Shown piece after piece: positions 1-64,000 of a DNA stretch of 64,000 bases; the stretch's first letter is position 1, and each line of letters begins with the position of its first letter. Origin of the DNA: an uncultured virus (IMG/VR IMGVR_UViG_3300040806_001404) (Duplodnaviria; Heunggongvirae; Uroviricota; Caudoviricetes); IMG/VR virus record IMGVR_UViG_3300040806_001404. One strand, given 5' to 3'. Under the pieces are notes generated by a model. It was not told where the DNA came from. It made no database searches and was given only the letters and a program-made list of their open reading frames with translations. Both the position numbers and the translations under genes were made by a program.

Positions 1-1591
1 AACCATAATCTTCGTTTTTACTCATAACACATCTTTCTCTATGAGTATAATTATCTTGGCAAAGTTCTTTTCTTATGTATAAGAATTCTAATGCTTCTTC
101 ATAGTCTTTCTTTTTAAGAGTTGAAGCGATAAGCTGAGGAAGAGATATTCCACAATGGTCAATTTCTGAATCCATTGGGTTAAGCTTTCTATCAGCATTC
201 CAACCGCCGCCAAGCTGTACATTTTGATTAGTAAATCCATAAACATCGAATGGTATGTTAACTGTTTTACAGAAAACAACTAGATGAATAAGTTGCTCTA
301 AAACATCTCCCATAATATCATTCATAGAACCTGAAAAATCGATTAGCATAAACATACCATGATTTTTAGCATCAGCTAATCTAGTAACTCGAGCAAATAT
401 ATCTTCATTAGTTTTATAAGACCATAATCTATTAACGTCTATAGAACCTGTTTTCGCTGTTTGAGCTCTTGAGTATCTGTAACCAGCTTTTCTCATTTCA
501 AATTCTTTAACTGCAAAGTTGACATTCTTTTTAACACCTTTAATATATTGTTTGAAATTATCTCTAATTTCGTCATAAGTTAAAGCTTCAGCTTCGTAAT
601 AATTATTGACATTAACAGTATTTAACCAGTCAATGTTTTCAGCAATTTTTTCTTTTCTTTCCTTTGCTAATTGTTTGTATGGTGTAACAATCTTGTCAGC
701 AATTTCTTTTCTAAATTCATTACCAATTAAAATTTGCTCACCATTTTCGTCAACATCTAAAAGAGTGTGTTCTTTTCTTCTGAATGTTTCATCAGTTTCA
801 GATACATCTTCTTCAACATTTCCTTTACTTTCAGCTTCTGTGTTTTCTTCAACTTCTTTATCTTCAGTTAGTTGTTTTGAATCATCGCCTCTTTGTTTCG
901 ATTCTGCTTGAGCTTCCTCTTCTTCTGATTTTTCCATATCGTCATGGCCCATTTGAGGTTGTTGCTCTTGTTTTTCTTCTTCACCTTCTTCTGGTAAATC
1001 AGCAACTTCAGGCTCAGGTGGATTTAATAACTCTTCTTGGTTATCTTTAGTATATTGCAATATATCTCTTACTAGGTTAGTGACGTCTTCAAAGGTCACT
1101 GTTTGCATAGCTCTATCCATATATACTTGTTCTTCATCAGTGAATGGTACATCAAGTAGATTTCCTACTTTAGCGTGCAAATTGATTTTATCAATCAACT
1201 TTACTTTATCCCAATTAAGAGAAGCGGTGTCTCCAAAGAAACCATCATCAAACAATTGCTTATATCCTCTTGACATAGGACCAACTAAACCAACGTATGC
1301 TTCTTTTATATGTCTTTCGATACGAGCATCTTCAACAACATTAATATACGAACGAGGACAGCCTTCTAGCTTTTCAGGACTATCATGCCAACCTTCGAAA
1401 GGTGTAAAGAGTGCATGTCCTACTTCGTGTCCAATTAATAAATCAGATACGTCTTTACCCATATCTTTCCACATAGGTAATCCAAGTGTTCTATTTTTAA
1501 TATCGAACCAAGCTGTTTGATAATTACCATATTGCACAGTAATATTTTCTCTAGCCATTAGTTTCGCGAGGGTGCTTTTGTGTTTAATCAT
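1..1591 (-). CDS. HEXXH metallopeptidase-like / VWA-domain (CobT-like) protein, truncated by the window edge
   Basis: Not in the ORF track because it runs off position 1. Hand translation from ATG at 1591 gives MIKHKSTLAKLMARENITVQ...LLIGHEVGHALFTP...INVVEDARIE, an acidic linker, then KNHGMFMLIDFSGSM (VWA MIDAS DxSxS). AGGA SD and a promoter lie upstream. Confidence 0.8.
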   Translation of the reverse strand, partial: MIKHKSTLAKLMARENITVQYGNYQTAWFDIKNRTLGLPMWKDMGKDVSDLLIGHEVGHALFTPFEGWHDSPEKLEGCPRSYINVVEDARIERHIKEAYVGLVGPMSRGYKQLFDDGFFGDTASLNWDKVKLIDKINLHAKVGNLLDVPFTDEEQVYMDRAMQTVTFEDVTNLVRDILQYTKDNQEELLNPPEPEVADLPEEGEEEKQEQQPQMGHDDMEKSEEEEAQAESKQRGDDSKQLTEDKEVEENTEAESKGNVEEDVSETDETFRRKEHTLLDVDENGEQILIGNEFRKEIADKIVTPYKQLAKERKEKIAENIDWLNTVNVNNYYEAEALTYDEIRDNFKQYIKGVKKNVNFAVKEFEMRKAGYRYSRAQTAKTGSIDVNRLWSYKTNEDIFARVTRLADAKNHGMFMLIDFSGSMNDIMGDVLEQLIHLVVFCKTVNIPFDVYGFTNQNVQLGGGWNADRKLNPMDSEIDHCGISLPQLIASTLKKKDYEEALEFLYIRKELCQDNYTHRERCVMSKNEDYG

Positions 1592-1618
1592 AGGTTTCCT
1601 TATCCTGAATATATGTAT

Positions 1619-1647
1619 ATTATACCATAGTTCAGCGCAAATGTAAA
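1619..1647 (-). promoter_or_regulatory. sigma70-type early promoter
   Basis: Minus strand gTTTACA-N17-TATAAT, with TG extended -10 and an upstream A-tract. Confidence 0.8.
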
Positions 1648-1704
1648 CGATTTTTTTGAAAATAATTTTTAAAAGGTGATAAGAGTGCTAATTATTTTCA
1701 CATG

Positions 1705-1780
1705 TGGTGGAGCTAGAGGGAATCGAACCCACGACCTCCTGGTTGCAAACCAGGCGCTCTCCCAACTGAGCTATAGCCCC
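1705..1780 (-). tRNA. trnA: tRNA-Ala (anticodon UGC), CCA encoded
   Basis: GGGGCTATAGCTCAGTTGGGAGAGCGCCTGGTTTGCAACCAGGAGGTCGTGGGTTCGATTCCCTCTAGCTCCACCA. 76-nt cloverleaf, G3:U70 Ala identity pair, anticodon stem CCTGG/CCAGG. Confidence 0.97.
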
Positions 1781-3496
1781 TCACTTGATTTTTGAGAAAT
1801 TTCTTTCTTTAAAGAACTCTATTTTACTTCTAAATTTGTTTTCGAGTACATCGCCTTTGTGAGATATAATAAACACATTGCTTCCATCATCAAGAGTATC
1901 GAGTATCTTTGTAAGATTATCAACACCATCTAAATCTAAACTTGAATCAAACGTTTCATCCAATATCAGTAGATTTGATGCAGCACTATTTTTCATTTTA
2001 GCAATTTGTCTCCATGTAAAGAGAAGAGCTAAATCGATTCTTTGTTTCTCTCCTTCACTGAATGAAGCATAATTAAATGAATCACGATGCCTTGACCTAA
2101 TTGTTTCATTAAAGTTTTCATCTAAATGGAACGATACAAAGAAGTCAAGTATCTGTAAATACTGATTAATCAACCTGTTCATCACTGGTAAATATTGCTT
2201 AATAACTTTAGTCTTGATACCAGTGTCTTTTAGCATTTCACCAATAACTTCATTATAGGTTCTTTCTTCTACATACTCTAATTTCTTTTCAGTCGACTTA
2301 TCTTTATTCTTTCTTAAATCAGTTAAATCTTTTTTAGCTTTCGAAACATCTCCAGTTTGACCTTGAAGATTGTCGATTTCTTTTTGGACTTTGTTAACTT
2401 CTTTTTGAAGAAGAGCTATAGCATCATTATTACTATTAATCTTCTGTTGTCTTTGGCGAAGAGCATTAAGACTATTTGATACTTCTTGTTGTTCTGATTT
2501 TAGTTCAGCAATACTTTTTGATAAGTCACCTTTTGCTGTTTGTATTTCCTTTGCCTTAAGTTTAACTGATTCAATCTTTTCTGTTTTAAGTTGTTCATCT
2601 ATAGCTTGGTCGCATGTTGGACAGTTATCATTGTCTTCATAGAATCTACTTTCATCTACTAATCCTTTTATCTTATCATTAAATGACATGTCATAAGAAT
2701 CTAGTTGAGACATTTTCTTTACGATTTCTGTACTATGTTTTTCTTCTGTTGATATAGCAACTGTAAGATTCTTTCCAAGCTCTTTACTTTCATCAAACAA
2801 TTTGTTAATATCTTCTTTATGAGTATTAATCGATTCTCTTTTGTTTTGAATTTGGTCGTCGTTTAGTTCTTGTAAATCTTTGATATACTTACTTTGTGAA
2901 TCCATCTTAGTCTTGAAAATATCTATTTGATGGTTAATATCAGTAAGTTCTTCTTTTATCTTAGAGTTTCTTTCCTTTAATAGCATATTCATCTTAGAAA
3001 AGATGTTGATATCTAGTAGGTCTTCAATAATATTTCTTCGAGACCAAACTGGTAATTGCATAAATGGTATAAAGGAAGATGAACCAAGTACAACTACCTG
3101 GTGAAATGATTTATGATTTAGCTTTAGGATATTTTGTTCTAAGAACTTTTGATAATCTCTTGCATTTGAAGCCTGGTTTATAAGATTACCATTTTGATAT
3201 ATTTCGAACTTCCCTGGTTTTATACCTCTTACAATCTTAAAGTCATGACTTCCTATTGTCATTTCAACTGTAACGATAGTACCTTTTTTATTGATACTAT
3301 TAATCATTTGGTCTTTCTTTATATCTCTATGAGGTTTACCAAATAAGCCAAACGATAAAGCATCTAATAAAGTAGATTTGCCTGCGCCATTTTGGCCAAT
3401 GATTAATGTTGATGGTGTTCTATCTAATTGTATTTTTATTGGGTCACTTCCAGTGGATAGAAAATTCTTCCACTCACATGATTTAAAATGTATCAT
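1781..3496 (-). CDS. gp46: Rad50/SbcC-like recombination endonuclease subunit
   Basis: Walker A GQNGAGKS, CPTC zinc hook, SFSEGE signature, LILDE Walker B, coiled coils. Confidence 0.95.
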   Translation of the reverse strand: MIHFKSCEWKNFLSTGSDPIKIQLDRTPSTLIIGQNGAGKSTLLDALSFGLFGKPHRDIKKDQMINSINKKGTIVTVEMTIGSHDFKIVRGIKPGKFEIYQNGNLINQASNARDYQKFLEQNILKLNHKSFHQVVVLGSSSFIPFMQLPVWSRRNIIEDLLDINIFSKMNMLLKERNSKIKEELTDINHQIDIFKTKMDSQSKYIKDLQELNDDQIQNKRESINTHKEDINKLFDESKELGKNLTVAISTEEKHSTEIVKKMSQLDSYDMSFNDKIKGLVDESRFYEDNDNCPTCDQAIDEQLKTEKIESVKLKAKEIQTAKGDLSKSIAELKSEQQEVSNSLNALRQRQQKINSNNDAIALLQKEVNKVQKEIDNLQGQTGDVSKAKKDLTDLRKNKDKSTEKKLEYVEERTYNEVIGEMLKDTGIKTKVIKQYLPVMNRLINQYLQILDFFVSFHLDENFNETIRSRHRDSFNYASFSEGEKQRIDLALLFTWRQIAKMKNSAASNLLILDETFDSSLDLDGVDNLTKILDTLDDGSNVFIISHKGDVLENKFRSKIEFFKERNFSKIK

Positions 3497-4554
3497 ACTA
3501 CCTCGAGGTTTTGTGCTTCTGTATATAGCTTTCTTAATTCAACTTTGATATGTTCTTTATCTAAGTCGGTATCTACAGCTTCAACATAAGAATCTAGAAG
3601 TTCATTTGTATCTTCAAGGGATATTTTCTCGTCTTGTACGCTTTCTCCCAGATACTCTTCAAAAGATTCAGCAATCTTTAATTCATATGTTTCAATGTTT
3701 TGTAATCTATCAACAAACTTATCAAACATATACAAGTCATTTTTATTTATAACAATCAGCTTAATAAAATGTTTCTCAAACTGACTGACATCTATTTTGT
3801 CATAATCAGTTTTTAAGTCATCGTATATAACCTTTTTGAATATGGTTATTGGATTTCTTACAGCTTCGATTTCTCTTGTTTCAGTATCAAGGACATGAAA
3901 GTACTTAGGGTCATCTACGTCAGCCCAGGTAAATTCCATTTGAGAACCAAGATAAGTCACATTTCCCTGGCTTGATTTAGTATGGAAATGACCTGATAAA
4001 ACCATTTCAAATCTTGAAAATACATCAGCACTCATTCCATGTGGATTAGGCATCCCTGCCATCATGTCGAATCCTTTCAATTCCAAATGAGCTCCTAATA
4101 TTGGAGCTTTGCATTGCATAGCCCATTTAGTATATTCTTGATAGTTTGCGTTATTAATCCAAGGTATAACTGCAACTCCAAGTCCATCATAATCTAATAC
4201 AGTTGGCTTCATTACAATATTGACATTAGAAGTAAAATAACCTAAGAGTTCTTTAAGTGAACATAACTCATTAGTATTCTTAAAATAAACATCATGATTA
4301 CCAGGAATGATATCCATAGTAATTCCAGCATCACGTAAAGGTTCTAGAAAATGTTTACGATTTTGATTAAGAGCTTTAAAGTTGACAAACTTACGATGTT
4401 CATAATAGTCTCCTAAGTGTAATATGTTCTTAATGTTATGTTCTTTTAGATAAGGAAAAAATACCTCTTCATAAAAGCGTTCTTGATATTGTAAAAAAAT
4501 ATCACTGCTATTCCTAACACCACAATGAGTGTCATTCAATATTGCTACTTTCAT
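3493..4554 (-). CDS. gp47: Mre11/SbcD-like recombination nuclease subunit
   Basis: Phosphoesterase motifs DTH, LGD, GNHD, GHFH; adjacent to gp46. Confidence 0.95.
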   Translation of the reverse strand: MKVAILNDTHCGVRNSSDIFLQYQERFYEEVFFPYLKEHNIKNILHLGDYYEHRKFVNFKALNQNRKHFLEPLRDAGITMDIIPGNHDVYFKNTNELCSLKELLGYFTSNVNIVMKPTVLDYDGLGVAVIPWINNANYQEYTKWAMQCKAPILGAHLELKGFDMMAGMPNPHGMSADVFSRFEMVLSGHFHTKSSQGNVTYLGSQMEFTWADVDDPKYFHVLDTETREIEAVRNPITIFKKVIYDDLKTDYDKIDVSQFEKHFIKLIVINKNDLYMFDKFVDRLQNIETYELKIAESFEEYLGESVQDEKISLEDTNELLDSYVEAVDTDLDKEHIKVELRKLYTEAQNLEVV

Positions 4555-4754
4555 GTTGCTCTAGATGCTGCCACTTGTTTTGCGAGCTTACTCATTTTTC
4601 TTTGAGCTCTTGCAATTCTTTTGTGTGACTGTTTGATTAATAGCATTTGAGCCATTACGTTATCTCTTCGTTCTTTTCTAAGAGCAGTTTTTCTAATTCT
4701 TTTTTTCATAACACGAATGTGTCTTTGATTTTGTTGTGTACTTACTTTTTTCAT
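4551..4754 (-). CDS. small, very basic hypothetical protein
   Basis: 67 aa, Lys/Arg-rich; overlapping stop/start junctions with gp55 and gp47. Confidence 0.75.
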   Translation of the reverse strand: MKKVSTQQNQRHIRVMKKRIRKTALRKERRDNVMAQMLLIKQSHKRIARAQRKMSKLAKQVAASRAT

Positions 4755-5329
4755 TACATAAACAGCTCAAGTTTTTCTTTCTCTCGCTTCTTCTCCTCTT
4801 TTGCAAATTTCTTAATAGCTTCATCTTTAGTACGTATAGTACCAATCCTTTGTCTTAATGTATCAACATAAGCCATCGTTTGTTCAGCGCCTTCATTGTC
4901 CATACCCATTTGTACAAAATCTTCAATACCCATTTTCTCAATGAATTTAAATTTGATATCTTGTTGTTTCTTTTCTTTAGTTATTCTACGTATAAAAGCA
5001 AAATAACATATTTGAGTGAAGTATGAAAATGCATTAGGTTTACCTGTTCTTGTAGCAGTTTCAATGTTATAGTTTCCTATTGCTCTTAAGCAATTTTCAA
5101 CGGCATCCATAACCATTTCTTCTCTATAAGTGTACCGAACGAAGTTCGGTCTGTGAGACAGTCCCTCTGATATTCTAATGAAACATTTTGCAATGTAATC
5201 AGGAACAGTAGGAACTTTTTTATCAGCCTTTCTGCATGCATGAGCTTCTACTGCATAATCCATAACGGCTTCAGAGAATTCTCTATTGTTAACGTAATGT
5301 GGTTTATCTTTTGGTTTGACCTTAGTCAT
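4754..5329 (-). CDS. gp55: late transcription sigma factor
   Basis: HYVNN, LSHRPNF..YTYREEM..DAVENCL, NAFSYFTQICYFAFIRRI.KEKKQ motifs; upstream of gp47. Confidence 0.95.
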   Translation of the reverse strand: MTKVKPKDKPHYVNNREFSEAVMDYAVEAHACRKADKKVPTVPDYIAKCFIRISEGLSHRPNFVRYTYREEMVMDAVENCLRAIGNYNIETATRTGKPNAFSYFTQICYFAFIRRITKEKKQQDIKFKFIEKMGIEDFVQMGMDNEGAEQTMAYVDTLRQRIGTIRTKDEAIKKFAKEEKKREKEKLELFM

Positions 5330-5351
5330 AATATTTTCTCCATAATATACT

Positions 5352-5380
5352 ATTATACCACATTTTGGCGTAAAAGTAAA
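5352..5380 (-). promoter_or_regulatory. sigma70-type promoter for the gp55-47-46-tRNA unit
   Basis: TTTACT-N17-TATAAT with TG extension; GGAG SD downstream. Confidence 0.8.
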
Positions 5381-5425
5381 GGAATAATTTAATTAAATTT
5401 ATTTCACTTTTTTGTGAAAAAGTCC

Positions 5426-5454
5426 TTTACATTTGCCTGTTTTTATGGTATAAT
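5426..5454 (+). promoter_or_regulatory. sigma70-type promoter, divergent from the gp55 promoter, with no protein gene downstream
   Basis: TTTACA(5426-5431)-N17-TATAAT(5449-5454) with TG extension; same consensus as the three minus-strand promoters. Confidence 0.7.
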
Positions 5455-5487
5455 ATATTAACACCCGGAGCGGTAGAGGATACTATA

Positions 5488-5886
5488 TTAATGTAGTGTT
5501 CTCTTTTTATCCAGCTCAATGAGTGGTTCCTCATCATATAAGTCAGTACCAGTTGCAAGACGAGACTCGTACTCTTGTAAGAGCTCTTGGTCTGTTTTGG
5601 TCTGAACTGTTTGAATCGGATTATCCATTTTAAGAGCAAAGTTTACATACGTATCTTTTATAGTCTCTGCTATAGGTACGTGCTGTATTATATTATTCTT
5701 AAAAACTTTAAATTGTTTTGCTTCGCTGAAAGGAAACCATGCTACAAATTGTATACCACCCAACACACTTGGATTGAGTTTAACTGGTCTTTCAATGATA
5801 AAGTTATCATCATTCTTAATAGCGACAAGACCAATAATCTCTTCGCCATTCATTAATTTGAAGTGTCTTATATTTAATCCTTCCAT
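5488..5886 (-). CDS. conserved T4-like hypothetical protein, probable Sm-like fold
   Basis: N-terminal FKLMNGEEIIG...IERPV pattern; lies between uvsW and gp55; has its own late promoter. Confidence 0.7.
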   Translation of the reverse strand: MEGLNIRHFKLMNGEEIIGLVAIKNDDNFIIERPVKLNPSVLGGIQFVAWFPFSEAKQFKVFKNNIIQHVPIAETIKDTYVNFALKMDNPIQTVQTKTDQELLQEYESRLATGTDLYDEEPLIELDKKRTLH

Positions 5887-5887
5887 A

Positions 5888-7384
5888 TTATATATTTATA
5901 TCAAACATTTTGTAGTTAAATCGCTCCTTAGAATATATTTTAATTCTTTCAGCTGCATGTTGTAGGGTATAGTTCTTTTGATTTTTCCAGTGTAAGTCAT
6001 CTGCTATATCATATATCTTTGTATCTTGACCATCTTCACTCTTCCTTAATCCTCTCCCGATTGATTGTAGGACTCTAATTTGACTCTTGCTTGGAGAGGC
6101 AAATATAATATTATGAAGATTACGTATATTAATCCCAGTAGAAAAAGTCCCAATACTTGCGACAATAATCGCGTCTTTCTCTTTCTCGGTAATCTCACGG
6201 ACTGACTCTCTTGTATCGACATCGGTTTCTCCAGATACGTAAAATAGCTTTCTTTTTTCTGGCATTTTATCTTGCAACATTGAATGTAAAGGTTTGCCAT
6301 GTTTATCCACATAATTAAAGAGTATCAATGTATTTCCTTTTTGGTCTAAAGCTAAATTACTTATAAAGGTATTTCTTGGTTCATATCTTACAATAAAATC
6401 TAGTTCTTGTTGATATTTCTCTTTAACTATCTGCTTACAGTATTCTTCTTTATATTTTAATATAAGTATATTTATATCTAATTGACTTAAATCGTCATTA
6501 TCCATTAATTCTTTTGTAGTTGTCACTTGATATACTGGACCAAATAATCCTTCCAATACAAGCTGATGAGTTTGAGTTCCGTCCAATGTTCCAGTAGTAC
6601 CAATACGATATTTTGCTTCAGTACATTTCTCTAATATACTCGTTAACGACTTAGCTTTAAAATTATGTGCTTCATCTCCTATCACCATCCCAAAACCGGC
6701 GAACCAAGATTGTGGTAATTTATAAACTGATTGCCAAGTTGATATAATAACTCTCTGATTTACGTTATGTTTCTCTCTACCTGAATATATTCTATGGCAA
6801 TTATCGGCATGAGACCAAGTATCCTTAGAAGAATAGTCTCCGAAATCAGAATACATTTGCTCTACCAATGATGTTGTAGGTACTATAAGCAAAACATTAC
6901 CTTCAAAAACATCAAGGTAATATCGTATAGCCAAATATATGATTAAACTCTTCCCAGAAGCAGTAGGTGATAGCAATAACGTTTTTTCCTGAGAAAGCGT
7001 GTGCGACAGTCCCTCCAACTGATATGGGCGGGGTGTTATATCAGCTCCATTCACAGAAAGGGCCATTTGTGATAATAGCCCATTTATGTCAGGGCTGAGG
7101 GATGACTGCAGTGCACCATAGGTAGGGGAATCAACCACTTCTAGGGTATAATCTCTCACGTCACAAAACTCCTGCAAATATTTGTGCAATCCTGTATATA
7201 ATGTTTTCTTTCTAGAGTCAAATAATCTTATTTTGCCATCCCACATTCTATTTCTATATGCAGGCATAAACTTATAACCTGGAACAAAGAACTGGAAATG
7301 TTCTGATAGTTCCATCTCAATTGATGGGTCGCATTGGATGTTTAAGAAGACTTCATTCTTCTTTTGAATAGTGACAGTATCCAT
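5888..7384 (-). CDS. uvsW: SF2 DNA helicase UvsW
   Basis: SPTASGKS, GDEAH, TGT, QSIGRGLR motifs; N-terminal F.VPGYKFMP.YR...WDGKIRL. Confidence 0.95.
   Translation of the reverse strand: MDTVTIQKKNEVFLNIQCDPSIEMELSEHFQFFVPGYKFMPAYRNRMWDGKIRLFDSRKKTLYTGLHKYLQEFCDVRDYTLEVVDSPTYGALQSSLSPDINGLLSQMALSVNGADITPRPYQLEGLSHTLSQEKTLLLSPTASGKSLIIYLAIRYYLDVFEGNVLLIVPTTSLVEQMYSDFGDYSSKDTWSHADNCHRIYSGREKHNVNQRVIISTWQSVYKLPQSWFAGFGMVIGDEAHNFKAKSLTSILEKCTEAKYRIGTTGTLDGTQTHQLVLEGLFGPVYQVTTTKELMDNDDLSQLDINILILKYKEEYCKQIVKEKYQQELDFIVRYEPRNTFISNLALDQKGNTLILFNYVDKHGKPLHSMLQDKMPEKRKLFYVSGETDVDTRESVREITEKEKDAIIVASIGTFSTGINIRNLHNIIFASPSKSQIRVLQSIGRGLRKSEDGQDTKIYDIADDLHWKNQKNYTLQHAAERIKIYSKERFNYKMFDINI
5893..5900 (-). 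promoter_or_regulatory. T4 late promoter TATAAATA
   Basis: Exact consensus within the last codons of uvsW, 6 nt before the ATG at 5886. Confidence 0.75.
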
Positions 7385-7830
7385 TAGACTCCGCTAGTAA
7401 ATTTTCTCCACTCAATCATGTTTTTTATATTTTGGTGTCGCCATTTAACGTTTTCTAATATCTCTTTTAATGTACTACAAACTTCTTCAAGATACTGTAT
7501 TTTTGCCTGATGTTCTTGTATCACTGGGTCGGCATTATAGTAATAGTCCATATCGCCTTTTAATACAGTGAGTCCATTTAATGGGTCATAGTCCCAGCCT
7601 TTTTCATCTATCTGTTCTTTACTCATTTTGCCATTATAATGCATCCACTTGTCTTTAAGTATAACCTTAAATTCAAGTTCAGCTTTCTTGAGTTTCATAC
7701 GATTTATTGAAAGAAGTTCTAGGTATTTACCATGTAATTTAGCGGAATCTCTTGATGTCTCATCTAAATTCATTTCATCGATGATTGAGTCAGTTTTCCA
7801 CATTTCTAAGATTTGTTGCAAATTATTCAT
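7384..7830 (-). CDS. uvsY: recombination mediator UvsY
   Basis: W..DS.ID, LH.KYL and IKNMIEWRKF.SG terminus; synteny. Confidence 0.9.
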   Translation of the reverse strand: MNNLQQILEMWKTDSIIDEMNLDETSRDSAKLHGKYLELLSINRMKLKKAELEFKVILKDKWMHYNGKMSKEQIDEKGWDYDPLNGLTVLKGDMDYYYNADPVIQEHQAKIQYLEEVCSTLKEILENVKWRHQNIKNMIEWRKFTSGV

Positions 7831-7837
7831 AATATAT

Positions 7838-7866
7838 ATTATACCATATTTTAGTGTATTTGTAAA
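7838..7866 (-). promoter_or_regulatory. sigma70-type promoter for uvsY
   Basis: gTTTACA-N17-TATAAT with TG extension; only 7 nt between the -10 box and the ATG. Confidence 0.8.
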
Positions 7867-7874
7867 CGGTTTTT

Positions 7875-8345
7875 TTACTTAAATTCAAAATAAGTGTAAC
7901 CAAATCCAACATCCATTTGAACAAATTCAACGCTTTCAGCTTGTGCGTTAAATTCTATAGGTGCCATACTTGTTGGAAACACTCCTTTGAATTCAACTTC
8001 TTTAACTACATTATTGTGGGATGTAAGTATAAGAAGAGTAGCATCGACCTTTAAATCTTCTGCATCTTTTTGCTGAGCAATTTTATGCATCCAATCAAAA
8101 GTCTCTATATAGTTATCTAGGTTTTCTGTTATATTAATACGTAATGATAAATCATCAAATGTAATTCTATCACCTGTAAATGCTAAATTTACTCCACGAT
8201 AACTTTGTTCGGCTTTAGTCATACTAAGACCTGGCAACGTAGCCGCAACAGCAAAATATTCTAAATTAGGATAAAGATTGCTGGAAATTTTAAATTGAAA
8301 TCCTACTGGACTTAAAAAATTCTTATTTGTAGTTAACGTTGCCAT
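7875..8345 (-). CDS. gp3: tail completion / tube terminator protein
   Basis: NFLSPVGFQF, LPG, GD...FDDL, DATLLILTS, FPTS motifs; synteny after gp23. Confidence 0.88.
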   Translation of the reverse strand: MATLTTNKNFLSPVGFQFKISSNLYPNLEYFAVAATLPGLSMTKAEQSYRGVNLAFTGDRITFDDLSLRINITENLDNYIETFDWMHKIAQQKDAEDLKVDATLLILTSHNNVVKEVEFKGVFPTSMAPIEFNAQAESVEFVQMDVGFGYTYFEFK

Positions 8346-8350
8346 ATATC

Positions 8351-8358
8351 TATTTATA
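8351..8358 (-). promoter_or_regulatory. T4 late promoter TATAAATA
   Basis: TATAAATA-GATAT-ATG. Confidence 0.85.
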
Positions 8359-8366
8359 CGAGTTTA

Positions 8367-8582
8367 TTACTTACTATTAACAAATTCGTTTAATTCACCA
8401 GCAATTGCTATCACATCGCCTGCGCTAATTGAAGCGGCTGGTAAAGGTTTCTTATCATCTGGATGATTATCGTTATGCATATAAATTGCATCGACTTTTC
8501 TCTGGATGTTTTGCTCTAATAAACCTTGAGCTTGGTGTAGTAAGTCGGCTCTTATTTCAAAGCCTGATTTTCCGTTTGACAT
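8367..8582 (-). CDS. small hypothetical protein (FEIR.DLL...A.ELNEFV type)
   Basis: 71-aa ORF with a strong AGGAG SD, filling the gp23-gp3 gap. Confidence 0.8.
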   Translation of the reverse strand: MSNGKSGFEIRADLLHQAQGLLEQNIQRKVDAIYMHNDNHPDDKKPLPAASISAGDVIAIAGELNEFVNSK

Positions 8583-8638
8583 ATTTTTCTCCTGTGTGTA
8601 TGTGTCTGTACTTTAGTGTACCTATTATATATACACAT

Positions 8639-8666
8639 AAAAAAAGGGTCTCCGAAGAAACCCTTT
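8639..8666 (-). terminator. rho-independent terminator after gp23, C(UUCG)G tetraloop
   Basis: AAAGGGTTTC-TTCG-GAGACCCTTT-TTTT. Confidence 0.9.
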
Positions 8667-8694
8667 AGTCGAATTAGATTTAACTAATTACAGT

Positions 8695-10020
8695 TTACAC
8701 CATAATGTCGTCAACTCTGAAGATTCTGAAGTACTGGTTAGCACGGTTAGTACCGACGCCATCAGCAGCTACGAATGGATTTGCAACCATACCGTATCTT
8801 GTTTTGAATCCCATTCTTGGTTGGAAGTCGTTCTCACCCACTGCTTTAACCATAGTTAAAGGTACGTAAGGACAGTAGAACATACCAGCGTCATACGGGT
8901 TTGTTCCTCTATAACCAACACAAACAAAGTCTTGAGTAGCATAAGGGTCTATGTAAACTTTAACTCTTCCGTTAAGAACACCAGCAAAAGTATTACCTGT
9001 GTCATCAACGTTTAAGTTAGCTGATAAAGCTGGAGTATAATCCAACATTCCAGCAGCTGCTAAAGCTGAAGCAACGTCTGAAGAACAGATAACAAAATTA
9101 CCTTTTCCACGTCTTGTTTCTTTAGCGATAACGTTACATTCTCTCTCTATTTGCATGATAAGACCTTTAAATCTCTCTACCATCCATCTACCGTCTGAGT
9201 CTGTGTTAACATCAAAAATACCTGAAACAGCAGTTGAAGTTTGTAAAGCACCAATTTTTGCTTTAGTTAGAATAGTTCTAACAACTTCTCTGTTGATTTC
9301 AGCTAAAATTTCAGCTGATAAGATATTAGCAAGTTCGCCTTCAGCGTCCAATCCATGAACTGCTTTAAGGTCTTGTGCTAATTCCATTGTGTACTCAGCT
9401 TTTAGAGCTCTTGACTTAGCTGTTACTGTTGATTTCTCGATTGAGAACGCCATCTCTCCGAAAGCGCCATCACCAGTTTCGCCAACTCCTAATCTTTCAG
9501 CCGCAGCTGTAGATAAACCAGTACCGAATGTAGATACTGTATCAGCTTCGTCAGCGATTGTACCATCAGTATCAGCATCAGTTACACCACCTAAACCAGT
9601 TGGTTCAGCTTGATGTGTACCTGTTCCTGAGAAGTCAGTGTCAGCTTCATTAAATAAAGCTTCAGTACCGCCCTGAGTTGAGTATTTTGATTTCATTGCG
9701 AAGATAAGTCCTGTAGGACCACTCATTGGCTGAACGCCAGCGATATCATAAGCAATAAGGTTAGGCATTGCACGTCTGACTAAAGAGATTAATACTGGGT
9801 CAAATGAACCAATATTACCGCCGCCAATGTTATTGGCTGCTGCAGCTTCAGAAATATAATTTCCTTGTGCTTGAACTCTTTCTTCTTGTAGTGCAATTTC
9901 TTGGTTTTCTAACAATCTAGCTGTTACGGCTTTCTTGTAGTTATCCTGGATAGGTGATACTGATTCGTGATCGAGTACAGCACCCCATTTTTCCATTAAG
10001 TTTTTGTCTGCATTAAACAT
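8695..10020 (-). CDS. gp23: major capsid protein
   Basis: DPVLISLVRRAMPNLIAYDIAGVQPMSGPTGLIFAM, KSRALKAEYTMELAQDLKAVHGLDAE, FYCPYVPL. Confidence 0.98.
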   Translation of the reverse strand: MFNADKNLMEKWGAVLDHESVSPIQDNYKKAVTARLLENQEIALQEERVQAQGNYISEAAAANNIGGGNIGSFDPVLISLVRRAMPNLIAYDIAGVQPMSGPTGLIFAMKSKYSTQGGTEALFNEADTDFSGTGTHQAEPTGLGGVTDADTDGTIADEADTVSTFGTGLSTAAAERLGVGETGDGAFGEMAFSIEKSTVTAKSRALKAEYTMELAQDLKAVHGLDAEGELANILSAEILAEINREVVRTILTKAKIGALQTSTAVSGIFDVNTDSDGRWMVERFKGLIMQIERECNVIAKETRRGKGNFVICSSDVASALAAAGMLDYTPALSANLNVDDTGNTFAGVLNGRVKVYIDPYATQDFVCVGYRGTNPYDAGMFYCPYVPLTMVKAVGENDFQPRMGFKTRYGMVANPFVAADGVGTNRANQYFRIFRVDDIMV

Positions 10021-10030
10021 TTTTTTTTCC

Positions 10031-11173
10031 TTAATTATTAAAGTTTGTTATAGCTTGTGTGTATTTAGCCATAGTGTCAGAAACGTCTGAATCGACAGTT
10101 CCTTCTCCTAATAAGCTATCTACTTCATCCACTGATTCACTAGACTCATTTTTAAAGTATGATTCTTTAACAGTTTTTACTTTCATTTCGAAAGATTCTT
10201 TGTTATCAAAATCGATATCTTCTACTAATGATGCTAATTTTTCAGCTTCAGTTTCTGCAAGCCCTGATGATTGTTCTCTTACTACAGCTTGTTTTTCAAA
10301 TTCTTGAACTTTAGCATGTAACTCAATATTATCATCTGTGGTTTTATTTAAAGTCTCTTCTAGCTCAGTAACTTGTTCTGATAAATCATCAACTAAGTCC
10401 ACTTTACCTTCAGGTACTTCTATGTAGTGTTCTTTAAACACCGCTTGTAATGAAGTCATAAACTCTTCAGCAATTTCAGTCCTAAGACCTTCTTGTACTT
10501 GGAGTTGGTTCTCTTCCATCCAACCTTCGACTACGTAGTTAAGATATGAATCTACCTTTTCTACAAGTGAAGAATGAACTTCTGAAACTTCTTCTTCTAA
10601 ATTTTGCGCATATTCTGCTTCAAGTCTATCAACTTCTTCGCTTAACTTACTAGTAAGTACTGCTTCGAATATAATAGATGCTTTTTCACGGAATCCTTCG
10701 CTTAAAGTAGCTTCTTCTTTAATGATTGCATCTATATCATCTGAAAAGTCAATAGCCTCAACTGCAGCTTTCGCTTTAGGTTCTGGCATTTTGCTTGATA
10801 CAGCATTTTCTGCATCCTTTTCTGATTTAATATTTGCAGGTTCACTATCGATAGTAACTAGCTTAGAGTAAAGTTTTTTTGCGTCTTCTGATTTAGCCTT
10901 CTTTAGCATATCAACTGTTGCTTGAATAACTCCAGCTTTAGTTTTTGGAATTTCAACTTGAGGTGCGTCTTCTTTGACTTCCTCTTCGTCTTCTTCTTCT
11001 TCTACTGGTTCTTCTTTAGAGTCGGAGTGTTTCATAGCATTAACTTTTTTCTTGTCTTTGCCATAAGTCTCTTCAAGTGATTCCTCATCTAAATTTTCAT
11101 TTTCAACGAGAGCATCAACTTGCTCTTCTTCAACAGAGGATACTATTTCTGACTGATTTCTGTCGTCTGACAT
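10031..11173 (-). CDS. gp22: prohead core scaffolding protein
   Basis: Acidic coiled coil; LSE.F..KA..IFEA, VD.YL.YVVE.W..EN, F.EHYI.VP. Confidence 0.92.
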   Translation of the reverse strand: MSDDRNQSEIVSSVEEEQVDALVENENLDEESLEETYGKDKKKVNAMKHSDSKEEPVEEEEDEEEVKEDAPQVEIPKTKAGVIQATVDMLKKAKSEDAKKLYSKLVTIDSEPANIKSEKDAENAVSSKMPEPKAKAAVEAIDFSDDIDAIIKEEATLSEGFREKASIIFEAVLTSKLSEEVDRLEAEYAQNLEEEVSEVHSSLVEKVDSYLNYVVEGWMEENQLQVQEGLRTEIAEEFMTSLQAVFKEHYIEVPEGKVDLVDDLSEQVTELEETLNKTTDDNIELHAKVQEFEKQAVVREQSSGLAETEAEKLASLVEDIDFDNKESFEMKVKTVKESYFKNESSESVDEVDSLLGEGTVDSDVSDTMAKYTQAITNFNN

Positions 11174-11185
11174 AATAGTTTTCTC

Positions 11186-11842
11186 CTATTTTAGATTTAA
11201 TTTAGAGAGGAAATTTTTAAACGCTCTTATTTCAGCTTCATGCAAATTTTTGCTAGGAGCACGTCTAATTTCAGTCTCAATTTCTTCAATATCTTGTTGT
11301 CTAATAAGGCCGTTATCCCATACCCATTCAACACCTTCCATAACTCCATTTACAAACGCACTTGGAGCACTTGGGTCTTGAACGATATCTACTGTGGCCA
11401 ACATAAAGTCGTCCCCCACGTAACTAGCGCCATTCTTTTGTACAAGACTTCCCATACCACGACTTGAAACACCAAGCTTAACTCCACCCTCGAGTAGTCC
11501 TTCGACTATTTTTCCCATAGGGGTTTTAAGTATTGATGCCTTTCCTACAACATCATTTCCTTGCCAATGCAAATCTGTGATTTTGTGTGAAACTTTATCA
11601 AGGTTAACTGTTGGTCCTTCTGGATGATTTAACTCTCCAACAGCTCTCCCTGTTTTAACTTGTTCGGTAACGTATTTATCTACAGCTTTCTCTAATGAAG
11701 CTTTTTCGTAAATACGACCGTTTCTGTTCTTTTTATTCGATTGCATGAACACACCTTCGATAAAATAGTCTCTAGAACCATCTTTCTTTTGTTCACAAAT
11801 CGTTTCTATATTTTGTTCTACGTATTCTGTTATTAATTTCAT
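11186..11842 (-). CDS. gp21: prohead protease
   Basis: MKLITE, KNRNGRIY, GELNHP, GVSSRGMGSL, DIVQDPSAP. Confidence 0.96.
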   Translation of the reverse strand: MKLITEYVEQNIETICEQKKDGSRDYFIEGVFMQSNKKNRNGRIYEKASLEKAVDKYVTEQVKTGRAVGELNHPEGPTVNLDKVSHKITDLHWQGNDVVGKASILKTPMGKIVEGLLEGGVKLGVSSRGMGSLVQKNGASYVGDDFMLATVDIVQDPSAPSAFVNGVMEGVEWVWDNGLIRQQDIEEIETEIRRAPSKNLHEAEIRAFKNFLSKLNLK

Positions 11843-11862
11843 TTAAATACCTAGTGAGAGGA

Positions 11863-12051
11863 TTAATCCTCTTCTGTTACTTGTTCTTCTTCAGCAGTAA
11901 CTGCAACACGCTGGTTAAGTCCTGACGCAATTTCTATTTTCTTTGCATCAAGAGCAGCTGTCATTTTTGCAGCCATAACAGTATTAAACTGTTTATTTGC
12001 TGAAACGTTATCTCCATCTTGTAGATTTTTTATCAATTCATTTACATTCAT
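11863..12051 (-). CDS. small prohead core protein (gp67-like position)
   Basis: 62 aa with an acidic tail, between gp20 and gp21; SD and late promoter upstream. Confidence 0.65.
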   Translation of the reverse strand: MNVNELIKNLQDGDNVSANKQFNTVMAAKMTAALDAKKIEIASGLNQRVAVTAEEEQVTEED

Positions 12052-12070
12052 TTGTTTATCCTTGTTTATA

Positions 12071-12078
12071 TATTTATA
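12071..12078 (-). promoter_or_regulatory. T4 late promoter TATAAATA
   Basis: Exact consensus, intergenic, upstream of the head genes. Confidence 0.8.
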
Positions 12079-12081
12079 TTA

Positions 12082-13584
12082 TTATGCATCCCAACGAGGG
12101 TCATCTGCATCTGGAGTATCATTATCTCCACTTTTTGTCTCCTGGTCGATTTGTTTTTGAATTTCTTCAATCTCATCGTCAGTCTGACGTAATACGTTTT
12201 TACGTATCCATTCATTTGAAATATATTTGCCTACGTATTGGTCTAAAGAACTTAACATATCAAATCTTTCTCTCAACATTTCTGATTGTTTTAATTCAGA
12301 AAAGTAGTTATCTTCTATAAAATCAAAGGCAATACTTTCTTTCCAATCTTTCCAATCACTCTCAGTAATAATACCTTTAAGTAATAATTGAGTTTTTAAT
12401 AGTTGCATAAACAAATCAGAGAATCTTTTTCTTAATCTGTCTATGAACTTCTTAAACTTTACTTCGTCTCTTGTAATCTCAGATGTTCTTCCAAGACTGA
12501 ATTGAGCTTCTTGTTCTAATCTATTAACTGGAACATTCAATGACTTATACAATTTCTTCTGGAAATATATAATATCATCTATTTGTCCTAAGTTTTCGCC
12601 GCCTGGTAGCGTAGTGATTTCAGTTCCTCTTCCACCTTCTCTTCGTGGTAAGAAGAAATCTTCCAACATACTCATATGTTTTCTGTCGTCTTTGATATCA
12701 CCAGTCTTAGCATCATATACCAATTTGTTTCTATATTGATTCATAATACCTCTTAGGTATTCTTCAGCCTTACCTTTAGGTAAGTTACCAACATCAATAT
12801 AAAATATCCTACGTTCTGGGGCACGTGATATTCTGTATATAACCAATGAATCTTCCATCATTCTAAGTTGATTTACTGGTTTTAATGCTTTATGTAAATA
12901 AGATAGAATTCTTTTTCTACCTGGGTCCATTACACCCGATGTACAATATGCAATTGCATCAGGATATATTTTTAAACCTTGTTCTGCGCCATTCATTGTC
13001 TTATCTTGAAATAAGAAAAACTCATCTACTTTCTTAATAAGTTTTGCGCCTGTCTTAGGGTCTTGTTGTTCCTCAATCTCTTTAACTTTTCTTAGTTTAG
13101 TTGGGTCAATGTACCTAAGTTCTTTTATTCCTTTCTTTGGATTTTTACTATCAATTATAATATGATATGGTAATCTACCATCTATATACCATTTACGATA
13201 TATATCATGAGCATAAGCATTAAAGTTTAATAATTTTAATACTTCTTCAAACTCAAATTTAATAGCTTCTTTAATTTTATCTGATAAATCTAATTCATCT
13301 AATACTATATTAACAGGAGCTTCATCGTTATCTCCTACTATTGATTCATTTATTATATCCTCAACAGCTGCATCGCATTCTGGCTGTGATGCTATATCTC
13401 TATATTTTAATATTAATTCAACTTCATTTTTGACCTTATCACCATCCATGTCGATGTATGCGCCAAAATGACCGCCAGCTTGTATAACACCTGAACCATC
13501 CTCGTCCGTTTTAGGGACGAATGAAGGTAGCTCTTTCGCATTAGCTAATTTTCTTTTTATTTCAAAACCGAATAGTTCTGCCAT
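12082..13584 (-). CDS. gp20: portal vertex protein
   Basis: NQLRMMEDSLVIYRISRAPERRIFYIDVGNLPK.KAE.YL, LPRREGGRGTEITTLPGG. Confidence 0.98.
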   Translation of the reverse strand: MAELFGFEIKRKLANAKELPSFVPKTDEDGSGVIQAGGHFGAYIDMDGDKVKNEVELILKYRDIASQPECDAAVEDIINESIVGDNDEAPVNIVLDELDLSDKIKEAIKFEFEEVLKLLNFNAYAHDIYRKWYIDGRLPYHIIIDSKNPKKGIKELRYIDPTKLRKVKEIEEQQDPKTGAKLIKKVDEFFLFQDKTMNGAEQGLKIYPDAIAYCTSGVMDPGRKRILSYLHKALKPVNQLRMMEDSLVIYRISRAPERRIFYIDVGNLPKGKAEEYLRGIMNQYRNKLVYDAKTGDIKDDRKHMSMLEDFFLPRREGGRGTEITTLPGGENLGQIDDIIYFQKKLYKSLNVPVNRLEQEAQFSLGRTSEITRDEVKFKKFIDRLRKRFSDLFMQLLKTQLLLKGIITESDWKDWKESIAFDFIEDNYFSELKQSEMLRERFDMLSSLDQYVGKYISNEWIRKNVLRQTDDEIEEIQKQIDQETKSGDNDTPDADDPRWDA

Positions 13585-13604
13585 ATATTCCTCACTACAT
13601 TATC

Positions 13605-13643
13605 AGAGGGGACATAATATCCCCTCTTCTAATATTATTTATA
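13605..13643 (-). promoter_or_regulatory. late promoter TATAAATA (13636-13643) followed by a GC-rich stem-loop (13605-13627)
   Basis: AGAGGGGATA-TTA-TGTCCCCTCT hairpin between the gp19 stop and the gp20 SD. Confidence 0.75.
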
Positions 13644-13646
13644 TAC

Positions 13647-14174
13647 CTAAGAAGTAGTGTCAGATTCCCAGTATTGTACTTGGAATTCAACTGTGAACTC
13701 TTCAATAGTATTTTCTGAGTCATAACTTACTTCTATCTCAGAGATATTAGTTGGAAATAGACCTCTAAAGTCATATTTCTTCGTAACTTCTCCAGCTTTA
13801 TTCAATTGTTCTACAACTGCGTCAGCTTGATAGTCGGTAGGATTAGATAATCCTGTGTTTTCGTTATGTCCATTAATACCATTCATCCAACGTTCCATAG
13901 CGTTACGAACTGTGAAATCAACATCGTTGATTACAGTAATTGTCCAAGGGTCAAATGTTCTGTCACCAGCTATTTGCAATGTTCTACCTCTGAATAATAC
14001 AGGGATAGGTGCAATAATTGATGCAGGCATTTGAGCTGTTTTACACATAAAGGATGTTTGTTCAACATCACCTCGTGCATAACTTGGATAGTTCATAGTC
14101 ACCTTGAAAAGGTTAGACCTTGCTCCACCGCCTACTAATTTTGATTTAAAATCGTCTACGCCTAATATTGCCAT
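13647..14174 (-). CDS. gp19: tail tube protein
   Basis: GGARSNLFKV, FRGR.LQIAGDRTFDPWTITVIND, IEEFTVEFQVQYW. Confidence 0.96.
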   Translation of the reverse strand: MAILGVDDFKSKLVGGGARSNLFKVTMNYPSYARGDVEQTSFMCKTAQMPASIIAPIPVLFRGRTLQIAGDRTFDPWTITVINDVDFTVRNAMERWMNGINGHNENTGLSNPTDYQADAVVEQLNKAGEVTKKYDFRGLFPTNISEIEVSYDSENTIEEFTVEFQVQYWESDTTS

Positions 14175-14185
14175 GTCTTAATCTC

Positions 14186-15904
14186 CTATGAACCTGAGAT
14201 CTCGGAGAATTCAACTCCGGACCTTGTTGCTACGAAGCTCAATGTAATAAAGTTAATACTTCTTGCAGGCTTGATAAAGATATCTGCTACAAATTTATTA
14301 CCGTCAATTACTGAGCTAGTGTTGTTAGTGTTATCACAGATTACTGAAAAATCTGTAAGTCCACGTCTACCTTTGACGTCTCTTAAGAACGGTTCAACTA
14401 AGTTTCTGAACTGCGCTCTTGTAAATTCGTCGTTAAATTCGAATAGTTGCGCTTTAGCTGCTGTGCTAACCGCTTTTTCTAATACGATAAAGAGTCTACG
14501 TACATTTATTCTATCGAATGCTGAAGGTCTGCTTAATAAAGTTTTATCTCCAAATAGTAAAGTACCTTGTCCAGGTAATGATACTATAGGATTGACTCTT
14601 GCTTTATATAAAGAATCCCTATCTGCTTTCTTAGGATTAAATGCTAATTTAGTTACTCCTAAAAGTTGACCCCTGTTTATTCCTGCTGGAGAGAACCATG
14701 CATCTGCTACTGAATCAGTATTAGCGCAAAGTCCTGCCATGTGACCAGAAGCTGCTATATATCTGTATTTGTCATTATATTTGTCATATACATATAGTGC
14801 TGTTGAATCACAAGAAGCATAAGATGTTGATGTTAAACCATCAGCAAAAGCTTTTACGCTTGCTGCTGGAGTAGCATTATTAACAGTGTCTTCTAATGGT
14901 GGTGAAATAAATGCCATACAATCTTTTCTTGCATTTACAATAGATATTAAATCTTCTGCTATTACTTCATCGCCATCGGCGTCTGCAGCTGCAAAAAGTA
15001 AGTTAACATCTACAGTTTCAGCATCTTCTAAAAGATCGAATCCTGCGGCTATTTCGCCAGTTGTTGGTGTGTTATCATCAACTCCACCTGCAAGTGAAGC
15101 TTCAATTGCTGATGCGTGTGTGTGGAAGCTATTAGACGCTTCTGCGTCTCCTGTTCCACCAGTTACTGCTTTCGCTGCAACTAAAGTAAATCCTGCTTCT
15201 AGTAAGTTTGTATCATGGTCAATCCATCTGATATAGTTAGATTGATTGTTAATAACATCCTTATAGTAGTTAGTACTACCGTCGTCTTTTTTAGCGTCAG
15301 AGGCTTGTGATACAAATCCAAAAGTTTCTAATACTGTACCTGGTGTACCGCTTAATGCGCCATCTTCATCTATAACAGCAATATGCAGTTCGTCATTAGT
15401 GACTCCTGCTGCAGTTGCAGATGCTGATGTACCTGGTGCAGCATCAAAATTACTAGCATAAGTCCAACCACTGAATGGTGAAGCTCCTGCTGTTATCATT
15501 GATACCTTTATGCTATTACCCAGTACTCCTGGATGTTTAGCTGCCCATGCCCCCAAATTAAGACTTCCATCTGCATAATTATTCAAATAATGTTCATTAT
15601 TTTTTATCAGCTGTCCTGTACCTTGCGCGGTCGCGTTTAAATGACCTGAAGCTACTCGAACCACTTTAAGAGCATTACCATACTTTAAAAAAGATGCTGC
15701 TACTAGAAAGTGTTTAGCTGTGGAATCGTCTGGTGTACCAAACGTAGCTGCAAGTTCGTTTTCTGAACCTACCGTTACAATTTGTTCCACTGGACCCCAG
15801 TTGAATGCTCCTGCAAATCCACCAATGCTGGTTGATACTGCTGGGACTACATTCGTGGCGTCGATTTCTTGAACCTGAACGCCCGGTGATACTTGAAATG
15901 CCAT
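14186..15904 (-). CDS. gp18: contractile tail sheath protein
   Basis: SPGV...EID, F.WGP, WFSPAG.NRG, FDRINVRRLF, FEFNDEFTR, IKPARSINFI. Confidence 0.97.
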   Translation of the reverse strand: MAFQVSPGVQVQEIDATNVVPAVSTSIGGFAGAFNWGPVEQIVTVGSENELAATFGTPDDSTAKHFLVAASFLKYGNALKVVRVASGHLNATAQGTGQLIKNNEHYLNNYADGSLNLGAWAAKHPGVLGNSIKVSMITAGASPFSGWTYASNFDAAPGTSASATAAGVTNDELHIAVIDEDGALSGTPGTVLETFGFVSQASDAKKDDGSTNYYKDVINNQSNYIRWIDHDTNLLEAGFTLVAAKAVTGGTGDAEASNSFHTHASAIEASLAGGVDDNTPTTGEIAAGFDLLEDAETVDVNLLFAAADADGDEVIAEDLISIVNARKDCMAFISPPLEDTVNNATPAASVKAFADGLTSTSYASCDSTALYVYDKYNDKYRYIAASGHMAGLCANTDSVADAWFSPAGINRGQLLGVTKLAFNPKKADRDSLYKARVNPIVSLPGQGTLLFGDKTLLSRPSAFDRINVRRLFIVLEKAVSTAAKAQLFEFNDEFTRAQFRNLVEPFLRDVKGRRGLTDFSVICDNTNNTSSVIDGNKFVADIFIKPARSINFITLSFVATRSGVEFSEISGS

Positions 15905-15966
15905 CGCTTTGTCCTCTATTTTGAGTTAGTTAATAAGTTTCATAATAAGAATTATTCAATTACTAT

Positions 15967-15974
15967 TATTTATA
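15967..15974 (-). promoter_or_regulatory. T4 late promoter TATAAATA
   Basis: Exact consensus, intergenic, upstream of gp18. Confidence 0.8.
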
Positions 15975-15986
15975 ATAAAGTGTTTT

Positions 15987-17195
15987 CTAACGAGTTAACT
16001 CAACTGATTGAGAATTATATTCTATTATAGGATTTTTGCCTGATATATCAATAATATTATGTTCATGCATTACCCCATTTTTTGACCACTTAACTCTATC
16101 TCCATCGAATTCCATGGAATCTGTTTGTATTTTATTTTCAAACATTGATATATATGTTGTTGGTTTTAACCAATAGTCTCTATTTTTAAATTTTTCTAAA
16201 ACCTTTTTAGGTAAATTTTCACCTGTTGCTTTTCTATAACCTTTTGTTCCTGGTGTTGAATTGATTTCAATAAACATTGGTGGTATCTTATTTCTATCTT
16301 TCGATGGGAATATATCTACACCTACCCATAAACCATCAACAGCTTTAGCTGCTTTTTCTACATGTTCTATTTCTAAATCTGTTAATTCTATTGGTTCAGG
16401 TTTTGAGCCTAAAGATACGTTTGTTCTAAAGTCCTTTGCAACTTGTGGTCTTTTTATTGCGCCATGAAACTTACCACCAATCACATGTGCACGAATATCG
16501 AATGTAAAGTCATCAATCATTGTTTGTAATAACACACCCATATTCGGGTCTAACTTATGCATTAATTGTACAGTAGAATGTAATGAACTTTCTGAATCTA
16601 CTTTAATAACACCAATACCTAATGAACCTGTAAGTGTTTTAAGAATAACTGGATATTTACCACCTAATCTTTTCATAGCATCAATTGCTTTTTCTGGATG
16701 ATGTATTAAAACAGTTTTAGGTTGATTTAGTTCTGCTTCAGCAAGATACAAACTTGTTCTATATTTATCAGATGTAATTTCCATACATGCTCTTGTATTT
16801 ACACATACAACGCCTGCTCTTTCTAATTGAGTTAAAAAGTCTGACCATGCTTTTCTTTTAGTAACAGGTGCTCTTACAAATACAATTGTATTATCATCAA
16901 TTTTAAACTTTCTTTCTTTCTCTGCAATACCATCATAGATATACCTTACACCATTTTCTAAATCAGAATATGCACCTTGCACATCTACTTTAAACGCTTT
17001 AAGACCTAGCTTCTCTCCTTCTTTTATAAAGTCATCTGCAGTTGCCTCAGGGTCATCAGGGTCTTCTGGGTCATCATACCAGAGATATACGAATCGATAT
17101 GTTTTCTCTTCTTCTTCAGACAATACTTCTATATCTTCCCACTGTTCTGTAGTATAGTTATATTTTCTTTTTCTATAATCGCTAAAATTTTGCAT
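15987..17195 (-). CDS. RimK-family ATP-grasp ligase
   Basis: DKYRT...L.QPKT, YPVILKTLTGSLGIGV, DIR..VIGG, DFRTNVSLG, GVDI, IEINSTPG. Start reassigned to ATG 17195 (MQNFSDY), which has a GGAG upstream and overlaps gp17 by only 14 nt. Confidence 0.85.
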   Translation of the reverse strand: MQNFSDYRKRKYNYTTEQWEDIEVLSEEEEKTYRFVYLWYDDPEDPDDPEATADDFIKEGEKLGLKAFKVDVQGAYSDLENGVRYIYDGIAEKERKFKIDDNTIVFVRAPVTKRKAWSDFLTQLERAGVVCVNTRACMEITSDKYRTSLYLAEAELNQPKTVLIHHPEKAIDAMKRLGGKYPVILKTLTGSLGIGVIKVDSESSLHSTVQLMHKLDPNMGVLLQTMIDDFTFDIRAHVIGGKFHGAIKRPQVAKDFRTNVSLGSKPEPIELTDLEIEHVEKAAKAVDGLWVGVDIFPSKDRNKIPPMFIEINSTPGTKGYRKATGENLPKKVLEKFKNRDYWLKPTTYISMFENKIQTDSMEFDGDRVKWSKNGVMHEHNIIDISGKNPIIEYNSQSVELTR

Positions 17196-18795
17196 TTCCA
17201 GTCCACTCCTGTTCGAACCAGATGTTTCCATCTTCGTCTTTAGTATATTTATCCTTTTCATAGTTCCCACTCTCAACGTAGCCAAATGGTAACATATCGT
17301 CTTGAATAGCTTTTAATCTTTCTTTATATAACATATCTTTCATATCAATATTTGTTAATGATTGAAAAACATCTGTTGTTGTAAACCATGCAAATAATAC
17401 TAAATTCATCATTAAGTCATCATGATTTGGAGCAACAGCCATATAAGTATTTCCTTTACTTACAAATGTACTCATTTCAACTATAGTATTTGCATCATTT
17501 ATTTTTAATTTCTTTTGTTCTATTAAATCTTTTATACTCGAACAACCAATACGTTTTACTCTTTTTGTCATTGTAGCACCAAGAGCATTTGCTTTAATAC
17601 TTGATTCTACAAACATGTTCTCATATTCTAAATCATAATAGAGTCCATTACATACAACTCCACCTTGGTCATTACTTTCAATTACAACATAAGCTTCGTT
17701 ATATGTATTTGCATATTTGTATATAATATCTGGTAATAACATTGGAGATATATTATTATCTCTAAATACACAAACTTGTTCAAATGGTTGTGTAGTCACA
17801 TCAATAATTGTAAATGTACTATAGTCTTGATTTCTTCCCTTTGAAACATCAACAGTCATGACATACTCATGTTCAAGTTCAGGTTGTTTGTATACAAATA
17901 CGTTTTCTTTATAAAATTCTGGTTCAATACTTTGTTGAGCTAATAAATAATTTGAACCTATTAATGTATTACCTCTTCCATGAAATGTATTACCAAATTC
18001 TTGCTCAAACTGTAATTCCGAAGTATTAGATACAGTTTGTCTTTTCCACTCTTCATCTCTTCCTGGTACATCCCACCAATCAACTCTAAAAGGTTTAAAC
18101 TCATTTGTTTTTTGTACAGCACCTTCCCATAGTTTATGATATACATTACCTATTCCATTTGCCGTAGAAGTAATAATAACCTTTGTATCTTTACCAGATG
18201 AAACTACCGGATAAGTAGATGTATAAAACTGTGCGTCATTCTCTACAAAAGCAAACTCATCTAAAAATAATAAGTTAATTGATAAACCCCTTATTGAACT
18301 ACCACTTGTAGCAGAAGCTATTATCTTACTATTATTACTAAACTCTATACTACCTTTATTTAATGCCTTACAACCTGGCTGTAAAAAGAAAGGTAAATTT
18401 TCTAGCGCAAGCGTAATACGCGCGAGCATTTCTCTAGCAACTGCTCCCTTATTAGCTAATATAGCAATTGTTTTTTCTGGATGAAATACTGCATACCATA
18501 AAAGATATACGACTGAAGAAATTGATTTACCACTTTGTCGACAAGCTAATACAATACTAAATCTACTATCATTAAAGTGTTTAAACATCTTTTCTTGATA
18601 TGGATATAAATCAAATGGAACTAAACCTTCATCTAGATTAATAATTTTAATATAAGTTCTTGCAAAATATGCAGGATTTCTCATGCACTTTTGGTATTCT
18701 AGAATATCCTCTCTTGTGAATTCAGTTTCAACACCATCTCTTTTAACAGACGGGTTGCCTAGATAACCAAACTCATTATTCTTTAACTTTTGCAT
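17182..18795 (-). CDS. gp17: terminase large subunit
   Basis: YLGNP, RQSGKS, LDEFAF, ITSTANG, DVSKG..QDYS, HDDLMM. Confidence 0.97.
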   Translation of the reverse strand: MQKLKNNEFGYLGNPSVKRDGVETEFTREDILEYQKCMRNPAYFARTYIKIINLDEGLVPFDLYPYQEKMFKHFNDSRFSIVLACRQSGKSISSVVYLLWYAVFHPEKTIAILANKGAVAREMLARITLALENLPFFLQPGCKALNKGSIEFSNNSKIIASATSGSSIRGLSINLLFLDEFAFVENDAQFYTSTYPVVSSGKDTKVIITSTANGIGNVYHKLWEGAVQKTNEFKPFRVDWWDVPGRDEEWKRQTVSNTSELQFEQEFGNTFHGRGNTLIGSNYLLAQQSIEPEFYKENVFVYKQPELEHEYVMTVDVSKGRNQDYSTFTIIDVTTQPFEQVCVFRDNNISPMLLPDIIYKYANTYNEAYVVIESNDQGGVVCNGLYYDLEYENMFVESSIKANALGATMTKRVKRIGCSSIKDLIEQKKLKINDANTIVEMSTFVSKGNTYMAVAPNHDDLMMNLVLFAWFTTTDVFQSLTNIDMKDMLYKERLKAIQDDMLPFGYVESGNYEKDKYTKDEDGNIWFEQEWTGNAKF

Positions 18796-19186
18796 CAATC
18801 ACATTATCTCTATCTAATAAAAGTCTTTGCAAGTCAGTTGTACTACCTACAAACATATTATTATTTGTCACATTTTTTTGTTTTTCAGTCTCATCTGCTG
18901 TTAAGTCTTTCTTTTTCTTTTGTAAAGACATAAGCTTTTCAGTAGTATCACCAATATTTTTTATTGTTTGAGCAAGCACTTCAAAAGCTCTTGGATGTTC
19001 AGATTCTCTCGCAAGTTCTGCAAGTACGTCCATAGAGCGAGTACCTGTATATATTAAGTCTTTATAAGTTTTTCGTGAAAACTCATAATCATCTTTAATA
19101 TCTTTATCTATTTTAATAGGTCTGTTCTGTCTTACTTCTGGCAAATTCTTTTCTAAATTTGCAGTCATTTTTTCTTTTTTATCCAT
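18776..19186 (-). CDS. gp16: terminase small subunit
   Basis: DDYEFSR, LARESEHPRAFEV, NNNMFVGSTTDLQ. Confidence 0.92.
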   Translation of the reverse strand: MDKKEKMTANLEKNLPEVRQNRPIKIDKDIKDDYEFSRKTYKDLIYTGTRSMDVLAELARESEHPRAFEVLAQTIKNIGDTTEKLMSLQKKKKDLTADETEKQKNVTNNNMFVGSTTDLQRLLLDRDNVIDAKVKE

Positions 19187-19935
19187 TATCCACCTTCAGT
19201 AATAGTTTCCGTTACCGTGAAACTATCAGCATTATCAGAAGCACCAACAGTAAAATCTATTTCCTCAAACGTTCTACCTACGTTATCTTTTTCGTGGAAA
19301 TCTAGATTGACTTCACGTATTATTGCTTGGTCGGATGTTGGACCAAAAAACTTCATTTTCATTGTAAAGTCTAATTGATAGATTAATACTCTTCTTTCTG
19401 TAAAGTCTCCTTCATATTGGTCGTCTATAGCAATTGAACCAAGTATTACAGAAACATCTTGTTTATAATCAAACCCTGTGACTGGCTTGATTGTGACATT
19501 ATACTCTGGTTGAAAATATGGTAATATTTGTTCTACTATTTGTAAACCATCATCTTGATTTTTTGCCATAATATATAATGACATTCCAATATCGTATGAA
19601 GTATAATGCTTTATTGTTTTCTTTTTAGTAACATCTGAAGCATGTGTTTCAGATATAATATTTCTTTTAGCTAACTTTTGAGTAGTATCTAAAGTAACGC
19701 CACTAATTTCAAAGGCCATTCTTGGTAATTTGATAGCCATTTGAGCATCAAATCCAGTTTCTTGGTCTAATCTAGCTAAAAACTTTTGTTTAGGTCCATA
19801 CGCTAATGGAACTCTTATTTGATTTAAAATACTACCATCAGCTGCAGTTCTTGCAACTTTTAAATTATTAAACAATGTACCAAAGACTGCAACAGACTTT
19901 CTCATTGTAGCATGATAAAAATGGTCACCAAACAT
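19186..19935 (-). CDS. gp15: tail sheath stabiliser / terminator
   Basis: FYH...RK.V..FGTLFN, VPLAYGPKQKFLARL, LPRMAFE, QIVEQILPYFQP. Confidence 0.93.
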   Translation of the reverse strand: MFGDHFYHATMRKSVAVFGTLFNNLKVARTAADGSILNQIRVPLAYGPKQKFLARLDQETGFDAQMAIKLPRMAFEISGVTLDTTQKLAKRNIISETHASDVTKKKTIKHYTSYDIGMSLYIMAKNQDDGLQIVEQILPYFQPEYNVTIKPVTGFDYKQDVSVILGSIAIDDQYEGDFTERRVLIYQLDFTMKMKFFGPTSDQAIIREVNLDFHEKDNVGRTFEEIDFTVGASDNADSFTVTETITEGG

Positions 19936-20879
19936 TAGTATGTCTCCGATGGGTCGCCAAATGGATTTGATTCTGAGAAATCAATAAATCCATCAGCATT
20001 TATTTCAAAGTCTATATTTTGAGCTTCTTCATCAGCAATCCAAGAGTTTCCTGTTAAATCAGTGACATCGCTATAAACTTTTGCTATTGTTCCAGTATAT
20101 GCGCTTGTTCTACCTGTTAGTGTTCCACCTACAGTAAAGTCCTTTGCTGACGTTGAGCCTGATGTACCAATATTAGATACCCATAGTTTACTTAAAATAT
20201 TAGATGGTTTCTTTCTTTGTTGTACTTCACCAAATACAATAACTGCTGGAGTATCTCCTACAGCTGCTGTAATAGTTTGTTCTACTATTTCTCCTACTGC
20301 AAAATGATTTCCACCTGATATCGTAACATCTATTGGAAGTTGATAAGCAGCTTTTGCTGTTGAAGTATCTATTGACTCAACACCTGTTTCAAAGTCCTCA
20401 TCACTATATTCAAATAGTGAGCATTGCATTTTGTATACAGGTAAGTTAGATAATTGATAGAATGGTGATTCGTCTTCTACAAAAGTTATCTCAAAAAATG
20501 AATTGGTCATTGGTAAGAAGATTAAATCTCCTTCTTGTGGTCTTGGGTCAACAACATTATCTGAGAATGCACCAACTCTTGTTTCCCATCTTCTTCTTGA
20601 TACGATAAAGGTAGCATCGTCTCGTATTTCTAAACCAAATTTAGAATATAAATCTCCAGCACCTTCAAACCCTTCAGTATTTTCAATGTACATTTCTAAG
20701 AGATATGCATCATCAAATTTTCCTGCAGGGTCTTCGTTAAGTATACTATCTCTATTTACAAGAGTACGTGGAATGTAATAAACATCTTGTCCATATATTC
20801 CTAATGATTCTATTATCAGGTCTTCGTATAAGTGTTGTTCACTTTTGACGGCCTGAGAAAAGTATACGTTTCTCGGCAT
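19935..20879 (-). CDS. gp14: neck protein
   Basis: EQ.LYEDLIIES..IYGQDVYYIPR, SKFGLEIRD, RPQEGDLIF, DFSESNPFG. Confidence 0.93.
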   Translation of the reverse strand: MPRNVYFSQAVKSEQHLYEDLIIESLGIYGQDVYYIPRTLVNRDSILNEDPAGKFDDAYLLEMYIENTEGFEGAGDLYSKFGLEIRDDATFIVSRRRWETRVGAFSDNVVDPRPQEGDLIFLPMTNSFFEITFVEDESPFYQLSNLPVYKMQCSLFEYSDEDFETGVESIDTSTAKAAYQLPIDVTISGGNHFAVGEIVEQTITAAVGDTPAVIVFGEVQQRKKPSNILSKLWVSNIGTSGSTSAKDFTVGGTLTGRTSAYTGTIAKVYSDVTDLTGNSWIADEEAQNIDFEINADGFIDFSESNPFGDPSETY

Positions 20880-20882
20880 GTT

Positions 20883-21632
20883 TTATCCTGTCATGAAGTC
20901 GACTGGTTGTTCCCAATTAAGCCTAGCTTCTTCTTCTAATTTTACTAATTCTTCGTTTGCGTCATCAAACAATTGACGACCATTGAACGTTACTCCACCT
21001 GGCATTACCATACCTTCAAACTTAATTAAGTTTTGTCCCCATTGTCTTTTTAATAGTGCAGTACAATATCTTTTTAAGAAATAATCGTTATAAACATCAG
21101 TATATGTGTCAGGGTCTATTACTCTATAACATTCTACAATTAAGTAATCACCAACAATAACTTCTTCAGACCAGTCCATAAATATTTCTAATCTATTTTT
21201 ATGTCTTTCAAAGTTGATATGTTTTTCATCTGAATCGACAACAACATCTAATAAAGATAAGAATTGTCTTGACATTACGTATTCAGTTAAATTACCCATA
21301 AAGCCGACTGAATGAATATCGTTTAAATGTATTTGATATCTTATATCAAACATATCAGTTGATGTAACAGAATCTCTGATAGGCATAACTCTTACAACAT
21401 CTGTAATTAAGTCATTGATTGCAATATATTTATTATCGATATCTGTTTGAGTGACTTGATGTTTTAAATAAAATTTTTCAATTGAATCTGCGTGATATGT
21501 TTGATAAAATTGTAAAGCTTCATCAACTCTGTCATCAATTTGGTCATCATCTATATTAATCTCAATCACTGGTGCACCCAATGACCTTAAACAATAATCG
21601 ATAAATGTTTGTTTACTATTTGGTTTTGCCAT
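20883..21632 (-). CDS. gp13: neck protein
   Basis: YCLR.LGAPVIEINIDDDQ..DR, TALLKRQWGQNLIKF.G..MPGGVT.NG. Confidence 0.94.
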   Translation of the reverse strand: MAKPNSKQTFIDYCLRSLGAPVIEINIDDDQIDDRVDEALQFYQTYHADSIEKFYLKHQVTQTDIDNKYIAINDLITDVVRVMPIRDSVTSTDMFDIRYQIHLNDIHSVGFMGNLTEYVMSRQFLSLLDVVVDSDEKHINFERHKNRLEIFMDWSEEVIVGDYLIVECYRVIDPDTYTDVYNDYFLKRYCTALLKRQWGQNLIKFEGMVMPGGVTFNGRQLFDDANEELVKLEEEARLNWEQPVDFMTG

Positions 21633-21652
21633 ATTTAATTCCTATTATATTC

Positions 21653-21660
21653 TATTTATA
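21653..21660 (-). promoter_or_regulatory. T4 late promoter TATAAATA
   Basis: Exact consensus upstream of gp13. Confidence 0.8.
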
Positions 21661-21676
21661 ATAGTTTTACCCTTAC

Positions 21677-22282
21677 TTATACACTTAGTGTTCCGGAACG
21701 TAAGGCATAAAGTGTGTAGCCATATTCCTTAATTCTATTATTTGATGGGTCGGTAGTTTCAAATCTTACACCATAATGTGAATTAAACCTATTATGTACT
21801 CCAGCTCCACCAATATGCGATGCTAAAGAAGTGGAAATTCTATGGGTTCCATGCCACCAAACATTTGGAAAAGCATTACCTGTACCTCGTGTTGGGTCAG
21901 AAATATTAATTGTATAATTGCCCATATAAGCGTTGAGTTCATTACCTGTTTTTAAAGCCGTAATTGGAAATCCTCTACGATTATTAAAGCTTAAATCATT
22001 ATTACTAATATCTCCATTACCTTCTCCATGAGAATAATAACCTCCATAACATCCAATTGTGTCTAGTGTATTTGCAGCACTCATTGGTGTCATAAGTAGT
22101 GCATACCCATTAACTTCAACATTATGTAATTCGATTATAAATCTACCATAACCTGCATTTCTAGCACTGGAATATTCAACATCAAAATGAGATACACTAG
22201 TACTTGTATAACCACTGCTCCAAACTACTCCAGGACCTTCTGATTTTTTAGCAGTTGTTCCGTCTGTAATATATAAAGGCAT
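21677..22282 (-). CDS. hypothetical beta-rich virion/fibre-associated protein
   Basis: 201 aa rich in G/N/Y/S; start overlaps the stop of the upstream fibre gene. Confidence 0.6.
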   Translation of the reverse strand: MPLYITDGTTAKKSEGPGVVWSSGYTSTSVSHFDVEYSSARNAGYGRFIIELHNVEVNGYALLMTPMSAANTLDTIGCYGGYYSHGEGNGDISNNDLSFNNRRGFPITALKTGNELNAYMGNYTINISDPTRGTGNAFPNVWWHGTHRISTSLASHIGGAGVHNRFNSHYGVRFETTDPSNNRIKEYGYTLYALRSGTLSV

Positions 22283-25200
22283 TAGTCTGTTACCTCCGTA
22301 AGATTAAATTTATATTTTTTACCATTTCTTCTATTAATTAAGAATAAATCATCAGCACCTTCTTGTATTGTCCAAGAACCATTTGTTCCATCAACTTCAT
22401 TGCCTTCTCTTGTATATGCATTTCCTTCCATATCCTCGCCTTCCGGTGGCATATTTGATAAGTTAAGGTCATTAGTATAGATATTTCTATAACCAGATGA
22501 AGCAGAACCTAAATCAAAAGTATTATTTACTCTTGGAAGTTGATGACCGGCTTCTGTCCAAATAGTATGGTAATCTGCCATTGTATCATTACCTATACCA
22601 AAGTTTCTATTACCGGCCCCATAAGGATTAATGCCCATTACAACTTTATAAGCACATGCTGGGTTTGCATCATTTAAAAAATCAGATTCAGTAGCACCAT
22701 TAATAAATGCCATACTTATTTCAGCGTCTGAAGTATTAGCTATTCTAAAATGACCCCAACTTGCATAAGAGTTAGAGGCTATTACTCCCATTCTACCACC
22801 ACTTACATGTAACTTTCCTGTAGGACTATCAGTTCCAATACCAACGTTGCCGAGATATGGTTGTAATACTAAATTATATGCGGCAGTAGCATTGTAGTTA
22901 CTAACATCAATATAATATGCGCCTGTACCATTATCCATAGCACCTATTCTAAGAGCATCACTTCCGGCGATATTTCCGTTAAAGTAAGCTACTGCACCAG
23001 AGACAATAGTTGCTGAATTTGTTACTGCACCACCACCCGCTCTTGATACATAAAATGGTAAACGTGCTGTCGTGTCGGCAACAAGAGCCCTTCCAGCAAC
23101 TTGAAGATTCCACGAAGGTGAAATTACTCCGATACCAACGTTGCCGTTTGTATGAATACGCATACGCTCTGTATATGATCCACCACCCATAAACTTAACA
23201 GGAGCATTTGCAGACCAGCCGTATTCTAATTCATTACTACTATTCGCCCGCATAATTGTGCGAATAGTTCCGCCAGTATCTTTAGTTCGTATCTCTAGTG
23301 CGTTATTTAGGAGTATATTACCTCCTGATATGTGCAGTTTTTCTGCTGGAGAACTTGTTCCGATACCAACGTTGCCTGAGCTATTAATTCTTATTCCTAC
23401 ATTAGAATCAGAAAAGCCTATCCCATGCAATATTTTAAATTCGTCATCCGTATCAACACCCCATGACCACCATTGGGCAGCATCATTTGAATCAGTAGAA
23501 GCAATTAAATTAAGTGCTTTTTTCGATGTGCCAACTGCACTTAATTGAGTTAATCTATCTTGTGTAGGCTCAGCACCTTTAATATGTAATGATGCATCTG
23601 CAGTACTACCTTCAGTTGCTCCTGTATTTATGATTTGCATTGAAGCATTATAGATATCAAGTTTTGAATTATTACCTACATTATTTGTTCCAATTCCAAT
23701 ACTTCCATTACTTAAATCCATTGTCAATATATTATTTGTAATAAAAGAATTTCCAGCATCATTTAATGAACCAAATTTACCAATTCCTCCATCTACAACA
23801 AAATTTAAATGTTTATCATCTGTAGAACCTGAGTAATCAATTAAATCTAAATGAGCTCCATCGCCACCATTTATTACAATCCTTGCTCTTTGACTTGTAT
23901 CTTGTACTTGTAAAACAGTGGCTGCATTATCTGTATAACTTGCCCATGAATTAGGACTATCAGTTCCAATTCCAACATTGCCTAAACTATCAATACGCAT
24001 AGCTTCTGCTGGAGTTCCTGCATGATTAGTCCAAAACACCAAATTTGTTGGATTACCACTAGCTGCTGTGTTTTCAGCATAAAGACCAACACCACCATTA
24101 AACGAAACAGTTCCACCATTACTTGAAACAGTATAAGTAGTACTTGTAGCTCCTAATCCAATTCCTGATGCCTTTGGATAAGTTCCAGTAGTGCTGTGAT
24201 TTACATTTAAAACACTACCACTATTAATAGTTCCTGCAAAGGTAGCATTTTGTGATGCATCTAGTGTAAGAGCACTAGATGCACCAGTGAAGAAACTCAT
24301 TGTATCTCCATTAACACTTACTCTATTGCCATTATTTGTTGAGCTACTATCTTCAATAATTATAGCCGCACCTGCATCTGTTGATTCAAATTTAGCAACA
24401 TAATCGTATGGTGTGGAAGTAACTAAAGGAAAAGAACCAATAGAATTGGAAAATATTCCTGTATTAGTAGTAGTTGTAAAAACGCCCGCAGAGATAGTTC
24501 CTGTTACGTCTATGCCTGTTGAGGTGGCGGTTAGTATATCGCCTGTACCATTTAAATGTATCCTGTAACTACCATCAGAAACAGCTCTGTTATACCAAGG
24601 CTGATTAGAACCTTGCTTTATACCAAACTGGTAATCTGAGCCTGTTAAATCTAATCTCTCTTCACTTGCATCCCAAAAGAACTTAGCCGTAGTTCCTGTA
24701 TCTTCGTAAAAAGAGATGTCTCCGTTGTTGGCTATGTTTAGCCTAGTATCCCCATCAGTATATAGCCTTACAGCCCCTGAGCCTGTGCCTGACTGATAAA
24801 CAACAAAATCTTCCGTTGAGTCTCCACTTACGCCAACGTACCAAGGAACAGACGATACTGCACTTTCAAAACTAATTTGAGAGCCATTGTTTGTACTATT
24901 AATAGCGATACCAGTAAGACTGGTTGTGTTTACAGCTATAGCACCATCAACAGTCAAACCATCCATTGTGGCTGTACCTGTTACATTAATATCTTTATTA
25001 AAGTCCCATTCGTCGTTAGTACCATCATAGATAATTGTGGCTGATGCTCCATCTACTGTAATTCCAGCGCCATTAGCTGCAGCCGCATTGGCTGCTCCTG
25101 ATGCTAATGTGAGATTTAAATCATCTACTGTCATTGTAGTAGAATTAATTGTAGTTGTTGTACCATCAACTTGTAAATTACCAGCGATAACGACTGTTCC

Positions 25201-25680
25201 AGTATTGTTTCCTACTGCAGCCGGGTCGATAGTAAATGTTGCTGGACCTGCTATATATCCAGTTGTTGTAATATTACCAAAGGTCGGAGTAGCAGACGTT
25301 CCTACATCTTGTCCTATTGCAATAGCACCTGATGAATATGTAACTCCAGTTCCACCAGATAAATGCGAATCTATTCTTGCATTTGTGAAATATAAATTAG
25401 TTGAGCCTTCTGTTAAATCATCTGTTGTCGCAGCTGCAATTCGAGCATCTGCTCTTGCATCCGTATAATAAAGATTAGTACTTCCTTCTGATACATCATC
25501 AGTATCAATTGAAGTTAAATTACTTGTTGATACGGTAAACGAGGTATGCAACATTGCAGCAGTAATAGTATTATCTGCAACATGGTCGCTTGTAATATAG
25601 TCATTCGGTATTTTACCAGTATTTAACTGACCATTACCATCTACTAATTGTGCTAATCTTCTGTTTATTGTATATGCCAT
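22282..25680 (-). CDS. tail fibre protein A (1132 aa)
   Basis: EGSTNLY.T.AR repeats, shared neck module, five G.VGIG boxes, C-terminal NEVDGTNGSWTIQEG..DLFLINRRNGKKYKF domain typical of marine phage fibres. Confidence 0.8.
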   Translation of the reverse strand: MAYTINRRLAQLVDGNGQLNTGKIPNDYITSDHVADNTITAAMLHTSFTVSTSNLTSIDTDDVSEGSTNLYYTDARADARIAAATTDDLTEGSTNLYFTNARIDSHLSGGTGVTYSSGAIAIGQDVGTSATPTFGNITTTGYIAGPATFTIDPAAVGNNTGTVVIAGNLQVDGTTTTINSTTMTVDDLNLTLASGAANAAAANGAGITVDGASATIIYDGTNDEWDFNKDINVTGTATMDGLTVDGAIAVNTTSLTGIAINSTNNGSQISFESAVSSVPWYVGVSGDSTEDFVVYQSGTGSGAVRLYTDGDTRLNIANNGDISFYEDTGTTAKFFWDASEERLDLTGSDYQFGIKQGSNQPWYNRAVSDGSYRIHLNGTGDILTATSTGIDVTGTISAGVFTTTTNTGIFSNSIGSFPLVTSTPYDYVAKFESTDAGAAIIIEDSSSTNNGNRVSVNGDTMSFFTGASSALTLDASQNATFAGTINSGSVLNVNHSTTGTYPKASGIGLGATSTTYTVSSNGGTVSFNGGVGLYAENTAASGNPTNLVFWTNHAGTPAEAMRIDSLGNVGIGTDSPNSWASYTDNAATVLQVQDTSQRARIVINGGDGAHLDLIDYSGSTDDKHLNFVVDGGIGKFGSLNDAGNSFITNNILTMDLSNGSIGIGTNNVGNNSKLDIYNASMQIINTGATEGSTADASLHIKGAEPTQDRLTQLSAVGTSKKALNLIASTDSNDAAQWWSWGVDTDDEFKILHGIGFSDSNVGIRINSSGNVGIGTSSPAEKLHISGGNILLNNALEIRTKDTGGTIRTIMRANSSNELEYGWSANAPVKFMGGGSYTERMRIHTNGNVGIGVISPSWNLQVAGRALVADTTARLPFYVSRAGGGAVTNSATIVSGAVAYFNGNIAGSDALRIGAMDNGTGAYYIDVSNYNATAAYNLVLQPYLGNVGIGTDSPTGKLHVSGGRMGVIASNSYASWGHFRIANTSDAEISMAFINGATESDFLNDANPACAYKVVMGINPYGAGNRNFGIGNDTMADYHTIWTEAGHQLPRVNNTFDLGSASSGYRNIYTNDLNLSNMPPEGEDMEGNAYTREGNEVDGTNGSWTIQEGADDLFLINRRNGKKYKFNLTEVTD

Positions 25681-25685
25681 TTAAC

Positions 25686-25693
25686 TATTTATC
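25686..25693 (-). promoter_or_regulatory. late promoter variant GATAAATA fused to the start codon
   Basis: GGATAAATAGTTAAATGGCA, identical to 32161-32180. Confidence 0.7.
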
Positions 25694-26042
25694 CCTCTGG
25701 TTTTTCTGGCCACACAACATCATCTAAGGATGTATATGTTTCAGTTATATCTCTTAATGCTTGACGATATGTTTGCCATGATAACCTAATGTCTTCTGGT
25801 ATATCTGAATTTTGTGTCCAATCACAACTACTCAATAACATATTTCTTTCTGCTCTTAGTCGTTTTAATTTTATGCTATTTTCAGCTGATATTCCCCATT
25901 CATCTAATTGTTCTCTTGTAGGCGGTTCTGAATCTTCATTCCATTCTAATATATTACCTCGCAAAGTTATATCTAATTCATGACCTCTGTTATTCATTAT
26001 TCCTATAAACTGTTCGTATGTTATATTTTCTATCTTAATCAT
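25689..26042 (-). CDS. tail fibre assembly chaperone
   Basis: LRAERN.LL..CDWTQ..D......WQTYRQALRDIT......DVVWPEKP. Confidence 0.85.
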   Translation of the reverse strand: MIKIENITYEQFIGIMNNRGHELDITLRGNILEWNEDSEPPTREQLDEWGISAENSIKLKRLRAERNMLLSSCDWTQNSDIPEDIRLSWQTYRQALRDITETYTSLDDVVWPEKPEG

Positions 26043-29000
26043 TAGAACGTTCCTTGTAATATTTCTGTTGCAACAAATCCATACGGTTGTACAGGATAAG
26101 CATCATCACTACCAAAACCATTAGCTACACCAATTTGAATAAATGAATTGCCGCCGGCGTGATATAATACTAACCTATATGCTATTGTTTGGCCTTCATC
26201 ACTAAAGTCTGGGTCATCAATGATACAAGAATATTTAGAAGTTGTTCTATATCTATCTTGTTGTGACATATAGGTATTAGGGTCTGTGTTGTCAGAACCA
26301 ACTCTTGGCGGCGATAATTCTATATGAGCTTGTTGTGCTCCTTGACTGAAACCATCAACTCCTAAATCACTACAATCAGTCCAAGTACCACCATTTATAC
26401 TTCTTTGCATTCTACCATATCGATATGGATTTTGATTTTGATTTCCACCATTAGCATCATCTGTCGTATTTACATTACAAAAAATATCTATTTTAAAATG
26501 ACTATTTTTACTCATAGGTGTATAAGTAGCACTTGTGCTTAATACTACAGCACCTGTAGAGGTTGTATTCATAGGTGAAGTTTGTATACCATCAATTAAA
26601 ATTCCTTTAGGGTCACGATATACAGCTTTTGTTCCATTACTATAACCAGACAATGATGATAAAGTACTCATTGACCAACCAACTGCATAGTTTTCAAGTA
26701 CATTTTGAAAACCTTGTACAAAATCAGTGACTGCTAATTCGCACCTTGCAACACCACTCGTAGTTCCTAAAAAGACTGTAACCTTACCACTAGGATTAGT
26801 TAAAAATTGTATTTCTCCTACCCATTCTTCTGGCATCGTTCCTTGAACAGTTGTATTATAAAAATTATTTTCGCCAGAATAGCAACCTAAAACCATATCA
26901 ATGGCGCCACCATTATTTGAGTTATACCAATATCCTACAACTCTAAATGAAAACATATTAGCATTACCGGATTGGTTATGGCCAGGTATATTTGTATGAA
27001 TAGCTACACCGGTATCAGAAGATGAATAAAAACTGCCAGTACATAAATGAGTATAAAAATTAGTTCCAGAATCTGTTGAAGAATGAATAGGCTTCTGCAC
27101 ATCAACTACTCGTGTAGGTTGTAAACTAATATCCATGCCTGTATTTTGTGCTTCTATTACGAAATGTGATTCTTGATTAAGTTCAACAGATTTACTAGTA
27201 GATGTATTTTGTAATCTAAGTGTTGCAGTGCCAGCTTTTTCTATTTCTAGTCCTTCGCCAGCTGTAAAACTAGCCGCACCACCACTTCCAATTTTAAGGT
27301 TTCCATCATAATACATTCCGGGATTTCCACCACCTCCACCATACCATCGATATGACCCTTGGTTTGTGTTAAAGAATGCATAGTTAGAAGCATTAGAACT
27401 TATTCCTGTATTAAAAAATCCACCATCTTGACACACATATTGAGTGTATGTTTCAGCTGCAGAATCTTCGTTTTCCAGTCTTATTAATAAAGCTCCGGAA
27501 TCATGTTTAATGTGTAATTTTTCACTAGGATTAGTTTCACCAATACCAACATTACCGTCATACCTAAGTGTTAATTTTTCTTGTCTAATATTACCAGCTT
27601 CAGTTACATAGAAATGTAAATTTCCATCTTCAGAGCTATTAGTATTATCAACTATACTAGCACCTATTCCACCATATTCTATTTTTGTATCTGAACTATT
27701 TTTTAAAGAGAAATGAAGATTCGAACCACCACCAACTGTATTATGAGCCATGTGCAAATCTAAAATACCATATTCTTGAGATGCCCCAGTATAATTAGAC
27801 TTTGTTATAACAAATGGAACTGGTGTATTGGACCCTGTATGCTCAAACAACGTTTGTTCAGCGCCATTACCCACATCAACATAAAACGCATTATTAGTTG
27901 CACCGTTATTATTAACTACAAAAAGCGCCTGTGGGTTGTCTTCATTAATACCAACATAACCATTAGACTTAATTACTATTTTATCACTATATACTGCACT
28001 AGCATATCTTGTAATTCTAAAGGTATCATCACCTTTAACTGTATATAATCCCCATGCATTTGAGGTGTCATATTCTTGTAAATGAATTCCAGTATTAGTA
28101 TCATAAGGAGCTTTAACTGTAAGTGTAGCATTATCTAATGGTGTTGTACCAATAGCAACTTTGCCCGATGAGTCGATGGTCATACGAGCGAGTCTGCCAT
28201 CAGTGTTTGATGTGGCAAAAACTATAGGTGAACTAGCAGTATTGGCATTTCCAAAAATTTGCGACTCAATTCTAAACTCATTAGAATTGTCATATATTCT
28301 ATATACGTTATTCCCTGATGAGTAATTTTCGGAAACATAAAGACCCGTACCATTTGTTCTTACAGCACCTTCAACATCTAACTTAAAGGCTGCATTAGGA
28401 CTAGTCGTTCCAATTCCAACTCTGCCAGTTGACCTAACAACCATTTTATAGCCGCCATCTGCATAAACACCCATAACAGTTGCATCATGCGCTGCTGTGG
28501 CATCTGACCTAACTAATAATCCTTGTGCGTTTGCATCTGAACCTGTGTTATATATTCTTGAAATCCATGTATCTTTATCTGCTTCTACAGTCAAACCATC
28601 AGCAACAACTGTACCTGTTACGTCTATACCAGATGCAGTAACCCTCATTCTTTCACCACCATCAACATTAAGAACCATCTCATTAGTTCCAGTGTCGTCT
28701 AATAGTAAATAATTGTTAGTGCTTTTTAACACAACACCATTTTCTGCATCAATAGTTAAACCATTACTTACGTAAGTGTCATCTGTGTAGATTTTGTTTA
28801 CAGGAGTAGAGCTAGTATTAAACCGAAGCTCATTACCTTCAGAATTAAAAAGAATATTGCCATCAACAGTCAACCCATCCATCGTGGCTGTACCTGTTAC
28901 ATTTATGTCTTTATTAAAATCCCACTCATCATTTGTTCCATCGTATGTAATAGTTGCACTTGCACCATCGACTGTTATTCCAGCACCATTTGCTGCTGCT

Positions 29001-29653
29001 GCATTTGCCGCACCACTCGCAAGAGTAATATTTAAATCATCAACTTCCAATGTGGTTGAATTAATTGTGGTTGTTGTACCATCAACCTGAAGATTACCTG
29101 CAATAACAACTGTTCCTGTATTATCGCCTACTGCGGCAGGGTCAATTGTAAATGTAGCAGGTCCTGCAATATAACCTGTGGTTGTAATATTACCAAATGT
29201 TGGTGTTGATGAAGTGGCAACATCTTGCCCTATTGATATTGCTCCACCCGATACAGTAACACCTGTACTACCAGAGATTGCTCCCTGTGCTCTTGCATTT
29301 GTGAAATATAAATTTGTTGAACCTTCTCCAATATCATCAGTATCAAGTGTGACTGAACCTCCTAATGATACAGAGTTTGAATTAACTGTTAATGAACTAT
29401 TTGTTAAACTGGCATTTGGTATGGAACCAATTTGAATGACTCCAGTACCTGAATCATAACTTAAACCACCACCAGTAACAGATACAGAACCTCTGGCTCT
29501 TGCATTTGTAAAATAAGTATTAGTACTACCTTCACTGACATTATCAGTGGTAATACTACTTAAACTAGAATGTGTTACAGCACCCGAAGCAAGATGGTCA
29601 CTTGTGACTGCTCCAGTTCCGATAACATCTGATGTGATTTTTGTTAGTGCCAT
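26042..29653 (-). CDS. tail fibre protein B (1203 aa)
   Basis: MALTKI start, neck module nearly identical in protein sequence to fibre A, G.V.IG boxes, distinct C-terminal domains. Confidence 0.8.
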   Translation of the reverse strand: MALTKITSDVIGTGAVTSDHLASGAVTHSSLSSITTDNVSEGSTNTYFTNARARGSVSVTGGGLSYDSGTGVIQIGSIPNASLTNSSLTVNSNSVSLGGSVTLDTDDIGEGSTNLYFTNARAQGAISGSTGVTVSGGAISIGQDVATSSTPTFGNITTTGYIAGPATFTIDPAAVGDNTGTVVIAGNLQVDGTTTTINSTTLEVDDLNITLASGAANAAAANGAGITVDGASATITYDGTNDEWDFNKDINVTGTATMDGLTVDGNILFNSEGNELRFNTSSTPVNKIYTDDTYVSNGLTIDAENGVVLKSTNNYLLLDDTGTNEMVLNVDGGERMRVTASGIDVTGTVVADGLTVEADKDTWISRIYNTGSDANAQGLLVRSDATAAHDATVMGVYADGGYKMVVRSTGRVGIGTTSPNAAFKLDVEGAVRTNGTGLYVSENYSSGNNVYRIYDNSNEFRIESQIFGNANTASSPIVFATSNTDGRLARMTIDSSGKVAIGTTPLDNATLTVKAPYDTNTGIHLQEYDTSNAWGLYTVKGDDTFRITRYASAVYSDKIVIKSNGYVGINEDNPQALFVVNNNGATNNAFYVDVGNGAEQTLFEHTGSNTPVPFVITKSNYTGASQEYGILDLHMAHNTVGGGSNLHFSLKNSSDTKIEYGGIGASIVDNTNSSEDGNLHFYVTEAGNIRQEKLTLRYDGNVGIGETNPSEKLHIKHDSGALLIRLENEDSAAETYTQYVCQDGGFFNTGISSNASNYAFFNTNQGSYRWYGGGGGNPGMYYDGNLKIGSGGAASFTAGEGLEIEKAGTATLRLQNTSTSKSVELNQESHFVIEAQNTGMDISLQPTRVVDVQKPIHSSTDSGTNFYTHLCTGSFYSSSDTGVAIHTNIPGHNQSGNANMFSFRVVGYWYNSNNGGAIDMVLGCYSGENNFYNTTVQGTMPEEWVGEIQFLTNPSGKVTVFLGTTSGVARCELAVTDFVQGFQNVLENYAVGWSMSTLSSLSGYSNGTKAVYRDPKGILIDGIQTSPMNTTSTGAVVLSTSATYTPMSKNSHFKIDIFCNVNTTDDANGGNQNQNPYRYGRMQRSINGGTWTDCSDLGVDGFSQGAQQAHIELSPPRVGSDNTDPNTYMSQQDRYRTTSKYSCIIDDPDFSDEGQTIAYRLVLYHAGGNSFIQIGVANGFGSDDAYPVQPYGFVATEILQGTF

Positions 29654-29658
29654 TTATC

Positions 29659-29666
29659 TATTTATA
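29659..29666 (-). promoter_or_regulatory. T4 late promoter TATAAATA
   Basis: TATAAATA-GATAA-ATG. Confidence 0.8.
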
Positions 29667-29712
29667 TCCCAGAGTTTTCATTTGCTGTTTTTTTAGCTTC
29701 TTTTATTGCCAT
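29662..29712 (-). pseudogene. 16-aa mini-ORF MAIKEAKKTANENSGI, possible deletion remnant
   Basis: AAGGA SD, ATGGCA start like neighbouring genes, stop codon embedded in the late promoter. Confidence 0.45.
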
Positions 29713-29721
29713 TGTTTATCC

Positions 29722-30048
29722 TTATGCTTCCGGTGTTATATTAAACCCGTCGGGGTATGCGTCAATTGTCGCTTCTATTTCTGCTTTCATTTCGTTTAAT
29801 CTTGTACTTCCTACTCTTGTTTCTATCCATGATTGTAAAGTTGTTTTATTAATTGAAGTTATCTCAGAAAAAGTATCAGTTGATACGCCTTGCTCTACGT
29901 TATAGTCTAACGCACCCCCTAGAGTGGCAGACTTGCCATCCTTTGTTCCTGTAATAGTCCAACCTATTTCTTGTATAAGGTCTCTTTGTTGACTTTCTAT
30001 ATTGTAAGGAACTATTTTATTTATTTTTATATTCCATGTGTATTCCAT
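29722..30048 (-). CDS. small fibre-associated protein
   Basis: 108 aa, YTW.I...I.W..TG pattern, GGAG SD, directly downstream of a fibre gene. Confidence 0.7.
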   Translation of the reverse strand: MEYTWNIKINKIVPYNIESQQRDLIQEIGWTITGTKDGKSATLGGALDYNVEQGVSTDTFSEITSINKTTLQSWIETRVGSTRLNEMKAEIEATIDAYPDGFNITPEA

Positions 30049-30057
30049 ATTTTTCTC

Positions 30058-32166
30058 CTATGATATAGTGACCGTAAGGTCTTTAAAATCTGTTTCATGG
30101 TCACTGCTAGTGTCCCCTGCTTTTGTAATTCTATAGTAAATTGAGGGGTGAATATAAGCAGGAATATCTATATCAAAGTAGAATCCTTGGTGAGATATAG
30201 TTCCATAACTAACTGAATGACTACCACTCGATCTTATAATTGTTGCTTCTGATAAAGTTATACTGTTATTAGTATACCCTGAAAGCATTGCACTACAGTA
30301 TTTTCCTTGATAACCTGATATATAAACTTCTAATTGAAACCCACCCCAAGCATTTCCTGATGTACCTGTTGGAGCAGGAACAGTTACTCTTACATTTCCA
30401 CTAAAAGTACCTGAGCTACCACTCGAGCCAAAAAACGTCCAGTAATTACTAAGATGTCCTGCATCCTTTATTCCGGCTGACGACTGAGCGCACCCATTGA
30501 TAAGTAGACCACCTTTTTTAACATGTAAACCAGCAAGATTATTAGGCACAGCACTCTCATTACCAACAGTCATGTATCTATCTGAATCAATAAGTACTGC
30601 CTGACTTCCTCCTACAGATATTCCTAACTTATCAGCAGCTGGCCAATATACACCAGTATTTTCATCATCATATGAAGCAAGACCCGGTAGATTTGCTGCA
30701 GTATCGCCTGATGAATATTGATTTGGCCTAATTGAACCACCACTTCCTGTTCTTTTCCATTCTCCTGCAACCGTATCGTTTAGATAAAACTTCATTCTAG
30801 TTGCCGTTGTTTGGTCAGTTTCTATACGATTGTTCATCGTGGTATGAAACCCTAAACCATCTGCACCTACTTTTGCGCCATCTGAAGCAAAAGAGAGTTT
30901 TCCATTTCCTGCCGCCATTAACCAACCAGTTTGTGAACTAGCCGCATTTATAGTTATACCACCTGCATAAACACCTAAATGATTAACTGTATAAGTCCCT
31001 GCAGTATTTGGATAAACGTGCCCTACACTTACCGAACCACCAATTCCAACATTGCCTGAATTATCCAATACTAAAACATCAGTAACATTAGAAGCACTAC
31101 CACTACCACCACCATCAGCATAGTTAAAATATAGTCCTGAACCTTGAGCAACTGCAAACCAGTCTCTAGCCTGACCAGTATCGCTCCAAACTATTGCTGG
31201 TGAACTAGTATCTTGAATTACTAAAGCTGCTTGTGAATTAGCGTAACTTGTAGGATTACTCGTATTAATTCCAACGTTGCCTCCATTAAAATAACTAACA
31301 CCAGCAGTATATATTTGAGCCTTAACAGTTCCTGCGTCTGATAGTTGTAATATACCATAGTCCTCGGCACCACTACTACCTGTACCTAAAAATGCAATTT
31401 CATTAGTTGTATTATTCTTAACAATGTTAAGGGCGGCGTCTGCTCCGCTTCTATCTATTGTTAACCCTCTTCCTGGATTATCTGTTCCAATACCAACGTT
31501 GCCTGAAGAATCTATGTTAAGCCTAGTTACATAGTTTGCATTATTAGCATCGCCTTGTTGTATAGATAAATCATTACCTGCATCATTTTGTAAAAATCTA
31601 AAACCAAAAACACTTGGTTTATCAAATTCTAGGTATCCATCTAAAAGTTTTAAATTACCTGCAACATCTAATTTTTGTGAAGGATTATCTGTTCCAATAC
31701 CAACGTTGCCTGAAGAATCAACAACTAAAGTAGCTGCAGGAGCATTTTCATGCATAGAAAATGGTACAACAGAATCAGTTGTATTTGTAATATGAAACCC
31801 AACTTGACCATTTACAGTACCAGTTCCAAATAAAATATCATCAAAGCCACTTCTAGATAATGTTAATTGATTACCTGCGGCTGTAATATCAAGAGCTCCT
31901 GTTAAACTTCCACCTGCTAAAGGTAATTTAGTAGCAATACTGTTTGTTACAGTGGTACTAAAGTTTGCATCGTCACCAAGAGCTGCAGCTAATTCATTCA
32001 GTGTATTTAAAGCATCAGGTGAACTATCAACTAATGCTGAAATTTCTTGTTGAACAAAAGCAGTAGTCGCAGGAGCAGTTGTATTTGTTCCTGTACTTGC
32101 TGTTGTCAGAGTAATTTGGTCTGGTGTTATTACTCCATCTGCGATTAATTTTACTTTTGTTGCCAT
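30058..32166 (-). CDS. tail fibre protein C (702 aa)
   Basis: ATTAFVQ..ISALVDSSPDALNTLNELAAALGDDANF fibre repeat; four GNVGI boxes. Confidence 0.82.
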   Translation of the reverse strand: MATKVKLIADGVITPDQITLTTASTGTNTTAPATTAFVQQEISALVDSSPDALNTLNELAAALGDDANFSTTVTNSIATKLPLAGGSLTGALDITAAGNQLTLSRSGFDDILFGTGTVNGQVGFHITNTTDSVVPFSMHENAPAATLVVDSSGNVGIGTDNPSQKLDVAGNLKLLDGYLEFDKPSVFGFRFLQNDAGNDLSIQQGDANNANYVTRLNIDSSGNVGIGTDNPGRGLTIDRSGADAALNIVKNNTTNEIAFLGTGSSGAEDYGILQLSDAGTVKAQIYTAGVSYFNGGNVGINTSNPTSYANSQAALVIQDTSSPAIVWSDTGQARDWFAVAQGSGLYFNYADGGGSGSASNVTDVLVLDNSGNVGIGGSVSVGHVYPNTAGTYTVNHLGVYAGGITINAASSQTGWLMAAGNGKLSFASDGAKVGADGLGFHTTMNNRIETDQTTATRMKFYLNDTVAGEWKRTGSGGSIRPNQYSSGDTAANLPGLASYDDENTGVYWPAADKLGISVGGSQAVLIDSDRYMTVGNESAVPNNLAGLHVKKGGLLINGCAQSSAGIKDAGHLSNYWTFFGSSGSSGTFSGNVRVTVPAPTGTSGNAWGGFQLEVYISGYQGKYCSAMLSGYTNNSITLSEATIIRSSGSHSVSYGTISHQGFYFDIDIPAYIHPSIYYRITKAGDTSSDHETDFKDLTVTIS

Positions 32167-32171
32167 TTAAC

Positions 32172-32179
32172 TATTTATC
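32172..32179 (-). promoter_or_regulatory. late promoter variant GATAAATA fused to the start codon
   Basis: GGATAAATAGTTAAATGGCA. Confidence 0.7.
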
Positions 32180-34805
32180 CTTCCAACTCTGTTATTCTTG
32201 CTTCTGCAGCATCTAATTTTGTTTTAAGTTCTTGTATTGCTTTTGTTAAAAGAGGTACTATTTTTGAATAATCTAATTCTTGATAGATAGGTTCTTCACC
32301 CGTTCGTGTCCATGTTTGACCTTCTTTACAGAAATGTTCATACATTCCTTCAGATACTACATTCCCATCAGAATCAGTAATTGTACCTATAGGTTCCATG
32401 TGGTCTTTTTCACCTGTAACACTGCCAGGAACTATATCCATAACTTCGTGTGCTAAAAACCCTTGTTTTGTTTTTCCTGGAGCTTTAATAAAATTAAACC
32501 TAGCTGGTTTTAATTGACTAACTAAAGTAAGTGCATTCCAATCATAATCAACATTTTCTTTTAATCTATAATCTGATGTATCATTGAAAGTAATGCTTCC
32601 ATCAGCATTATGTCTAACTGTACCAACAGTACCACCACCATCAGTAAATCTAATAAAAGTAGCACTTGAAGATGGAGCTTGATCACGTAAATAACAAGTT
32701 AAAACGGTATTACCAATACCAGTTGATACATCAGAATCTTCTATAACAACAGTTCCACCAGGTGTTGAATTTCTACTAAATACAGCAGCATGAGCATATG
32801 TGTTATGGGCAAAGGAATTAGTGGCGTTTGTAAAATAGTGTGTTCCTTTTGTATCAAGAGCCATGCGAACAACTCCATTTCCCCCATCAGAATCATCTTC
32901 TTGAATAAGTCTTAATACGGAAGCATTAGAGACATTGAAGGTATCAAAACTGAATTTTTTTGCAGTTGTAGAGCCAGAAGGTGCCCTTAACGTTATTTGC
33001 CCACCTTCATTTGAAGAAGAGAAACTGTCTTTTAAACTCTCTATAGTACCGTTTACAGTAAGTTTAGAGGAAGGATTATTAGTTCCAATTCCAACGTTGC
33101 CTGATGAGTCTATTCTCATTCGTTCATAGGCACCACTATTAGCTTCGCCATTTGCTCCGCTTGATGTAGTCCAAAGAGTTAAATATCCACCATAGTCTCC
33201 ATCAGCTGCAGTTGTCTGTTTACCACCACTTACAAAACCCATCTGATATTGTCCGCTTTGAGCTGCATTACCCATATAACCAGATATTGATAGCCAACCG
33301 CCTTCAGTAACTGATGTATTTGTATTTTCTAAATTTAAATTACCATCACGTCCACGTCCATAAACACCATTAGAGTCAGACATTCTAATATCTAATTTAG
33401 CAACAGGACTGTCGGTTCCAATTCCAACGTTGCCTGAAGAATCAATACGCATTTTTTCTGCAGGAGTTCCGCCAGATGTAGCTGTTTTCCATACAAATGC
33501 ACCCCCAGTATTTGAACTACTAAAATTACCGCCACTTATTGTGCTCGTTACAACATCTCCCGTTTCACCACTTCCAAATACCCATGTATCTCCTAAATAT
33601 CCTTTTTGTGCGTAATATGCATCATTACCCGAACCTATTCTTATTCTTGCAGCACCCCCCGATTTATTTACATGTAGTGTATCGTCTGGAGTAGTTTCTC
33701 CAATTCCAACGTTACCTGATGCATCAATACGCATTCTTTCTTCTGGATTAGAGCCATTTGCTCTAGTACCAAAAGCTAAGTAAGCAGAATAGTGTCCTGA
33801 TTGTCCACTTGTATTAGCACCAAAAATATATGGACCAGTTCTATTATTTACACCGTCATGATAACCAAAAAGAATTTTACTACCAGTATTTTCTGCACCT
33901 GTGGTATCTGTTGTATCTACTAGTAACTGACTATTAAAAATACCAGCAGGACTCGCACCTTTTATATGAAGTTCAGAAGAAGGACTAGTCGTTCCAATTC
34001 CAAGCGATTCAGCACTTGCATCCCAAAATAGTTTTGCAGTCGTGCCAGTGTCTTCGTAGAAGCTGATGTCTCCGCCCTCGGCAACAGAAAGACTTTTGCT
34101 ATTATTGGTATATAAATCTATTCCTCTTGCTCCTGCTGTAGTTCCAGTCGCTAAAACTACATTGTCTGAACCATCTAAATATAAAACATTACGATTACTT
34201 GAGCCTGAATCAGTAAACTGGATATTACCATCAAAAGCAGTATTTTGAAGTAATGTACTACCTTCAACAGTCAACCCATCAGCAGTCACTGTACCTGTTA
34301 CATTTACAGATTTATTAAAATCCCATTCTGAATTTGTCTCATCCCATAATATACTTGCACTTGAACCATCAATGATAATACCACTTCCACCTGAATTTGC
34401 CTCTGTTTGTCCGGCTCCAAGTGTTATGGTTTGGTCTGTCACATCTAAGTCTGTGACATTATAAGAATTAACATTACCAGTAATATCTAAATCACCAGTG
34501 ACTGCAAGATTACCAGTAACTGTTGCACCGGTAGAAGAAGTTTGAAATACAGTTGAACCACCATAAGCAAGAGCAACTTCACCAGTTGAATCTGTAATTG
34601 TAATTGCACTTCTAGGTGTTGTACCTCTTTGTATTAATAAATTATCAGATGACCTTAATACTGAATTAGTACCATCATTAAATATTTTTAATTCAGAAGC
34701 ATCACCAAATTGTATTTGTTCGTTATCACCAAGCGTAATATTACCCTGAAGGTCAAATCCTCCTGATGTGTCTAATAAACTACTTGGTATTTTTGTTAGT
34801 GCCAT
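32175..34805 (-). CDS. tail fibre protein D with C-terminal S74-type intramolecular chaperone
   Basis: GNVGIG boxes; TSDYRLKEN...GFLAHEV...LDYSKIVPLLTKAIQEL coiled-coil end. Confidence 0.85.
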   Translation of the reverse strand: MALTKIPSSLLDTSGGFDLQGNITLGDNEQIQFGDASELKIFNDGTNSVLRSSDNLLIQRGTTPRSAITITDSTGEVALAYGGSTVFQTSSTGATVTGNLAVTGDLDITGNVNSYNVTDLDVTDQTITLGAGQTEANSGGSGIIIDGSSASILWDETNSEWDFNKSVNVTGTVTADGLTVEGSTLLQNTAFDGNIQFTDSGSSNRNVLYLDGSDNVVLATGTTAGARGIDLYTNNSKSLSVAEGGDISFYEDTGTTAKLFWDASAESLGIGTTSPSSELHIKGASPAGIFNSQLLVDTTDTTGAENTGSKILFGYHDGVNNRTGPYIFGANTSGQSGHYSAYLAFGTRANGSNPEERMRIDASGNVGIGETTPDDTLHVNKSGGAARIRIGSGNDAYYAQKGYLGDTWVFGSGETGDVVTSTISGGNFSSSNTGGAFVWKTATSGGTPAEKMRIDSSGNVGIGTDSPVAKLDIRMSDSNGVYGRGRDGNLNLENTNTSVTEGGWLSISGYMGNAAQSGQYQMGFVSGGKQTTAADGDYGGYLTLWTTSSGANGEANSGAYERMRIDSSGNVGIGTNNPSSKLTVNGTIESLKDSFSSSNEGGQITLRAPSGSTTAKKFSFDTFNVSNASVLRLIQEDDSDGGNGVVRMALDTKGTHYFTNATNSFAHNTYAHAAVFSRNSTPGGTVVIEDSDVSTGIGNTVLTCYLRDQAPSSSATFIRFTDGGGTVGTVRHNADGSITFNDTSDYRLKENVDYDWNALTLVSQLKPARFNFIKAPGKTKQGFLAHEVMDIVPGSVTGEKDHMEPIGTITDSDGNVVSEGMYEHFCKEGQTWTRTGEEPIYQELDYSKIVPLLTKAIQELKTKLDAAEARITELEG

Positions 34806-34806
34806 A

Positions 34807-37371
34807 TTATAATCCTGCCTCGTCTAATCTAGATTTTAAATCGTCTATTATTGTTTGTTGTTCTTGTATAGCTTTGGTTAAATACCCCACTAAACCTACT
34901 GTATCGACACCCATATCTTTTTGACCATCAGTACCAACTGTAATATCTGGTATTATTGCTTCAACTTCTTGAGCAATAAATCCTACTTGTGTTCTTGGAG
35001 TTTCTACTTCGCCTCCATCAGAACTTACTTCATAATCTTTTATAAAATTAAATTTTCTTACTTCTAATTGAGTTATTTTATCTAAAGCAGTATCAGTTAC
35101 AGATATTATATTTTCTTTTAAATCTCTATCAGATACATTACTTCCTGCAAAAGAGTAATTACCATTTCCGTAAACTCTTAACAATCCATCAGCACCCCAA
35201 TGAGATAAATGAATATAGTTACTATCAGAACCTGACGCATTCCATTCATATCCTAAATACCCCATATTTTTAGTGTTTGTAGATTTACCTAATCCTAAAA
35301 ATACGTCTTCTCCGGCCGTTAAATTTGGTACTTTATTTTCTTGTACATGATTAAAAGCATTACTATTCACATTATTCACAATAAGATTTGCAGTACCTGC
35401 AGTTCCAGCTGGTGTTATTTGAACTGAAGCAGAAAATGTTCCATTACTTTCTAATCTTTTGCCAAGTGCAATATTTCCATTAGTGCCAGATGAAGTATGA
35501 AATATACTAAGTTCTCTACTAGAACCAGATAAATCAATACCAAAACCTGATTTAATACTACTTCCGCCGTAAACGTAAATGATTTCACCATCAGCTTGTC
35601 CTAGATTTAAGTTTCCTCTATTACTACCATTATCATAAGTAAGAGATACCTGAGTATTACTACTTTCATCTAATATTTTATATCCAGCTATTCTATTGTT
35701 AGCTGTGTTTTGAGCAACATAATGAACATCCGCTCCACCACTATCTACAGTTGTTAGATGTAAACTACCTGTAGGACTAGTCGTTCCAATTCCAACTCTT
35801 CCTGCATCATCAACAATAAACATATCTCCTTCAGTACCACCTACCCATGTAACTCTAAATGGGTCTACTCCACTATTACCTCCAGACTTAATTGATATTC
35901 CAGGATTAGTAGCCCCACCAACTACATTAAGTTTGCTTGAAGTACTCTCTGTTCCAATACCAACATTGCCACCTTGTGGATTTATGAGAAATGGCCTGGC
36001 CCCGGAATAGTCTGTAGGGACTTTACATTGGATATATCCAGCATAGTTATTTGCACTGGCGTTAATAATTCCCATCAGAATTTCATTTCCACTCCAAGTT
36101 CTATCGGTATAGCCTATACGAGCAAAGCCTACTGGAGTAGTTCCTGAAGTCCCTGGAAGACCAAAACTAGTACTTGAAGATAAATCTAATTTTAGAGTTG
36201 GACTATTTGTTCCAATTCCAACGTTGCCATCGAAATCAATACGCATTCTTTCTTCTAATGAATTACCAAGGTTTGTGGAAAAAGCTAATCCTGTTTTATA
36301 GTCCCCAGCACTCCAACTAACCTCTGCTTTTGCATAAATTTGCGCGCCATTAATATAAGTTGAACCATCTTCTGTTCCTGAAAAATTAATTACGCCCAAA
36401 GAGTTAGTATTATTAATTGTAGAATCATTTCTAGTTAGATATAAATTTGTTACTCCAGTAGACTCAATCTCTAAATTACCTCTTGGACTATCTGTACCAA
36501 TACCTACGTTGCCTGTATCTCTAGCAATTGTTAATCTAGTTGTATCTACACTAGAACCAACACCAATTTTAAATAAATTATTTGCACCATCATATCTAAT
36601 AGATGCACCATTAACAGGACTTGCAGAAGTTCCTTCATGTAATAATATCTTTGAATCTGCAGCTGCTAAATTAGTATTAATATCTAAAGTAGCACCTGAT
36701 TGATTAACAATATTTAAATCTGTTTGAGGACTATCAGTTCCAATTCCAACTCTTTTTTGTTCTGTATCAACAAGTAAAGTTGTTGCATTTGTAGCATTAG
36801 GATATTTAATTATTATTTCGTCTGCACCTGCACCTGTAAAATTATATCTTAATGTATTATCGTTATATTGATATAATATCCATGCATCTGTATCATGAGC
36901 ATCTGTTGGTTGTAGATAAAACCCACCACCTGATTTAGCAGTTATAGCTCCTGTAGATGTAATAGCACCACTAGAGATAGTTCCTGTTAGATTAATACTT
37001 TTATTAAAGTCCCATTCATCATTGGTTTCATCCCAAAGAATACTTGCATTTGAGCCATCTACAACAATGCCTGAACCACCAGATGCTGATTCAACTTGGC
37101 CTACACCTAATGTAATTGTTTGGTCTGTGACATCTAAATCAGTCACTGAAAGAGAGTTGACATCGCCGGTAATATTTAAATCACCAGTTAAATTTAAATC
37201 ACCACCAACTGCAATATCATTGGTTAATGTTAAATTATTAAATGTTGGAGAGTCTGTAGACGCGAGTGTTTGTCCACCAAGTGCCGCAGATGTAACTACG
37301 CCTGATGAACTTACGACTTCTTGGCCTCCTACTTCGAGACCATTTTTAACTATGAAATTTTTATCTGCCAT
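34807..37371 (-). CDS. tail fibre protein E with C-terminal S74-type intramolecular chaperone
   Basis: MADKNFIVKNGL start; five (N/R)VGIGT boxes; SDRDLKENI...GFIAQEVE...LTKAIQEQQ. Confidence 0.85.
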   Translation of the reverse strand: MADKNFIVKNGLEVGGQEVVSSSGVVTSAALGGQTLASTDSPTFNNLTLTNDIAVGGDLNLTGDLNITGDVNSLSVTDLDVTDQTITLGVGQVESASGGSGIVVDGSNASILWDETNDEWDFNKSINLTGTISSGAITSTGAITAKSGGGFYLQPTDAHDTDAWILYQYNDNTLRYNFTGAGADEIIIKYPNATNATTLLVDTEQKRVGIGTDSPQTDLNIVNQSGATLDINTNLAAADSKILLHEGTSASPVNGASIRYDGANNLFKIGVGSSVDTTRLTIARDTGNVGIGTDSPRGNLEIESTGVTNLYLTRNDSTINNTNSLGVINFSGTEDGSTYINGAQIYAKAEVSWSAGDYKTGLAFSTNLGNSLEERMRIDFDGNVGIGTNSPTLKLDLSSSTSFGLPGTSGTTPVGFARIGYTDRTWSGNEILMGIINASANNYAGYIQCKVPTDYSGARPFLINPQGGNVGIGTESTSSKLNVVGGATNPGISIKSGGNSGVDPFRVTWVGGTEGDMFIVDDAGRVGIGTTSPTGSLHLTTVDSGGADVHYVAQNTANNRIAGYKILDESSNTQVSLTYDNGSNRGNLNLGQADGEIIYVYGGSSIKSGFGIDLSGSSRELSIFHTSSGTNGNIALGKRLESNGTFSASVQITPAGTAGTANLIVNNVNSNAFNHVQENKVPNLTAGEDVFLGLGKSTNTKNMGYLGYEWNASGSDSNYIHLSHWGADGLLRVYGNGNYSFAGSNVSDRDLKENIISVTDTALDKITQLEVRKFNFIKDYEVSSDGGEVETPRTQVGFIAQEVEAIIPDITVGTDGQKDMGVDTVGLVGYLTKAIQEQQTIIDDLKSRLDEAGL

Positions 37372-37403
37372 TTACCTTTTCACTCTCCAAGGTTGATATA
37401 ATC

Positions 37404-37411
37404 TATTTATA
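37404..37411 (-). promoter_or_regulatory. T4 late promoter TATAAATA
   Basis: Exact consensus overlapping the upstream stop codon. Confidence 0.78.
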
Positions 37412-40400
37412 CAGGAATCGCACTTGACATGACCTTTACTGCCATACTTGTTGCACTTCCTGGTGTGATTTGTAATAATATATTACCACTTGAAATTGTA
37501 GCATTGAATGTACCTAATGAAGCATTATCGAATAATGTTCCATATTCTGTAATATAAACAGTTGTACCATCATGAATTAAATTAATTTCTGTTGAATGGT
37601 AATCTGTTCCTTGTGTACATTGTACTAAATATTTAATTGTTCTATATGTTGCTGCAGCATGTGTTGCAATTGTTGTTGCACTTGTAGATGCTACAGTTGT
37701 TGCTGTAACTGTTTGTGGTATTAATACGGTTGTATCATACATTGTTGCATCATCAATTGACCCTACAGCTGGTTGTTGTAATTCAGTTGTTTTAGGTATA
37801 ATAACCTCAATTGAATCACCACTTGCTGGTGCACCTGTAAATGATAATGTTGTACCACTAACACTATATTCTGATTTTTCCTGATATACACCATCTAAAT
37901 AAACGAATGTATTATTTTCATTCATTGGTGCAAGTGTTAATGTAAAGTCTGTTGTACTATTATCACCAGTAAAGTTATTTCTTACAAGTGATTGACCTGA
38001 TATTAAATCACTGACAATATGAACAACAACTTCTTCGCCAGAACCTGGAGCACCTGAAAGAGTTAATGTACTACTAGTTAATGAATATGAATTTTTATTC
38101 TGATAAACACCTTCGACAAATACAATTAAATTATCTTCTGAACTTGGTGTAACACTTAAAACAAAATCAGTAGTAACTGCATCAGCTGTTGTAAATAAAT
38201 CTGTTGTAAATGGAGAATAAGATGTTCTTCCATCAATTGTAACTGTATCTGTTGAAGCATCTGTTGTAATTGCAACACCATTTTGACCAACCAATGTTAA
38301 TGTATCATTTGTGCTATCTGCTGCAACAGTTGTTTGTCCACTTACTGCAATATTACCAAATGCATTATCTCCAGTAGCATTATTTGTAATTGTAATTGTA
38401 TCAGTAGAAGCATTTGTAGTAATTGCAATACCTGTACCTGCTGCCAATGTTAATGTATCAGTTGCACTATCTGCAACTACATCACTTTGACCACTAACGG
38501 CAATTGTTTCAAATAAGTTTTGTATTGCTCCACTACTTACTGTTGCAAAACTTAAATTACCAGAACCATCTGTTTGTAATACTTGTCCACTTGAACCATC
38601 GCTGGTTGGAAACTTGTATGCGTTGTTAAATGTAATAGCACCACTATCGTTACCATCAATCTTAAATTGCACATCACTCAAATTACTGGCATCAACTGAT
38701 GTACCGTCTGTGGTAACTGCAACCGTAAACTGTGTTCTGTTAGCATTGTTGGTGTTGTCAAAAGCAAACTGTCCACCAACAATAAGTGCTGAACCATTAT
38801 AGTATTCGTGGTTACTTCTAAATAGATAATCACCTGATTGTATAGCACTTGGTGAGGCAATTGTACCTCTGTATCTTCTTGTTCTTACATCTGGAGCGTC
38901 AGCACTATTGTTATACTGCTCCATACGAATTTGTGCTGTTTGAGCACCTTCGCCTGTCATATGTAATGTTACGTCAGGTGAGGATTGATTAATACCTAAT
39001 CTATTATTGCTAGTATCAACTGCTAAAGTGCTATCGCTTACAATGCTAGAGCCATCTCCACCAACAACAAGTAATTCGTTAGCAGAACCTAATGTAATAC
39101 CAGTAACACCATCTAGGTAGTTGAGTTCTGCTACTGTTGATGTTAGTGCAGTAGTCCCATCATTTAATGTTCCGTAAGTTACTGTACCTGTTACATTAAT
39201 GCCATGAGAAAAATCAAACTCTGAATTTGATTGATTCCAAAGAATAGTAGAATCTGTTGTACTATTAACAGCATCTTGTATTGTAATACCAGCTCCATTG
39301 GCTGAACCTGATGTATCTCCACTTCCGTAATTAAGTGTAATATTTTTATCTTCTACATCTAAAGTTGCTGTATTTAAAGTTGTGGTTGTACCTTCAACAG
39401 TTAGGTTTCCAGTAATTGTAGCATTACCTGCAACACTAATATTTGTAGAAGTAATATCATCTGATGTTAATGTTCCATCAACTTGTACATCATTAAATTG
39501 TACATCAGCTGATGTACCAACATCTTGTCCTATTGAAATAGTTCCTGTTGAATATGTAACACCTGTGCCACCACTTAAATGAGAATCAACTCTTGCAGTT
39601 GTAAAATATAAATTACCACTTTCTGGTACAATAGAAGTATTTAATGCAGCAGTTGATGCTTGATTACTTGCATTACCAATAAATATATCACCATCGTCTA
39701 AATTAGGTACTGCATTACTTCTTCCAGCACCCATAATAAATATGGACCCAGCTGAATTATCTGACCTTGTGACTTTTGCTATTTTTTGTATTTTTGATGA
39801 TTCACCTGTTGGTGCAGTAGATGTTAATGCACCTGCTGTGGTAGAAACAAATAATTCATCACCTTCTGAAAAACTTGATGTATCTAATCCACTTAATCTA
39901 CCAAATGTGTATATTGAAACTGACGCATTTAAACTTGCATCGGCAGCAACAACACCAAAGGCTGGCATTTTTGCAGAGTCATCTGCATCTGCTTTAGAAA
40001 CAACTGTTGTATTTCCAGAGATACCAGATATATAAACAACATCACCTTTTGATAAAGCTTCTCCAGCTTTTGCTTTAAATAGTGTTGCACCTCGCAAATC
40101 ACCTTGTATATCTCCAGTAATAATTGCTTCACCAGCAACTGTTAAATCACCTGATATACTTAAATCTGCAGCATCTAATGTAGTAACATTTCTACTTCCA
40201 ATAACTACTTCAATTGAAGCACCATTAGGAACATTTGCATCGAAGGTTAATGTTGTACCTGAAACTGTATATGTATCTTTTTCCTGATAAACACCATCGA
40301 CAAATACGATTGTATTTTCTTCTGTATCTGGGTTTGTTGTAAGAGTATATGCTGCGGTTGAACCATTACCTGTAAATGTATTAGTGACCATATCACCAGT

Positions 40401-40823
40401 ACCAAGCACCTTAACAAAGGTTGATATTTGTAATATGTCACTTGTAGCTGCTCCATTAACTAATACAACAGAATTACCAGTTGTTGCAGTATAATCTGTT
40501 CCATTCTCTAATAGAACACCATTTAGGAATACTTGTAAATATCCTACAACATATGAAAGTGTTTGTGAATTATCGTCTGAACCTGAGAAACTTGTTTGGT
40601 TATTTGTGGCCGTATAAACATATTCTTTATAAACTGCTGTTTGTTGTGTCCCAGAATCTCCACCAATTTCTACAATTGATTCTGTACCTGAAATATTTTT
40701 CTTAAGGAATAGTTTACCATCATAGGTGTTAATCGCTAACTCACCTAAGTCTAAATTACTTGTAGTTGGAATGGCCCCTGCTGTCGCAGAACGCCTAAGC
40801 TTTATGTTAGTATTTCGGGCCAA
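37407..40823 (-). CDS. multi-domain fibre/baseplate-attached protein (1138 aa, TTG start)
   Basis: IKLRRS...GELAINTYDGKLF N-terminus, four V(F/Y).(D/N/E)GV.Q...Y..SG.TL beta domains, neck module, VADS..DTLTL repeats; AGGAG SD before TTG. Confidence 0.75.
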   Translation of the reverse strand: MARNTNIKLRRSATAGAIPTTSNLDLGELAINTYDGKLFLKKNISGTESIVEIGGDSGTQQTAVYKEYVYTATNNQTSFSGSDDNSQTLSYVVGYLQVFLNGVLLENGTDYTATTGNSVVLVNGAATSDILQISTFVKVLGTGDMVTNTFTGNGSTAAYTLTTNPDTEENTIVFVDGVYQEKDTYTVSGTTLTFDANVPNGASIEVVIGSRNVTTLDAADLSISGDLTVAGEAIITGDIQGDLRGATLFKAKAGEALSKGDVVYISGISGNTTVVSKADADDSAKMPAFGVVAADASLNASVSIYTFGRLSGLDTSSFSEGDELFVSTTAGALTSTAPTGESSKIQKIAKVTRSDNSAGSIFIMGAGRSNAVPNLDDGDIFIGNASNQASTAALNTSIVPESGNLYFTTARVDSHLSGGTGVTYSTGTISIGQDVGTSADVQFNDVQVDGTLTSDDITSTNISVAGNATITGNLTVEGTTTTLNTATLDVEDKNITLNYGSGDTSGSANGAGITIQDAVNSTTDSTILWNQSNSEFDFSHGINVTGTVTYGTLNDGTTALTSTVAELNYLDGVTGITLGSANELLVVGGDGSSIVSDSTLAVDTSNNRLGINQSSPDVTLHMTGEGAQTAQIRMEQYNNSADAPDVRTRRYRGTIASPSAIQSGDYLFRSNHEYYNGSALIVGGQFAFDNTNNANRTQFTVAVTTDGTSVDASNLSDVQFKIDGNDSGAITFNNAYKFPTSDGSSGQVLQTDGSGNLSFATVSSGAIQNLFETIAVSGQSDVVADSATDTLTLAAGTGIAITTNASTDTITITNNATGDNAFGNIAVSGQTTVAADSTNDTLTLVGQNGVAITTDASTDTVTIDGRTSYSPFTTDLFTTADAVTTDFVLSVTPSSEDNLIVFVEGVYQNKNSYSLTSSTLTLSGAPGSGEEVVVHIVSDLISGQSLVRNNFTGDNSTTDFTLTLAPMNENNTFVYLDGVYQEKSEYSVSGTTLSFTGAPASGDSIEVIIPKTTELQQPAVGSIDDATMYDTTVLIPQTVTATTVASTSATTIATHAAATYRTIKYLVQCTQGTDYHSTEINLIHDGTTVYITEYGTLFDNASLGTFNATISSGNILLQITPGSATSMAVKVMSSAIPV

Positions 40824-40901
40824 TTTTGGCTTCTCCTATTTTCAATCTCTATAAAGAGTTAATTTTAAATGTTCACCCTGTATATACAGGAATTATAAAA
40901 C

Positions 40902-40909
40902 TATTTATA
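40902..40909 (-). promoter_or_regulatory. T4 late promoter TATAAATA
   Basis: Exact consensus, intergenic. Confidence 0.8.
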
Positions 40910-42499
40910 TTAGTAGGTTCCGCCGTCTATAATATTAGAGAATGCTGGTACTCCACCACTATCTGCTTGTAATAAACTTCCATCTGCAGATGAAGCAGCT
41001 GTTACGTCAAGAGCATTTGAGCCATCACCATATAATACACCATTATCTGTAAATGATGATACTCCAGTACCACCGTGAGCAACTTCTAAATCATTTGTTA
41101 ATGTGACGGTTCCTGTTACGCTTAAATTATCATCAACAGTAACTGTTCCACCAGCTGAATCAATTGTTAGATTACCAGATACTGTATCAATTTCATTATC
41201 GCCAGTAATACCAATTTGTATATTACCTAAGTCAGCACCAGTACCATATATATTACCAAATTCTGCATCACTCCAAGGTGTTGAGAAATCGTCTGATGTT
41301 ACTGTTTCGTCTTTTGTAAATACAAATCTTTGTGACTGAATATCAAAACCAAAGAAACCTGTTGCAACTGCTGAACCTGTTCCCCACTTAAATCTTACAC
41401 CACGGTCAAGACCATCTGATGTATTTGAGGTTGTATTGTCAGCTAATGCAAGTACTGGGTCATCAATTGTAACTGTTGTTGATTCAACTGTAGTAGTTGT
41501 ACCTTGAACTGTTAAGTTACCAGCAATAACAACTGTATCTGATGTTGCGTTACCTAAGCTAACATTACCATTAACTTGTAAAGTACCATCAACAACTGTA
41601 TTACCTGTAGCGCCTGCAACAGTAAAGTTGCCTGAGCCTACGTCTAAATCTGTTGTGACTGTTAAATCATTTCCAATTGTGACATCATCTGGTAATGCAA
41701 TGTTTAGAGTTACATCAGTACCTGATTTTGAAGATGTAGTAACAATTTCATTTGCTGTACCAGTAATTTGTAAATCATCTGTTAATAAATCAACATCACC
41801 TGTACCACTATCACCATCAACTGTTAAAGCAGTAGCAACTGCAACTGTAGAAGCAGCGGTTAATCTACCTTGTGCATCAACTGTAAAGGTTGGAATTTGT
41901 GTTTGTGAACCGTATGAACCTGCTGTGACTGCAGTATTATCTAGGTTTAATGTTACTGTATTACTTGAGCCAACAGAAGTTAATCCTGTTCCACCAGCAA
42001 TTGTTAATGTTTCTGAATCAAGGTCAATTGATAAAGCACCACCTGAATCAGCTTGGAAATCTAAATCTTGAGCCGTAACTTCAGCATCAATGTATGTCTT
42101 TAAAGCTGCAGCTGTAATAAGCTGTGCATTAGTAGGAGAACCTGGCATTGTTGTTTCAATACTTGTAACGACTTGTCCACTTCCACCTGATGTTTCTAAT
42201 GCTAAATTTTCAATATTAAGTGTATCAATATGTAGATTATTATCTAATATTACTGCACTACTTGCTGTTGCTGTACCATGTGTATGGTCCAACATATCGG
42301 TAAAATACTTACCGCCTATTATTTCTTGTGCACTTGCTATTCCACCGGATTCTGAACCGGTACCAATATAAACTCTACCACCGCCGTTGCTTACTGTACC
42401 ACCGCCGTATGTATAGGCGATTTCACCTGTTTTTAGAAGATTGGATGGTGCACTTGTCCCACTACTCGTAAGATGTTTTATTCTTGTTAAAGCTGCCAT
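40910..42499 (-). CDS. fibre-like virion structural protein (529 aa)
   Basis: GEIAY..IGGKYFTDMLDH, VTAGSYGS...IPTFTVDAQGRLT, GNLTVQGTTTTVEST, IDGGTY end. Confidence 0.72.
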   Translation of the reverse strand: MAALTRIKHLTSSGTSAPSNLLKTGEIAYTYGGGTVSNGGGRVYIGTGSESGGIASAQEIIGGKYFTDMLDHTHGTATASSAVILDNNLHIDTLNIENLALETSGGSGQVVTSIETTMPGSPTNAQLITAAALKTYIDAEVTAQDLDFQADSGGALSIDLDSETLTIAGGTGLTSVGSSNTVTLNLDNTAVTAGSYGSQTQIPTFTVDAQGRLTAASTVAVATALTVDGDSGTGDVDLLTDDLQITGTANEIVTTSSKSGTDVTLNIALPDDVTIGNDLTVTTDLDVGSGNFTVAGATGNTVVDGTLQVNGNVSLGNATSDTVVIAGNLTVQGTTTTVESTTVTIDDPVLALADNTTSNTSDGLDRGVRFKWGTGSAVATGFFGFDIQSQRFVFTKDETVTSDDFSTPWSDAEFGNIYGTGADLGNIQIGITGDNEIDTVSGNLTIDSAGGTVTVDDNLSVTGTVTLTNDLEVAHGGTGVSSFTDNGVLYGDGSNALDVTAASSADGSLLQADSGGVPAFSNIIDGGTY

Positions 42500-42502
42500 T
42501 TT

Positions 42503-42748
42503 TTAAAATACTCCTCCCGTAATTGTTAAATTCTCATTCTCAATAGTTGTTGTAGCGTCCCATTTTGTTGTAGAGCCATTATATACTAAAACTGCTCCAT
42601 CTGAGGTTCCTGCAGCATTAATGTCAGTTAAATCTGTTAATGCAACGTTACCTACCTTCAACGTTTGAGCTACAATTCTATTTGGGTCGCCTTTAACTTT
42701 AGCAGAAATATTCGGGTTTTGATTTATTCTTCCTTTAAAAGTTGTCAT
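42503..42748 (-). CDS. small virion structural protein
   Basis: LTDLTDI....DGAVLVYN....KW...ITGGVF; tightly packed with neighbours. Confidence 0.65.
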   Translation of the reverse strand: MTTFKGRINQNPNISAKVKGDPNRIVAQTLKVGNVALTDLTDINAAGTSDGAVLVYNGSTTKWDATTTIENENLTITGGVF

Positions 42749-43083
42749 TACTGTGTAACTCCTGGTGTAATTTCTAATTGTCCTTCCAGAACTCTTGTCT
42801 TTGTACCGCCAGAGCTTGTGATTTCTACATCATAAACATATCTACCGGCTTTCATAGCATTAGTTTGGCTATTTGTTAAACTAATATTTAATACTCCACT
42901 TGTAGATGGGTCCGCAACTGCAACTGCAAAATTTACAGCTGTTGTTGATGAATATGTTTTCCTAATTTGACCTGCACCAGTATAACCAGTCAAATCAATA
43001 TTATCTCCATCACTATCAGCTACGTCAATAGAAGCTGAGTAATCAGCTCCTTGGTCCACTACTATGTTAGAGTATACTGCCAT
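42748..43083 (-). CDS. small Ig-like fibre attachment/adaptor protein
   Basis: DQGADY, DLTGYT..QIRK.YSS, LT..QT....GRYVYDVEI, RVLEG...TPGVT. Confidence 0.7.
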   Translation of the reverse strand: MAVYSNIVVDQGADYSASIDVADSDGDNIDLTGYTGAGQIRKTYSSTTAVNFAVAVADPSTSGVLNISLTNSQTNAMKAGRYVYDVEITSSGGTKTRVLEGQLEITPGVTQ

Positions 43084-43090
43084 TTTTTCT

Positions 43091-46000
43091 CTATACCTTC
43101 TTATTTATACTTTTTAATTCTTCGACTTCAGCCTTTAATTCATTAATTGCATTTATTAATAATGGAACTAATTTTTCATATTTAACTGCTTTATAGCCAT
43201 CGTGTTCTCTTGTTTCGACAATTTCTGGTACTACCTTTTCAACTTCTTGAGCAATAACACCAACATCATGTCCTTCGTAAACTTCTTGTTTATCATTCCA
43301 ATCAAATTCATATCCTTTTAATTGTCCAACTTTTTCTAATGAATTTTTTATTGGAGTAATATTATCTTTTAATCTTTCATCTGATGAATAGAAAGCAACA
43401 ACATCACCCGTACAACGTATTGTATTTGCAGTAGAGCCTGATGTCTGACCTACCATTAAACCTTCAAAGTGAACATTTGAATTGTTATTCGTTGCTTGGT
43501 TTGATGAATATGTTGTATATCCAGGACCATTTGTAAATTGGTTTAAGTTTGAATATGTTGTATTAGTATCTGTTGATGAGATATTAAATACTCCAGTTGA
43601 TGGTTCAGTGATCGTTACATTTGAACCACTTTGTAAAGTAATATTACCTGTTCTATATGAACCTGAGTCTTCTCTTATTTGAGTGACTGTATTTGTATTA
43701 GTGACAGTTTCTGTAGCTGAAGTAATACCAGTAATGTGACCATGTGTATCAAGAGTAATATCTTGAATATAAGTTCTACCACTATTATTTACAGATGCTT
43801 GTGAAGATGTATCAGCATGATTAATTGTAATTGTACCATTACTTGATTGGTCAGTTGTAAATGAACCGCCACCACTTAATGATGTTCCAGCTGCTATACT
43901 TATTGTTGCGTTATTTGGATTTGTAGTATTTGTAGCTCCATCAGCAACATTTATAAAACTTCTAATTGCACCTGCAGTACCATGCCTTATAAATCCATCA
44001 TTACCAGTTTCTACACAAACTTTAGTTATACCTGAAGATACATCATTTGGACTAGTATTAAAGTAATTAGCATAAATATATCCACCCGAAGTTCTTTGTA
44101 CGATTGTACTATTACTTGCTGCACTTGATGAATTTAATGCGACAGTAAATGTATTATTACCAGTTTGGTTAGCTGTAAATGTTTGTGAACCACTTAAACC
44201 GCCACCAGAAGTATTCATTGTTAAAGTACCATTACCTAAAGTAAATGACCCTGTTGAAGCTGCTGTAACGTGACCATGAGTATCGAATGTTAAATCTTGT
44301 ACAAAGGTTGTACCACTTGCATTAATGTTTGAAACACTTGAAGTATCTGCGTGATTAAATGTTATTACATTATTTGTAGCACTGTATCCTACAGTCATTG
44401 ATGTACCAGCGGCAAAAGAAACAACTTCATTTTCTGAAATAAGTCCTCGTGCAGTTCCACCAACTGTTAAATTCCATCCATCGTATGGGTCAACTGAACC
44501 AGATGCTAAACCTGTTATATGACCATGAGTATCAAGTGTAATATCTTGAATAAATGTATTACCACTATTATTAATAGATGCTTGTGAAGATGTATCTGAG
44601 TGATTAATTGTTAAAGTATCACCACTTACTGATGTATCAATAAATGTACCACCAGTAATTGTAAGTGTATCGTTATTATTATCTGCAACAGCTGTACCTG
44701 AATCAGAAGCTACGTTTTTAAATATGTTTTGAGATGAACCTTTATCTGTATTTGTATACGTTACAGCATAACCTGCCACTACTTCGCTAAGTCCGCTTCC
44801 TGCAGTAAATGTTAAATTATCGCCAGGACCAAAATCAACTCCTTCAACTTGAGGAGTTGAAAGTGTAGCACTAGAAAGAATTAGTGAACCATCTGCTTCC
44901 CATCTATCAGTTGCATAGTTATATACAATTGAGTGAGCGCCTGTAACGCCAGAAGCAACGCCACTTGGACTTGTAATTGGTCCAACCTCTAAACCAAAAC
45001 CGCCTGAACTTGGTTCTGAACTTAAATCATTACCTGCAAGAACTAATGTATCTTCTACTTCTAATGTTGAAGTATTTAAAACTGTTTGTGTTCCATTAAC
45101 AGTTAAATTACCGGTAATTGTAGTATTTCCTGCTATTGTAGCATTACCATTAACTGCAAAATTATTATCACCTGGGTCAGCTCCTGTTGTGCCAACTCTT
45201 AATCCAGCTGTTCTTGTATAATCTGTGACAACTAAGTTATTACCTATCGTAACATCATTTGGTAATCCAATTGTAACTGCTGCTGTTTCTGAACCAGAAC
45301 CTGATACTTCAATTTCATTTGATGTACCAGCAATAGTTGCAATATAGTTTCCTGTTGTTTTTGTTCCTAGAGCAACTGAATTATTATCCAATGAAGTATT
45401 AAATGTTGCATTAGATAAATTTGTAACTGTCACTGAACCTGATATAGGACCTGTTCCTAATGTAATTGTAAAATCATCTACGTTAAAATCAAAGTTTTGA
45501 TTTGTTCCATCCCAATCTACACTAATGCCAGCTTCAGCATTACTTTGTATTAAATCTTTTGCATTATAGAATGTGACAATATCAGCTGTTCCTGTTGTAC
45601 CATCGTCTTCCATTCCAACTACTTGCCATGCTCTTTCTGGTTTTGTAGAAACTAATGATTCATTCCATTGTACTTTAACATCATGATTAGTCATTGTACC
45701 TGATGGTGTAATATAATCTCTGTCTACTTGAAGACCCATTGCTGAAACTTCACCATCAAGATTAAGGAATGCTGAACCAAAGTTAGCAACACCGCCTGCA
45801 GCTGATACTAATAATGTACCATCTGATATATCTAAAGTAGTACCTGGACCAAAATCAAAAGTTCCATTACTTCCTTCAACTCTATAATTTACATTACCTG
45901 TTAATGTTTGAATAATACTACCACTACTTGGATTACCAACAGCTCTTCCTAATTTATTTTCTGATAATTCTCTTATAGCTGCTGATATATTTGTTGCACT

Positions 46001-47386
46001 TAGTTCATCTAATGTAGTTGTTCCATGAGTAAATGTCATATTACCTATATCTGACTCATGTTCATTTATAGCTCCTGTATGAGTGCTTGCACTTGTTGTT
46101 AAAGTAGCACTTCCTAATTCAGTGTGTAATTGACTTAAGGCTCCAGTGATTGTATTATTGCCTGAAGCAATACTTGTAATACTAACATTACCTATTTGTG
46201 TTTCATGTTCTGCAATTGCACCACTTACTGTTGAAGCTGATGTTCCCATTGCACCTGCAGTAATTGTACCTAATTCAGCATCTAATTCATTAACAGCTGA
46301 AGTAAGTGTAGTACCTGTTGTTGTAAGAGAATTATTACCTTGCAATGCGTCTAATTCATTAATCGCATCTGTTAAGTCTGTAGCTGTTGTTGTAAGCGAC
46401 ATGTCACCAATATCAACTTCATGTTCATTAATTGAACCAACTAAATCGTTTGCAGTTGTATTTAATGTATAGTTACTAGTTGTACCTCTTACAGCTGTTT
46501 CTATTTCATTTAAAGCTCCAACAACATTTGATGTAACGTCTGTACCTAATGAAGTATGAGCACCTAATTCTGTTCTTAATTCTTCAATAGCATCTTGGAA
46601 TCCAGTAGATGATAATCCACTAAAGACAACATTACCTGTTCCATATAAATCTGTTTCATGCTCATTAACTGCATTAGTTAATATTTTAGCTCCAGTAGAT
46701 AAATTTTCTACGATTCCAACATCATCTTGTAATTCATTAACTGCATCTACTAAACTTGTTGAATCAACTATAACAACATCACTCGTACTAGCGCCAGTTA
46801 TTAACTCTATTAATATACCATGACCAGCATCAATATCTGTTTTTGCTGAAATATTAGCAGCCGCCACTCTTTTATTTGCATCAGTGTGTGGAATACCTAC
46901 ATTAGCAGAAGTTGAAAATGTACCTGTGAATGATTTGAATCTTAAAGTTGTATCATCAGCAGATAATAATGTTCCACTAAATCCATTTGATTGCGTTAAT
47001 ACTGCGTTTTCTACAAATTCAGATGGTATAGTAGGCGAACCTGTTAACGTTACTTTTAAACTATAATTAGGAACTTTAAAATTTGCAGCTTCTAATCCTT
47101 GAGTTAATGATACACCTTGTTTTGTTACTCTTACCGCTCCAACTCTATATGACTCTGCAACTCCAGTTGTTTTATCGATTGTTTGTTCAGGTAATACTTC
47201 AAAACGGCCACTTAGTTCAAAAAGCTTTTGACCAGACGTAGCAGTAAATGATTCTTTTTTATCTCCAATATTAGTGTGTATAAGGTTATCATCACCAACA
47301 TTTCTAATAGAAAGTTCATTACTTTTTTGTCTAAACTCTTCTAGAGTATTTGATTTTAGTGTTCTTACTTCGTCTCTAATTGCCAT
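43091..47386 (-). CDS. long fibre protein with coiled-coil repeats and S74-type chaperone (1431 aa)
   Basis: Many T.A..L..A(I/V)NE repeats, three NH.DTSS...QD.T.DTHGH repeats, SSDERLKDNI...GVIAQEVEKV.PE...AVKYEKLVPLLI. Confidence 0.82.
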   Translation of the reverse strand: MAIRDEVRTLKSNTLEEFRQKSNELSIRNVGDDNLIHTNIGDKKESFTATSGQKLFELSGRFEVLPEQTIDKTTGVAESYRVGAVRVTKQGVSLTQGLEAANFKVPNYSLKVTLTGSPTIPSEFVENAVLTQSNGFSGTLLSADDTTLRFKSFTGTFSTSANVGIPHTDANKRVAAANISAKTDIDAGHGILIELITGASTSDVVIVDSTSLVDAVNELQDDVGIVENLSTGAKILTNAVNEHETDLYGTGNVVFSGLSSTGFQDAIEELRTELGAHTSLGTDVTSNVVGALNEIETAVRGTTSNYTLNTTANDLVGSINEHEVDIGDMSLTTTATDLTDAINELDALQGNNSLTTTGTTLTSAVNELDAELGTITAGAMGTSASTVSGAIAEHETQIGNVSITSIASGNNTITGALSQLHTELGSATLTTSASTHTGAINEHESDIGNMTFTHGTTTLDELSATNISAAIRELSENKLGRAVGNPSSGSIIQTLTGNVNYRVEGSNGTFDFGPGTTLDISDGTLLVSAAGGVANFGSAFLNLDGEVSAMGLQVDRDYITPSGTMTNHDVKVQWNESLVSTKPERAWQVVGMEDDGTTGTADIVTFYNAKDLIQSNAEAGISVDWDGTNQNFDFNVDDFTITLGTGPISGSVTVTNLSNATFNTSLDNNSVALGTKTTGNYIATIAGTSNEIEVSGSGSETAAVTIGLPNDVTIGNNLVVTDYTRTAGLRVGTTGADPGDNNFAVNGNATIAGNTTITGNLTVNGTQTVLNTSTLEVEDTLVLAGNDLSSEPSSGGFGLEVGPITSPSGVASGVTGAHSIVYNYATDRWEADGSLILSSATLSTPQVEGVDFGPGDNLTFTAGSGLSEVVAGYAVTYTNTDKGSSQNIFKNVASDSGTAVADNNNDTLTITGGTFIDTSVSGDTLTINHSDTSSQASINNSGNTFIQDITLDTHGHITGLASGSVDPYDGWNLTVGGTARGLISENEVVSFAAGTSMTVGYSATNNVITFNHADTSSVSNINASGTTFVQDLTFDTHGHVTAASTGSFTLGNGTLTMNTSGGGLSGSQTFTANQTGNNTFTVALNSSSAASNSTIVQRTSGGYIYANYFNTSPNDVSSGITKVCVETGNDGFIRHGTAGAIRSFINVADGATNTTNPNNATISIAAGTSLSGGGSFTTDQSSNGTITINHADTSSQASVNNSGRTYIQDITLDTHGHITGITSATETVTNTNTVTQIREDSGSYRTGNITLQSGSNVTITEPSTGVFNISSTDTNTTYSNLNQFTNGPGYTTYSSNQATNNNSNVHFEGLMVGQTSGSTANTIRCTGDVVAFYSSDERLKDNITPIKNSLEKVGQLKGYEFDWNDKQEVYEGHDVGVIAQEVEKVVPEIVETREHDGYKAVKYEKLVPLLINAINELKAEVEELKSINKKV
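43102..43109 (-). promoter_or_regulatory. T4 late promoter TATAAATA
   Basis: Exact consensus within the last codons of the long fibre gene, 18 nt before the next ATG. Confidence 0.72.
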
Positions 47387-47589
47387 TATTTACTACCTAA
47401 TTTTTTTATAATCTTTTTAAGTTCTTCTATATCTGATTTCATTTGATTAAATTCAGATTCTTTTTGTTGTAGCTTTGCTTTTTGGTCGCGCCTATTTGCA
47501 AATGCTGTACTATTAGTATTTATAACAGCATGAGTAATAGTATCTTTTTCAAATCCTGGTAAATTTTCTACTTTTTTCTTTCTTGGCAT
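47386..47589 (-). CDS. small coiled-coil hypothetical protein; contains TATAAATA at 47517-47524
   Basis: KVE...F.KD..T.AVIN...MKSDIEELK; follows the VrlC-like gene. Confidence 0.7.
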   Translation of the reverse strand: MPRKKKVENLPGFEKDTITHAVINTNSTAFANRRDQKAKLQQKESEFNQMKSDIEELKKIIKKLGSK

Positions 47590-47597
47590 AATCTATC

Positions 47598-50500
47598 CTA
47601 CGTTGCGCAAATTGCTCTAAAGTCTTTTACTTTAGGCGGAGTTGAAGATACAGTTGAACGTAATACTATTTTAAACTGTATTGTACCAAAGCTCGCATTG
47701 CTTAATACTGTTTCATCAATATCATATCTTACTTCTGAATATGAATTTTCATTAACTGGTATTGATTCAGCTGGTGTTGCAGCAATAAAAGCAACATCAC
47801 TAATATCTGCAGATGAACCACCTTCTAAGAATCTATAATAAAGGTCTACATTAGATGAACCTGGTCTATTTACATTCATAAATACAGTTGCTGTATCGGC
47901 TTCTTCGTTTAATTCTACTTTCTTTGTAATATATCTAGTAAGTTCAGCACCACCAGACGTAACTGCTTCTGAACCACTATTTGAACTAACAATATTTTGT
48001 ATTGTATGTACTGATGCTCTGTTCATATCTATTACTGGAGATAAAGCTTCATCAGTTGTACTTAATACACATCTAATTGATAATGATTTATTACTACTCA
48101 TATTTTGAGATTCTTGTATTGCTGAACCTACCATTTTTGGTGCAATAAATGTAAAGTTTTTATTTGGTAATATTTCAAATTCAGCTGAAGGTTGATGCGC
48201 TGCTTCTGAGCCATCAATACTTTGTGAGCTATATATAGTAGCAAAGAATCTTAAAGAGGTTCCAGGTACTTGTAAATTTTGTAATACCGGATGCATTACA
48301 TCAATATGTCTGTTTTCTGATGCTGTAACTGATGAACCACCACCTGCTCCTGTTGCAGTTGCATTATTACTACCAGTTGCAGTAATTGTATAACTATCAT
48401 GAGTAATATTACTTATTGTATATGTGCCATCAATATCACTTCCTGTAATACCATTTGTAGTAGCTGCTCCTGCAATTGTTACTTGAGATGCTGAATCATG
48501 CATACCATGATTTTTATGTGTAACTGTAATAACTTTAGAACCACTTGTTGTCGCTAGTGGATTACCTACAAGTTTACGTACAGGTAATACATCATTAACT
48601 AAAGTAATTTCTGCTGATGACCCAGTAAATGAAGCTCTATTTAGTTTAAATTTTAAATCTTTACTTTGTTCTGGTGTCCATGTTGAAGCATTTTGTGAAC
48701 TAAAGAATACACCATTATATGGTTGTTTTGTAATTCTTTCAGATGAATTTGTTAAATCAAATCCACCCATTTCAGCAACATATACTTCATAACCATCTGA
48801 TTGTGATGTTATAACAATTGCATATTCAGTATCTTGTGAAAGATAAACTGGATAATCAAAAGCAAAGTTTGTAGCAACTGATGCATTTGCATTTGCAAAA
48901 TCAGCTATAGAAGTACCAGCTTGTGTAGCTATTTCACTTGGATATAAAATTTTATCTGCACCTGGTACTATTCTTTGTGTTGGTGTACCATTTTGAGTTG
49001 TTCTTATTGTAACTCTTACCGGTACTGCAGCATCTATTGTCTTAAAGAATAAGTCAACTGATTTTGCAAAGATTCCACCAGCTTTATCAATTAATATAGT
49101 TTCTGCTAATGGGTCTACCCATTCTGTTGTTTCATTTACTTGAGTATCGACAAGAGTTCTATCTTGATTTAATTCTGATTGTACTAATCTTGGAACTTTT
49201 GTAGATACAACTCTACTTTCCACTGATTCAATTAAACCTTGTGCATGATACTGAGCTTCGGCATAGGTGGTTTCGCTATCTTTATTGTTTGTAGAACTGT
49301 CTGTAAGTCTAAATTCTCTTACACCAGTTTGGAACTTAAGAGCGGCATTTCTTGGTATAATAAACGAACCTGTTACTATGCCTGAAGCATCTGTAATTAA
49401 ATCTGAATTAGATGGATGCACAGTTACATTTTCATAACTACTTACTTGTGACCTATCAGAAAATTCAGCAAAGCTTTCTTCTGCACAATAATTTGTAACG
49501 TTAACACCATCAAAGAAAGCGTATACTTTTGTACTTGGTTTTAATAATTGCGCTTTAAAATATATTTTTCTAGAACGTATAAATGGTACAAAGTTAACTT
49601 CAACAACTCTTGTTCCATCTGTTCTTTGTACTGTATCAAAAGCCAAATCAGTTCTTAGACCAGCTCTTGATTGATTTTGTGTAGTTGTAGTAGCGGTAAT
49701 TGTTGTTTGGCTATCGCCTAATCTACCTGTGCCTATTCCAAAGAATCCATCTTCAAAAGGTAAACCTCTAAAATTAACTCTATTACCAGTTCTTTGTGTG
49801 TCTACATCAACTTCTATACCTGTCCAATTTGTTTCCCATTCGTTCCATACTGTTCCTAATATACCAGTTTCTTCTGCCATTTGAGCAAACTGGTCATAAG
49901 CTGATGAATCATCAATGATAACAGTTGGTCTTACATCTGTTTCTTTCCACTCATCACCTTCTGGTGAAAGCTCACATAAACCTGCCCAACTAAATACGTT
50001 ATATGGATTTACATTCGAAGCAAATGATGAATATGGTTGATTAATATAATTTGTTTCTGTATGAGGCATGGTTACGATTGAACCATTTTTTACTGCTGTT
50101 CCACTATCAGAAGATAATCTTACTAAGTTTACATTTCTTTCATCAAATTTAGGTCTTAATATACCAGCATTTTTATCAATAGCTGCAGCATAATCTGGAT
50201 TTGATGTATCAGCAACATTATGTCCTCTAAATCCATCTACAATAAATCCATTTTTTAATCTAGAATTATTACCATCAAAAAGTTCTACGTCAGCAGCACT
50301 TTGTTCTAATAAAGATAGTGATGTATAATATTCTAGGTTTTTAATTCTTTTGTCTAATGAACCAATATCTTTCATTGTATATCTTCTGTTATCAATGATT
50401 TCTGGTTTTACATCACTTAGACTATATACATAAGGATTTAATTTTAAATTGTATATACCCATTGCATCTTCTGGAGTTTCTGGAGCCTTAGGTGTTAAAC

Positions 50501-52886
50501 TTGGAACACCAACTTCTGTTTTAAATTCACCTTTACGTGTGATATAAATCTTATCGATTCTTGGCATATAGTGAGTGACTTCAGCAAGTGTAGCATGACC
50601 TGGTTTTGGTGGCTGCGGATTTGAACCACCTGTGTCTGTAAAGTTATTAGCACCATCAGCTTTTCTTGGTCTAAAGTCAATACAATCTCTTAATTGAACT
50701 AAACCTTGTTGGCTACTAAATGTTGGAATAGTATTATAATCTGCAGTTGGATATGAATCAACTGTGAAATAGTCTCCTGAACCATGCGAATAATAATCAA
50801 AAGTAACTGTAATATTACCTGATGGTGTTGGAAATCCTGGTTTAAGATTTACTTTACCAATGTCGTAATAATTATCTCTTTGACCATTATCTAATGTAAA
50901 TCTTTCAGTAATATCTGTTGATTGTGCATCTGTGACTGACACAATTCTTATAATATCTGCTTTACCTAAACTTAAAGAACCACTTGATAAAGCTCCTGTT
51001 ACAGTTACATTATCATGTGGTTGTTTTGTTTTATGTAAAAGGTTTTTCTGGACGTCTGCCATAACCTTTAAAGTTGTTGAGCCTGGTGTAACTCCACCTA
51101 CATCACTAAATGTTAATGTAGTAGAACCATCGCCACCAGCTGATATTGTTGGTGAAACATCAACTAATCCTGTTCCTAATGAAGCAGTAATTGATGATGT
51201 ATTAGTAAATGTTCCTTGCCCAATTGCAATACTAATTGAATTCCCTGATGTTTCAAATAGTTGTTTTACTACATAAATTGTATCGACATCTGAAGGAGTT
51301 GCTGCAGTATATAAAGTTTTGACTGCGTTATATGGAAGTTTAAATACTAATCCATTATTACCAACATCAAATAAATTACCTACTGAAGCTAAATCTCCAA
51401 CAAAGTTTTGAGTTGTTCCTGTTTGGTTTACACTTTGTACTGAACTAAATGAATTAGAACCAGTCATTGATATATCAAATAAGTAAAGTCTTAACTCAGT
51501 TCCTATATATTCTAAAGACCGAGCTCTAGCTGTACCAATAACACTTCCACCTTGTGCAGTTGCATTATGTAAATTTAATGTTGCAAATTCATTTACATCT
51601 GGCATACCCTTTACTGTTGAAGCTGTTAACTTAACATAGTTTCCTACTGGTATACTTGTTGTTGCAACATTGACATTATTTGTAGCGTTAGCTCCTCTTG
51701 GTTTTTCTATAATTAGATTTTTTGTTGTATTATTTTGAACTCTAAATCCTTTAACGTAAGCAACTGATGGGTCTATACCAATTGATAATCGATTATCACC
51801 GTATGTTGTGGCTGCACTTGTGTTACCAGCATCTCCATCAGCAATAATTTCTGCAGTTGTTTTAAAACCAAAATTACTACCAGTGTTTAAATATTCTCTA
51901 GGATTAATTTGAAATGGTTCAACGACGTAATCGCCAGATTCTTCAAATGTTCTTCTTGCTAATCTTTCTGTTAATTCTGTACCACCAGTTTTATCTGTTT
52001 TATCTACTGCAGCTTTACCATCTTCTATTACAACTAATGTAATGTAATCATTTTCTGTTCTTGATGCTAATGCTAATGGTTCTTTTATAAGTTGTGTAGA
52101 TATTTTATATCTATTTGCACCTGGTGCCGCTGTGTTTGGAACACCTTGTGCATTATCTAATAATGTAGTATCTGTTCCTGAATCGACTATAGATTCTGTG
52201 ACTTTTAAACCTATAATATAATTTGGTGTATTTGTATATTTGTCTAATATTAAAGAACCGGCTGGAACATAAGCAAAAGTTCCTGATATAAAGTAAACAC
52301 CTTCTTCAATATTAATAGCTGAACCATATCCTGTTGGAGTTGAAATAGATGAAGCTGTATTAGAACCATCTATATTATTTCCTCCACCAACCATTCCATA
52401 TCTTACAGGACTTCCATTTGAAGTTAATTCTTCTCCCGCAGCAAATGTTGATGTAGTATTATTTGAACCTGAATTAGTATATGTAACATATAAAGTTGCA
52501 GCATCTCCACCAGAAACAGCAGCAACTTGTAATACTTTTGCAGTTACACCAGTTGTTGCACCAGTAATTGTTGTACCTACAAATTCAGATAAATAGTTAT
52601 CTGCATTTAATGCACCAGCTGTTGAATGAGTAAATGATGATTCTATTTTTACAAAATCATATTCTACATTTAATGTGACTTTACCATTTACAACTCTTGA
52701 ACCATCTTTAAAGGCGTATTGACCATAACGGTCTATTTGAGCTTGTAACGCTGTTTGTAATTGTGTAAGCTCTCTTGCTTGAACTGCATATCCTGGTCTA
52801 AATAAGACTCTATGATAATTTTTTGTTTCATCAAAATCATCGTAATATGGTGATGCGGTATATTTTTTTACTACTGTTGTTGCCAT
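47598..52886 (-). CDS. VrlC-like (DUF4815) large virion structural protein
   Basis: PYYDDFDE.KNYHRVLFRPG.AVQARELTQLQ, LARRTFEESGDY, RRYTMKDIG.L.KRI.NLEYYTSLSLLE, DPLAET, W...QS.DLKF. Confidence 0.88.
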   Translation of the reverse strand: MATTVVKKYTASPYYDDFDETKNYHRVLFRPGYAVQARELTQLQTALQAQIDRYGQYAFKDGSRVVNGKVTLNVEYDFVKIESSFTHSTAGALNADNYLSEFVGTTITGATTGVTAKVLQVAAVSGGDAATLYVTYTNSGSNNTTSTFAAGEELTSNGSPVRYGMVGGGNNIDGSNTASSISTPTGYGSAINIEEGVYFISGTFAYVPAGSLILDKYTNTPNYIIGLKVTESIVDSGTDTTLLDNAQGVPNTAAPGANRYKISTQLIKEPLALASRTENDYITLVVIEDGKAAVDKTDKTGGTELTERLARRTFEESGDYVVEPFQINPREYLNTGSNFGFKTTAEIIADGDAGNTSAATTYGDNRLSIGIDPSVAYVKGFRVQNNTTKNLIIEKPRGANATNNVNVATTSIPVGNYVKLTASTVKGMPDVNEFATLNLHNATAQGGSVIGTARARSLEYIGTELRLYLFDISMTGSNSFSSVQSVNQTGTTQNFVGDLASVGNLFDVGNNGLVFKLPYNAVKTLYTAATPSDVDTIYVVKQLFETSGNSISIAIGQGTFTNTSSITASLGTGLVDVSPTISAGGDGSTTLTFSDVGGVTPGSTTLKVMADVQKNLLHKTKQPHDNVTVTGALSSGSLSLGKADIIRIVSVTDAQSTDITERFTLDNGQRDNYYDIGKVNLKPGFPTPSGNITVTFDYYSHGSGDYFTVDSYPTADYNTIPTFSSQQGLVQLRDCIDFRPRKADGANNFTDTGGSNPQPPKPGHATLAEVTHYMPRIDKIYITRKGEFKTEVGVPSLTPKAPETPEDAMGIYNLKLNPYVYSLSDVKPEIIDNRRYTMKDIGSLDKRIKNLEYYTSLSLLEQSAADVELFDGNNSRLKNGFIVDGFRGHNVADTSNPDYAAAIDKNAGILRPKFDERNVNLVRLSSDSGTAVKNGSIVTMPHTETNYINQPYSSFASNVNPYNVFSWAGLCELSPEGDEWKETDVRPTVIIDDSSAYDQFAQMAEETGILGTVWNEWETNWTGIEVDVDTQRTGNRVNFRGLPFEDGFFGIGTGRLGDSQTTITATTTTQNQSRAGLRTDLAFDTVQRTDGTRVVEVNFVPFIRSRKIYFKAQLLKPSTKVYAFFDGVNVTNYCAEESFAEFSDRSQVSSYENVTVHPSNSDLITDASGIVTGSFIIPRNAALKFQTGVREFRLTDSSTNNKDSETTYAEAQYHAQGLIESVESRVVSTKVPRLVQSELNQDRTLVDTQVNETTEWVDPLAETILIDKAGGIFAKSVDLFFKTIDAAVPVRVTIRTTQNGTPTQRIVPGADKILYPSEIATQAGTSIADFANANASVATNFAFDYPVYLSQDTEYAIVITSQSDGYEVYVAEMGGFDLTNSSERITKQPYNGVFFSSQNASTWTPEQSKDLKFKLNRASFTGSSAEITLVNDVLPVRKLVGNPLATTSGSKVITVTHKNHGMHDSASQVTIAGAATTNGITGSDIDGTYTISNITHDSYTITATGSNNATATGAGGGSSVTASENRHIDVMHPVLQNLQVPGTSLRFFATIYSSQSIDGSEAAHQPSAEFEILPNKNFTFIAPKMVGSAIQESQNMSSNKSLSIRCVLSTTDEALSPVIDMNRASVHTIQNIVSSNSGSEAVTSGGAELTRYITKKVELNEEADTATVFMNVNRPGSSNVDLYYRFLEGGSSADISDVAFIAATPAESIPVNENSYSEVRYDIDETVLSNASFGTIQFKIVLRSTVSSTPPKVKDFRAICAT

Positions 52887-52910
52887 AAATTTCTTCTCTT
52901 TCTAATTATA

Positions 52911-54518
52911 TTAGAATTCAATTATTACTTTAATATCTTCAATCTGTGTTGTGGTTCTACTAATTGGATTTCTATTTTCTAAAAATAATATTTCTCCACT
53001 TGCTCTATCAACTTCAGGGTTACCAACTGCATTGGATGATTCTAATGTATCTGCCTGGTTTGATGATTGACCAGTAACTACTTCGCCATTTACAAAAGCC
53101 TTATATCCTGTTTTTGAATTTTGATGGTATCTTAAATAACCATTTGATGTATCTTTTTCTACTACGTAAGCTTGAGCTCCACCTGCTCCTACAATTAACT
53201 CATCAACTGTATAATTAGCTACTGTTGCAGATGAATTAAAATCTAAATAACTTGTAGCTTTTAAAGTATCTGCTGTTGCAATATTACCAGCTAATGGACC
53301 ATTCGAGCTATAATCTCTTGGTTCATTAATTAATGTAATTTGTCTGAAATCGTTACCTACTGTTAAATCACCACCGTCGTTTCCGTCTAATTTTGTGTTA
53401 AGAGCTATAAAGAATCCACCAAGTTCTGATACTGGGTCAACTCCATGTCCTGCTTTAGGAGCAATTACTGCTCTTGCTGTTGCATCTGAACCAGCTCCAC
53501 CTGAAATTACGATATCTGCTACTCTGTAATTAGTACCTTTGTTTGCAATTGTGACACCGGTCACTGCACCATTTGATACTGTAATACCACTTGTTGTTGT
53601 GACTGTTGCTCCAGTTCCGTCTCCAGTTATAGTTGCAGCTACGTTACTATTACTTGTATAACCTGTTCCACCAGCCGTGACTTCAATTCTTTCAATACCT
53701 GCAGCTGTTGAAGACAACTCAGAAGCTTTTTGGTTTAAGTATTGAGCGTAATCTGCTTCTGATAAAACAGCTTCTGCGTCGGCATCTGCTGCAAAGGCAA
53801 AAGTTAATATAGTAGATGCAGCCACACTTCCTGATGGAGCTCCACTTAATGTTAATACTGAACCGTTAATAGCTGAAACAGTTTTAGATGAACCAATATT
53901 AGTTCCAGTCACTGTCATTCCTACAGTAATACCAGGAACAGTTTCTGTTAAGGTTATACTTGCTGTTGCTGAAGTTGCAGCTACTGTTGCACTTGCACTA
54001 AGTGGAACGGTTTTAACTGGCATATAACTATTTGTTAAGAATTTTTCAGCATCAGCAACAGATATTGTATACATATATTTCCATGTATATCCATCTGATT
54101 CAGCTGTTGGGGCTGTTAATGTTTGAGTTGGTTGAATGCTTGAAGCACCTCCACCAGCTTTTATACATTTATAAACTTTAAATTCTGACGTAACAATATA
54201 AAATGCTTTATCGAATATACTTGCATCGTCTGAATCCCATGCATAGTATGAATTTCCTGAAGTCCAAGTATGTCTTGGTACAACATGAGCAATATCAGCA
54301 GGTACAATTTTCTTTAAGCCTATAAGGTTTGCTCTTGCTTCTCCTATTTGGTCTAAGTTATCTGCTGGAGTAAAAGGTGTTGTATCTGTAGTATCTGATG
54401 TAGTTAAAGACCAGACATCTGATTTGCCTATTCCTACATAAACACTTGAGCCTTCTATTTGCTCTTTAAAATGTCTACCATTTAAAGTTCTAAAATTTGA
54501 TGTGATGATTGCTGCCAT
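52911..54518 (-). CDS. gp8: baseplate wedge subunit
   Basis: MAAIIT..FR, VPR..W, VYKCI, DGYTWKYMYTI, GHG.DP..ELG, NDFRQI, ENRNPI.R...Q.EDIK.IIEF. Confidence 0.9.
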   Translation of the reverse strand: MAAIITSNFRTLNGRHFKEQIEGSSVYVGIGKSDVWSLTTSDTTDTTPFTPADNLDQIGEARANLIGLKKIVPADIAHVVPRHTWTSGNSYYAWDSDDASIFDKAFYIVTSEFKVYKCIKAGGGASSIQPTQTLTAPTAESDGYTWKYMYTISVADAEKFLTNSYMPVKTVPLSASATVAATSATASITLTETVPGITVGMTVTGTNIGSSKTVSAINGSVLTLSGAPSGSVAASTILTFAFAADADAEAVLSEADYAQYLNQKASELSSTAAGIERIEVTAGGTGYTSNSNVAATITGDGTGATVTTTSGITVSNGAVTGVTIANKGTNYRVADIVISGGAGSDATARAVIAPKAGHGVDPVSELGGFFIALNTKLDGNDGGDLTVGNDFRQITLINEPRDYSSNGPLAGNIATADTLKATSYLDFNSSATVANYTVDELIVGAGGAQAYVVEKDTSNGYLRYHQNSKTGYKAFVNGEVVTGQSSNQADTLESSNAVGNPEVDRASGEILFLENRNPISRTTTQIEDIKVIIEF

Positions 54519-54532
54519 TCTTCTGTCCTGAT

Positions 54533-57271
54533 TTATTCAATATGTACAAATGTACTTGTGTTATTATTATTTATATCACTTGAGTTGATAGTTTGTAACG
54601 TTTTACTACCTAAAAACTCAATTGTTTGGTTAGTATTATAAAGCCTAGCTGTATTATAAAAATTATCTGTGCCTTTTCTTTGTTTGTAATTATTATTTAT
54701 AATGGTTCTAAAATTTGTATTTACTACTTTAACTTTAGACTCTGGTAAAAATTTAACTGCAGTTCCTGTTGAAGTCATTATAGAACCAGTTGCTTGTACT
54801 GGATTTGTTTTAACTTCAGTTATTAATGTATCTACATGATTATGATTACAATTAACTTCTATTATTTCTTGTTGGTCCGCTACTCTTACTTCGTTATTTG
54901 CCTGACTTCCAATTTTAAGAACAGGGTCGTTTATATATCCACTTCCTGCATTTGTTATTGTTGCACCAGTTATCTCTCCTTTAAATATTTTAACAGCTCC
55001 TGCTATTATAGGAACTCTTAATCCTTCTGGAACTGGAGGTATACCAGTATTTGGGTCAGCTTGATATGCTGCATCTCCAAGTCTTTCTAAATCTTCTTCT
55101 GCTTGTGTCCATAATACATCATCTGAGGCAATTGTAAAATTAGCTGTTGCTGTAACGTTTGAAGATAAGAAAGCTCCTGTCGCATCTTTTGATTGAGGTA
55201 TAGGGAATGTTATTGTAGGAGCAACTAAAAAGTTTTTATCTGCCAATCCTACAACATCAATTGATGCTATACTCGTTGCATTTGGATTTGCAGGAACTGT
55301 TCCTACTAAATTTTGCCAATTTCTGCCTTCTGAATTTATAGTAATATCATCTTTATCTAATCTTCCTAATGAGTCTAAACCTACCGTCACAGACGGGTTC
55401 ACACCAGTAAGTCCTGGGAGGGATATACCATTAAAAGTGATTGACAGTGACGAACCAGTATAACCAAATCCTGGCTCTCCTATTGTAAGTGCTTCCAAAG
55501 CTCCGTCTAAAGTTGTGGCTGTTGCTGTTGCTGTTGCACCAGTTAAAGTATGCGATGTTCCGGAACCTACGCCTGATATATTAAGTTCTGCTCCACCTGC
55601 AGTTGCTGATAAAGAAATAGCATTACCTGTTATTGTTTTAACAAAATAAGTTGTACCAGAAACTAATCCACCTATTGCAGTTCCTCCACCACTATTATAT
55701 GTAATACTATCATTGGCTACCCATGAATTCTTTTGAGATGCTGTTAATGTTATATTATTATTTGAAACACTTACGATTGAACTACTCGAACCATCAAATG
55801 TTTGAGCTGTTGGAGCAGCAATTGATAAACTTGGAGTGTTATAATCTTTACCGCCATTACCTATTGTAATTGAAGATACTGAGCCATTTGTAAGAACAGC
55901 TGTTAATGCTGCTGTTGTAAACCCTGATGGAGTTCCAGTATCTGTAGATGTTATAACAGGAACTGCAGTATAACCACTTCCTCCGGAGGTTATTGTTGTT
56001 CCATTTATTATACCACTTTTTAAATCAACTGAAACAGTACCTGATTTATGAATCTTTGCTGTGATATTAGGTAAGAAAGTTGAAACAAACATTTCAACAA
56101 GTATTGGAACATCTTCTGGTCCAATAATACCTGGTTGTCTTTCTGGTATTGCTGATAAAACTTTTCTTATTGCTAATCCTAAATCATCTGTTCTTTTTCT
56201 ACCAGAAGGTTCTCCGTTTGGAGCTAGGTCTACGAAACCATTAGCATTAAAAATATCTTCTCCTAATACAGCTTTTGTTAATTGTAAGAATACTAATATC
56301 TCAGCAAAGTAAACAAATCCGGCTGGGTGAACTAATCTATTATATGATAGGTCCCAATCAGATAAATTTTTACCAGTCTTAATTAAATAAGAAAACTTTT
56401 GATATTTTTTACTATCTTGTACTACAATACTATCAGATAAAAATCCTTTATTATCTAAATATTGTCCACCCTTTGGAAGAGATGCATTAACATCCCAATT
56501 ACCGCTTGAAGGTATTAATACTTTATCATAAGGAAACTCTACTTCAGCAATATCATTAAATAATATTTTAAAAAATATCTCAATAGAATCTGATGAACCT
56601 CTTAATCTATAAAAGTCTATAATTTGTTTATAAAGAGTTCTTTTATCTACCGTAACTCCTCTTGGAATTGTAGCAGCAATTTCTTTTTGCATTAATTCTA
56701 AATAGCCTTCACTATTAGTATCAATATCCATTGCCTGTTCAATTGTATTCATTACATATGATGGACCTGGACCTACCCAATTCTTTTGTATTGTTGTTAA
56801 TTTAGCTGAAGAGTTATTATGAGCTGATAAACCGTTAACAGTAAACGTTTTACCTATTTCAGAGGTTGAATTGACGAGTGTGCCTGGCAGTTCATTACCA
56901 TTTGTTATTGCTACATTGACATCAGTTAAAGTTATATTAGTTGTTGTACCATCAGGCGCCGTTACAACAAGAGATGAGCCTGCACCGGTTTCATCTGTAA
57001 AAAACTTATTATTTTCGTTATTAGGGTCAGGTATTCTAAATTGTGCTTGGCCATTTAATACGACATCTGTAAAAACATTATTTTCTTGATAAATAAATTC
57101 ATCCATATTCATGAATGTATAATAAGCTTTTAAAAATTTATCTAACTTATCTTTATTTTCTAATATTTCAGAAGGTATTATTTGGTCTAGACGAATATCT
57201 TCTTTTGTTTGATTCAGCGTTCCTTGTTCGAGTTCAATCGCTCCAGGAGTTAATGTCTTTTTAAATGCCAT
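54533..57271 (-). CDS. gp7: baseplate wedge initiator; late promoter TATAAATA near its 3' end (54568-54575)
   Basis: FLKAYY, K.IIDFY..RGS..SI..FFKILF, QDS..YQ.FSY.IKT, LVHPAGF; lies between gp6 and gp8. Confidence 0.82.
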   Translation of the reverse strand: MAFKKTLTPGAIELEQGTLNQTKEDIRLDQIIPSEILENKDKLDKFLKAYYTFMNMDEFIYQENNVFTDVVLNGQAQFRIPDPNNENNKFFTDETGAGSSLVVTAPDGTTTNITLTDVNVAITNGNELPGTLVNSTSEIGKTFTVNGLSAHNNSSAKLTTIQKNWVGPGPSYVMNTIEQAMDIDTNSEGYLELMQKEIAATIPRGVTVDKRTLYKQIIDFYRLRGSSDSIEIFFKILFNDIAEVEFPYDKVLIPSSGNWDVNASLPKGGQYLDNKGFLSDSIVVQDSKKYQKFSYLIKTGKNLSDWDLSYNRLVHPAGFVYFAEILVFLQLTKAVLGEDIFNANGFVDLAPNGEPSGRKRTDDLGLAIRKVLSAIPERQPGIIGPEDVPILVEMFVSTFLPNITAKIHKSGTVSVDLKSGIINGTTITSGGSGYTAVPVITSTDTGTPSGFTTAALTAVLTNGSVSSITIGNGGKDYNTPSLSIAAPTAQTFDGSSSSIVSVSNNNITLTASQKNSWVANDSITYNSGGGTAIGGLVSGTTYFVKTITGNAISLSATAGGAELNISGVGSGTSHTLTGATATATATTLDGALEALTIGEPGFGYTGSSLSITFNGISLPGLTGVNPSVTVGLDSLGRLDKDDITINSEGRNWQNLVGTVPANPNATSIASIDVVGLADKNFLVAPTITFPIPQSKDATGAFLSSNVTATANFTIASDDVLWTQAEEDLERLGDAAYQADPNTGIPPVPEGLRVPIIAGAVKIFKGEITGATITNAGSGYINDPVLKIGSQANNEVRVADQQEIIEVNCNHNHVDTLITEVKTNPVQATGSIMTSTGTAVKFLPESKVKVVNTNFRTIINNNYKQRKGTDNFYNTARLYNTNQTIEFLGSKTLQTINSSDINNNNTSTFVHIE

Positions 57272-59112
57272 TATTTAAATCTTGATGTTGTTGTATAATC
57301 AATAGAACCAGCTGAACCTGCAGTTGCAATTGTATCTATTTCAGGAGTAATTACTACAAAATTATTATCTATAGATATTAATTGGTCTCTTTTTGGCGCT
57401 AGGTCTAATGAATTAGGAAGTACTGTAATTTTAATTTGAGCTGTTGTATCTGGTCTAAATTTATTTAAAATAATTGTTCCTTTATCTACATCTATTTCAC
57501 CAGCATCTGCAATTACTGTTGTATTAACTTGATTAACTACTTTATAAACAATTACATTTCTTTTTGTAGAATCAGCAATTGGTTCATCACCAAAGAAATG
57601 GTCAACATTATTTATTTTAAATGCTGAAGAAGATATTAAAAATGCTGTTGAATTACCTGACTGATAGAAAGGAGATGAAAAACTTAAACTAAAGTTATTA
57701 TCTGCATTATTTAAAGGTGTAATATATTGAAACATCCTTGGTCTTACAGTAGTGTTTAATATTGATGGGTCAGAATTATCTATATTTCTTGTTAATTGCG
57801 AGTGTCTAAATACACCATCAAATTTATTTAAATTATTAAAGTTATAATCTGTGATTGTATCTCTTACAACTGATTGTAATTCTACAGAACTTCTATCTGT
57901 TAAATTAGGATTATATTTAAATGAAACATCTAATTCTAAATAAGTAAAATTAGGGTCAACAATTTGTGGTGTAATTGATACAACGTTTTTACCTTTTAAT
58001 ATTGCACCTGTAATATTTGTTTTTTCAGCTGTTGTAAGTGTATTTGCTAATAAAGGTTTAATACAAACATATACTCTTCCATAATCAGGTGGGTCATTAT
58101 CTTCACCACCCCATGTTGAGATAGAATCTATATTACTAAATTCCTTTTTAATAATAGATGCATAGTCATCGGCTGTCACAGCTCTGTTTTGTGATATAAA
58201 AGTAAGTGGAGCATTAAATCTTATTGACTCCATTGATTCTTCATCGGCTCCACCGGCAGCTGCAGTATCTAATGTCACTGCAATACTATCGTATCCACCA
58301 ATTTCATCTACCATAGTAAACGAATTTGCACCATTACTTTCTTTACCTTTTGTAATTACATAATCGATTGTAACGATATTATTATTAGTAGGTTTAAATC
58401 CAGTTACGCCATCTCCAAAATATACTTCATAATAACCACTTGGATTTTCTTGTAAATAATAAACTTTTGATGTAGAATCTATACCTTTTAATGATTCAAA
58501 TTTAGTATATACATCAAATGCTGTTGATTCTTCGTTCGCCTGTACACGTACGCGTAACGTACTGGTATCTGCGTCATAGTCTGAGAGTTGAAATTTCTGA
58601 TTCTCTATATCATTATCAACTCTATATTTTAATTCTCTTGTTGTTCCTTCAACAATTATAACATCATTAAATGTCCAAGTTGAACCACTTAATGTAGCTT
58701 GTTGATTTTCTAATACAACATACTGAAACTCTTCACCACTTACAACAGTATTTAATTTAGTTCCTTTTGTAAGTTCTAATATCGTTGGTATAACTCCACT
58801 ATTTGGTTTAGTAACAACAATATCTACTTTAGCTCTTGGTGATAAAACAGACCTAGGTGTATATCCTAATAACTTAGCTCTTGTTACGACATTACCTCTT
58901 ATTTGAGCTGAATCTAAAAAAGATTCATTTAATGAATAATGAGCGTTTAAAGCATTGTAATGAGTATTATAAGCTAATACATCTAATAAAACATTAAGAC
59001 CTGAACCATCAAAGTCATAATCATTAAATTCTGTTTGTTGTTTTAAAAAGTTTTTGAGATTATTTTTTATATCTGCAAAATCTAGTTCCGTTACGTTTAA
59101 ATTTGTTGCCAT
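57271..59112 (-). CDS. gp6: baseplate wedge subunit
   Basis: LDF..IK.NLK.FL, DYDFDGS.L..LLDVLAYNTHY, FGDGV.G, QNRAVTADDY, WGGEDN.PP.YG. Confidence 0.95.
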   Translation of the reverse strand: MATNLNVTELDFADIKNNLKNFLKQQTEFNDYDFDGSGLNVLLDVLAYNTHYNALNAHYSLNESFLDSAQIRGNVVTRAKLLGYTPRSVLSPRAKVDIVVTKPNSGVIPTILELTKGTKLNTVVSGEEFQYVVLENQQATLSGSTWTFNDVIIVEGTTRELKYRVDNDIENQKFQLSDYDADTSTLRVRVQANEESTAFDVYTKFESLKGIDSTSKVYYLQENPSGYYEVYFGDGVTGFKPTNNNIVTIDYVITKGKESNGANSFTMVDEIGGYDSIAVTLDTAAAGGADEESMESIRFNAPLTFISQNRAVTADDYASIIKKEFSNIDSISTWGGEDNDPPDYGRVYVCIKPLLANTLTTAEKTNITGAILKGKNVVSITPQIVDPNFTYLELDVSFKYNPNLTDRSSVELQSVVRDTITDYNFNNLNKFDGVFRHSQLTRNIDNSDPSILNTTVRPRMFQYITPLNNADNNFSLSFSSPFYQSGNSTAFLISSSAFKINNVDHFFGDEPIADSTKRNVIVYKVVNQVNTTVIADAGEIDVDKGTIILNKFRPDTTAQIKITVLPNSLDLAPKRDQLISIDNNFVVITPEIDTIATAGSAGSIDYTTTSRFK

Positions 59113-59113
59113 T

Positions 59114-59563
59114 TTATCTTAACCTTCTAAGTGGTATTTCAACGACTTGTTCTACGTTGATTCCTTTTATATTAAAAAAAACTTCTATAAGATATTCATT
59201 CCTAGGTACGTTATCAGTTATATCAATGCTTGTTACTGATACTCTTGGTTCATACTTTTGTATAACATCTCTTATATTATTTCTTAATTCTATATTTGTT
59301 ATTAACCCTGCAGGCTCAAAAAGTAATCCTCTTAAATTAGCTCCTAAATCATCTGCAAATGGTCTTTCATAAAAATTAGTTATAAGTAAATTTTTTATTG
59401 CATTTTTAATAGCAGCATCGTCTTTTAAAGGTATAATATCCTTTCTTATAGGATGTATCTTTAAAGATAAATCTAAGTCACGATGAGGTTTCTTTTTAGA
59501 TACAACTCGTGCTTGCTCTAAATCCCCTGATATTTGCTTGTCGCCTGTATATAATCCTGCCAT
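59114..59563 (-). CDS. gp25: baseplate wedge / sheath initiation protein
   Basis: DLDL, AIKN.IKNLL.T...ERPF...G..L..LLFE, YEPRV. Confidence 0.92.
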   Translation of the reverse strand: MAGLYTGDKQISGDLEQARVVSKKKPHRDLDLSLKIHPIRKDIIPLKDDAAIKNAIKNLLITNFYERPFADDLGANLRGLLFEPAGLITNIELRNNIRDVIQKYEPRVSVTSIDITDNVPRNEYLIEVFFNIKGINVEQVVEIPLRRLR

Positions 59564-59568
59564 ATATC

Positions 59569-59576
59569 TATTTATA
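59569..59576 (-). promoter_or_regulatory. T4 late promoter TATAAATA
   Basis: TATAAATA-GATAT-ATG; 20 bp identical to the gp3 start region. Confidence 0.85.
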
Positions 59577-59580
59577 CTCG

Positions 59581-60582
59581 TTAACTGCTTCCTTGCTCAA
59601 CTGTTGTGTTAGGAAGTTGACTTTGTGTATTATTAATTAATGTTTGTACTGATTCTGGTAAATCTATTGTTGATGGAAAGCCTATTACCTTTAAGTAATC
59701 ACAGAAACTAAATGTAATTAAATCAATTATGGCACCTAATCCTATGGCATTAAAAAAATCTTCAACCTTTTGAATCCATAGTTTTATAAGATATGTCTGC
59801 CATTCTTCTGTAAACTCTCTTGCTCTTTTTAATAATCTTTCTTTTTGAAACTCTGGTATTTCTACCTTATCATCAAACTCTCCGCCTAATAAATCTAATA
59901 AACTAAATCCAAATATTTGTACCTGTTCTAATTCTTCTATTGTTTTATCTCGTATTAAAGCTTCTAAATCTATTTCTTGTAAACCTGGAAACGATGGTAA
60001 TCCTAATGCGTCCCATATTTCATCAAATAAATCTATAAGACCAGAAAATCCACCAGTTAATAAGAGATTCATTTTCTTTGCAACTTCAGAACGTATATAA
60101 TTTGCTACAGTTTCTTTTTTAAAATCAGCTGTTTCAAACTTATCCCATATTTTATATTCATCTGGTATTAAATCATATATACTATCAATCTCTTCTAGTT
60201 TTATATTATCTAAAACACTACTTGGGTCAGTTAAAAAATCAATTATATTAATTTGTATGCCTAATATAGTTACGTTAAATTCAATAGGAAACAAAGTATT
60301 TATTAATTCAAGTATTTGTTTTTGTACATACATTGGAAAATCAGCTGATAACTTCGTTATCATTAATTCCCATTCTATTTCTGGTATTTCTATCTTTTCA
60401 AACTTAGGGTCGACAGAACTTATTAACTTTCTTGTATCTTCAAGAGTTTTTTTTAATTCATCAATCTCATAACGATAAGCATGTGTAGCCAATCCACTAA
60501 ATAAGTTTCTTAAATTAGCTGGAGTAGGTAATAAAACATCAGGACATTCTATTTGTGGCAATGATATACTTGGAGTTGTCAT
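59581..60582 (-). CDS. hypothetical acidic amphipathic-helical protein between gp5 and gp25
   Basis: 333-aa ORF whose start overlaps the gp5 stop; no motif recognised. Confidence 0.75.
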   Translation of the reverse strand: MTTPSISLPQIECPDVLLPTPANLRNLFSGLATHAYRYEIDELKKTLEDTRKLISSVDPKFEKIEIPEIEWELMITKLSADFPMYVQKQILELINTLFPIEFNVTILGIQINIIDFLTDPSSVLDNIKLEEIDSIYDLIPDEYKIWDKFETADFKKETVANYIRSEVAKKMNLLLTGGFSGLIDLFDEIWDALGLPSFPGLQEIDLEALIRDKTIEELEQVQIFGFSLLDLLGGEFDDKVEIPEFQKERLLKRAREFTEEWQTYLIKLWIQKVEDFFNAIGLGAIIDLITFSFCDYLKVIGFPSTIDLPESVQTLINNTQSQLPNTTVEQGSS

Positions 60583-61064
60583 TATATTATTCTAATCTTA
60601 CCAGTAGAAGTAAATTCTATATGTGAATTTGTTTTACCATGAGTTATTTTTATTTTTTCTGCGCCAGAAGTATTATCTAATTCAATCTTATGACCAGCTT
60701 TTGATTCATATACTTTATTATCTACTGATGCATCATTTGGTATATCTTTTGTACCATTTGTTTGTGTAGCAATTGAACCCATAACTATAGGGTCTTGAGC
60801 TGATGGTCCATCTGCAAAGAATCCTACAACCCATGAACCAACTTCTAAATGATGATTACTACCATTACCTTTTATAGATGCAGATGTAGTTGGCATCATA
60901 ACAGTTGCCCAAGGTAAATCGGCGACATTTTCTACACCGTCATAATAACCATAAGCATTTACTCTTACTCTATTTAAATTTTTACTATCATTAATATCTT
61001 TTACTTCACCAATAAACCAAGTAAAGACTCCATTTTTAAATTGGTCTACTTTTCTATCAAACAT
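60582..61064 (-). CDS. gp5: short baseplate central spike (gp5 OB-fold plus minimal beta region)
   Basis: F.WF.GEV.DI.D....RVRV..YGYY, LPWA.VMMP.TS, WV.GFF.DG..AQ.P.VMGS, GH.IELDNT.G.E. Confidence 0.85.
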   Translation of the reverse strand: MFDRKVDQFKNGVFTWFIGEVKDINDSKNLNRVRVNAYGYYDGVENVADLPWATVMMPTTSASIKGNGSNHHLEVGSWVVGFFADGPSAQDPIVMGSIATQTNGTKDIPNDASVDNKVYESKAGHKIELDNTSGAEKIKITHGKTNSHIEFTSTGKIRII

Positions 61065-62397
61065 TATTACCTCTTATTTGTTCTTCAATAAATGAATCTT
61101 TTTTAACTTTAGCATTTATATTATAACCTTCTTTACTAAAATGATGAGTAAGACTTGATACGAGATATGCTCCACTTACATAATTATCAAATATCTCTCC
61201 ACTTGCTCCTTCTTTATTTCCTAATTCTTCTGATACATCAGCTTGTTTTAATATTCCAAGACTAATAATTAAACCAGGCGCAAGGTTAAAATCGCCAGTT
61301 AATTTAAGGTCTACTATAGTAGTATCTAAATTATTAATACTCATTCTACTTCTTAATAATGCTTTATCTTTAGTAGGGTTATGATAATTATCATAACTGT
61401 CAAATGCATTATCATTATATGTTATCCAATGTTGTTTAAAATTTTTAAAATCAATAATTTTTTGACCATCAATAGTCATTTTATCATTAATTGGTGGAAA
61501 ACTATTTAATCTATGTCTAGGAGAATCATATTTATGAAGAATTTTATCTCTTGTTTTAGTTGATATATCTAATTTATTTAAAACAGCTGCAAAACTTCCT
61601 TTTTGAGAAGCTTCTAATTTAGAAACATTTAATGAAGATGTCATTTTTTGTATTTTTAATCTTTCTTCTTCAAACATTTTTTCTTCTTTACTATTATACA
61701 TAGTTTCTTGTGGTACTGGATTTCTATTATATTGACCATAGATACTATTTTGATTAAGTATTGAAGCGTATGAAGATAAAACTAATCCATATTTAGCTGA
61801 TTCATAAAAATATATTTGTGTACCATCATCAAAAGAATTTCTTAAAATCCAACTAATAGCATCAAGTGGCTGTAAATTAGGATATATACCTTTAATAATA
61901 CCTTTTGTTGAACTACTTATTTGTAATTTTGAATCTAAATTAGTTTTTACTATTTGAGATACTAAAGCTCCAGGCGTTCCTTGAAACGCAGTATTTAAAA
62001 GCTTTTTACTATTTAAATACATATGTTTAGAAACACATATAAGAGTATATGACTTAGAACCTGGTGTTGGTTCAGAAAAATTTGCTACATCAGCAATATA
62101 AATTTCTAAATCAAATCCTTGGTCTCCAAGTTTTGGTTCTGTTCTTCCAATTATTAAATTAATTTTTTCATTACCAGATAATTTTAATTCATTTGTAAGG
62201 TTAGTTGAATCTACTAGAAAGATTTCTACTACTATACCTGAACGATGTAAACCTTCATGAATTTTTATATCATGAATAACTTCTTTTAATTCAACTTTAT
62301 GACCATTATTTGCTGTAATAATTGCTTGGTCAATACTATAACTTTTCGGAGACACCGATACATTATCTTTACCGATTGAATTATAATTATTGCTCAT
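61057..62397 (-). CDS. probable baseplate hub protein (gp27-like)
   Basis: Lies between gp53 and gp5; I.I.E, L.G.EKI, P.DAI.W, FYES, GD..L..G, SG.YLV..L.H motifs. Confidence 0.65.
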   Translation of the reverse strand: MSNNYNSIGKDNVSVSPKSYSIDQAIITANNGHKVELKEVIHDIKIHEGLHRSGIVVEIFLVDSTNLTNELKLSGNEKINLIIGRTEPKLGDQGFDLEIYIADVANFSEPTPGSKSYTLICVSKHMYLNSKKLLNTAFQGTPGALVSQIVKTNLDSKLQISSSTKGIIKGIYPNLQPLDAISWILRNSFDDGTQIYFYESAKYGLVLSSYASILNQNSIYGQYNRNPVPQETMYNSKEEKMFEEERLKIQKMTSSLNVSKLEASQKGSFAAVLNKLDISTKTRDKILHKYDSPRHRLNSFPPINDKMTIDGQKIIDFKNFKQHWITYNDNAFDSYDNYHNPTKDKALLRSRMSINNLDTTIVDLKLTGDFNLAPGLIISLGILKQADVSEELGNKEGASGEIFDNYVSGAYLVSSLTHHFSKEGYNINAKVKKDSFIEEQIRGNNV

Positions 62398-63173
62398 GTG
62401 TTAATTAATTCTTTAAATGATTTTACAAAATTAGCCATACTAGCTGGCTCAATAATCCTTATTTTAGAGTTATTATCATTTGATTCTTCAAGATGTTGTC
62501 TATTAGTTACAAAAGATAAATTAGCAGGTGATACACCACCAACAATGTGGTCACTATTAGTCACTGGTTTTTTAAGAGCATCGTCTGTTCTGTAATAATA
62601 GTATGGTGCGTCAATGTATTTGTATACATTATAAGTAGAAACTGAATCTTCTGATGTTGCTCCTACAATTAATTCTTTAGCTCCGTTTGATGAACCTATA
62701 AATGTTCCTGTTGTATTTTGTACAATTAACTGACTTAAATCAACTATTTTTTTCGTAACTTTTCCAGTTGCGCTACTTACTGAACCAGTAACTGTTTCGC
62801 CCATTTTAAATCTACCAGATAAACTATTTTCATGATTATTAAGTACTTTAGGATTAGTTTCTATTGCAAATCCATTATATGATGTTGCCATATAATTTTG
62901 AAGTGCTTCTTGACTCATTGGCCAAGCTCTATATCCATCATGTAAATGGTCATTGACAAGAAAGAATGTCCAATAATACATAGATGTACCATATATTCTA
63001 CTTGATACTAAATCAGGTCTTTCTCCATTTTTAATATTATAAAATCGATAGCCTGAAAAGTTATCTAAAAAAGATGGTAATGGTCTTACACTTCTAAATA
63101 AATCGACCATATTTTGTTTAATACCGGTACGATTAAAATCATATTGTACTTTTGGAAATTGTTTAAAAAACAT
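62394..63173 (-). CDS. gp53: baseplate wedge component
   Basis: FF..FP...Y, I..GERPD.VS..IYG...YYWTFFLVN, WP.S, E..N....IRII. Confidence 0.88.
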   Translation of the reverse strand: MFFKQFPKVQYDFNRTGIKQNMVDLFRSVRPLPSFLDNFSGYRFYNIKNGERPDLVSSRIYGTSMYYWTFFLVNDHLHDGYRAWPMSQEALQNYMATSYNGFAIETNPKVLNNHENSLSGRFKMGETVTGSVSSATGKVTKKIVDLSQLIVQNTTGTFIGSSNGAKELIVGATSEDSVSTYNVYKYIDAPYYYYRTDDALKKPVTNSDHIVGGVSPANLSFVTNRQHLEESNDNNSKIRIIEPASMANFVKSFKELINT

Positions 63174-64000
63174 TATGCATCTCCTGTATTTACATTTTTA
63201 TCTGTGGCAATAAATGGAGATGTTTCTGCAATATAATATCCAGATTCTCTTTCGTCAATAGAATCATCAGTGTCATATAAATCTTGACGTACAAGTACTC
63301 TTTCTTCCTGGAACCCTATAGTTAAATTAACTTCTAATGGAGCGCCACTATCTTTATGCATTGCTGTGCTTCCTTCATTAAATGTTGATTCTAAAGAAGT
63401 TATATAACATGGTTTTATTTTTGGCATATATTGATTTATACCACCATTAGAATAAAATTGTATATCAATTAATGGTGGATATACTAAAGCAACTGAACCA
63501 GCTCTCTTTGGATATAAAAATTTTCTAAAAGTTCTTTCAATTCTTTTAGCCATATCACTTTCTCTTTCATTTTCAGCAATTAATTTAAAACTAAAACTAA
63601 AAGTTCTTACATTTGTGCTTTCATATGCAGTTCTTGTATATGGATTTGTAGCAATACCTAGATTAATAGCACCAGCACTTGTTATTTTATCAATAGTGCT
63701 TGACCCTCCTAGTAATTTATCTTTGCCCATCATAGCAAATGCTCCAACATCAGCATTTGTTATATTAGGACCTTGGCCGCTTGCCGCGCTTTTTAATAAA
63801 TTTAAACCACCTCTTATACTACCAACATCAAAATTAGCGTAATTTGCGCCATCTGAAACAGAAAATCCAGGAGGTTGATATAAATATATTGCTACTCTTT
63901 CTGTAGCCGTAACAGGTTTAATACCAAATCGTATAAATGGTAAACCAGTTTCTTGAGCAGACCCATTTAAGTCTATAGGATAGCTATAATGATGAAGTCT
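63173..64000 (-). CDS. gp48: baseplate tail-tube cap, 5' end outside the window
   Basis: Frame is open to the window end (..YSYPIDL..FIRF..IYLYQP..); NPY....E....RTFSFSFKL...NE.ES, YPP, PLEV.LTI.FQE. Confidence 0.8.
   Translation of the reverse strand, partial: RLHHYSYPIDLNGSAQETGLPFIRFGIKPVTATERVAIYLYQPPGFSVSDGANYANFDVGSIRGGLNLLKSAASGQGPNITNADVGAFAMMGKDKLLGGSSTIDKITSAGAINLGIATNPYTRTAYESTNVRTFSFSFKLIAENERESDMAKRIERTFRKFLYPKRAGSVALVYPPLIDIQFYSNGGINQYMPKIKPCYITSLESTFNEGSTAMHKDSGAPLEVNLTIGFQEERVLVRQDLYDTDDSIDERESGYYIAETSPFIATDKNVNTGDA

Follow-up and report, generated by a model that had tools for sequence, protein, structure and literature searches.

The window analysed here is a stretch of 64 kb (64,000 nt) from an uncultured marine T4-type myovirus, the closest named relatives of which are the pelagimyophages and phage Melnitz (the capsid stands at 61% to HTVC008M). 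All of its genes are carried on the minus strand. Five of them, the paralogous genes A to E, encode trimeric beta-helix fibres and form a host-recognition cluster (Table 1). In each fibre, a conserved N-terminal part is followed by four to five modules, each 56-135 aa long and unrelated in sequence to the others, and then by a tip; every module is opened by one box, (ERMRIDSS)GNVGIGT..P...L. A Pfam scan of fibres A-E revealed no gp37/gp38 family. The 201-aa ORF next to gene A, for which no family match was found, is possibly a separate tip or chaperone.

To collect the boxes, we used the strict pattern G.V[GA]I[GN], which finds 19 of them in fibres A-E, and a relaxed pattern, which gives 24 matches; after A118 and A256 are discarded as un-box-like, 22 boxes remain. 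All of these are direct repeats on a single strand in one reading phase. The spacing from box to box (56-135 aa) corresponds to 168-405 bp, a little wider than the range of 170-330 bp in the initial annotation. That annotation also described the segments as dissimilar, and indeed BLASTP among the 17 module interiors reveals no relatedness (best E = 0.06).

Table 1. Positions of the fibre genes, box cores, exchanged modules and other features in the window
Feature	Position	Strand	Remarks
gp46/47-like genes	1781-4554		near UvsY
Helicase	5888-7384		near UvsY
UvsY recombination mediator	7384..7830	-	T4-type recombination machinery
201-aa ORF	21677..22282	-	immediately after gene A
Fibre gene A	22282..25680	-	1132 aa; conserved N-terminal region; 5 boxes; without S74 domain
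Box core A944	22834..22851	-	GNVGIG, GGC AAC GTT GGT ATT GGA
Box core A846	23128..23145	-	
Box core A769	23359..23376	-	
Box core A659	23689..23706	-	degenerate GSIGIG; position calculated from aa 659
Box core A567	23965..23982	-	
Phage_tail_APC (tail assembly chaperone) ORF	25689..26042	-	immediately after gene B
Fibre gene B	26042..29653	-	1203 aa; N-terminal region paralogous to A; 4 boxes; without S74
Box core B700	27539..27556	-	
Box core B565	27944..27961	-	GYVGIN
Box core B497	28148..28165	-	GKVAIG
Box core B410	28409..28426	-	GRVGIG; part of 23-nt exact repeat
DUF7936 ORF	29722..30048	-	immediately after gene C
Fibre gene C	30058..32166	-	702 aa; 4 boxes
Box core C371	31039..31056	-	
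Box core C296	31264..31281	-	GNVGIN
Box core C222	31486..31503	-	within 38-nt exact repeat 31475-31512
Box core C153	31693..31710	-	within 38-nt exact repeat 31682-31719
Fibre gene D	32175..34805	-	876 aa; 4 boxes; C-terminal Peptidase_S74 chaperone, aa 744-796
Box core D569	33084..33101	-	
Module D458-D569	33084..33434	-	89-93% identical box-to-box in L225, L305, L306
Module D364-D458	33415..33718	-	78-80% identical box-to-box in L386, L387, L388
Box core D458	33417..33434	-	
Box core D364	33699..33716	-	
Module D266-D364	33699..34003	-	303/305 nt identical (99.3%) in L385, gene with B-like N-terminus
Box core D266	33993..34010	-	ESLGIG; first box of D; position calculated from aa 266
Fibre gene E	34807..37371	-	854 aa; 5 boxes; C-terminal Peptidase_S74 chaperone, aa 747-809
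Box core E524	35785..35802	-	GRVGIG
Module E382-E468	35941..36228	-	92% identical box-to-box in L153, gene with B/A-like N-terminus
Box core E468	35953..35970	-	
Box core E382	36211..36228	-	
Box core E287	36496..36513	-	
Box core E206	36739..36756	-	KRVGIG; position calculated from aa 206
VrlC-like gene	47598-52886		inferred from phrog_358/DUF4815

At the protein level, the box corresponds to the "capping loop" known from solved structures of trimeric beta-helix fibres of the S74-type or MAT (mosaic adhesive trimer) class. Among these structures, the MAT fibres of Bdellovibrio give sequence matches at the boxes (8ond, E = 3.3e-7; 8oml, E = 1.3e-6), and the VGIG/NTxxPxxxL of the boxes fits the capping-loop consensus V-G-G/N-pi-X-X-P-X-X-X-L, which the structural account in PMC10769870 gives together with a cleft between two loops. 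A homotrimer model of D355-585 scores 0.86 against 0.18 for the best control, with a contact agreement of at least 86% and pLDDT of at least 72; the mark used for such models is attained by 21/30 solved pairs and 0/23 single chains. The model thus predicts an intertwined trimer, although its pass may rest on likeness to the solved fibres.

The boxes are alike in DNA as well. All four exact repeats of the initial annotation are present in the window: a 38-mer at 31475-31512 and 31682-31719, a 23-mer at 28397, 33981 and 35773 (the opposite strand has no copy), a 24-mer at 23953 and 36727, and a 22-mer at 33723 and 36235. Our recount also agrees with its GNVG copies, 13/15 of which use GGC for the first Gly and 9/15 of which read GGC AAC GTT GG. 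Over the complete set, GGC is found in 15/20 boxes having Gly at this position (p = 1.3e-10 against a 12% background), while the share of GGC among Gly codons is 10% for non-fibre genes and 12% for the fibres outside boxes. The corresponding backgrounds are 22% and 16% for AAC and 12% and 7% for CGT. The pair GGC AAC occurs in 10/15 boxes, compared with 2/94 plus 0/53 background Gly-Asn dipeptides (Fisher p = 7e-11). Box codon use is thus strongly different from the background, a check that the initial annotation had proposed. Protein constraint alone fails to explain these codons, because paralogous domains show codon identity at chance level (N-terminal A/B domains, 87/169 observed and 81.5 expected; D/E, 34/69 and 33.2; A/F, 46/86 and 41.6).

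Exact runs of at least 20 nt connect 13 box pairs, compared with an expectation of 0.83 under background codon use (0/1000 draws reach 13) and of 6.3 under within-column shuffling of codons (p = 0.022). The longest run is 38 nt, compared with 25 under position-specific codon frequencies (p = 0.004). Since the excess of long runs is modest once position-specific codon frequencies are kept, linkage of synonymous sites within the window is only moderately supported. The same-codon excess lies in core columns only (V, 2.3x; I, 2.0x; G, 1.4-1.6x; S, 1.7-1.8x), the remaining box columns being at chance or lower.

Comparison among genomes demonstrates that the synonymous sites of a core of 18-20 nt are kept alike within a genome and that the codon "dialect" of the box differs by genome; here it is GGC AAC GTT GGW ATT GGA AC. 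Among box pairs with unrelated flanks, third positions match at 4.12/6 sites within a locus (269 pairs) and 3.10/6 between loci (7470 pairs), a difference reached by 0/500 label shuffles. Applying a gapped flank filter yields 4.07 and 3.09. As a control for codon usage, pseudo-boxes drawn from each locus's own codons give a difference of only 0.03 +/- 0.10. In an independent, unrelated IMG/VR set of 218 boxes, the matches are 3.67 within and 2.10 between genomes (control difference 0.16), and the effect is present in three GC classes. Loci with equal GC differ in their box codon sets. In short, the boxes undergo concerted evolution within genomes. In addition, there is a lineage-wide consensus: of 113 boxes from 41 related loci, 70 have GGC (background 12%) and 91 have GTT (45%), and ACG makes up 38/76 of their Thr codons. 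A codon preference shared beyond one genome is possible, because GGC at the first Gly is enriched also in unrelated phages of higher GC (35% vs 13%, 65% vs 26%, and 76% vs 35%).

The modules themselves recur elsewhere. As the initial annotation anticipated, the same module appears in different genes: D modules lie in B-like (L385) and C-like (L225, L306, P0030, P0052) genes, the one in L225 and L306 being D458-D569, and the E module lies in a B/A-like gene. For example, the L385 gene begins with a B-like N-terminus (95.0% over 780 nt), continues through an unalignable stretch, and then enters the D module (99.3% over 305 nt). Orthologues of A that are 89% identical at the N-terminus contain 2, 4, 4 or 11 relaxed-pattern box matches, which are counts without hand-checking, compared with the 5 curated boxes of gene A (7 such matches before curation). 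Modules move as whole units, box-to-box, among paralogous fibre genes as well as from one phage to another. No cultured phage sharing a module was found.

In alignments A1, A2 and A3, identity begins and ends at box cores. Of the DNA HSP ends, 22/27 lie within 13 nt of a core (expected 15.8%), 11 of them inside a core, and 36/77 protein HSP ends fall inside the box span (expected 14.6%), so the breakpoints are not random with respect to the boxes, as had been asked; note that HSP ends are biased toward boxes because boxes are conserved everywhere, and that these counts include loci related to one another, so that the distinct junction sets number about seven. The peptides used to retrieve loci L305-L464 partly adjoin boxes. 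Some ends lie away from boxes (5/27 DNA and 19/77 protein), e.g., the starts at D415-430, and the junction behind the N-terminal region clusters after DGLTVDG, a non-box sequence. Box-to-box "joints" in Logan contigs were discounted, since their sides of 20-34 nt represent box-only matching.

We consider it probable that the modules are re-sorted by short-homology exchange at boxes that are kept alike by gene conversion. The exchange would be short-homology recombination or template switching inside box cores, and it may be performed by the phage's own recombination-dependent replication machinery; a UvsW-like gene is also present in the window, besides those in Table 1. Since all boxes point the same way and share one reading phase, crossovers would always be in frame and coincide with a structural border. 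The likeness of the boxes would be maintained by gene conversion from one to another, and boxes kept alike in this way would remain recombinable. Modules would thereby be gained, lost and swapped, and each may bring its own binding cleft. Homology between boxes is mostly 11-24 nt and at most 38, below the roughly 50 bp that the initial annotation quoted for T4; efficient T4 recombination needs longer homology than 11-38 nt. The likeness of the boxes may reflect selection for exchange or by-product homogenisation. The module-swapping interpretation of the initial annotation is nevertheless largely supported: two outcomes might have spoken against it, namely box codon use like the background, or random breakpoints with a fixed module order, and neither was found.

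Several other explanations should be weighed against this one. The boxes might be purely structural, i.e., the capping loop needs the box, its codons are set by selection on translation or mRNA, exchanges are illegitimate and random with only those at domain borders surviving, and DNA likeness is idle. In favour of this, the box forms part of the structure where modules meet, the same-codon excess is restricted to few columns, and unrelated phages across GC classes show an excess of GGC at the first Gly and of GGT at the second. AAC is also the favoured Asn codon of the major capsid gene (62%). However, this is the sole agreement: that gene prefers GGT (57%), AGA (85%) and ATC (50%), whereas the boxes favour GGC, CGT and ATT, and neither these nor ACG are codons that the capsid gene prefers. 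The conserved box codons are thus not the translationally favoured ones. In addition, the difference in box codons between genomes of equal GC and the within-genome likeness beyond their own codon usage are left unaccounted for. Folding of S74-type fibres proceeds from the C-terminal chaperone once synthesis is complete, so a co-translational pause at each box is unlikely as well. On balance, we regard a purely structural origin as rather unlikely. Tandem duplication of one unit, followed by fast divergence of the interiors under diversifying selection, would leave the boxes as a slow remnant without any exchange. Although the repetitive architecture with its regular box and the variable module number among orthologues are in line with this, the 17 interiors retain no similarity, near-identical modules (99.3%, 92-95%) occur within otherwise unalignable genes of other phages, and, given the saturation of synonymous sites from paralogue to paralogue, old remnants should lose shared codons. 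Such an origin is thus difficult to maintain as it stands and has very little probability.

An assembly artefact must be considered because the relatives compared are all assembled metagenome contigs, in which assemblers could have mis-joined co-occurring phages at boxes; Logan contigs often terminate at boxes, e.g., at 31504. However, the exact repeats do not exceed 38 nt, which is under one read length, and since each junction of a module with its flank fits one read length, the junction k-mers should be in real reads whatever the phasing across the module. The A/B region is 100% identical across 6731 nt in L141, six contigs carry protein D, and D266-D364 was found between foreign flanks not only in L385 but also on contigs from two runs belonging to other studies (0 and 2 differences). 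Moreover, chimeras predict lower, not higher, box likeness within a contig, and we consider such an artefact extremely improbable. Finally, the boxes could be the target of a dedicated enzyme, be it a site-specific recombinase, a homing endonuclease or a retroelement, whose gene lies in another part of the genome. The 8-bp palindrome CAACGTTG, which could be its site, has 9 copies in the window, every one inside boxes (0.55 expected), and the three unusual codon choices are precisely those that form it. On the other hand, the boxes are all direct repeats on one strand, and some genomes have mutually alike boxes with non-palindromic codon sets, e.g., GGT AAT GTA. A scan of ORFs in the 64-kb window, a part of the genome, detected no family of reverse transcriptases, invertases or endonucleases; for invertase and reverse transcriptase, this agrees with the initial annotation, which had neither in view. 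A dedicated enzyme thus seems highly unlikely, and re-sorting by short-homology exchange is the explanation we prefer.

Known enzyme-driven systems of fibre variation include invertase switches (Gin/Cin/Min), shufflons and diversity-generating retroelements. These resemble the present system in that they provide alternative receptor-binding ends from a single locus, but in the present case the 64-kb window shows no invertase or reverse transcriptase, the repeats are direct rather than inverted, and the changes arise from genome to genome and gene to gene on an evolutionary timescale rather than by programmed switching. The principle of motif-based exchange is already known from the T-even adhesins (Tetart/Krisch), in which motif-mediated recombination was reportedly described by Tetart et al. 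in 1996 and 1998. In the distal tail-fibre adhesins it involves the His boxes of gp37 and the glycine-rich motifs of gp38 (Trojet et al. 2011, PMC3157838). Those phages are likewise T4-type, and the suggested role is the same, namely to re-sort determinants of host range drawn from a common pool. However, motif and fold are non-homologous, since the motif here is the capping loop of a trimeric beta-helix; the unit there is the loops of one small domain, whereas here it is entire serial domains of 56-135 aa; and here five paralogous genes of one genome take part. Within-genome synonymous homogenisation and dialects are measured here, while the terms "synonymous" and "nucleotide level" do not occur in the available text of PMC3157838.

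The S74-type/MAT fibres comprise Bd3182/Bd2133 of Bdellovibrio (8ond, 8oml, 8on4, 8ojn), as well as phage T5 pb1 (4UW8) and K1F endosialidase (3GW6), according to the available text of Caulton et al. 2024 (PMC10769870). The likeness lies in the box sequence match, the capping-loop consensus and the predicted intertwined trimer; D and E also share the S74 C-terminal chaperone, and the other fibres here have other tips. The same paper notes mosaicism and possible "tip swapping", but in its available text it is a structural study of a bacterial predator, with motif DNA and loop exchange outside its subject, whereas here inter-loop modules are exchanged, beyond tips alone. The word "recombination" appears twice in that paper. 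Zaragoza-Solas et al. 2020 (PMC7029224) describe the host recognition cluster (HRC) of pelagimyophages and cyanomyophages as a hypervariable island containing several fibre genes. It occupies the same genomic place, between the VrlC-like gene and the neck genes, in a similar phage type; in the available text, variability is treated at the gene level, without box or module junctions, and the word "recombination" is absent. Compared with these systems, the box motif, the serial modules and the concerted evolution of boxes appear to be new, and the segments shared among the fibre genes of relatives, cut at a motif, indicate how such phages re-sort their host-recognition parts.

To judge from its gene content, the window represents the structural region of a T4-type myovirus. 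Every ORF of at least 100 aa in it lies on the minus strand. In addition to the genes listed in the table, portal, sheath and terminase genes are present, and PHROGs searches identify gp23-, gp20-, gp18-, gp17- and gp6-like genes together with SbcCD-like gp46/47. At the capsid protein, identity with phage C48C1, Methylophilales phage Melnitz, Pelagibacter phages HTVC008M and Mosig, and cyanomyophages is 57-63%. Among the recombination genes, the helicase is UvsW-like, judged by its position. The five paralogous fibre genes (A-E) sit between the gene for a 1762-aa protein (phrog_358, DUF4815) and the neck genes, the same spot at which Zaragoza-Solas et al. (PMC7029224) place the hypervariable 'host recognition cluster' of pelagimyophages. 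No ORF of at least 100 aa occurs in the roughly 1.3 kb (15905-17181) that separate the sheath and terminase genes.

Positions of the fibre genes and other annotated features in the window
Feature	Coordinates	Strand	Basis
Fibre gene A	22282-25680	-	ORF
Fibre gene B	26042-29653	-	ORF
Fibre gene C	30058-32166	-	ORF
Fibre gene D	32175-34805	-	ORF
Fibre gene E	34807-37371	-	ORF
Major head protein	8695-10020		
Neck genes	19186-21632		
Baseplate genes	52911-63733		
T4-type recombination genes (SbcCD-like gp46/47, helicase, UvsY)	1781-4554, 5888-7830		PHROGs; UvsY by Pfam

Fibre genes A-E contain a recurrent box, (ERMRIDSS)GNVGIGT.SP, and the box-to-box segments are here called modules. A strict pattern gives 19 boxes in the window and a relaxed pattern gives 24 matches; two of the latter, A118 and A256 (boxes are named by gene and amino acid position), were discarded, leaving 22 boxes. 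Outside the shared N-terminal regions, DNA self-comparison yields only matches of 23-80 nt centred on boxes, and the 17 module interiors have no sequence kinship with each other (best E = 0.06). All four exact repeats described in the initial annotation are present in the window, and its codon counts are exact: 13 of the 15 GNVG copies start with GGC and nine read GGC AAC GTT GG. In background codon use, GGC accounts for 10-12%, AAC for 16-22% and CGT for 7-12%. GGC is used in 15 of the 20 boxes that have the first Gly (p = 1.3e-10), and the pair GGC AAC occurs in 10 of 15 boxes versus 2 of 147 background Gly-Asn dipeptides. With GGC AAC GTT G the codons form an 8-bp palindrome, CAACGTTG, with nine copies between 22842 and 36226, all within boxes (0.55 expected), and AACGTT occurs 31 times in the window (12.4 expected).

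As an internal control for codon conservation, we used the paralogous domains of A/B, D/E and A/F, where F is the gene at 37407-40823. The shared regions of A and B are identical at 171 of 223 aligned residues, and the same codon is found at 87 of the 169 degenerate identical sites, compared with a chance expectation of 81.5; the corresponding values are 34/69 (33.2 expected) for D/E and 46/86 (41.6 expected) for A/F. Since codon identity is near chance, synonymous sites are saturated among these paralogues. Among the boxes, 13 pairs share exact runs of at least 20 nt; background codon use predicts 0.83 such pairs, and 0 of 1000 draws reached 13. Column-wise shuffling of codons, which preserves the preferences of each position, leaves a more modest excess (6.3 pairs expected, p = 0.022), and the longest shared run is 38 versus 25 +/- 3 (p = 0.004). 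The same-codon excess is confined to the 18-20 nt core of the box (Val 2.3x, Ile 2.0x, Gly 1.4-1.6x and two Ser columns 1.7-1.8x), the remaining columns being at chance.

Use of the optimal codon at conserved sites (Akashi-type) was rejected as a full explanation of these choices, since it fits AAC only: the highly expressed capsid gene prefers GGT (57%), AGA (85%) and ATC (50%), and the box favourites differ, with AAC alone in agreement. GC-biased conversion was likewise rejected as a general rule: although the unusual box codons have a higher GC content at the first Gly, Asn, Arg and Thr, codons ending in A or T are used for Val, Ile and the remaining two Gly.

Gene F itself has DUF4183 matches, one box-like site (RLGINQSSP, around aa 607) and a region, aa 383-560, that is paralogous to the shaft of A. 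Its DNA contains two pairs of repeats (38235-38351 vs 38388-38504, 76%; 37798-37919 vs 40201-40322, 70%).

Modules are shared box-to-box between different genes and phages. For example, module D266-D364 is present in the related locus L385 with 303 of 305 nt identical, in a gene that matches our B at 95.0% over its first 780 nt, continues with an unalignable stretch and then reaches the module; the core-gene divergence of that phage was judged solely from these 780 nt of B-like N-terminus. The same module occurs with foreign flanks, at 0 and 2 differences, in contigs of two further sequencing runs. Module D458-D569 has 89-93% identity in L225, L305 and L306, with a C-like N-terminus in the genes that carry it in L225 and L306; E382-E468 has 92% identity in a gene of L153 with a B/A-like N-terminus, and D364-D458 has 78-80% identity in L386-L388. 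In three alignments, identity begins at the upstream core (GGCAAC... or TTGGAATTGGAAC) and ends directly past the downstream GG(A/T)ATTGGA. One locus belonging to the same phage (L141; 6731 nt, 100%) was excluded from the comparison. The evidence for exchange consists of assembled sequences, from which we infer recombination. The stretch or part of it is contained, as Logan contigs, in 22 sequencing runs, and only three long contig pieces from these were used as evidence. About 200 'joints' between boxes in four runs, with sides of 20-34 nt at 90% likeness, were box-only matches and were discarded as no evidence.

The positions at which similarity ends were counted at both the DNA and the protein level. 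Fourteen HSPs of at least 120 nt and at least 75% identity in box-bearing spans give 27 ends uncut by a locus end, of which 22 (11 of them within a core itself) lie no more than 13 nt from a core, a zone covering 15.8% of the span; these ends are non-independent and represent about seven distinct junction sets. A protein search with D200-720, scored over the 8000 best candidates, found at least 4595 proteins at E <= 1e-10, and many of the matches listed have 70-86% identity over just 20-30% of the query. In 42 HSPs with at least 65% identity and internal ends, among the matches listed, the box span contains 36 of the 77 ends (14.6% expected), and 58 of the 77 are no further than 10 aa from a box (29.9% expected), with exceptions including starts at D415-430; note that HSP ends are attracted to boxes, as boxes are conserved. 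Composite proteins, made of parts that lie in separate genes in the window, are also found: in P0030 a C-like plus A/B-like N-terminus is joined to a D module, in P0064 an A module comes after a D part, and in P0034 and P0052 the C-terminus of D is joined to a B- or C-like N-terminus. The alignments and both sets of ends support the proposal of the initial annotation that exchange junctions lie at boxes.

Relatives conserve only the N-terminal regions of A and B; in L146 identity there is 89% and the remainder is unalignable. Module number appears to vary widely within one orthologous gene, since the orthologues of A contain 2, 4, 4 or 11 uncurated relaxed-pattern matches versus five curated boxes (seven uncurated matches) in our 1132-aa gene A. 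The extremes are the orthologues L146:5379-9578 (1400 aa, 11 relaxed-pattern matches) and L145:5387-9616 (1410 aa, two matches), with an N-terminus at 89%.

Two other conserved elements were observed in these genes. The similarity of A (24971-24994) and B (28860-28910) to orthologues in about 12 relatives ends, tightly clustered, after EWDFNK..NVTGT..DGLTVDG, a motif common to A, B, D, E and F; the site behind it is a second type of exchange junction, distinct from the GNVGIGT box. The other, a DNA element immediately upstream of the first box (33981-34074 in D, 24663-24724 in A), encodes ISFYEDTGTTAKLFWDAS...LGIGT. It has 75-91% identity over about 93 nt in about 45 metagenome or viral loci otherwise unlike D, a count that is biased because those loci were retrieved with a peptide from the element itself. 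This element may be the junction between the shaft and the module array.

Megablast of 22000-41000 against GenBank phages gave no match. In tblastn searches of the same phages, F gave only partial matches, at 60-80% identity or below, and D250-600 stayed below 60%; with these two queries no module shared with a cultured phage was found. Searching for related loci with the whole of D gave 13 pattern matches, none confirmed, and with the whole of E six weak loci.

Box cores are conserved at the DNA level and homogenised within genomes. In 41 related loci (mean GC 36%), 113 non-duplicate boxes follow the window's consensus, with GGC in 70 (background 12%), AAC in 60 (background 24%), GTT in 91 (background 45%) and ACG at 38 of 76 Thr. 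Box pairs with unrelated flanks agree at 4.12 of 6 third positions when both come from one locus (269 pairs) and at 3.10 when they come from different loci (7470 pairs). A difference this large was reached in 0 of 500 label shuffles, and a control with pseudo-boxes sampled from the codon use of each locus gives 0.03 +/- 0.10 (maximum 0.38). The values are 4.18 versus 3.01 when the window is left out and 4.07 versus 3.09 after a gapped flank filter that removes 183 pairs. In an independent set of at least 218 boxes, collected by scanning IMG/VR with a degenerate pattern, the within-locus value is 3.67 versus 2.10 between loci among the matches listed (control difference 0.16 +/- 0.11), and the within-locus excess is seen, again among those matches, in each of three GC classes. 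The first Gly is enriched in GGC relative to in-frame flanks in higher-GC phages too (35% vs 13%, 65% vs 26% and 76% vs 35%), but not in the lowest GC class (2/25), which may reflect a preference shared beyond single genomes. Each genome has its own synonymous codon set in the cores, which we call its dialect: L083 uses GGA AAT GTA GGT ATW GGT five times, L069 uses GGT AAT GTA GGT ATA GGT three times, and L031 uses GGC AAC GTT GGT ATT GGA twice. That these sets differ between loci of equal GC speaks for homogenisation within a genome or gene pool, and against a single selection on codons that acts everywhere.

By fold and motif, A-E belong with the S74/MAT-type fibres. A phmmer search of the PDB with D alone matches 8ond_A (E = 3.3e-7), 8oml_A (1.3e-6), 8on4_A (0.001) and 8ojn_C (0.0032), which are Bdellovibrio MAT fibres, and the aligned stretches are centred on boxes. 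Caulton et al. (PMC10769870) describe intertwined trimeric beta-helices in which two 'capping loops' bound a surface cleft, with the loop consensus V-G-G/N-pi-X-X-P-X-X-X-L and a fold related to T5 pb1 and K1F endosialidase. Eighteen of our boxes read [VIL]G/A-I-G/N-x3-4-P, followed mostly by xxKL/xxxL, and thus fit the capping-loop motif, the consensus as printed in that paper being without the Ile between G and G/N. The matches at boxes and this fit indicate that the exchanged unit is one beta-helix segment between two capping loops. In a homotrimer model, D355-585 x3 scores 0.86 (best control 0.18; the mark is attained by 21 of 30 solved pairs and 0 of 23 single chains), with contact agreement of at least 86%, pLDDT of at least 72 and the most confident contacts just behind box D458. 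D355-585 is accordingly predicted to form an intertwined homotrimer, a matter of likeness rather than proof because like complexes have already been solved.

Pfam finds Peptidase_S74 (PF13884) at the C-terminus of D (E = 5.8e-7) and E (1e-14), and does not find it in A, B or C. Directly after each of the latter lies a small ORF: 21677-22282, family-less (A), 25689-26042, Phage_tail_APC (B), and 29722-30048, DUF7936 (C). In this arrangement A, B and C are comparable to the 'NS74' members of S74-type/MAT fibres. D and E hold the chaperone in cis, and the trailing ORFs may encode alternative folding helpers or tip proteins. Another fibre, of 1431 aa, is encoded at 43091-47386; it has a Peptidase_S74 chaperone at aa 1335-1390, matches long-tail-fibre distal subunits and lacks a GNVGIGT-type box. 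Box-bearing and box-less S74 fibres coexist in one phage.

As to mechanism, T4-type recombination-dependent replication probably gives rise to crossovers inside the box cores, whether through short-homology recombination or through template switching, and conversion from box to box would keep the boxes alike. The weak points of this account are that homology at the boxes is short (11-38 nt) and that part of the junctions lie away from boxes, including one behind the N-terminal region after DGLTVDG. Tentatively, we propose that the core is an evolved recombination signal and not a by-product. The dialect, kept by gene conversion, would act as a compatibility code that channels in-frame exchange of beta-helix modules within its pool; with a ligand cleft in each module, five multi-module fibres could then read host surfaces combinatorially. 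If this holds, which we regard as possible rather than probable, it would be a natural, enzyme-free domain shuffling selected for evolvability.

Random recombinants selected by structure, with codons fixed by translation, would leave both the dialects and the within-genome likeness unexplained, and we consider this rather unlikely. Duplication and divergence of modules is hard to reconcile with paralogues saturated at synonymous sites and with near-identical modules in foreign genes, which makes it very improbable as the origin of the pattern. Assembly chimeras are scarcely credible: reads exceed the repeats in length, and independent assemblies show the same junctions again. A dedicated enzyme acting at CAACGTTG might be suggested by the restriction of all nine copies to boxes; these copies are, however, simply the boxes, and other genomes homogenise their boxes without the palindrome. 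Moreover, Pfam and PHROGs searches of 37 of the 40 ORFs of at least 100 aa in the 64-kb window revealed no reverse transcriptase, invertase or recombinase, and no candidate gene for such an enzyme, whose involvement we therefore judge most doubtful.

In abundant marine myoviruses the hypervariable fibre cluster sets host range. For this cluster, sequence here defines the unit that changes (the beta-helix module), its borders (the capping-loop box) and its DNA signature (homogenised boxes with genome-specific codons). The long-standing idea of motif-guided fibre shuffling can thereby be put to the test in another fibre family, which is unrelated to the first and very widespread: more than 4500 proteins match the box-bearing part of D at E <= 1e-10. 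The boxes are natural junctions for engineering chimeric fibres for phages of marine bacteria, and for phylogeny or host prediction box-type fibre genes are not usable as single orthologous units.

In the open literature searched, we found no mention of 'GNVGIGT' and no description of box homogenisation. Within that scope, three points appear to be new: the recognition of the capping-loop box as the place where serial modules are joined in exchange, the involvement of five paralogous genes from one genome, and a measured concerted evolution of the box DNA in which each genome has its own codon set. Unlike variation by invertases, shufflons or DGRs, the present system comes without a recombinase or reverse transcriptase gene among the ORFs scanned, and its boxes are all direct repeats on the minus strand, not inverted crossover sites or a template repeat; the 23-mer repeat has no reverse-complement copy in the window. 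The closest likeness is to the motif-mediated adhesin recombination of T4-type phages (Tetart/Krisch; Trojet et al. 2011, PMC3157838, citing Tetart 1996 and 1998): here too a T4-type phage has its own recombination machinery, and here too the exchange points lie in or near conserved motifs. The genes differ, since Pfam finds no gp37/gp38 family in A-E (no family in A, B and C, and only Peptidase_S74 in D and E). By analogy, the A-E system would work like Tetart/Krisch adhesin recombination, yet outside that gene family.
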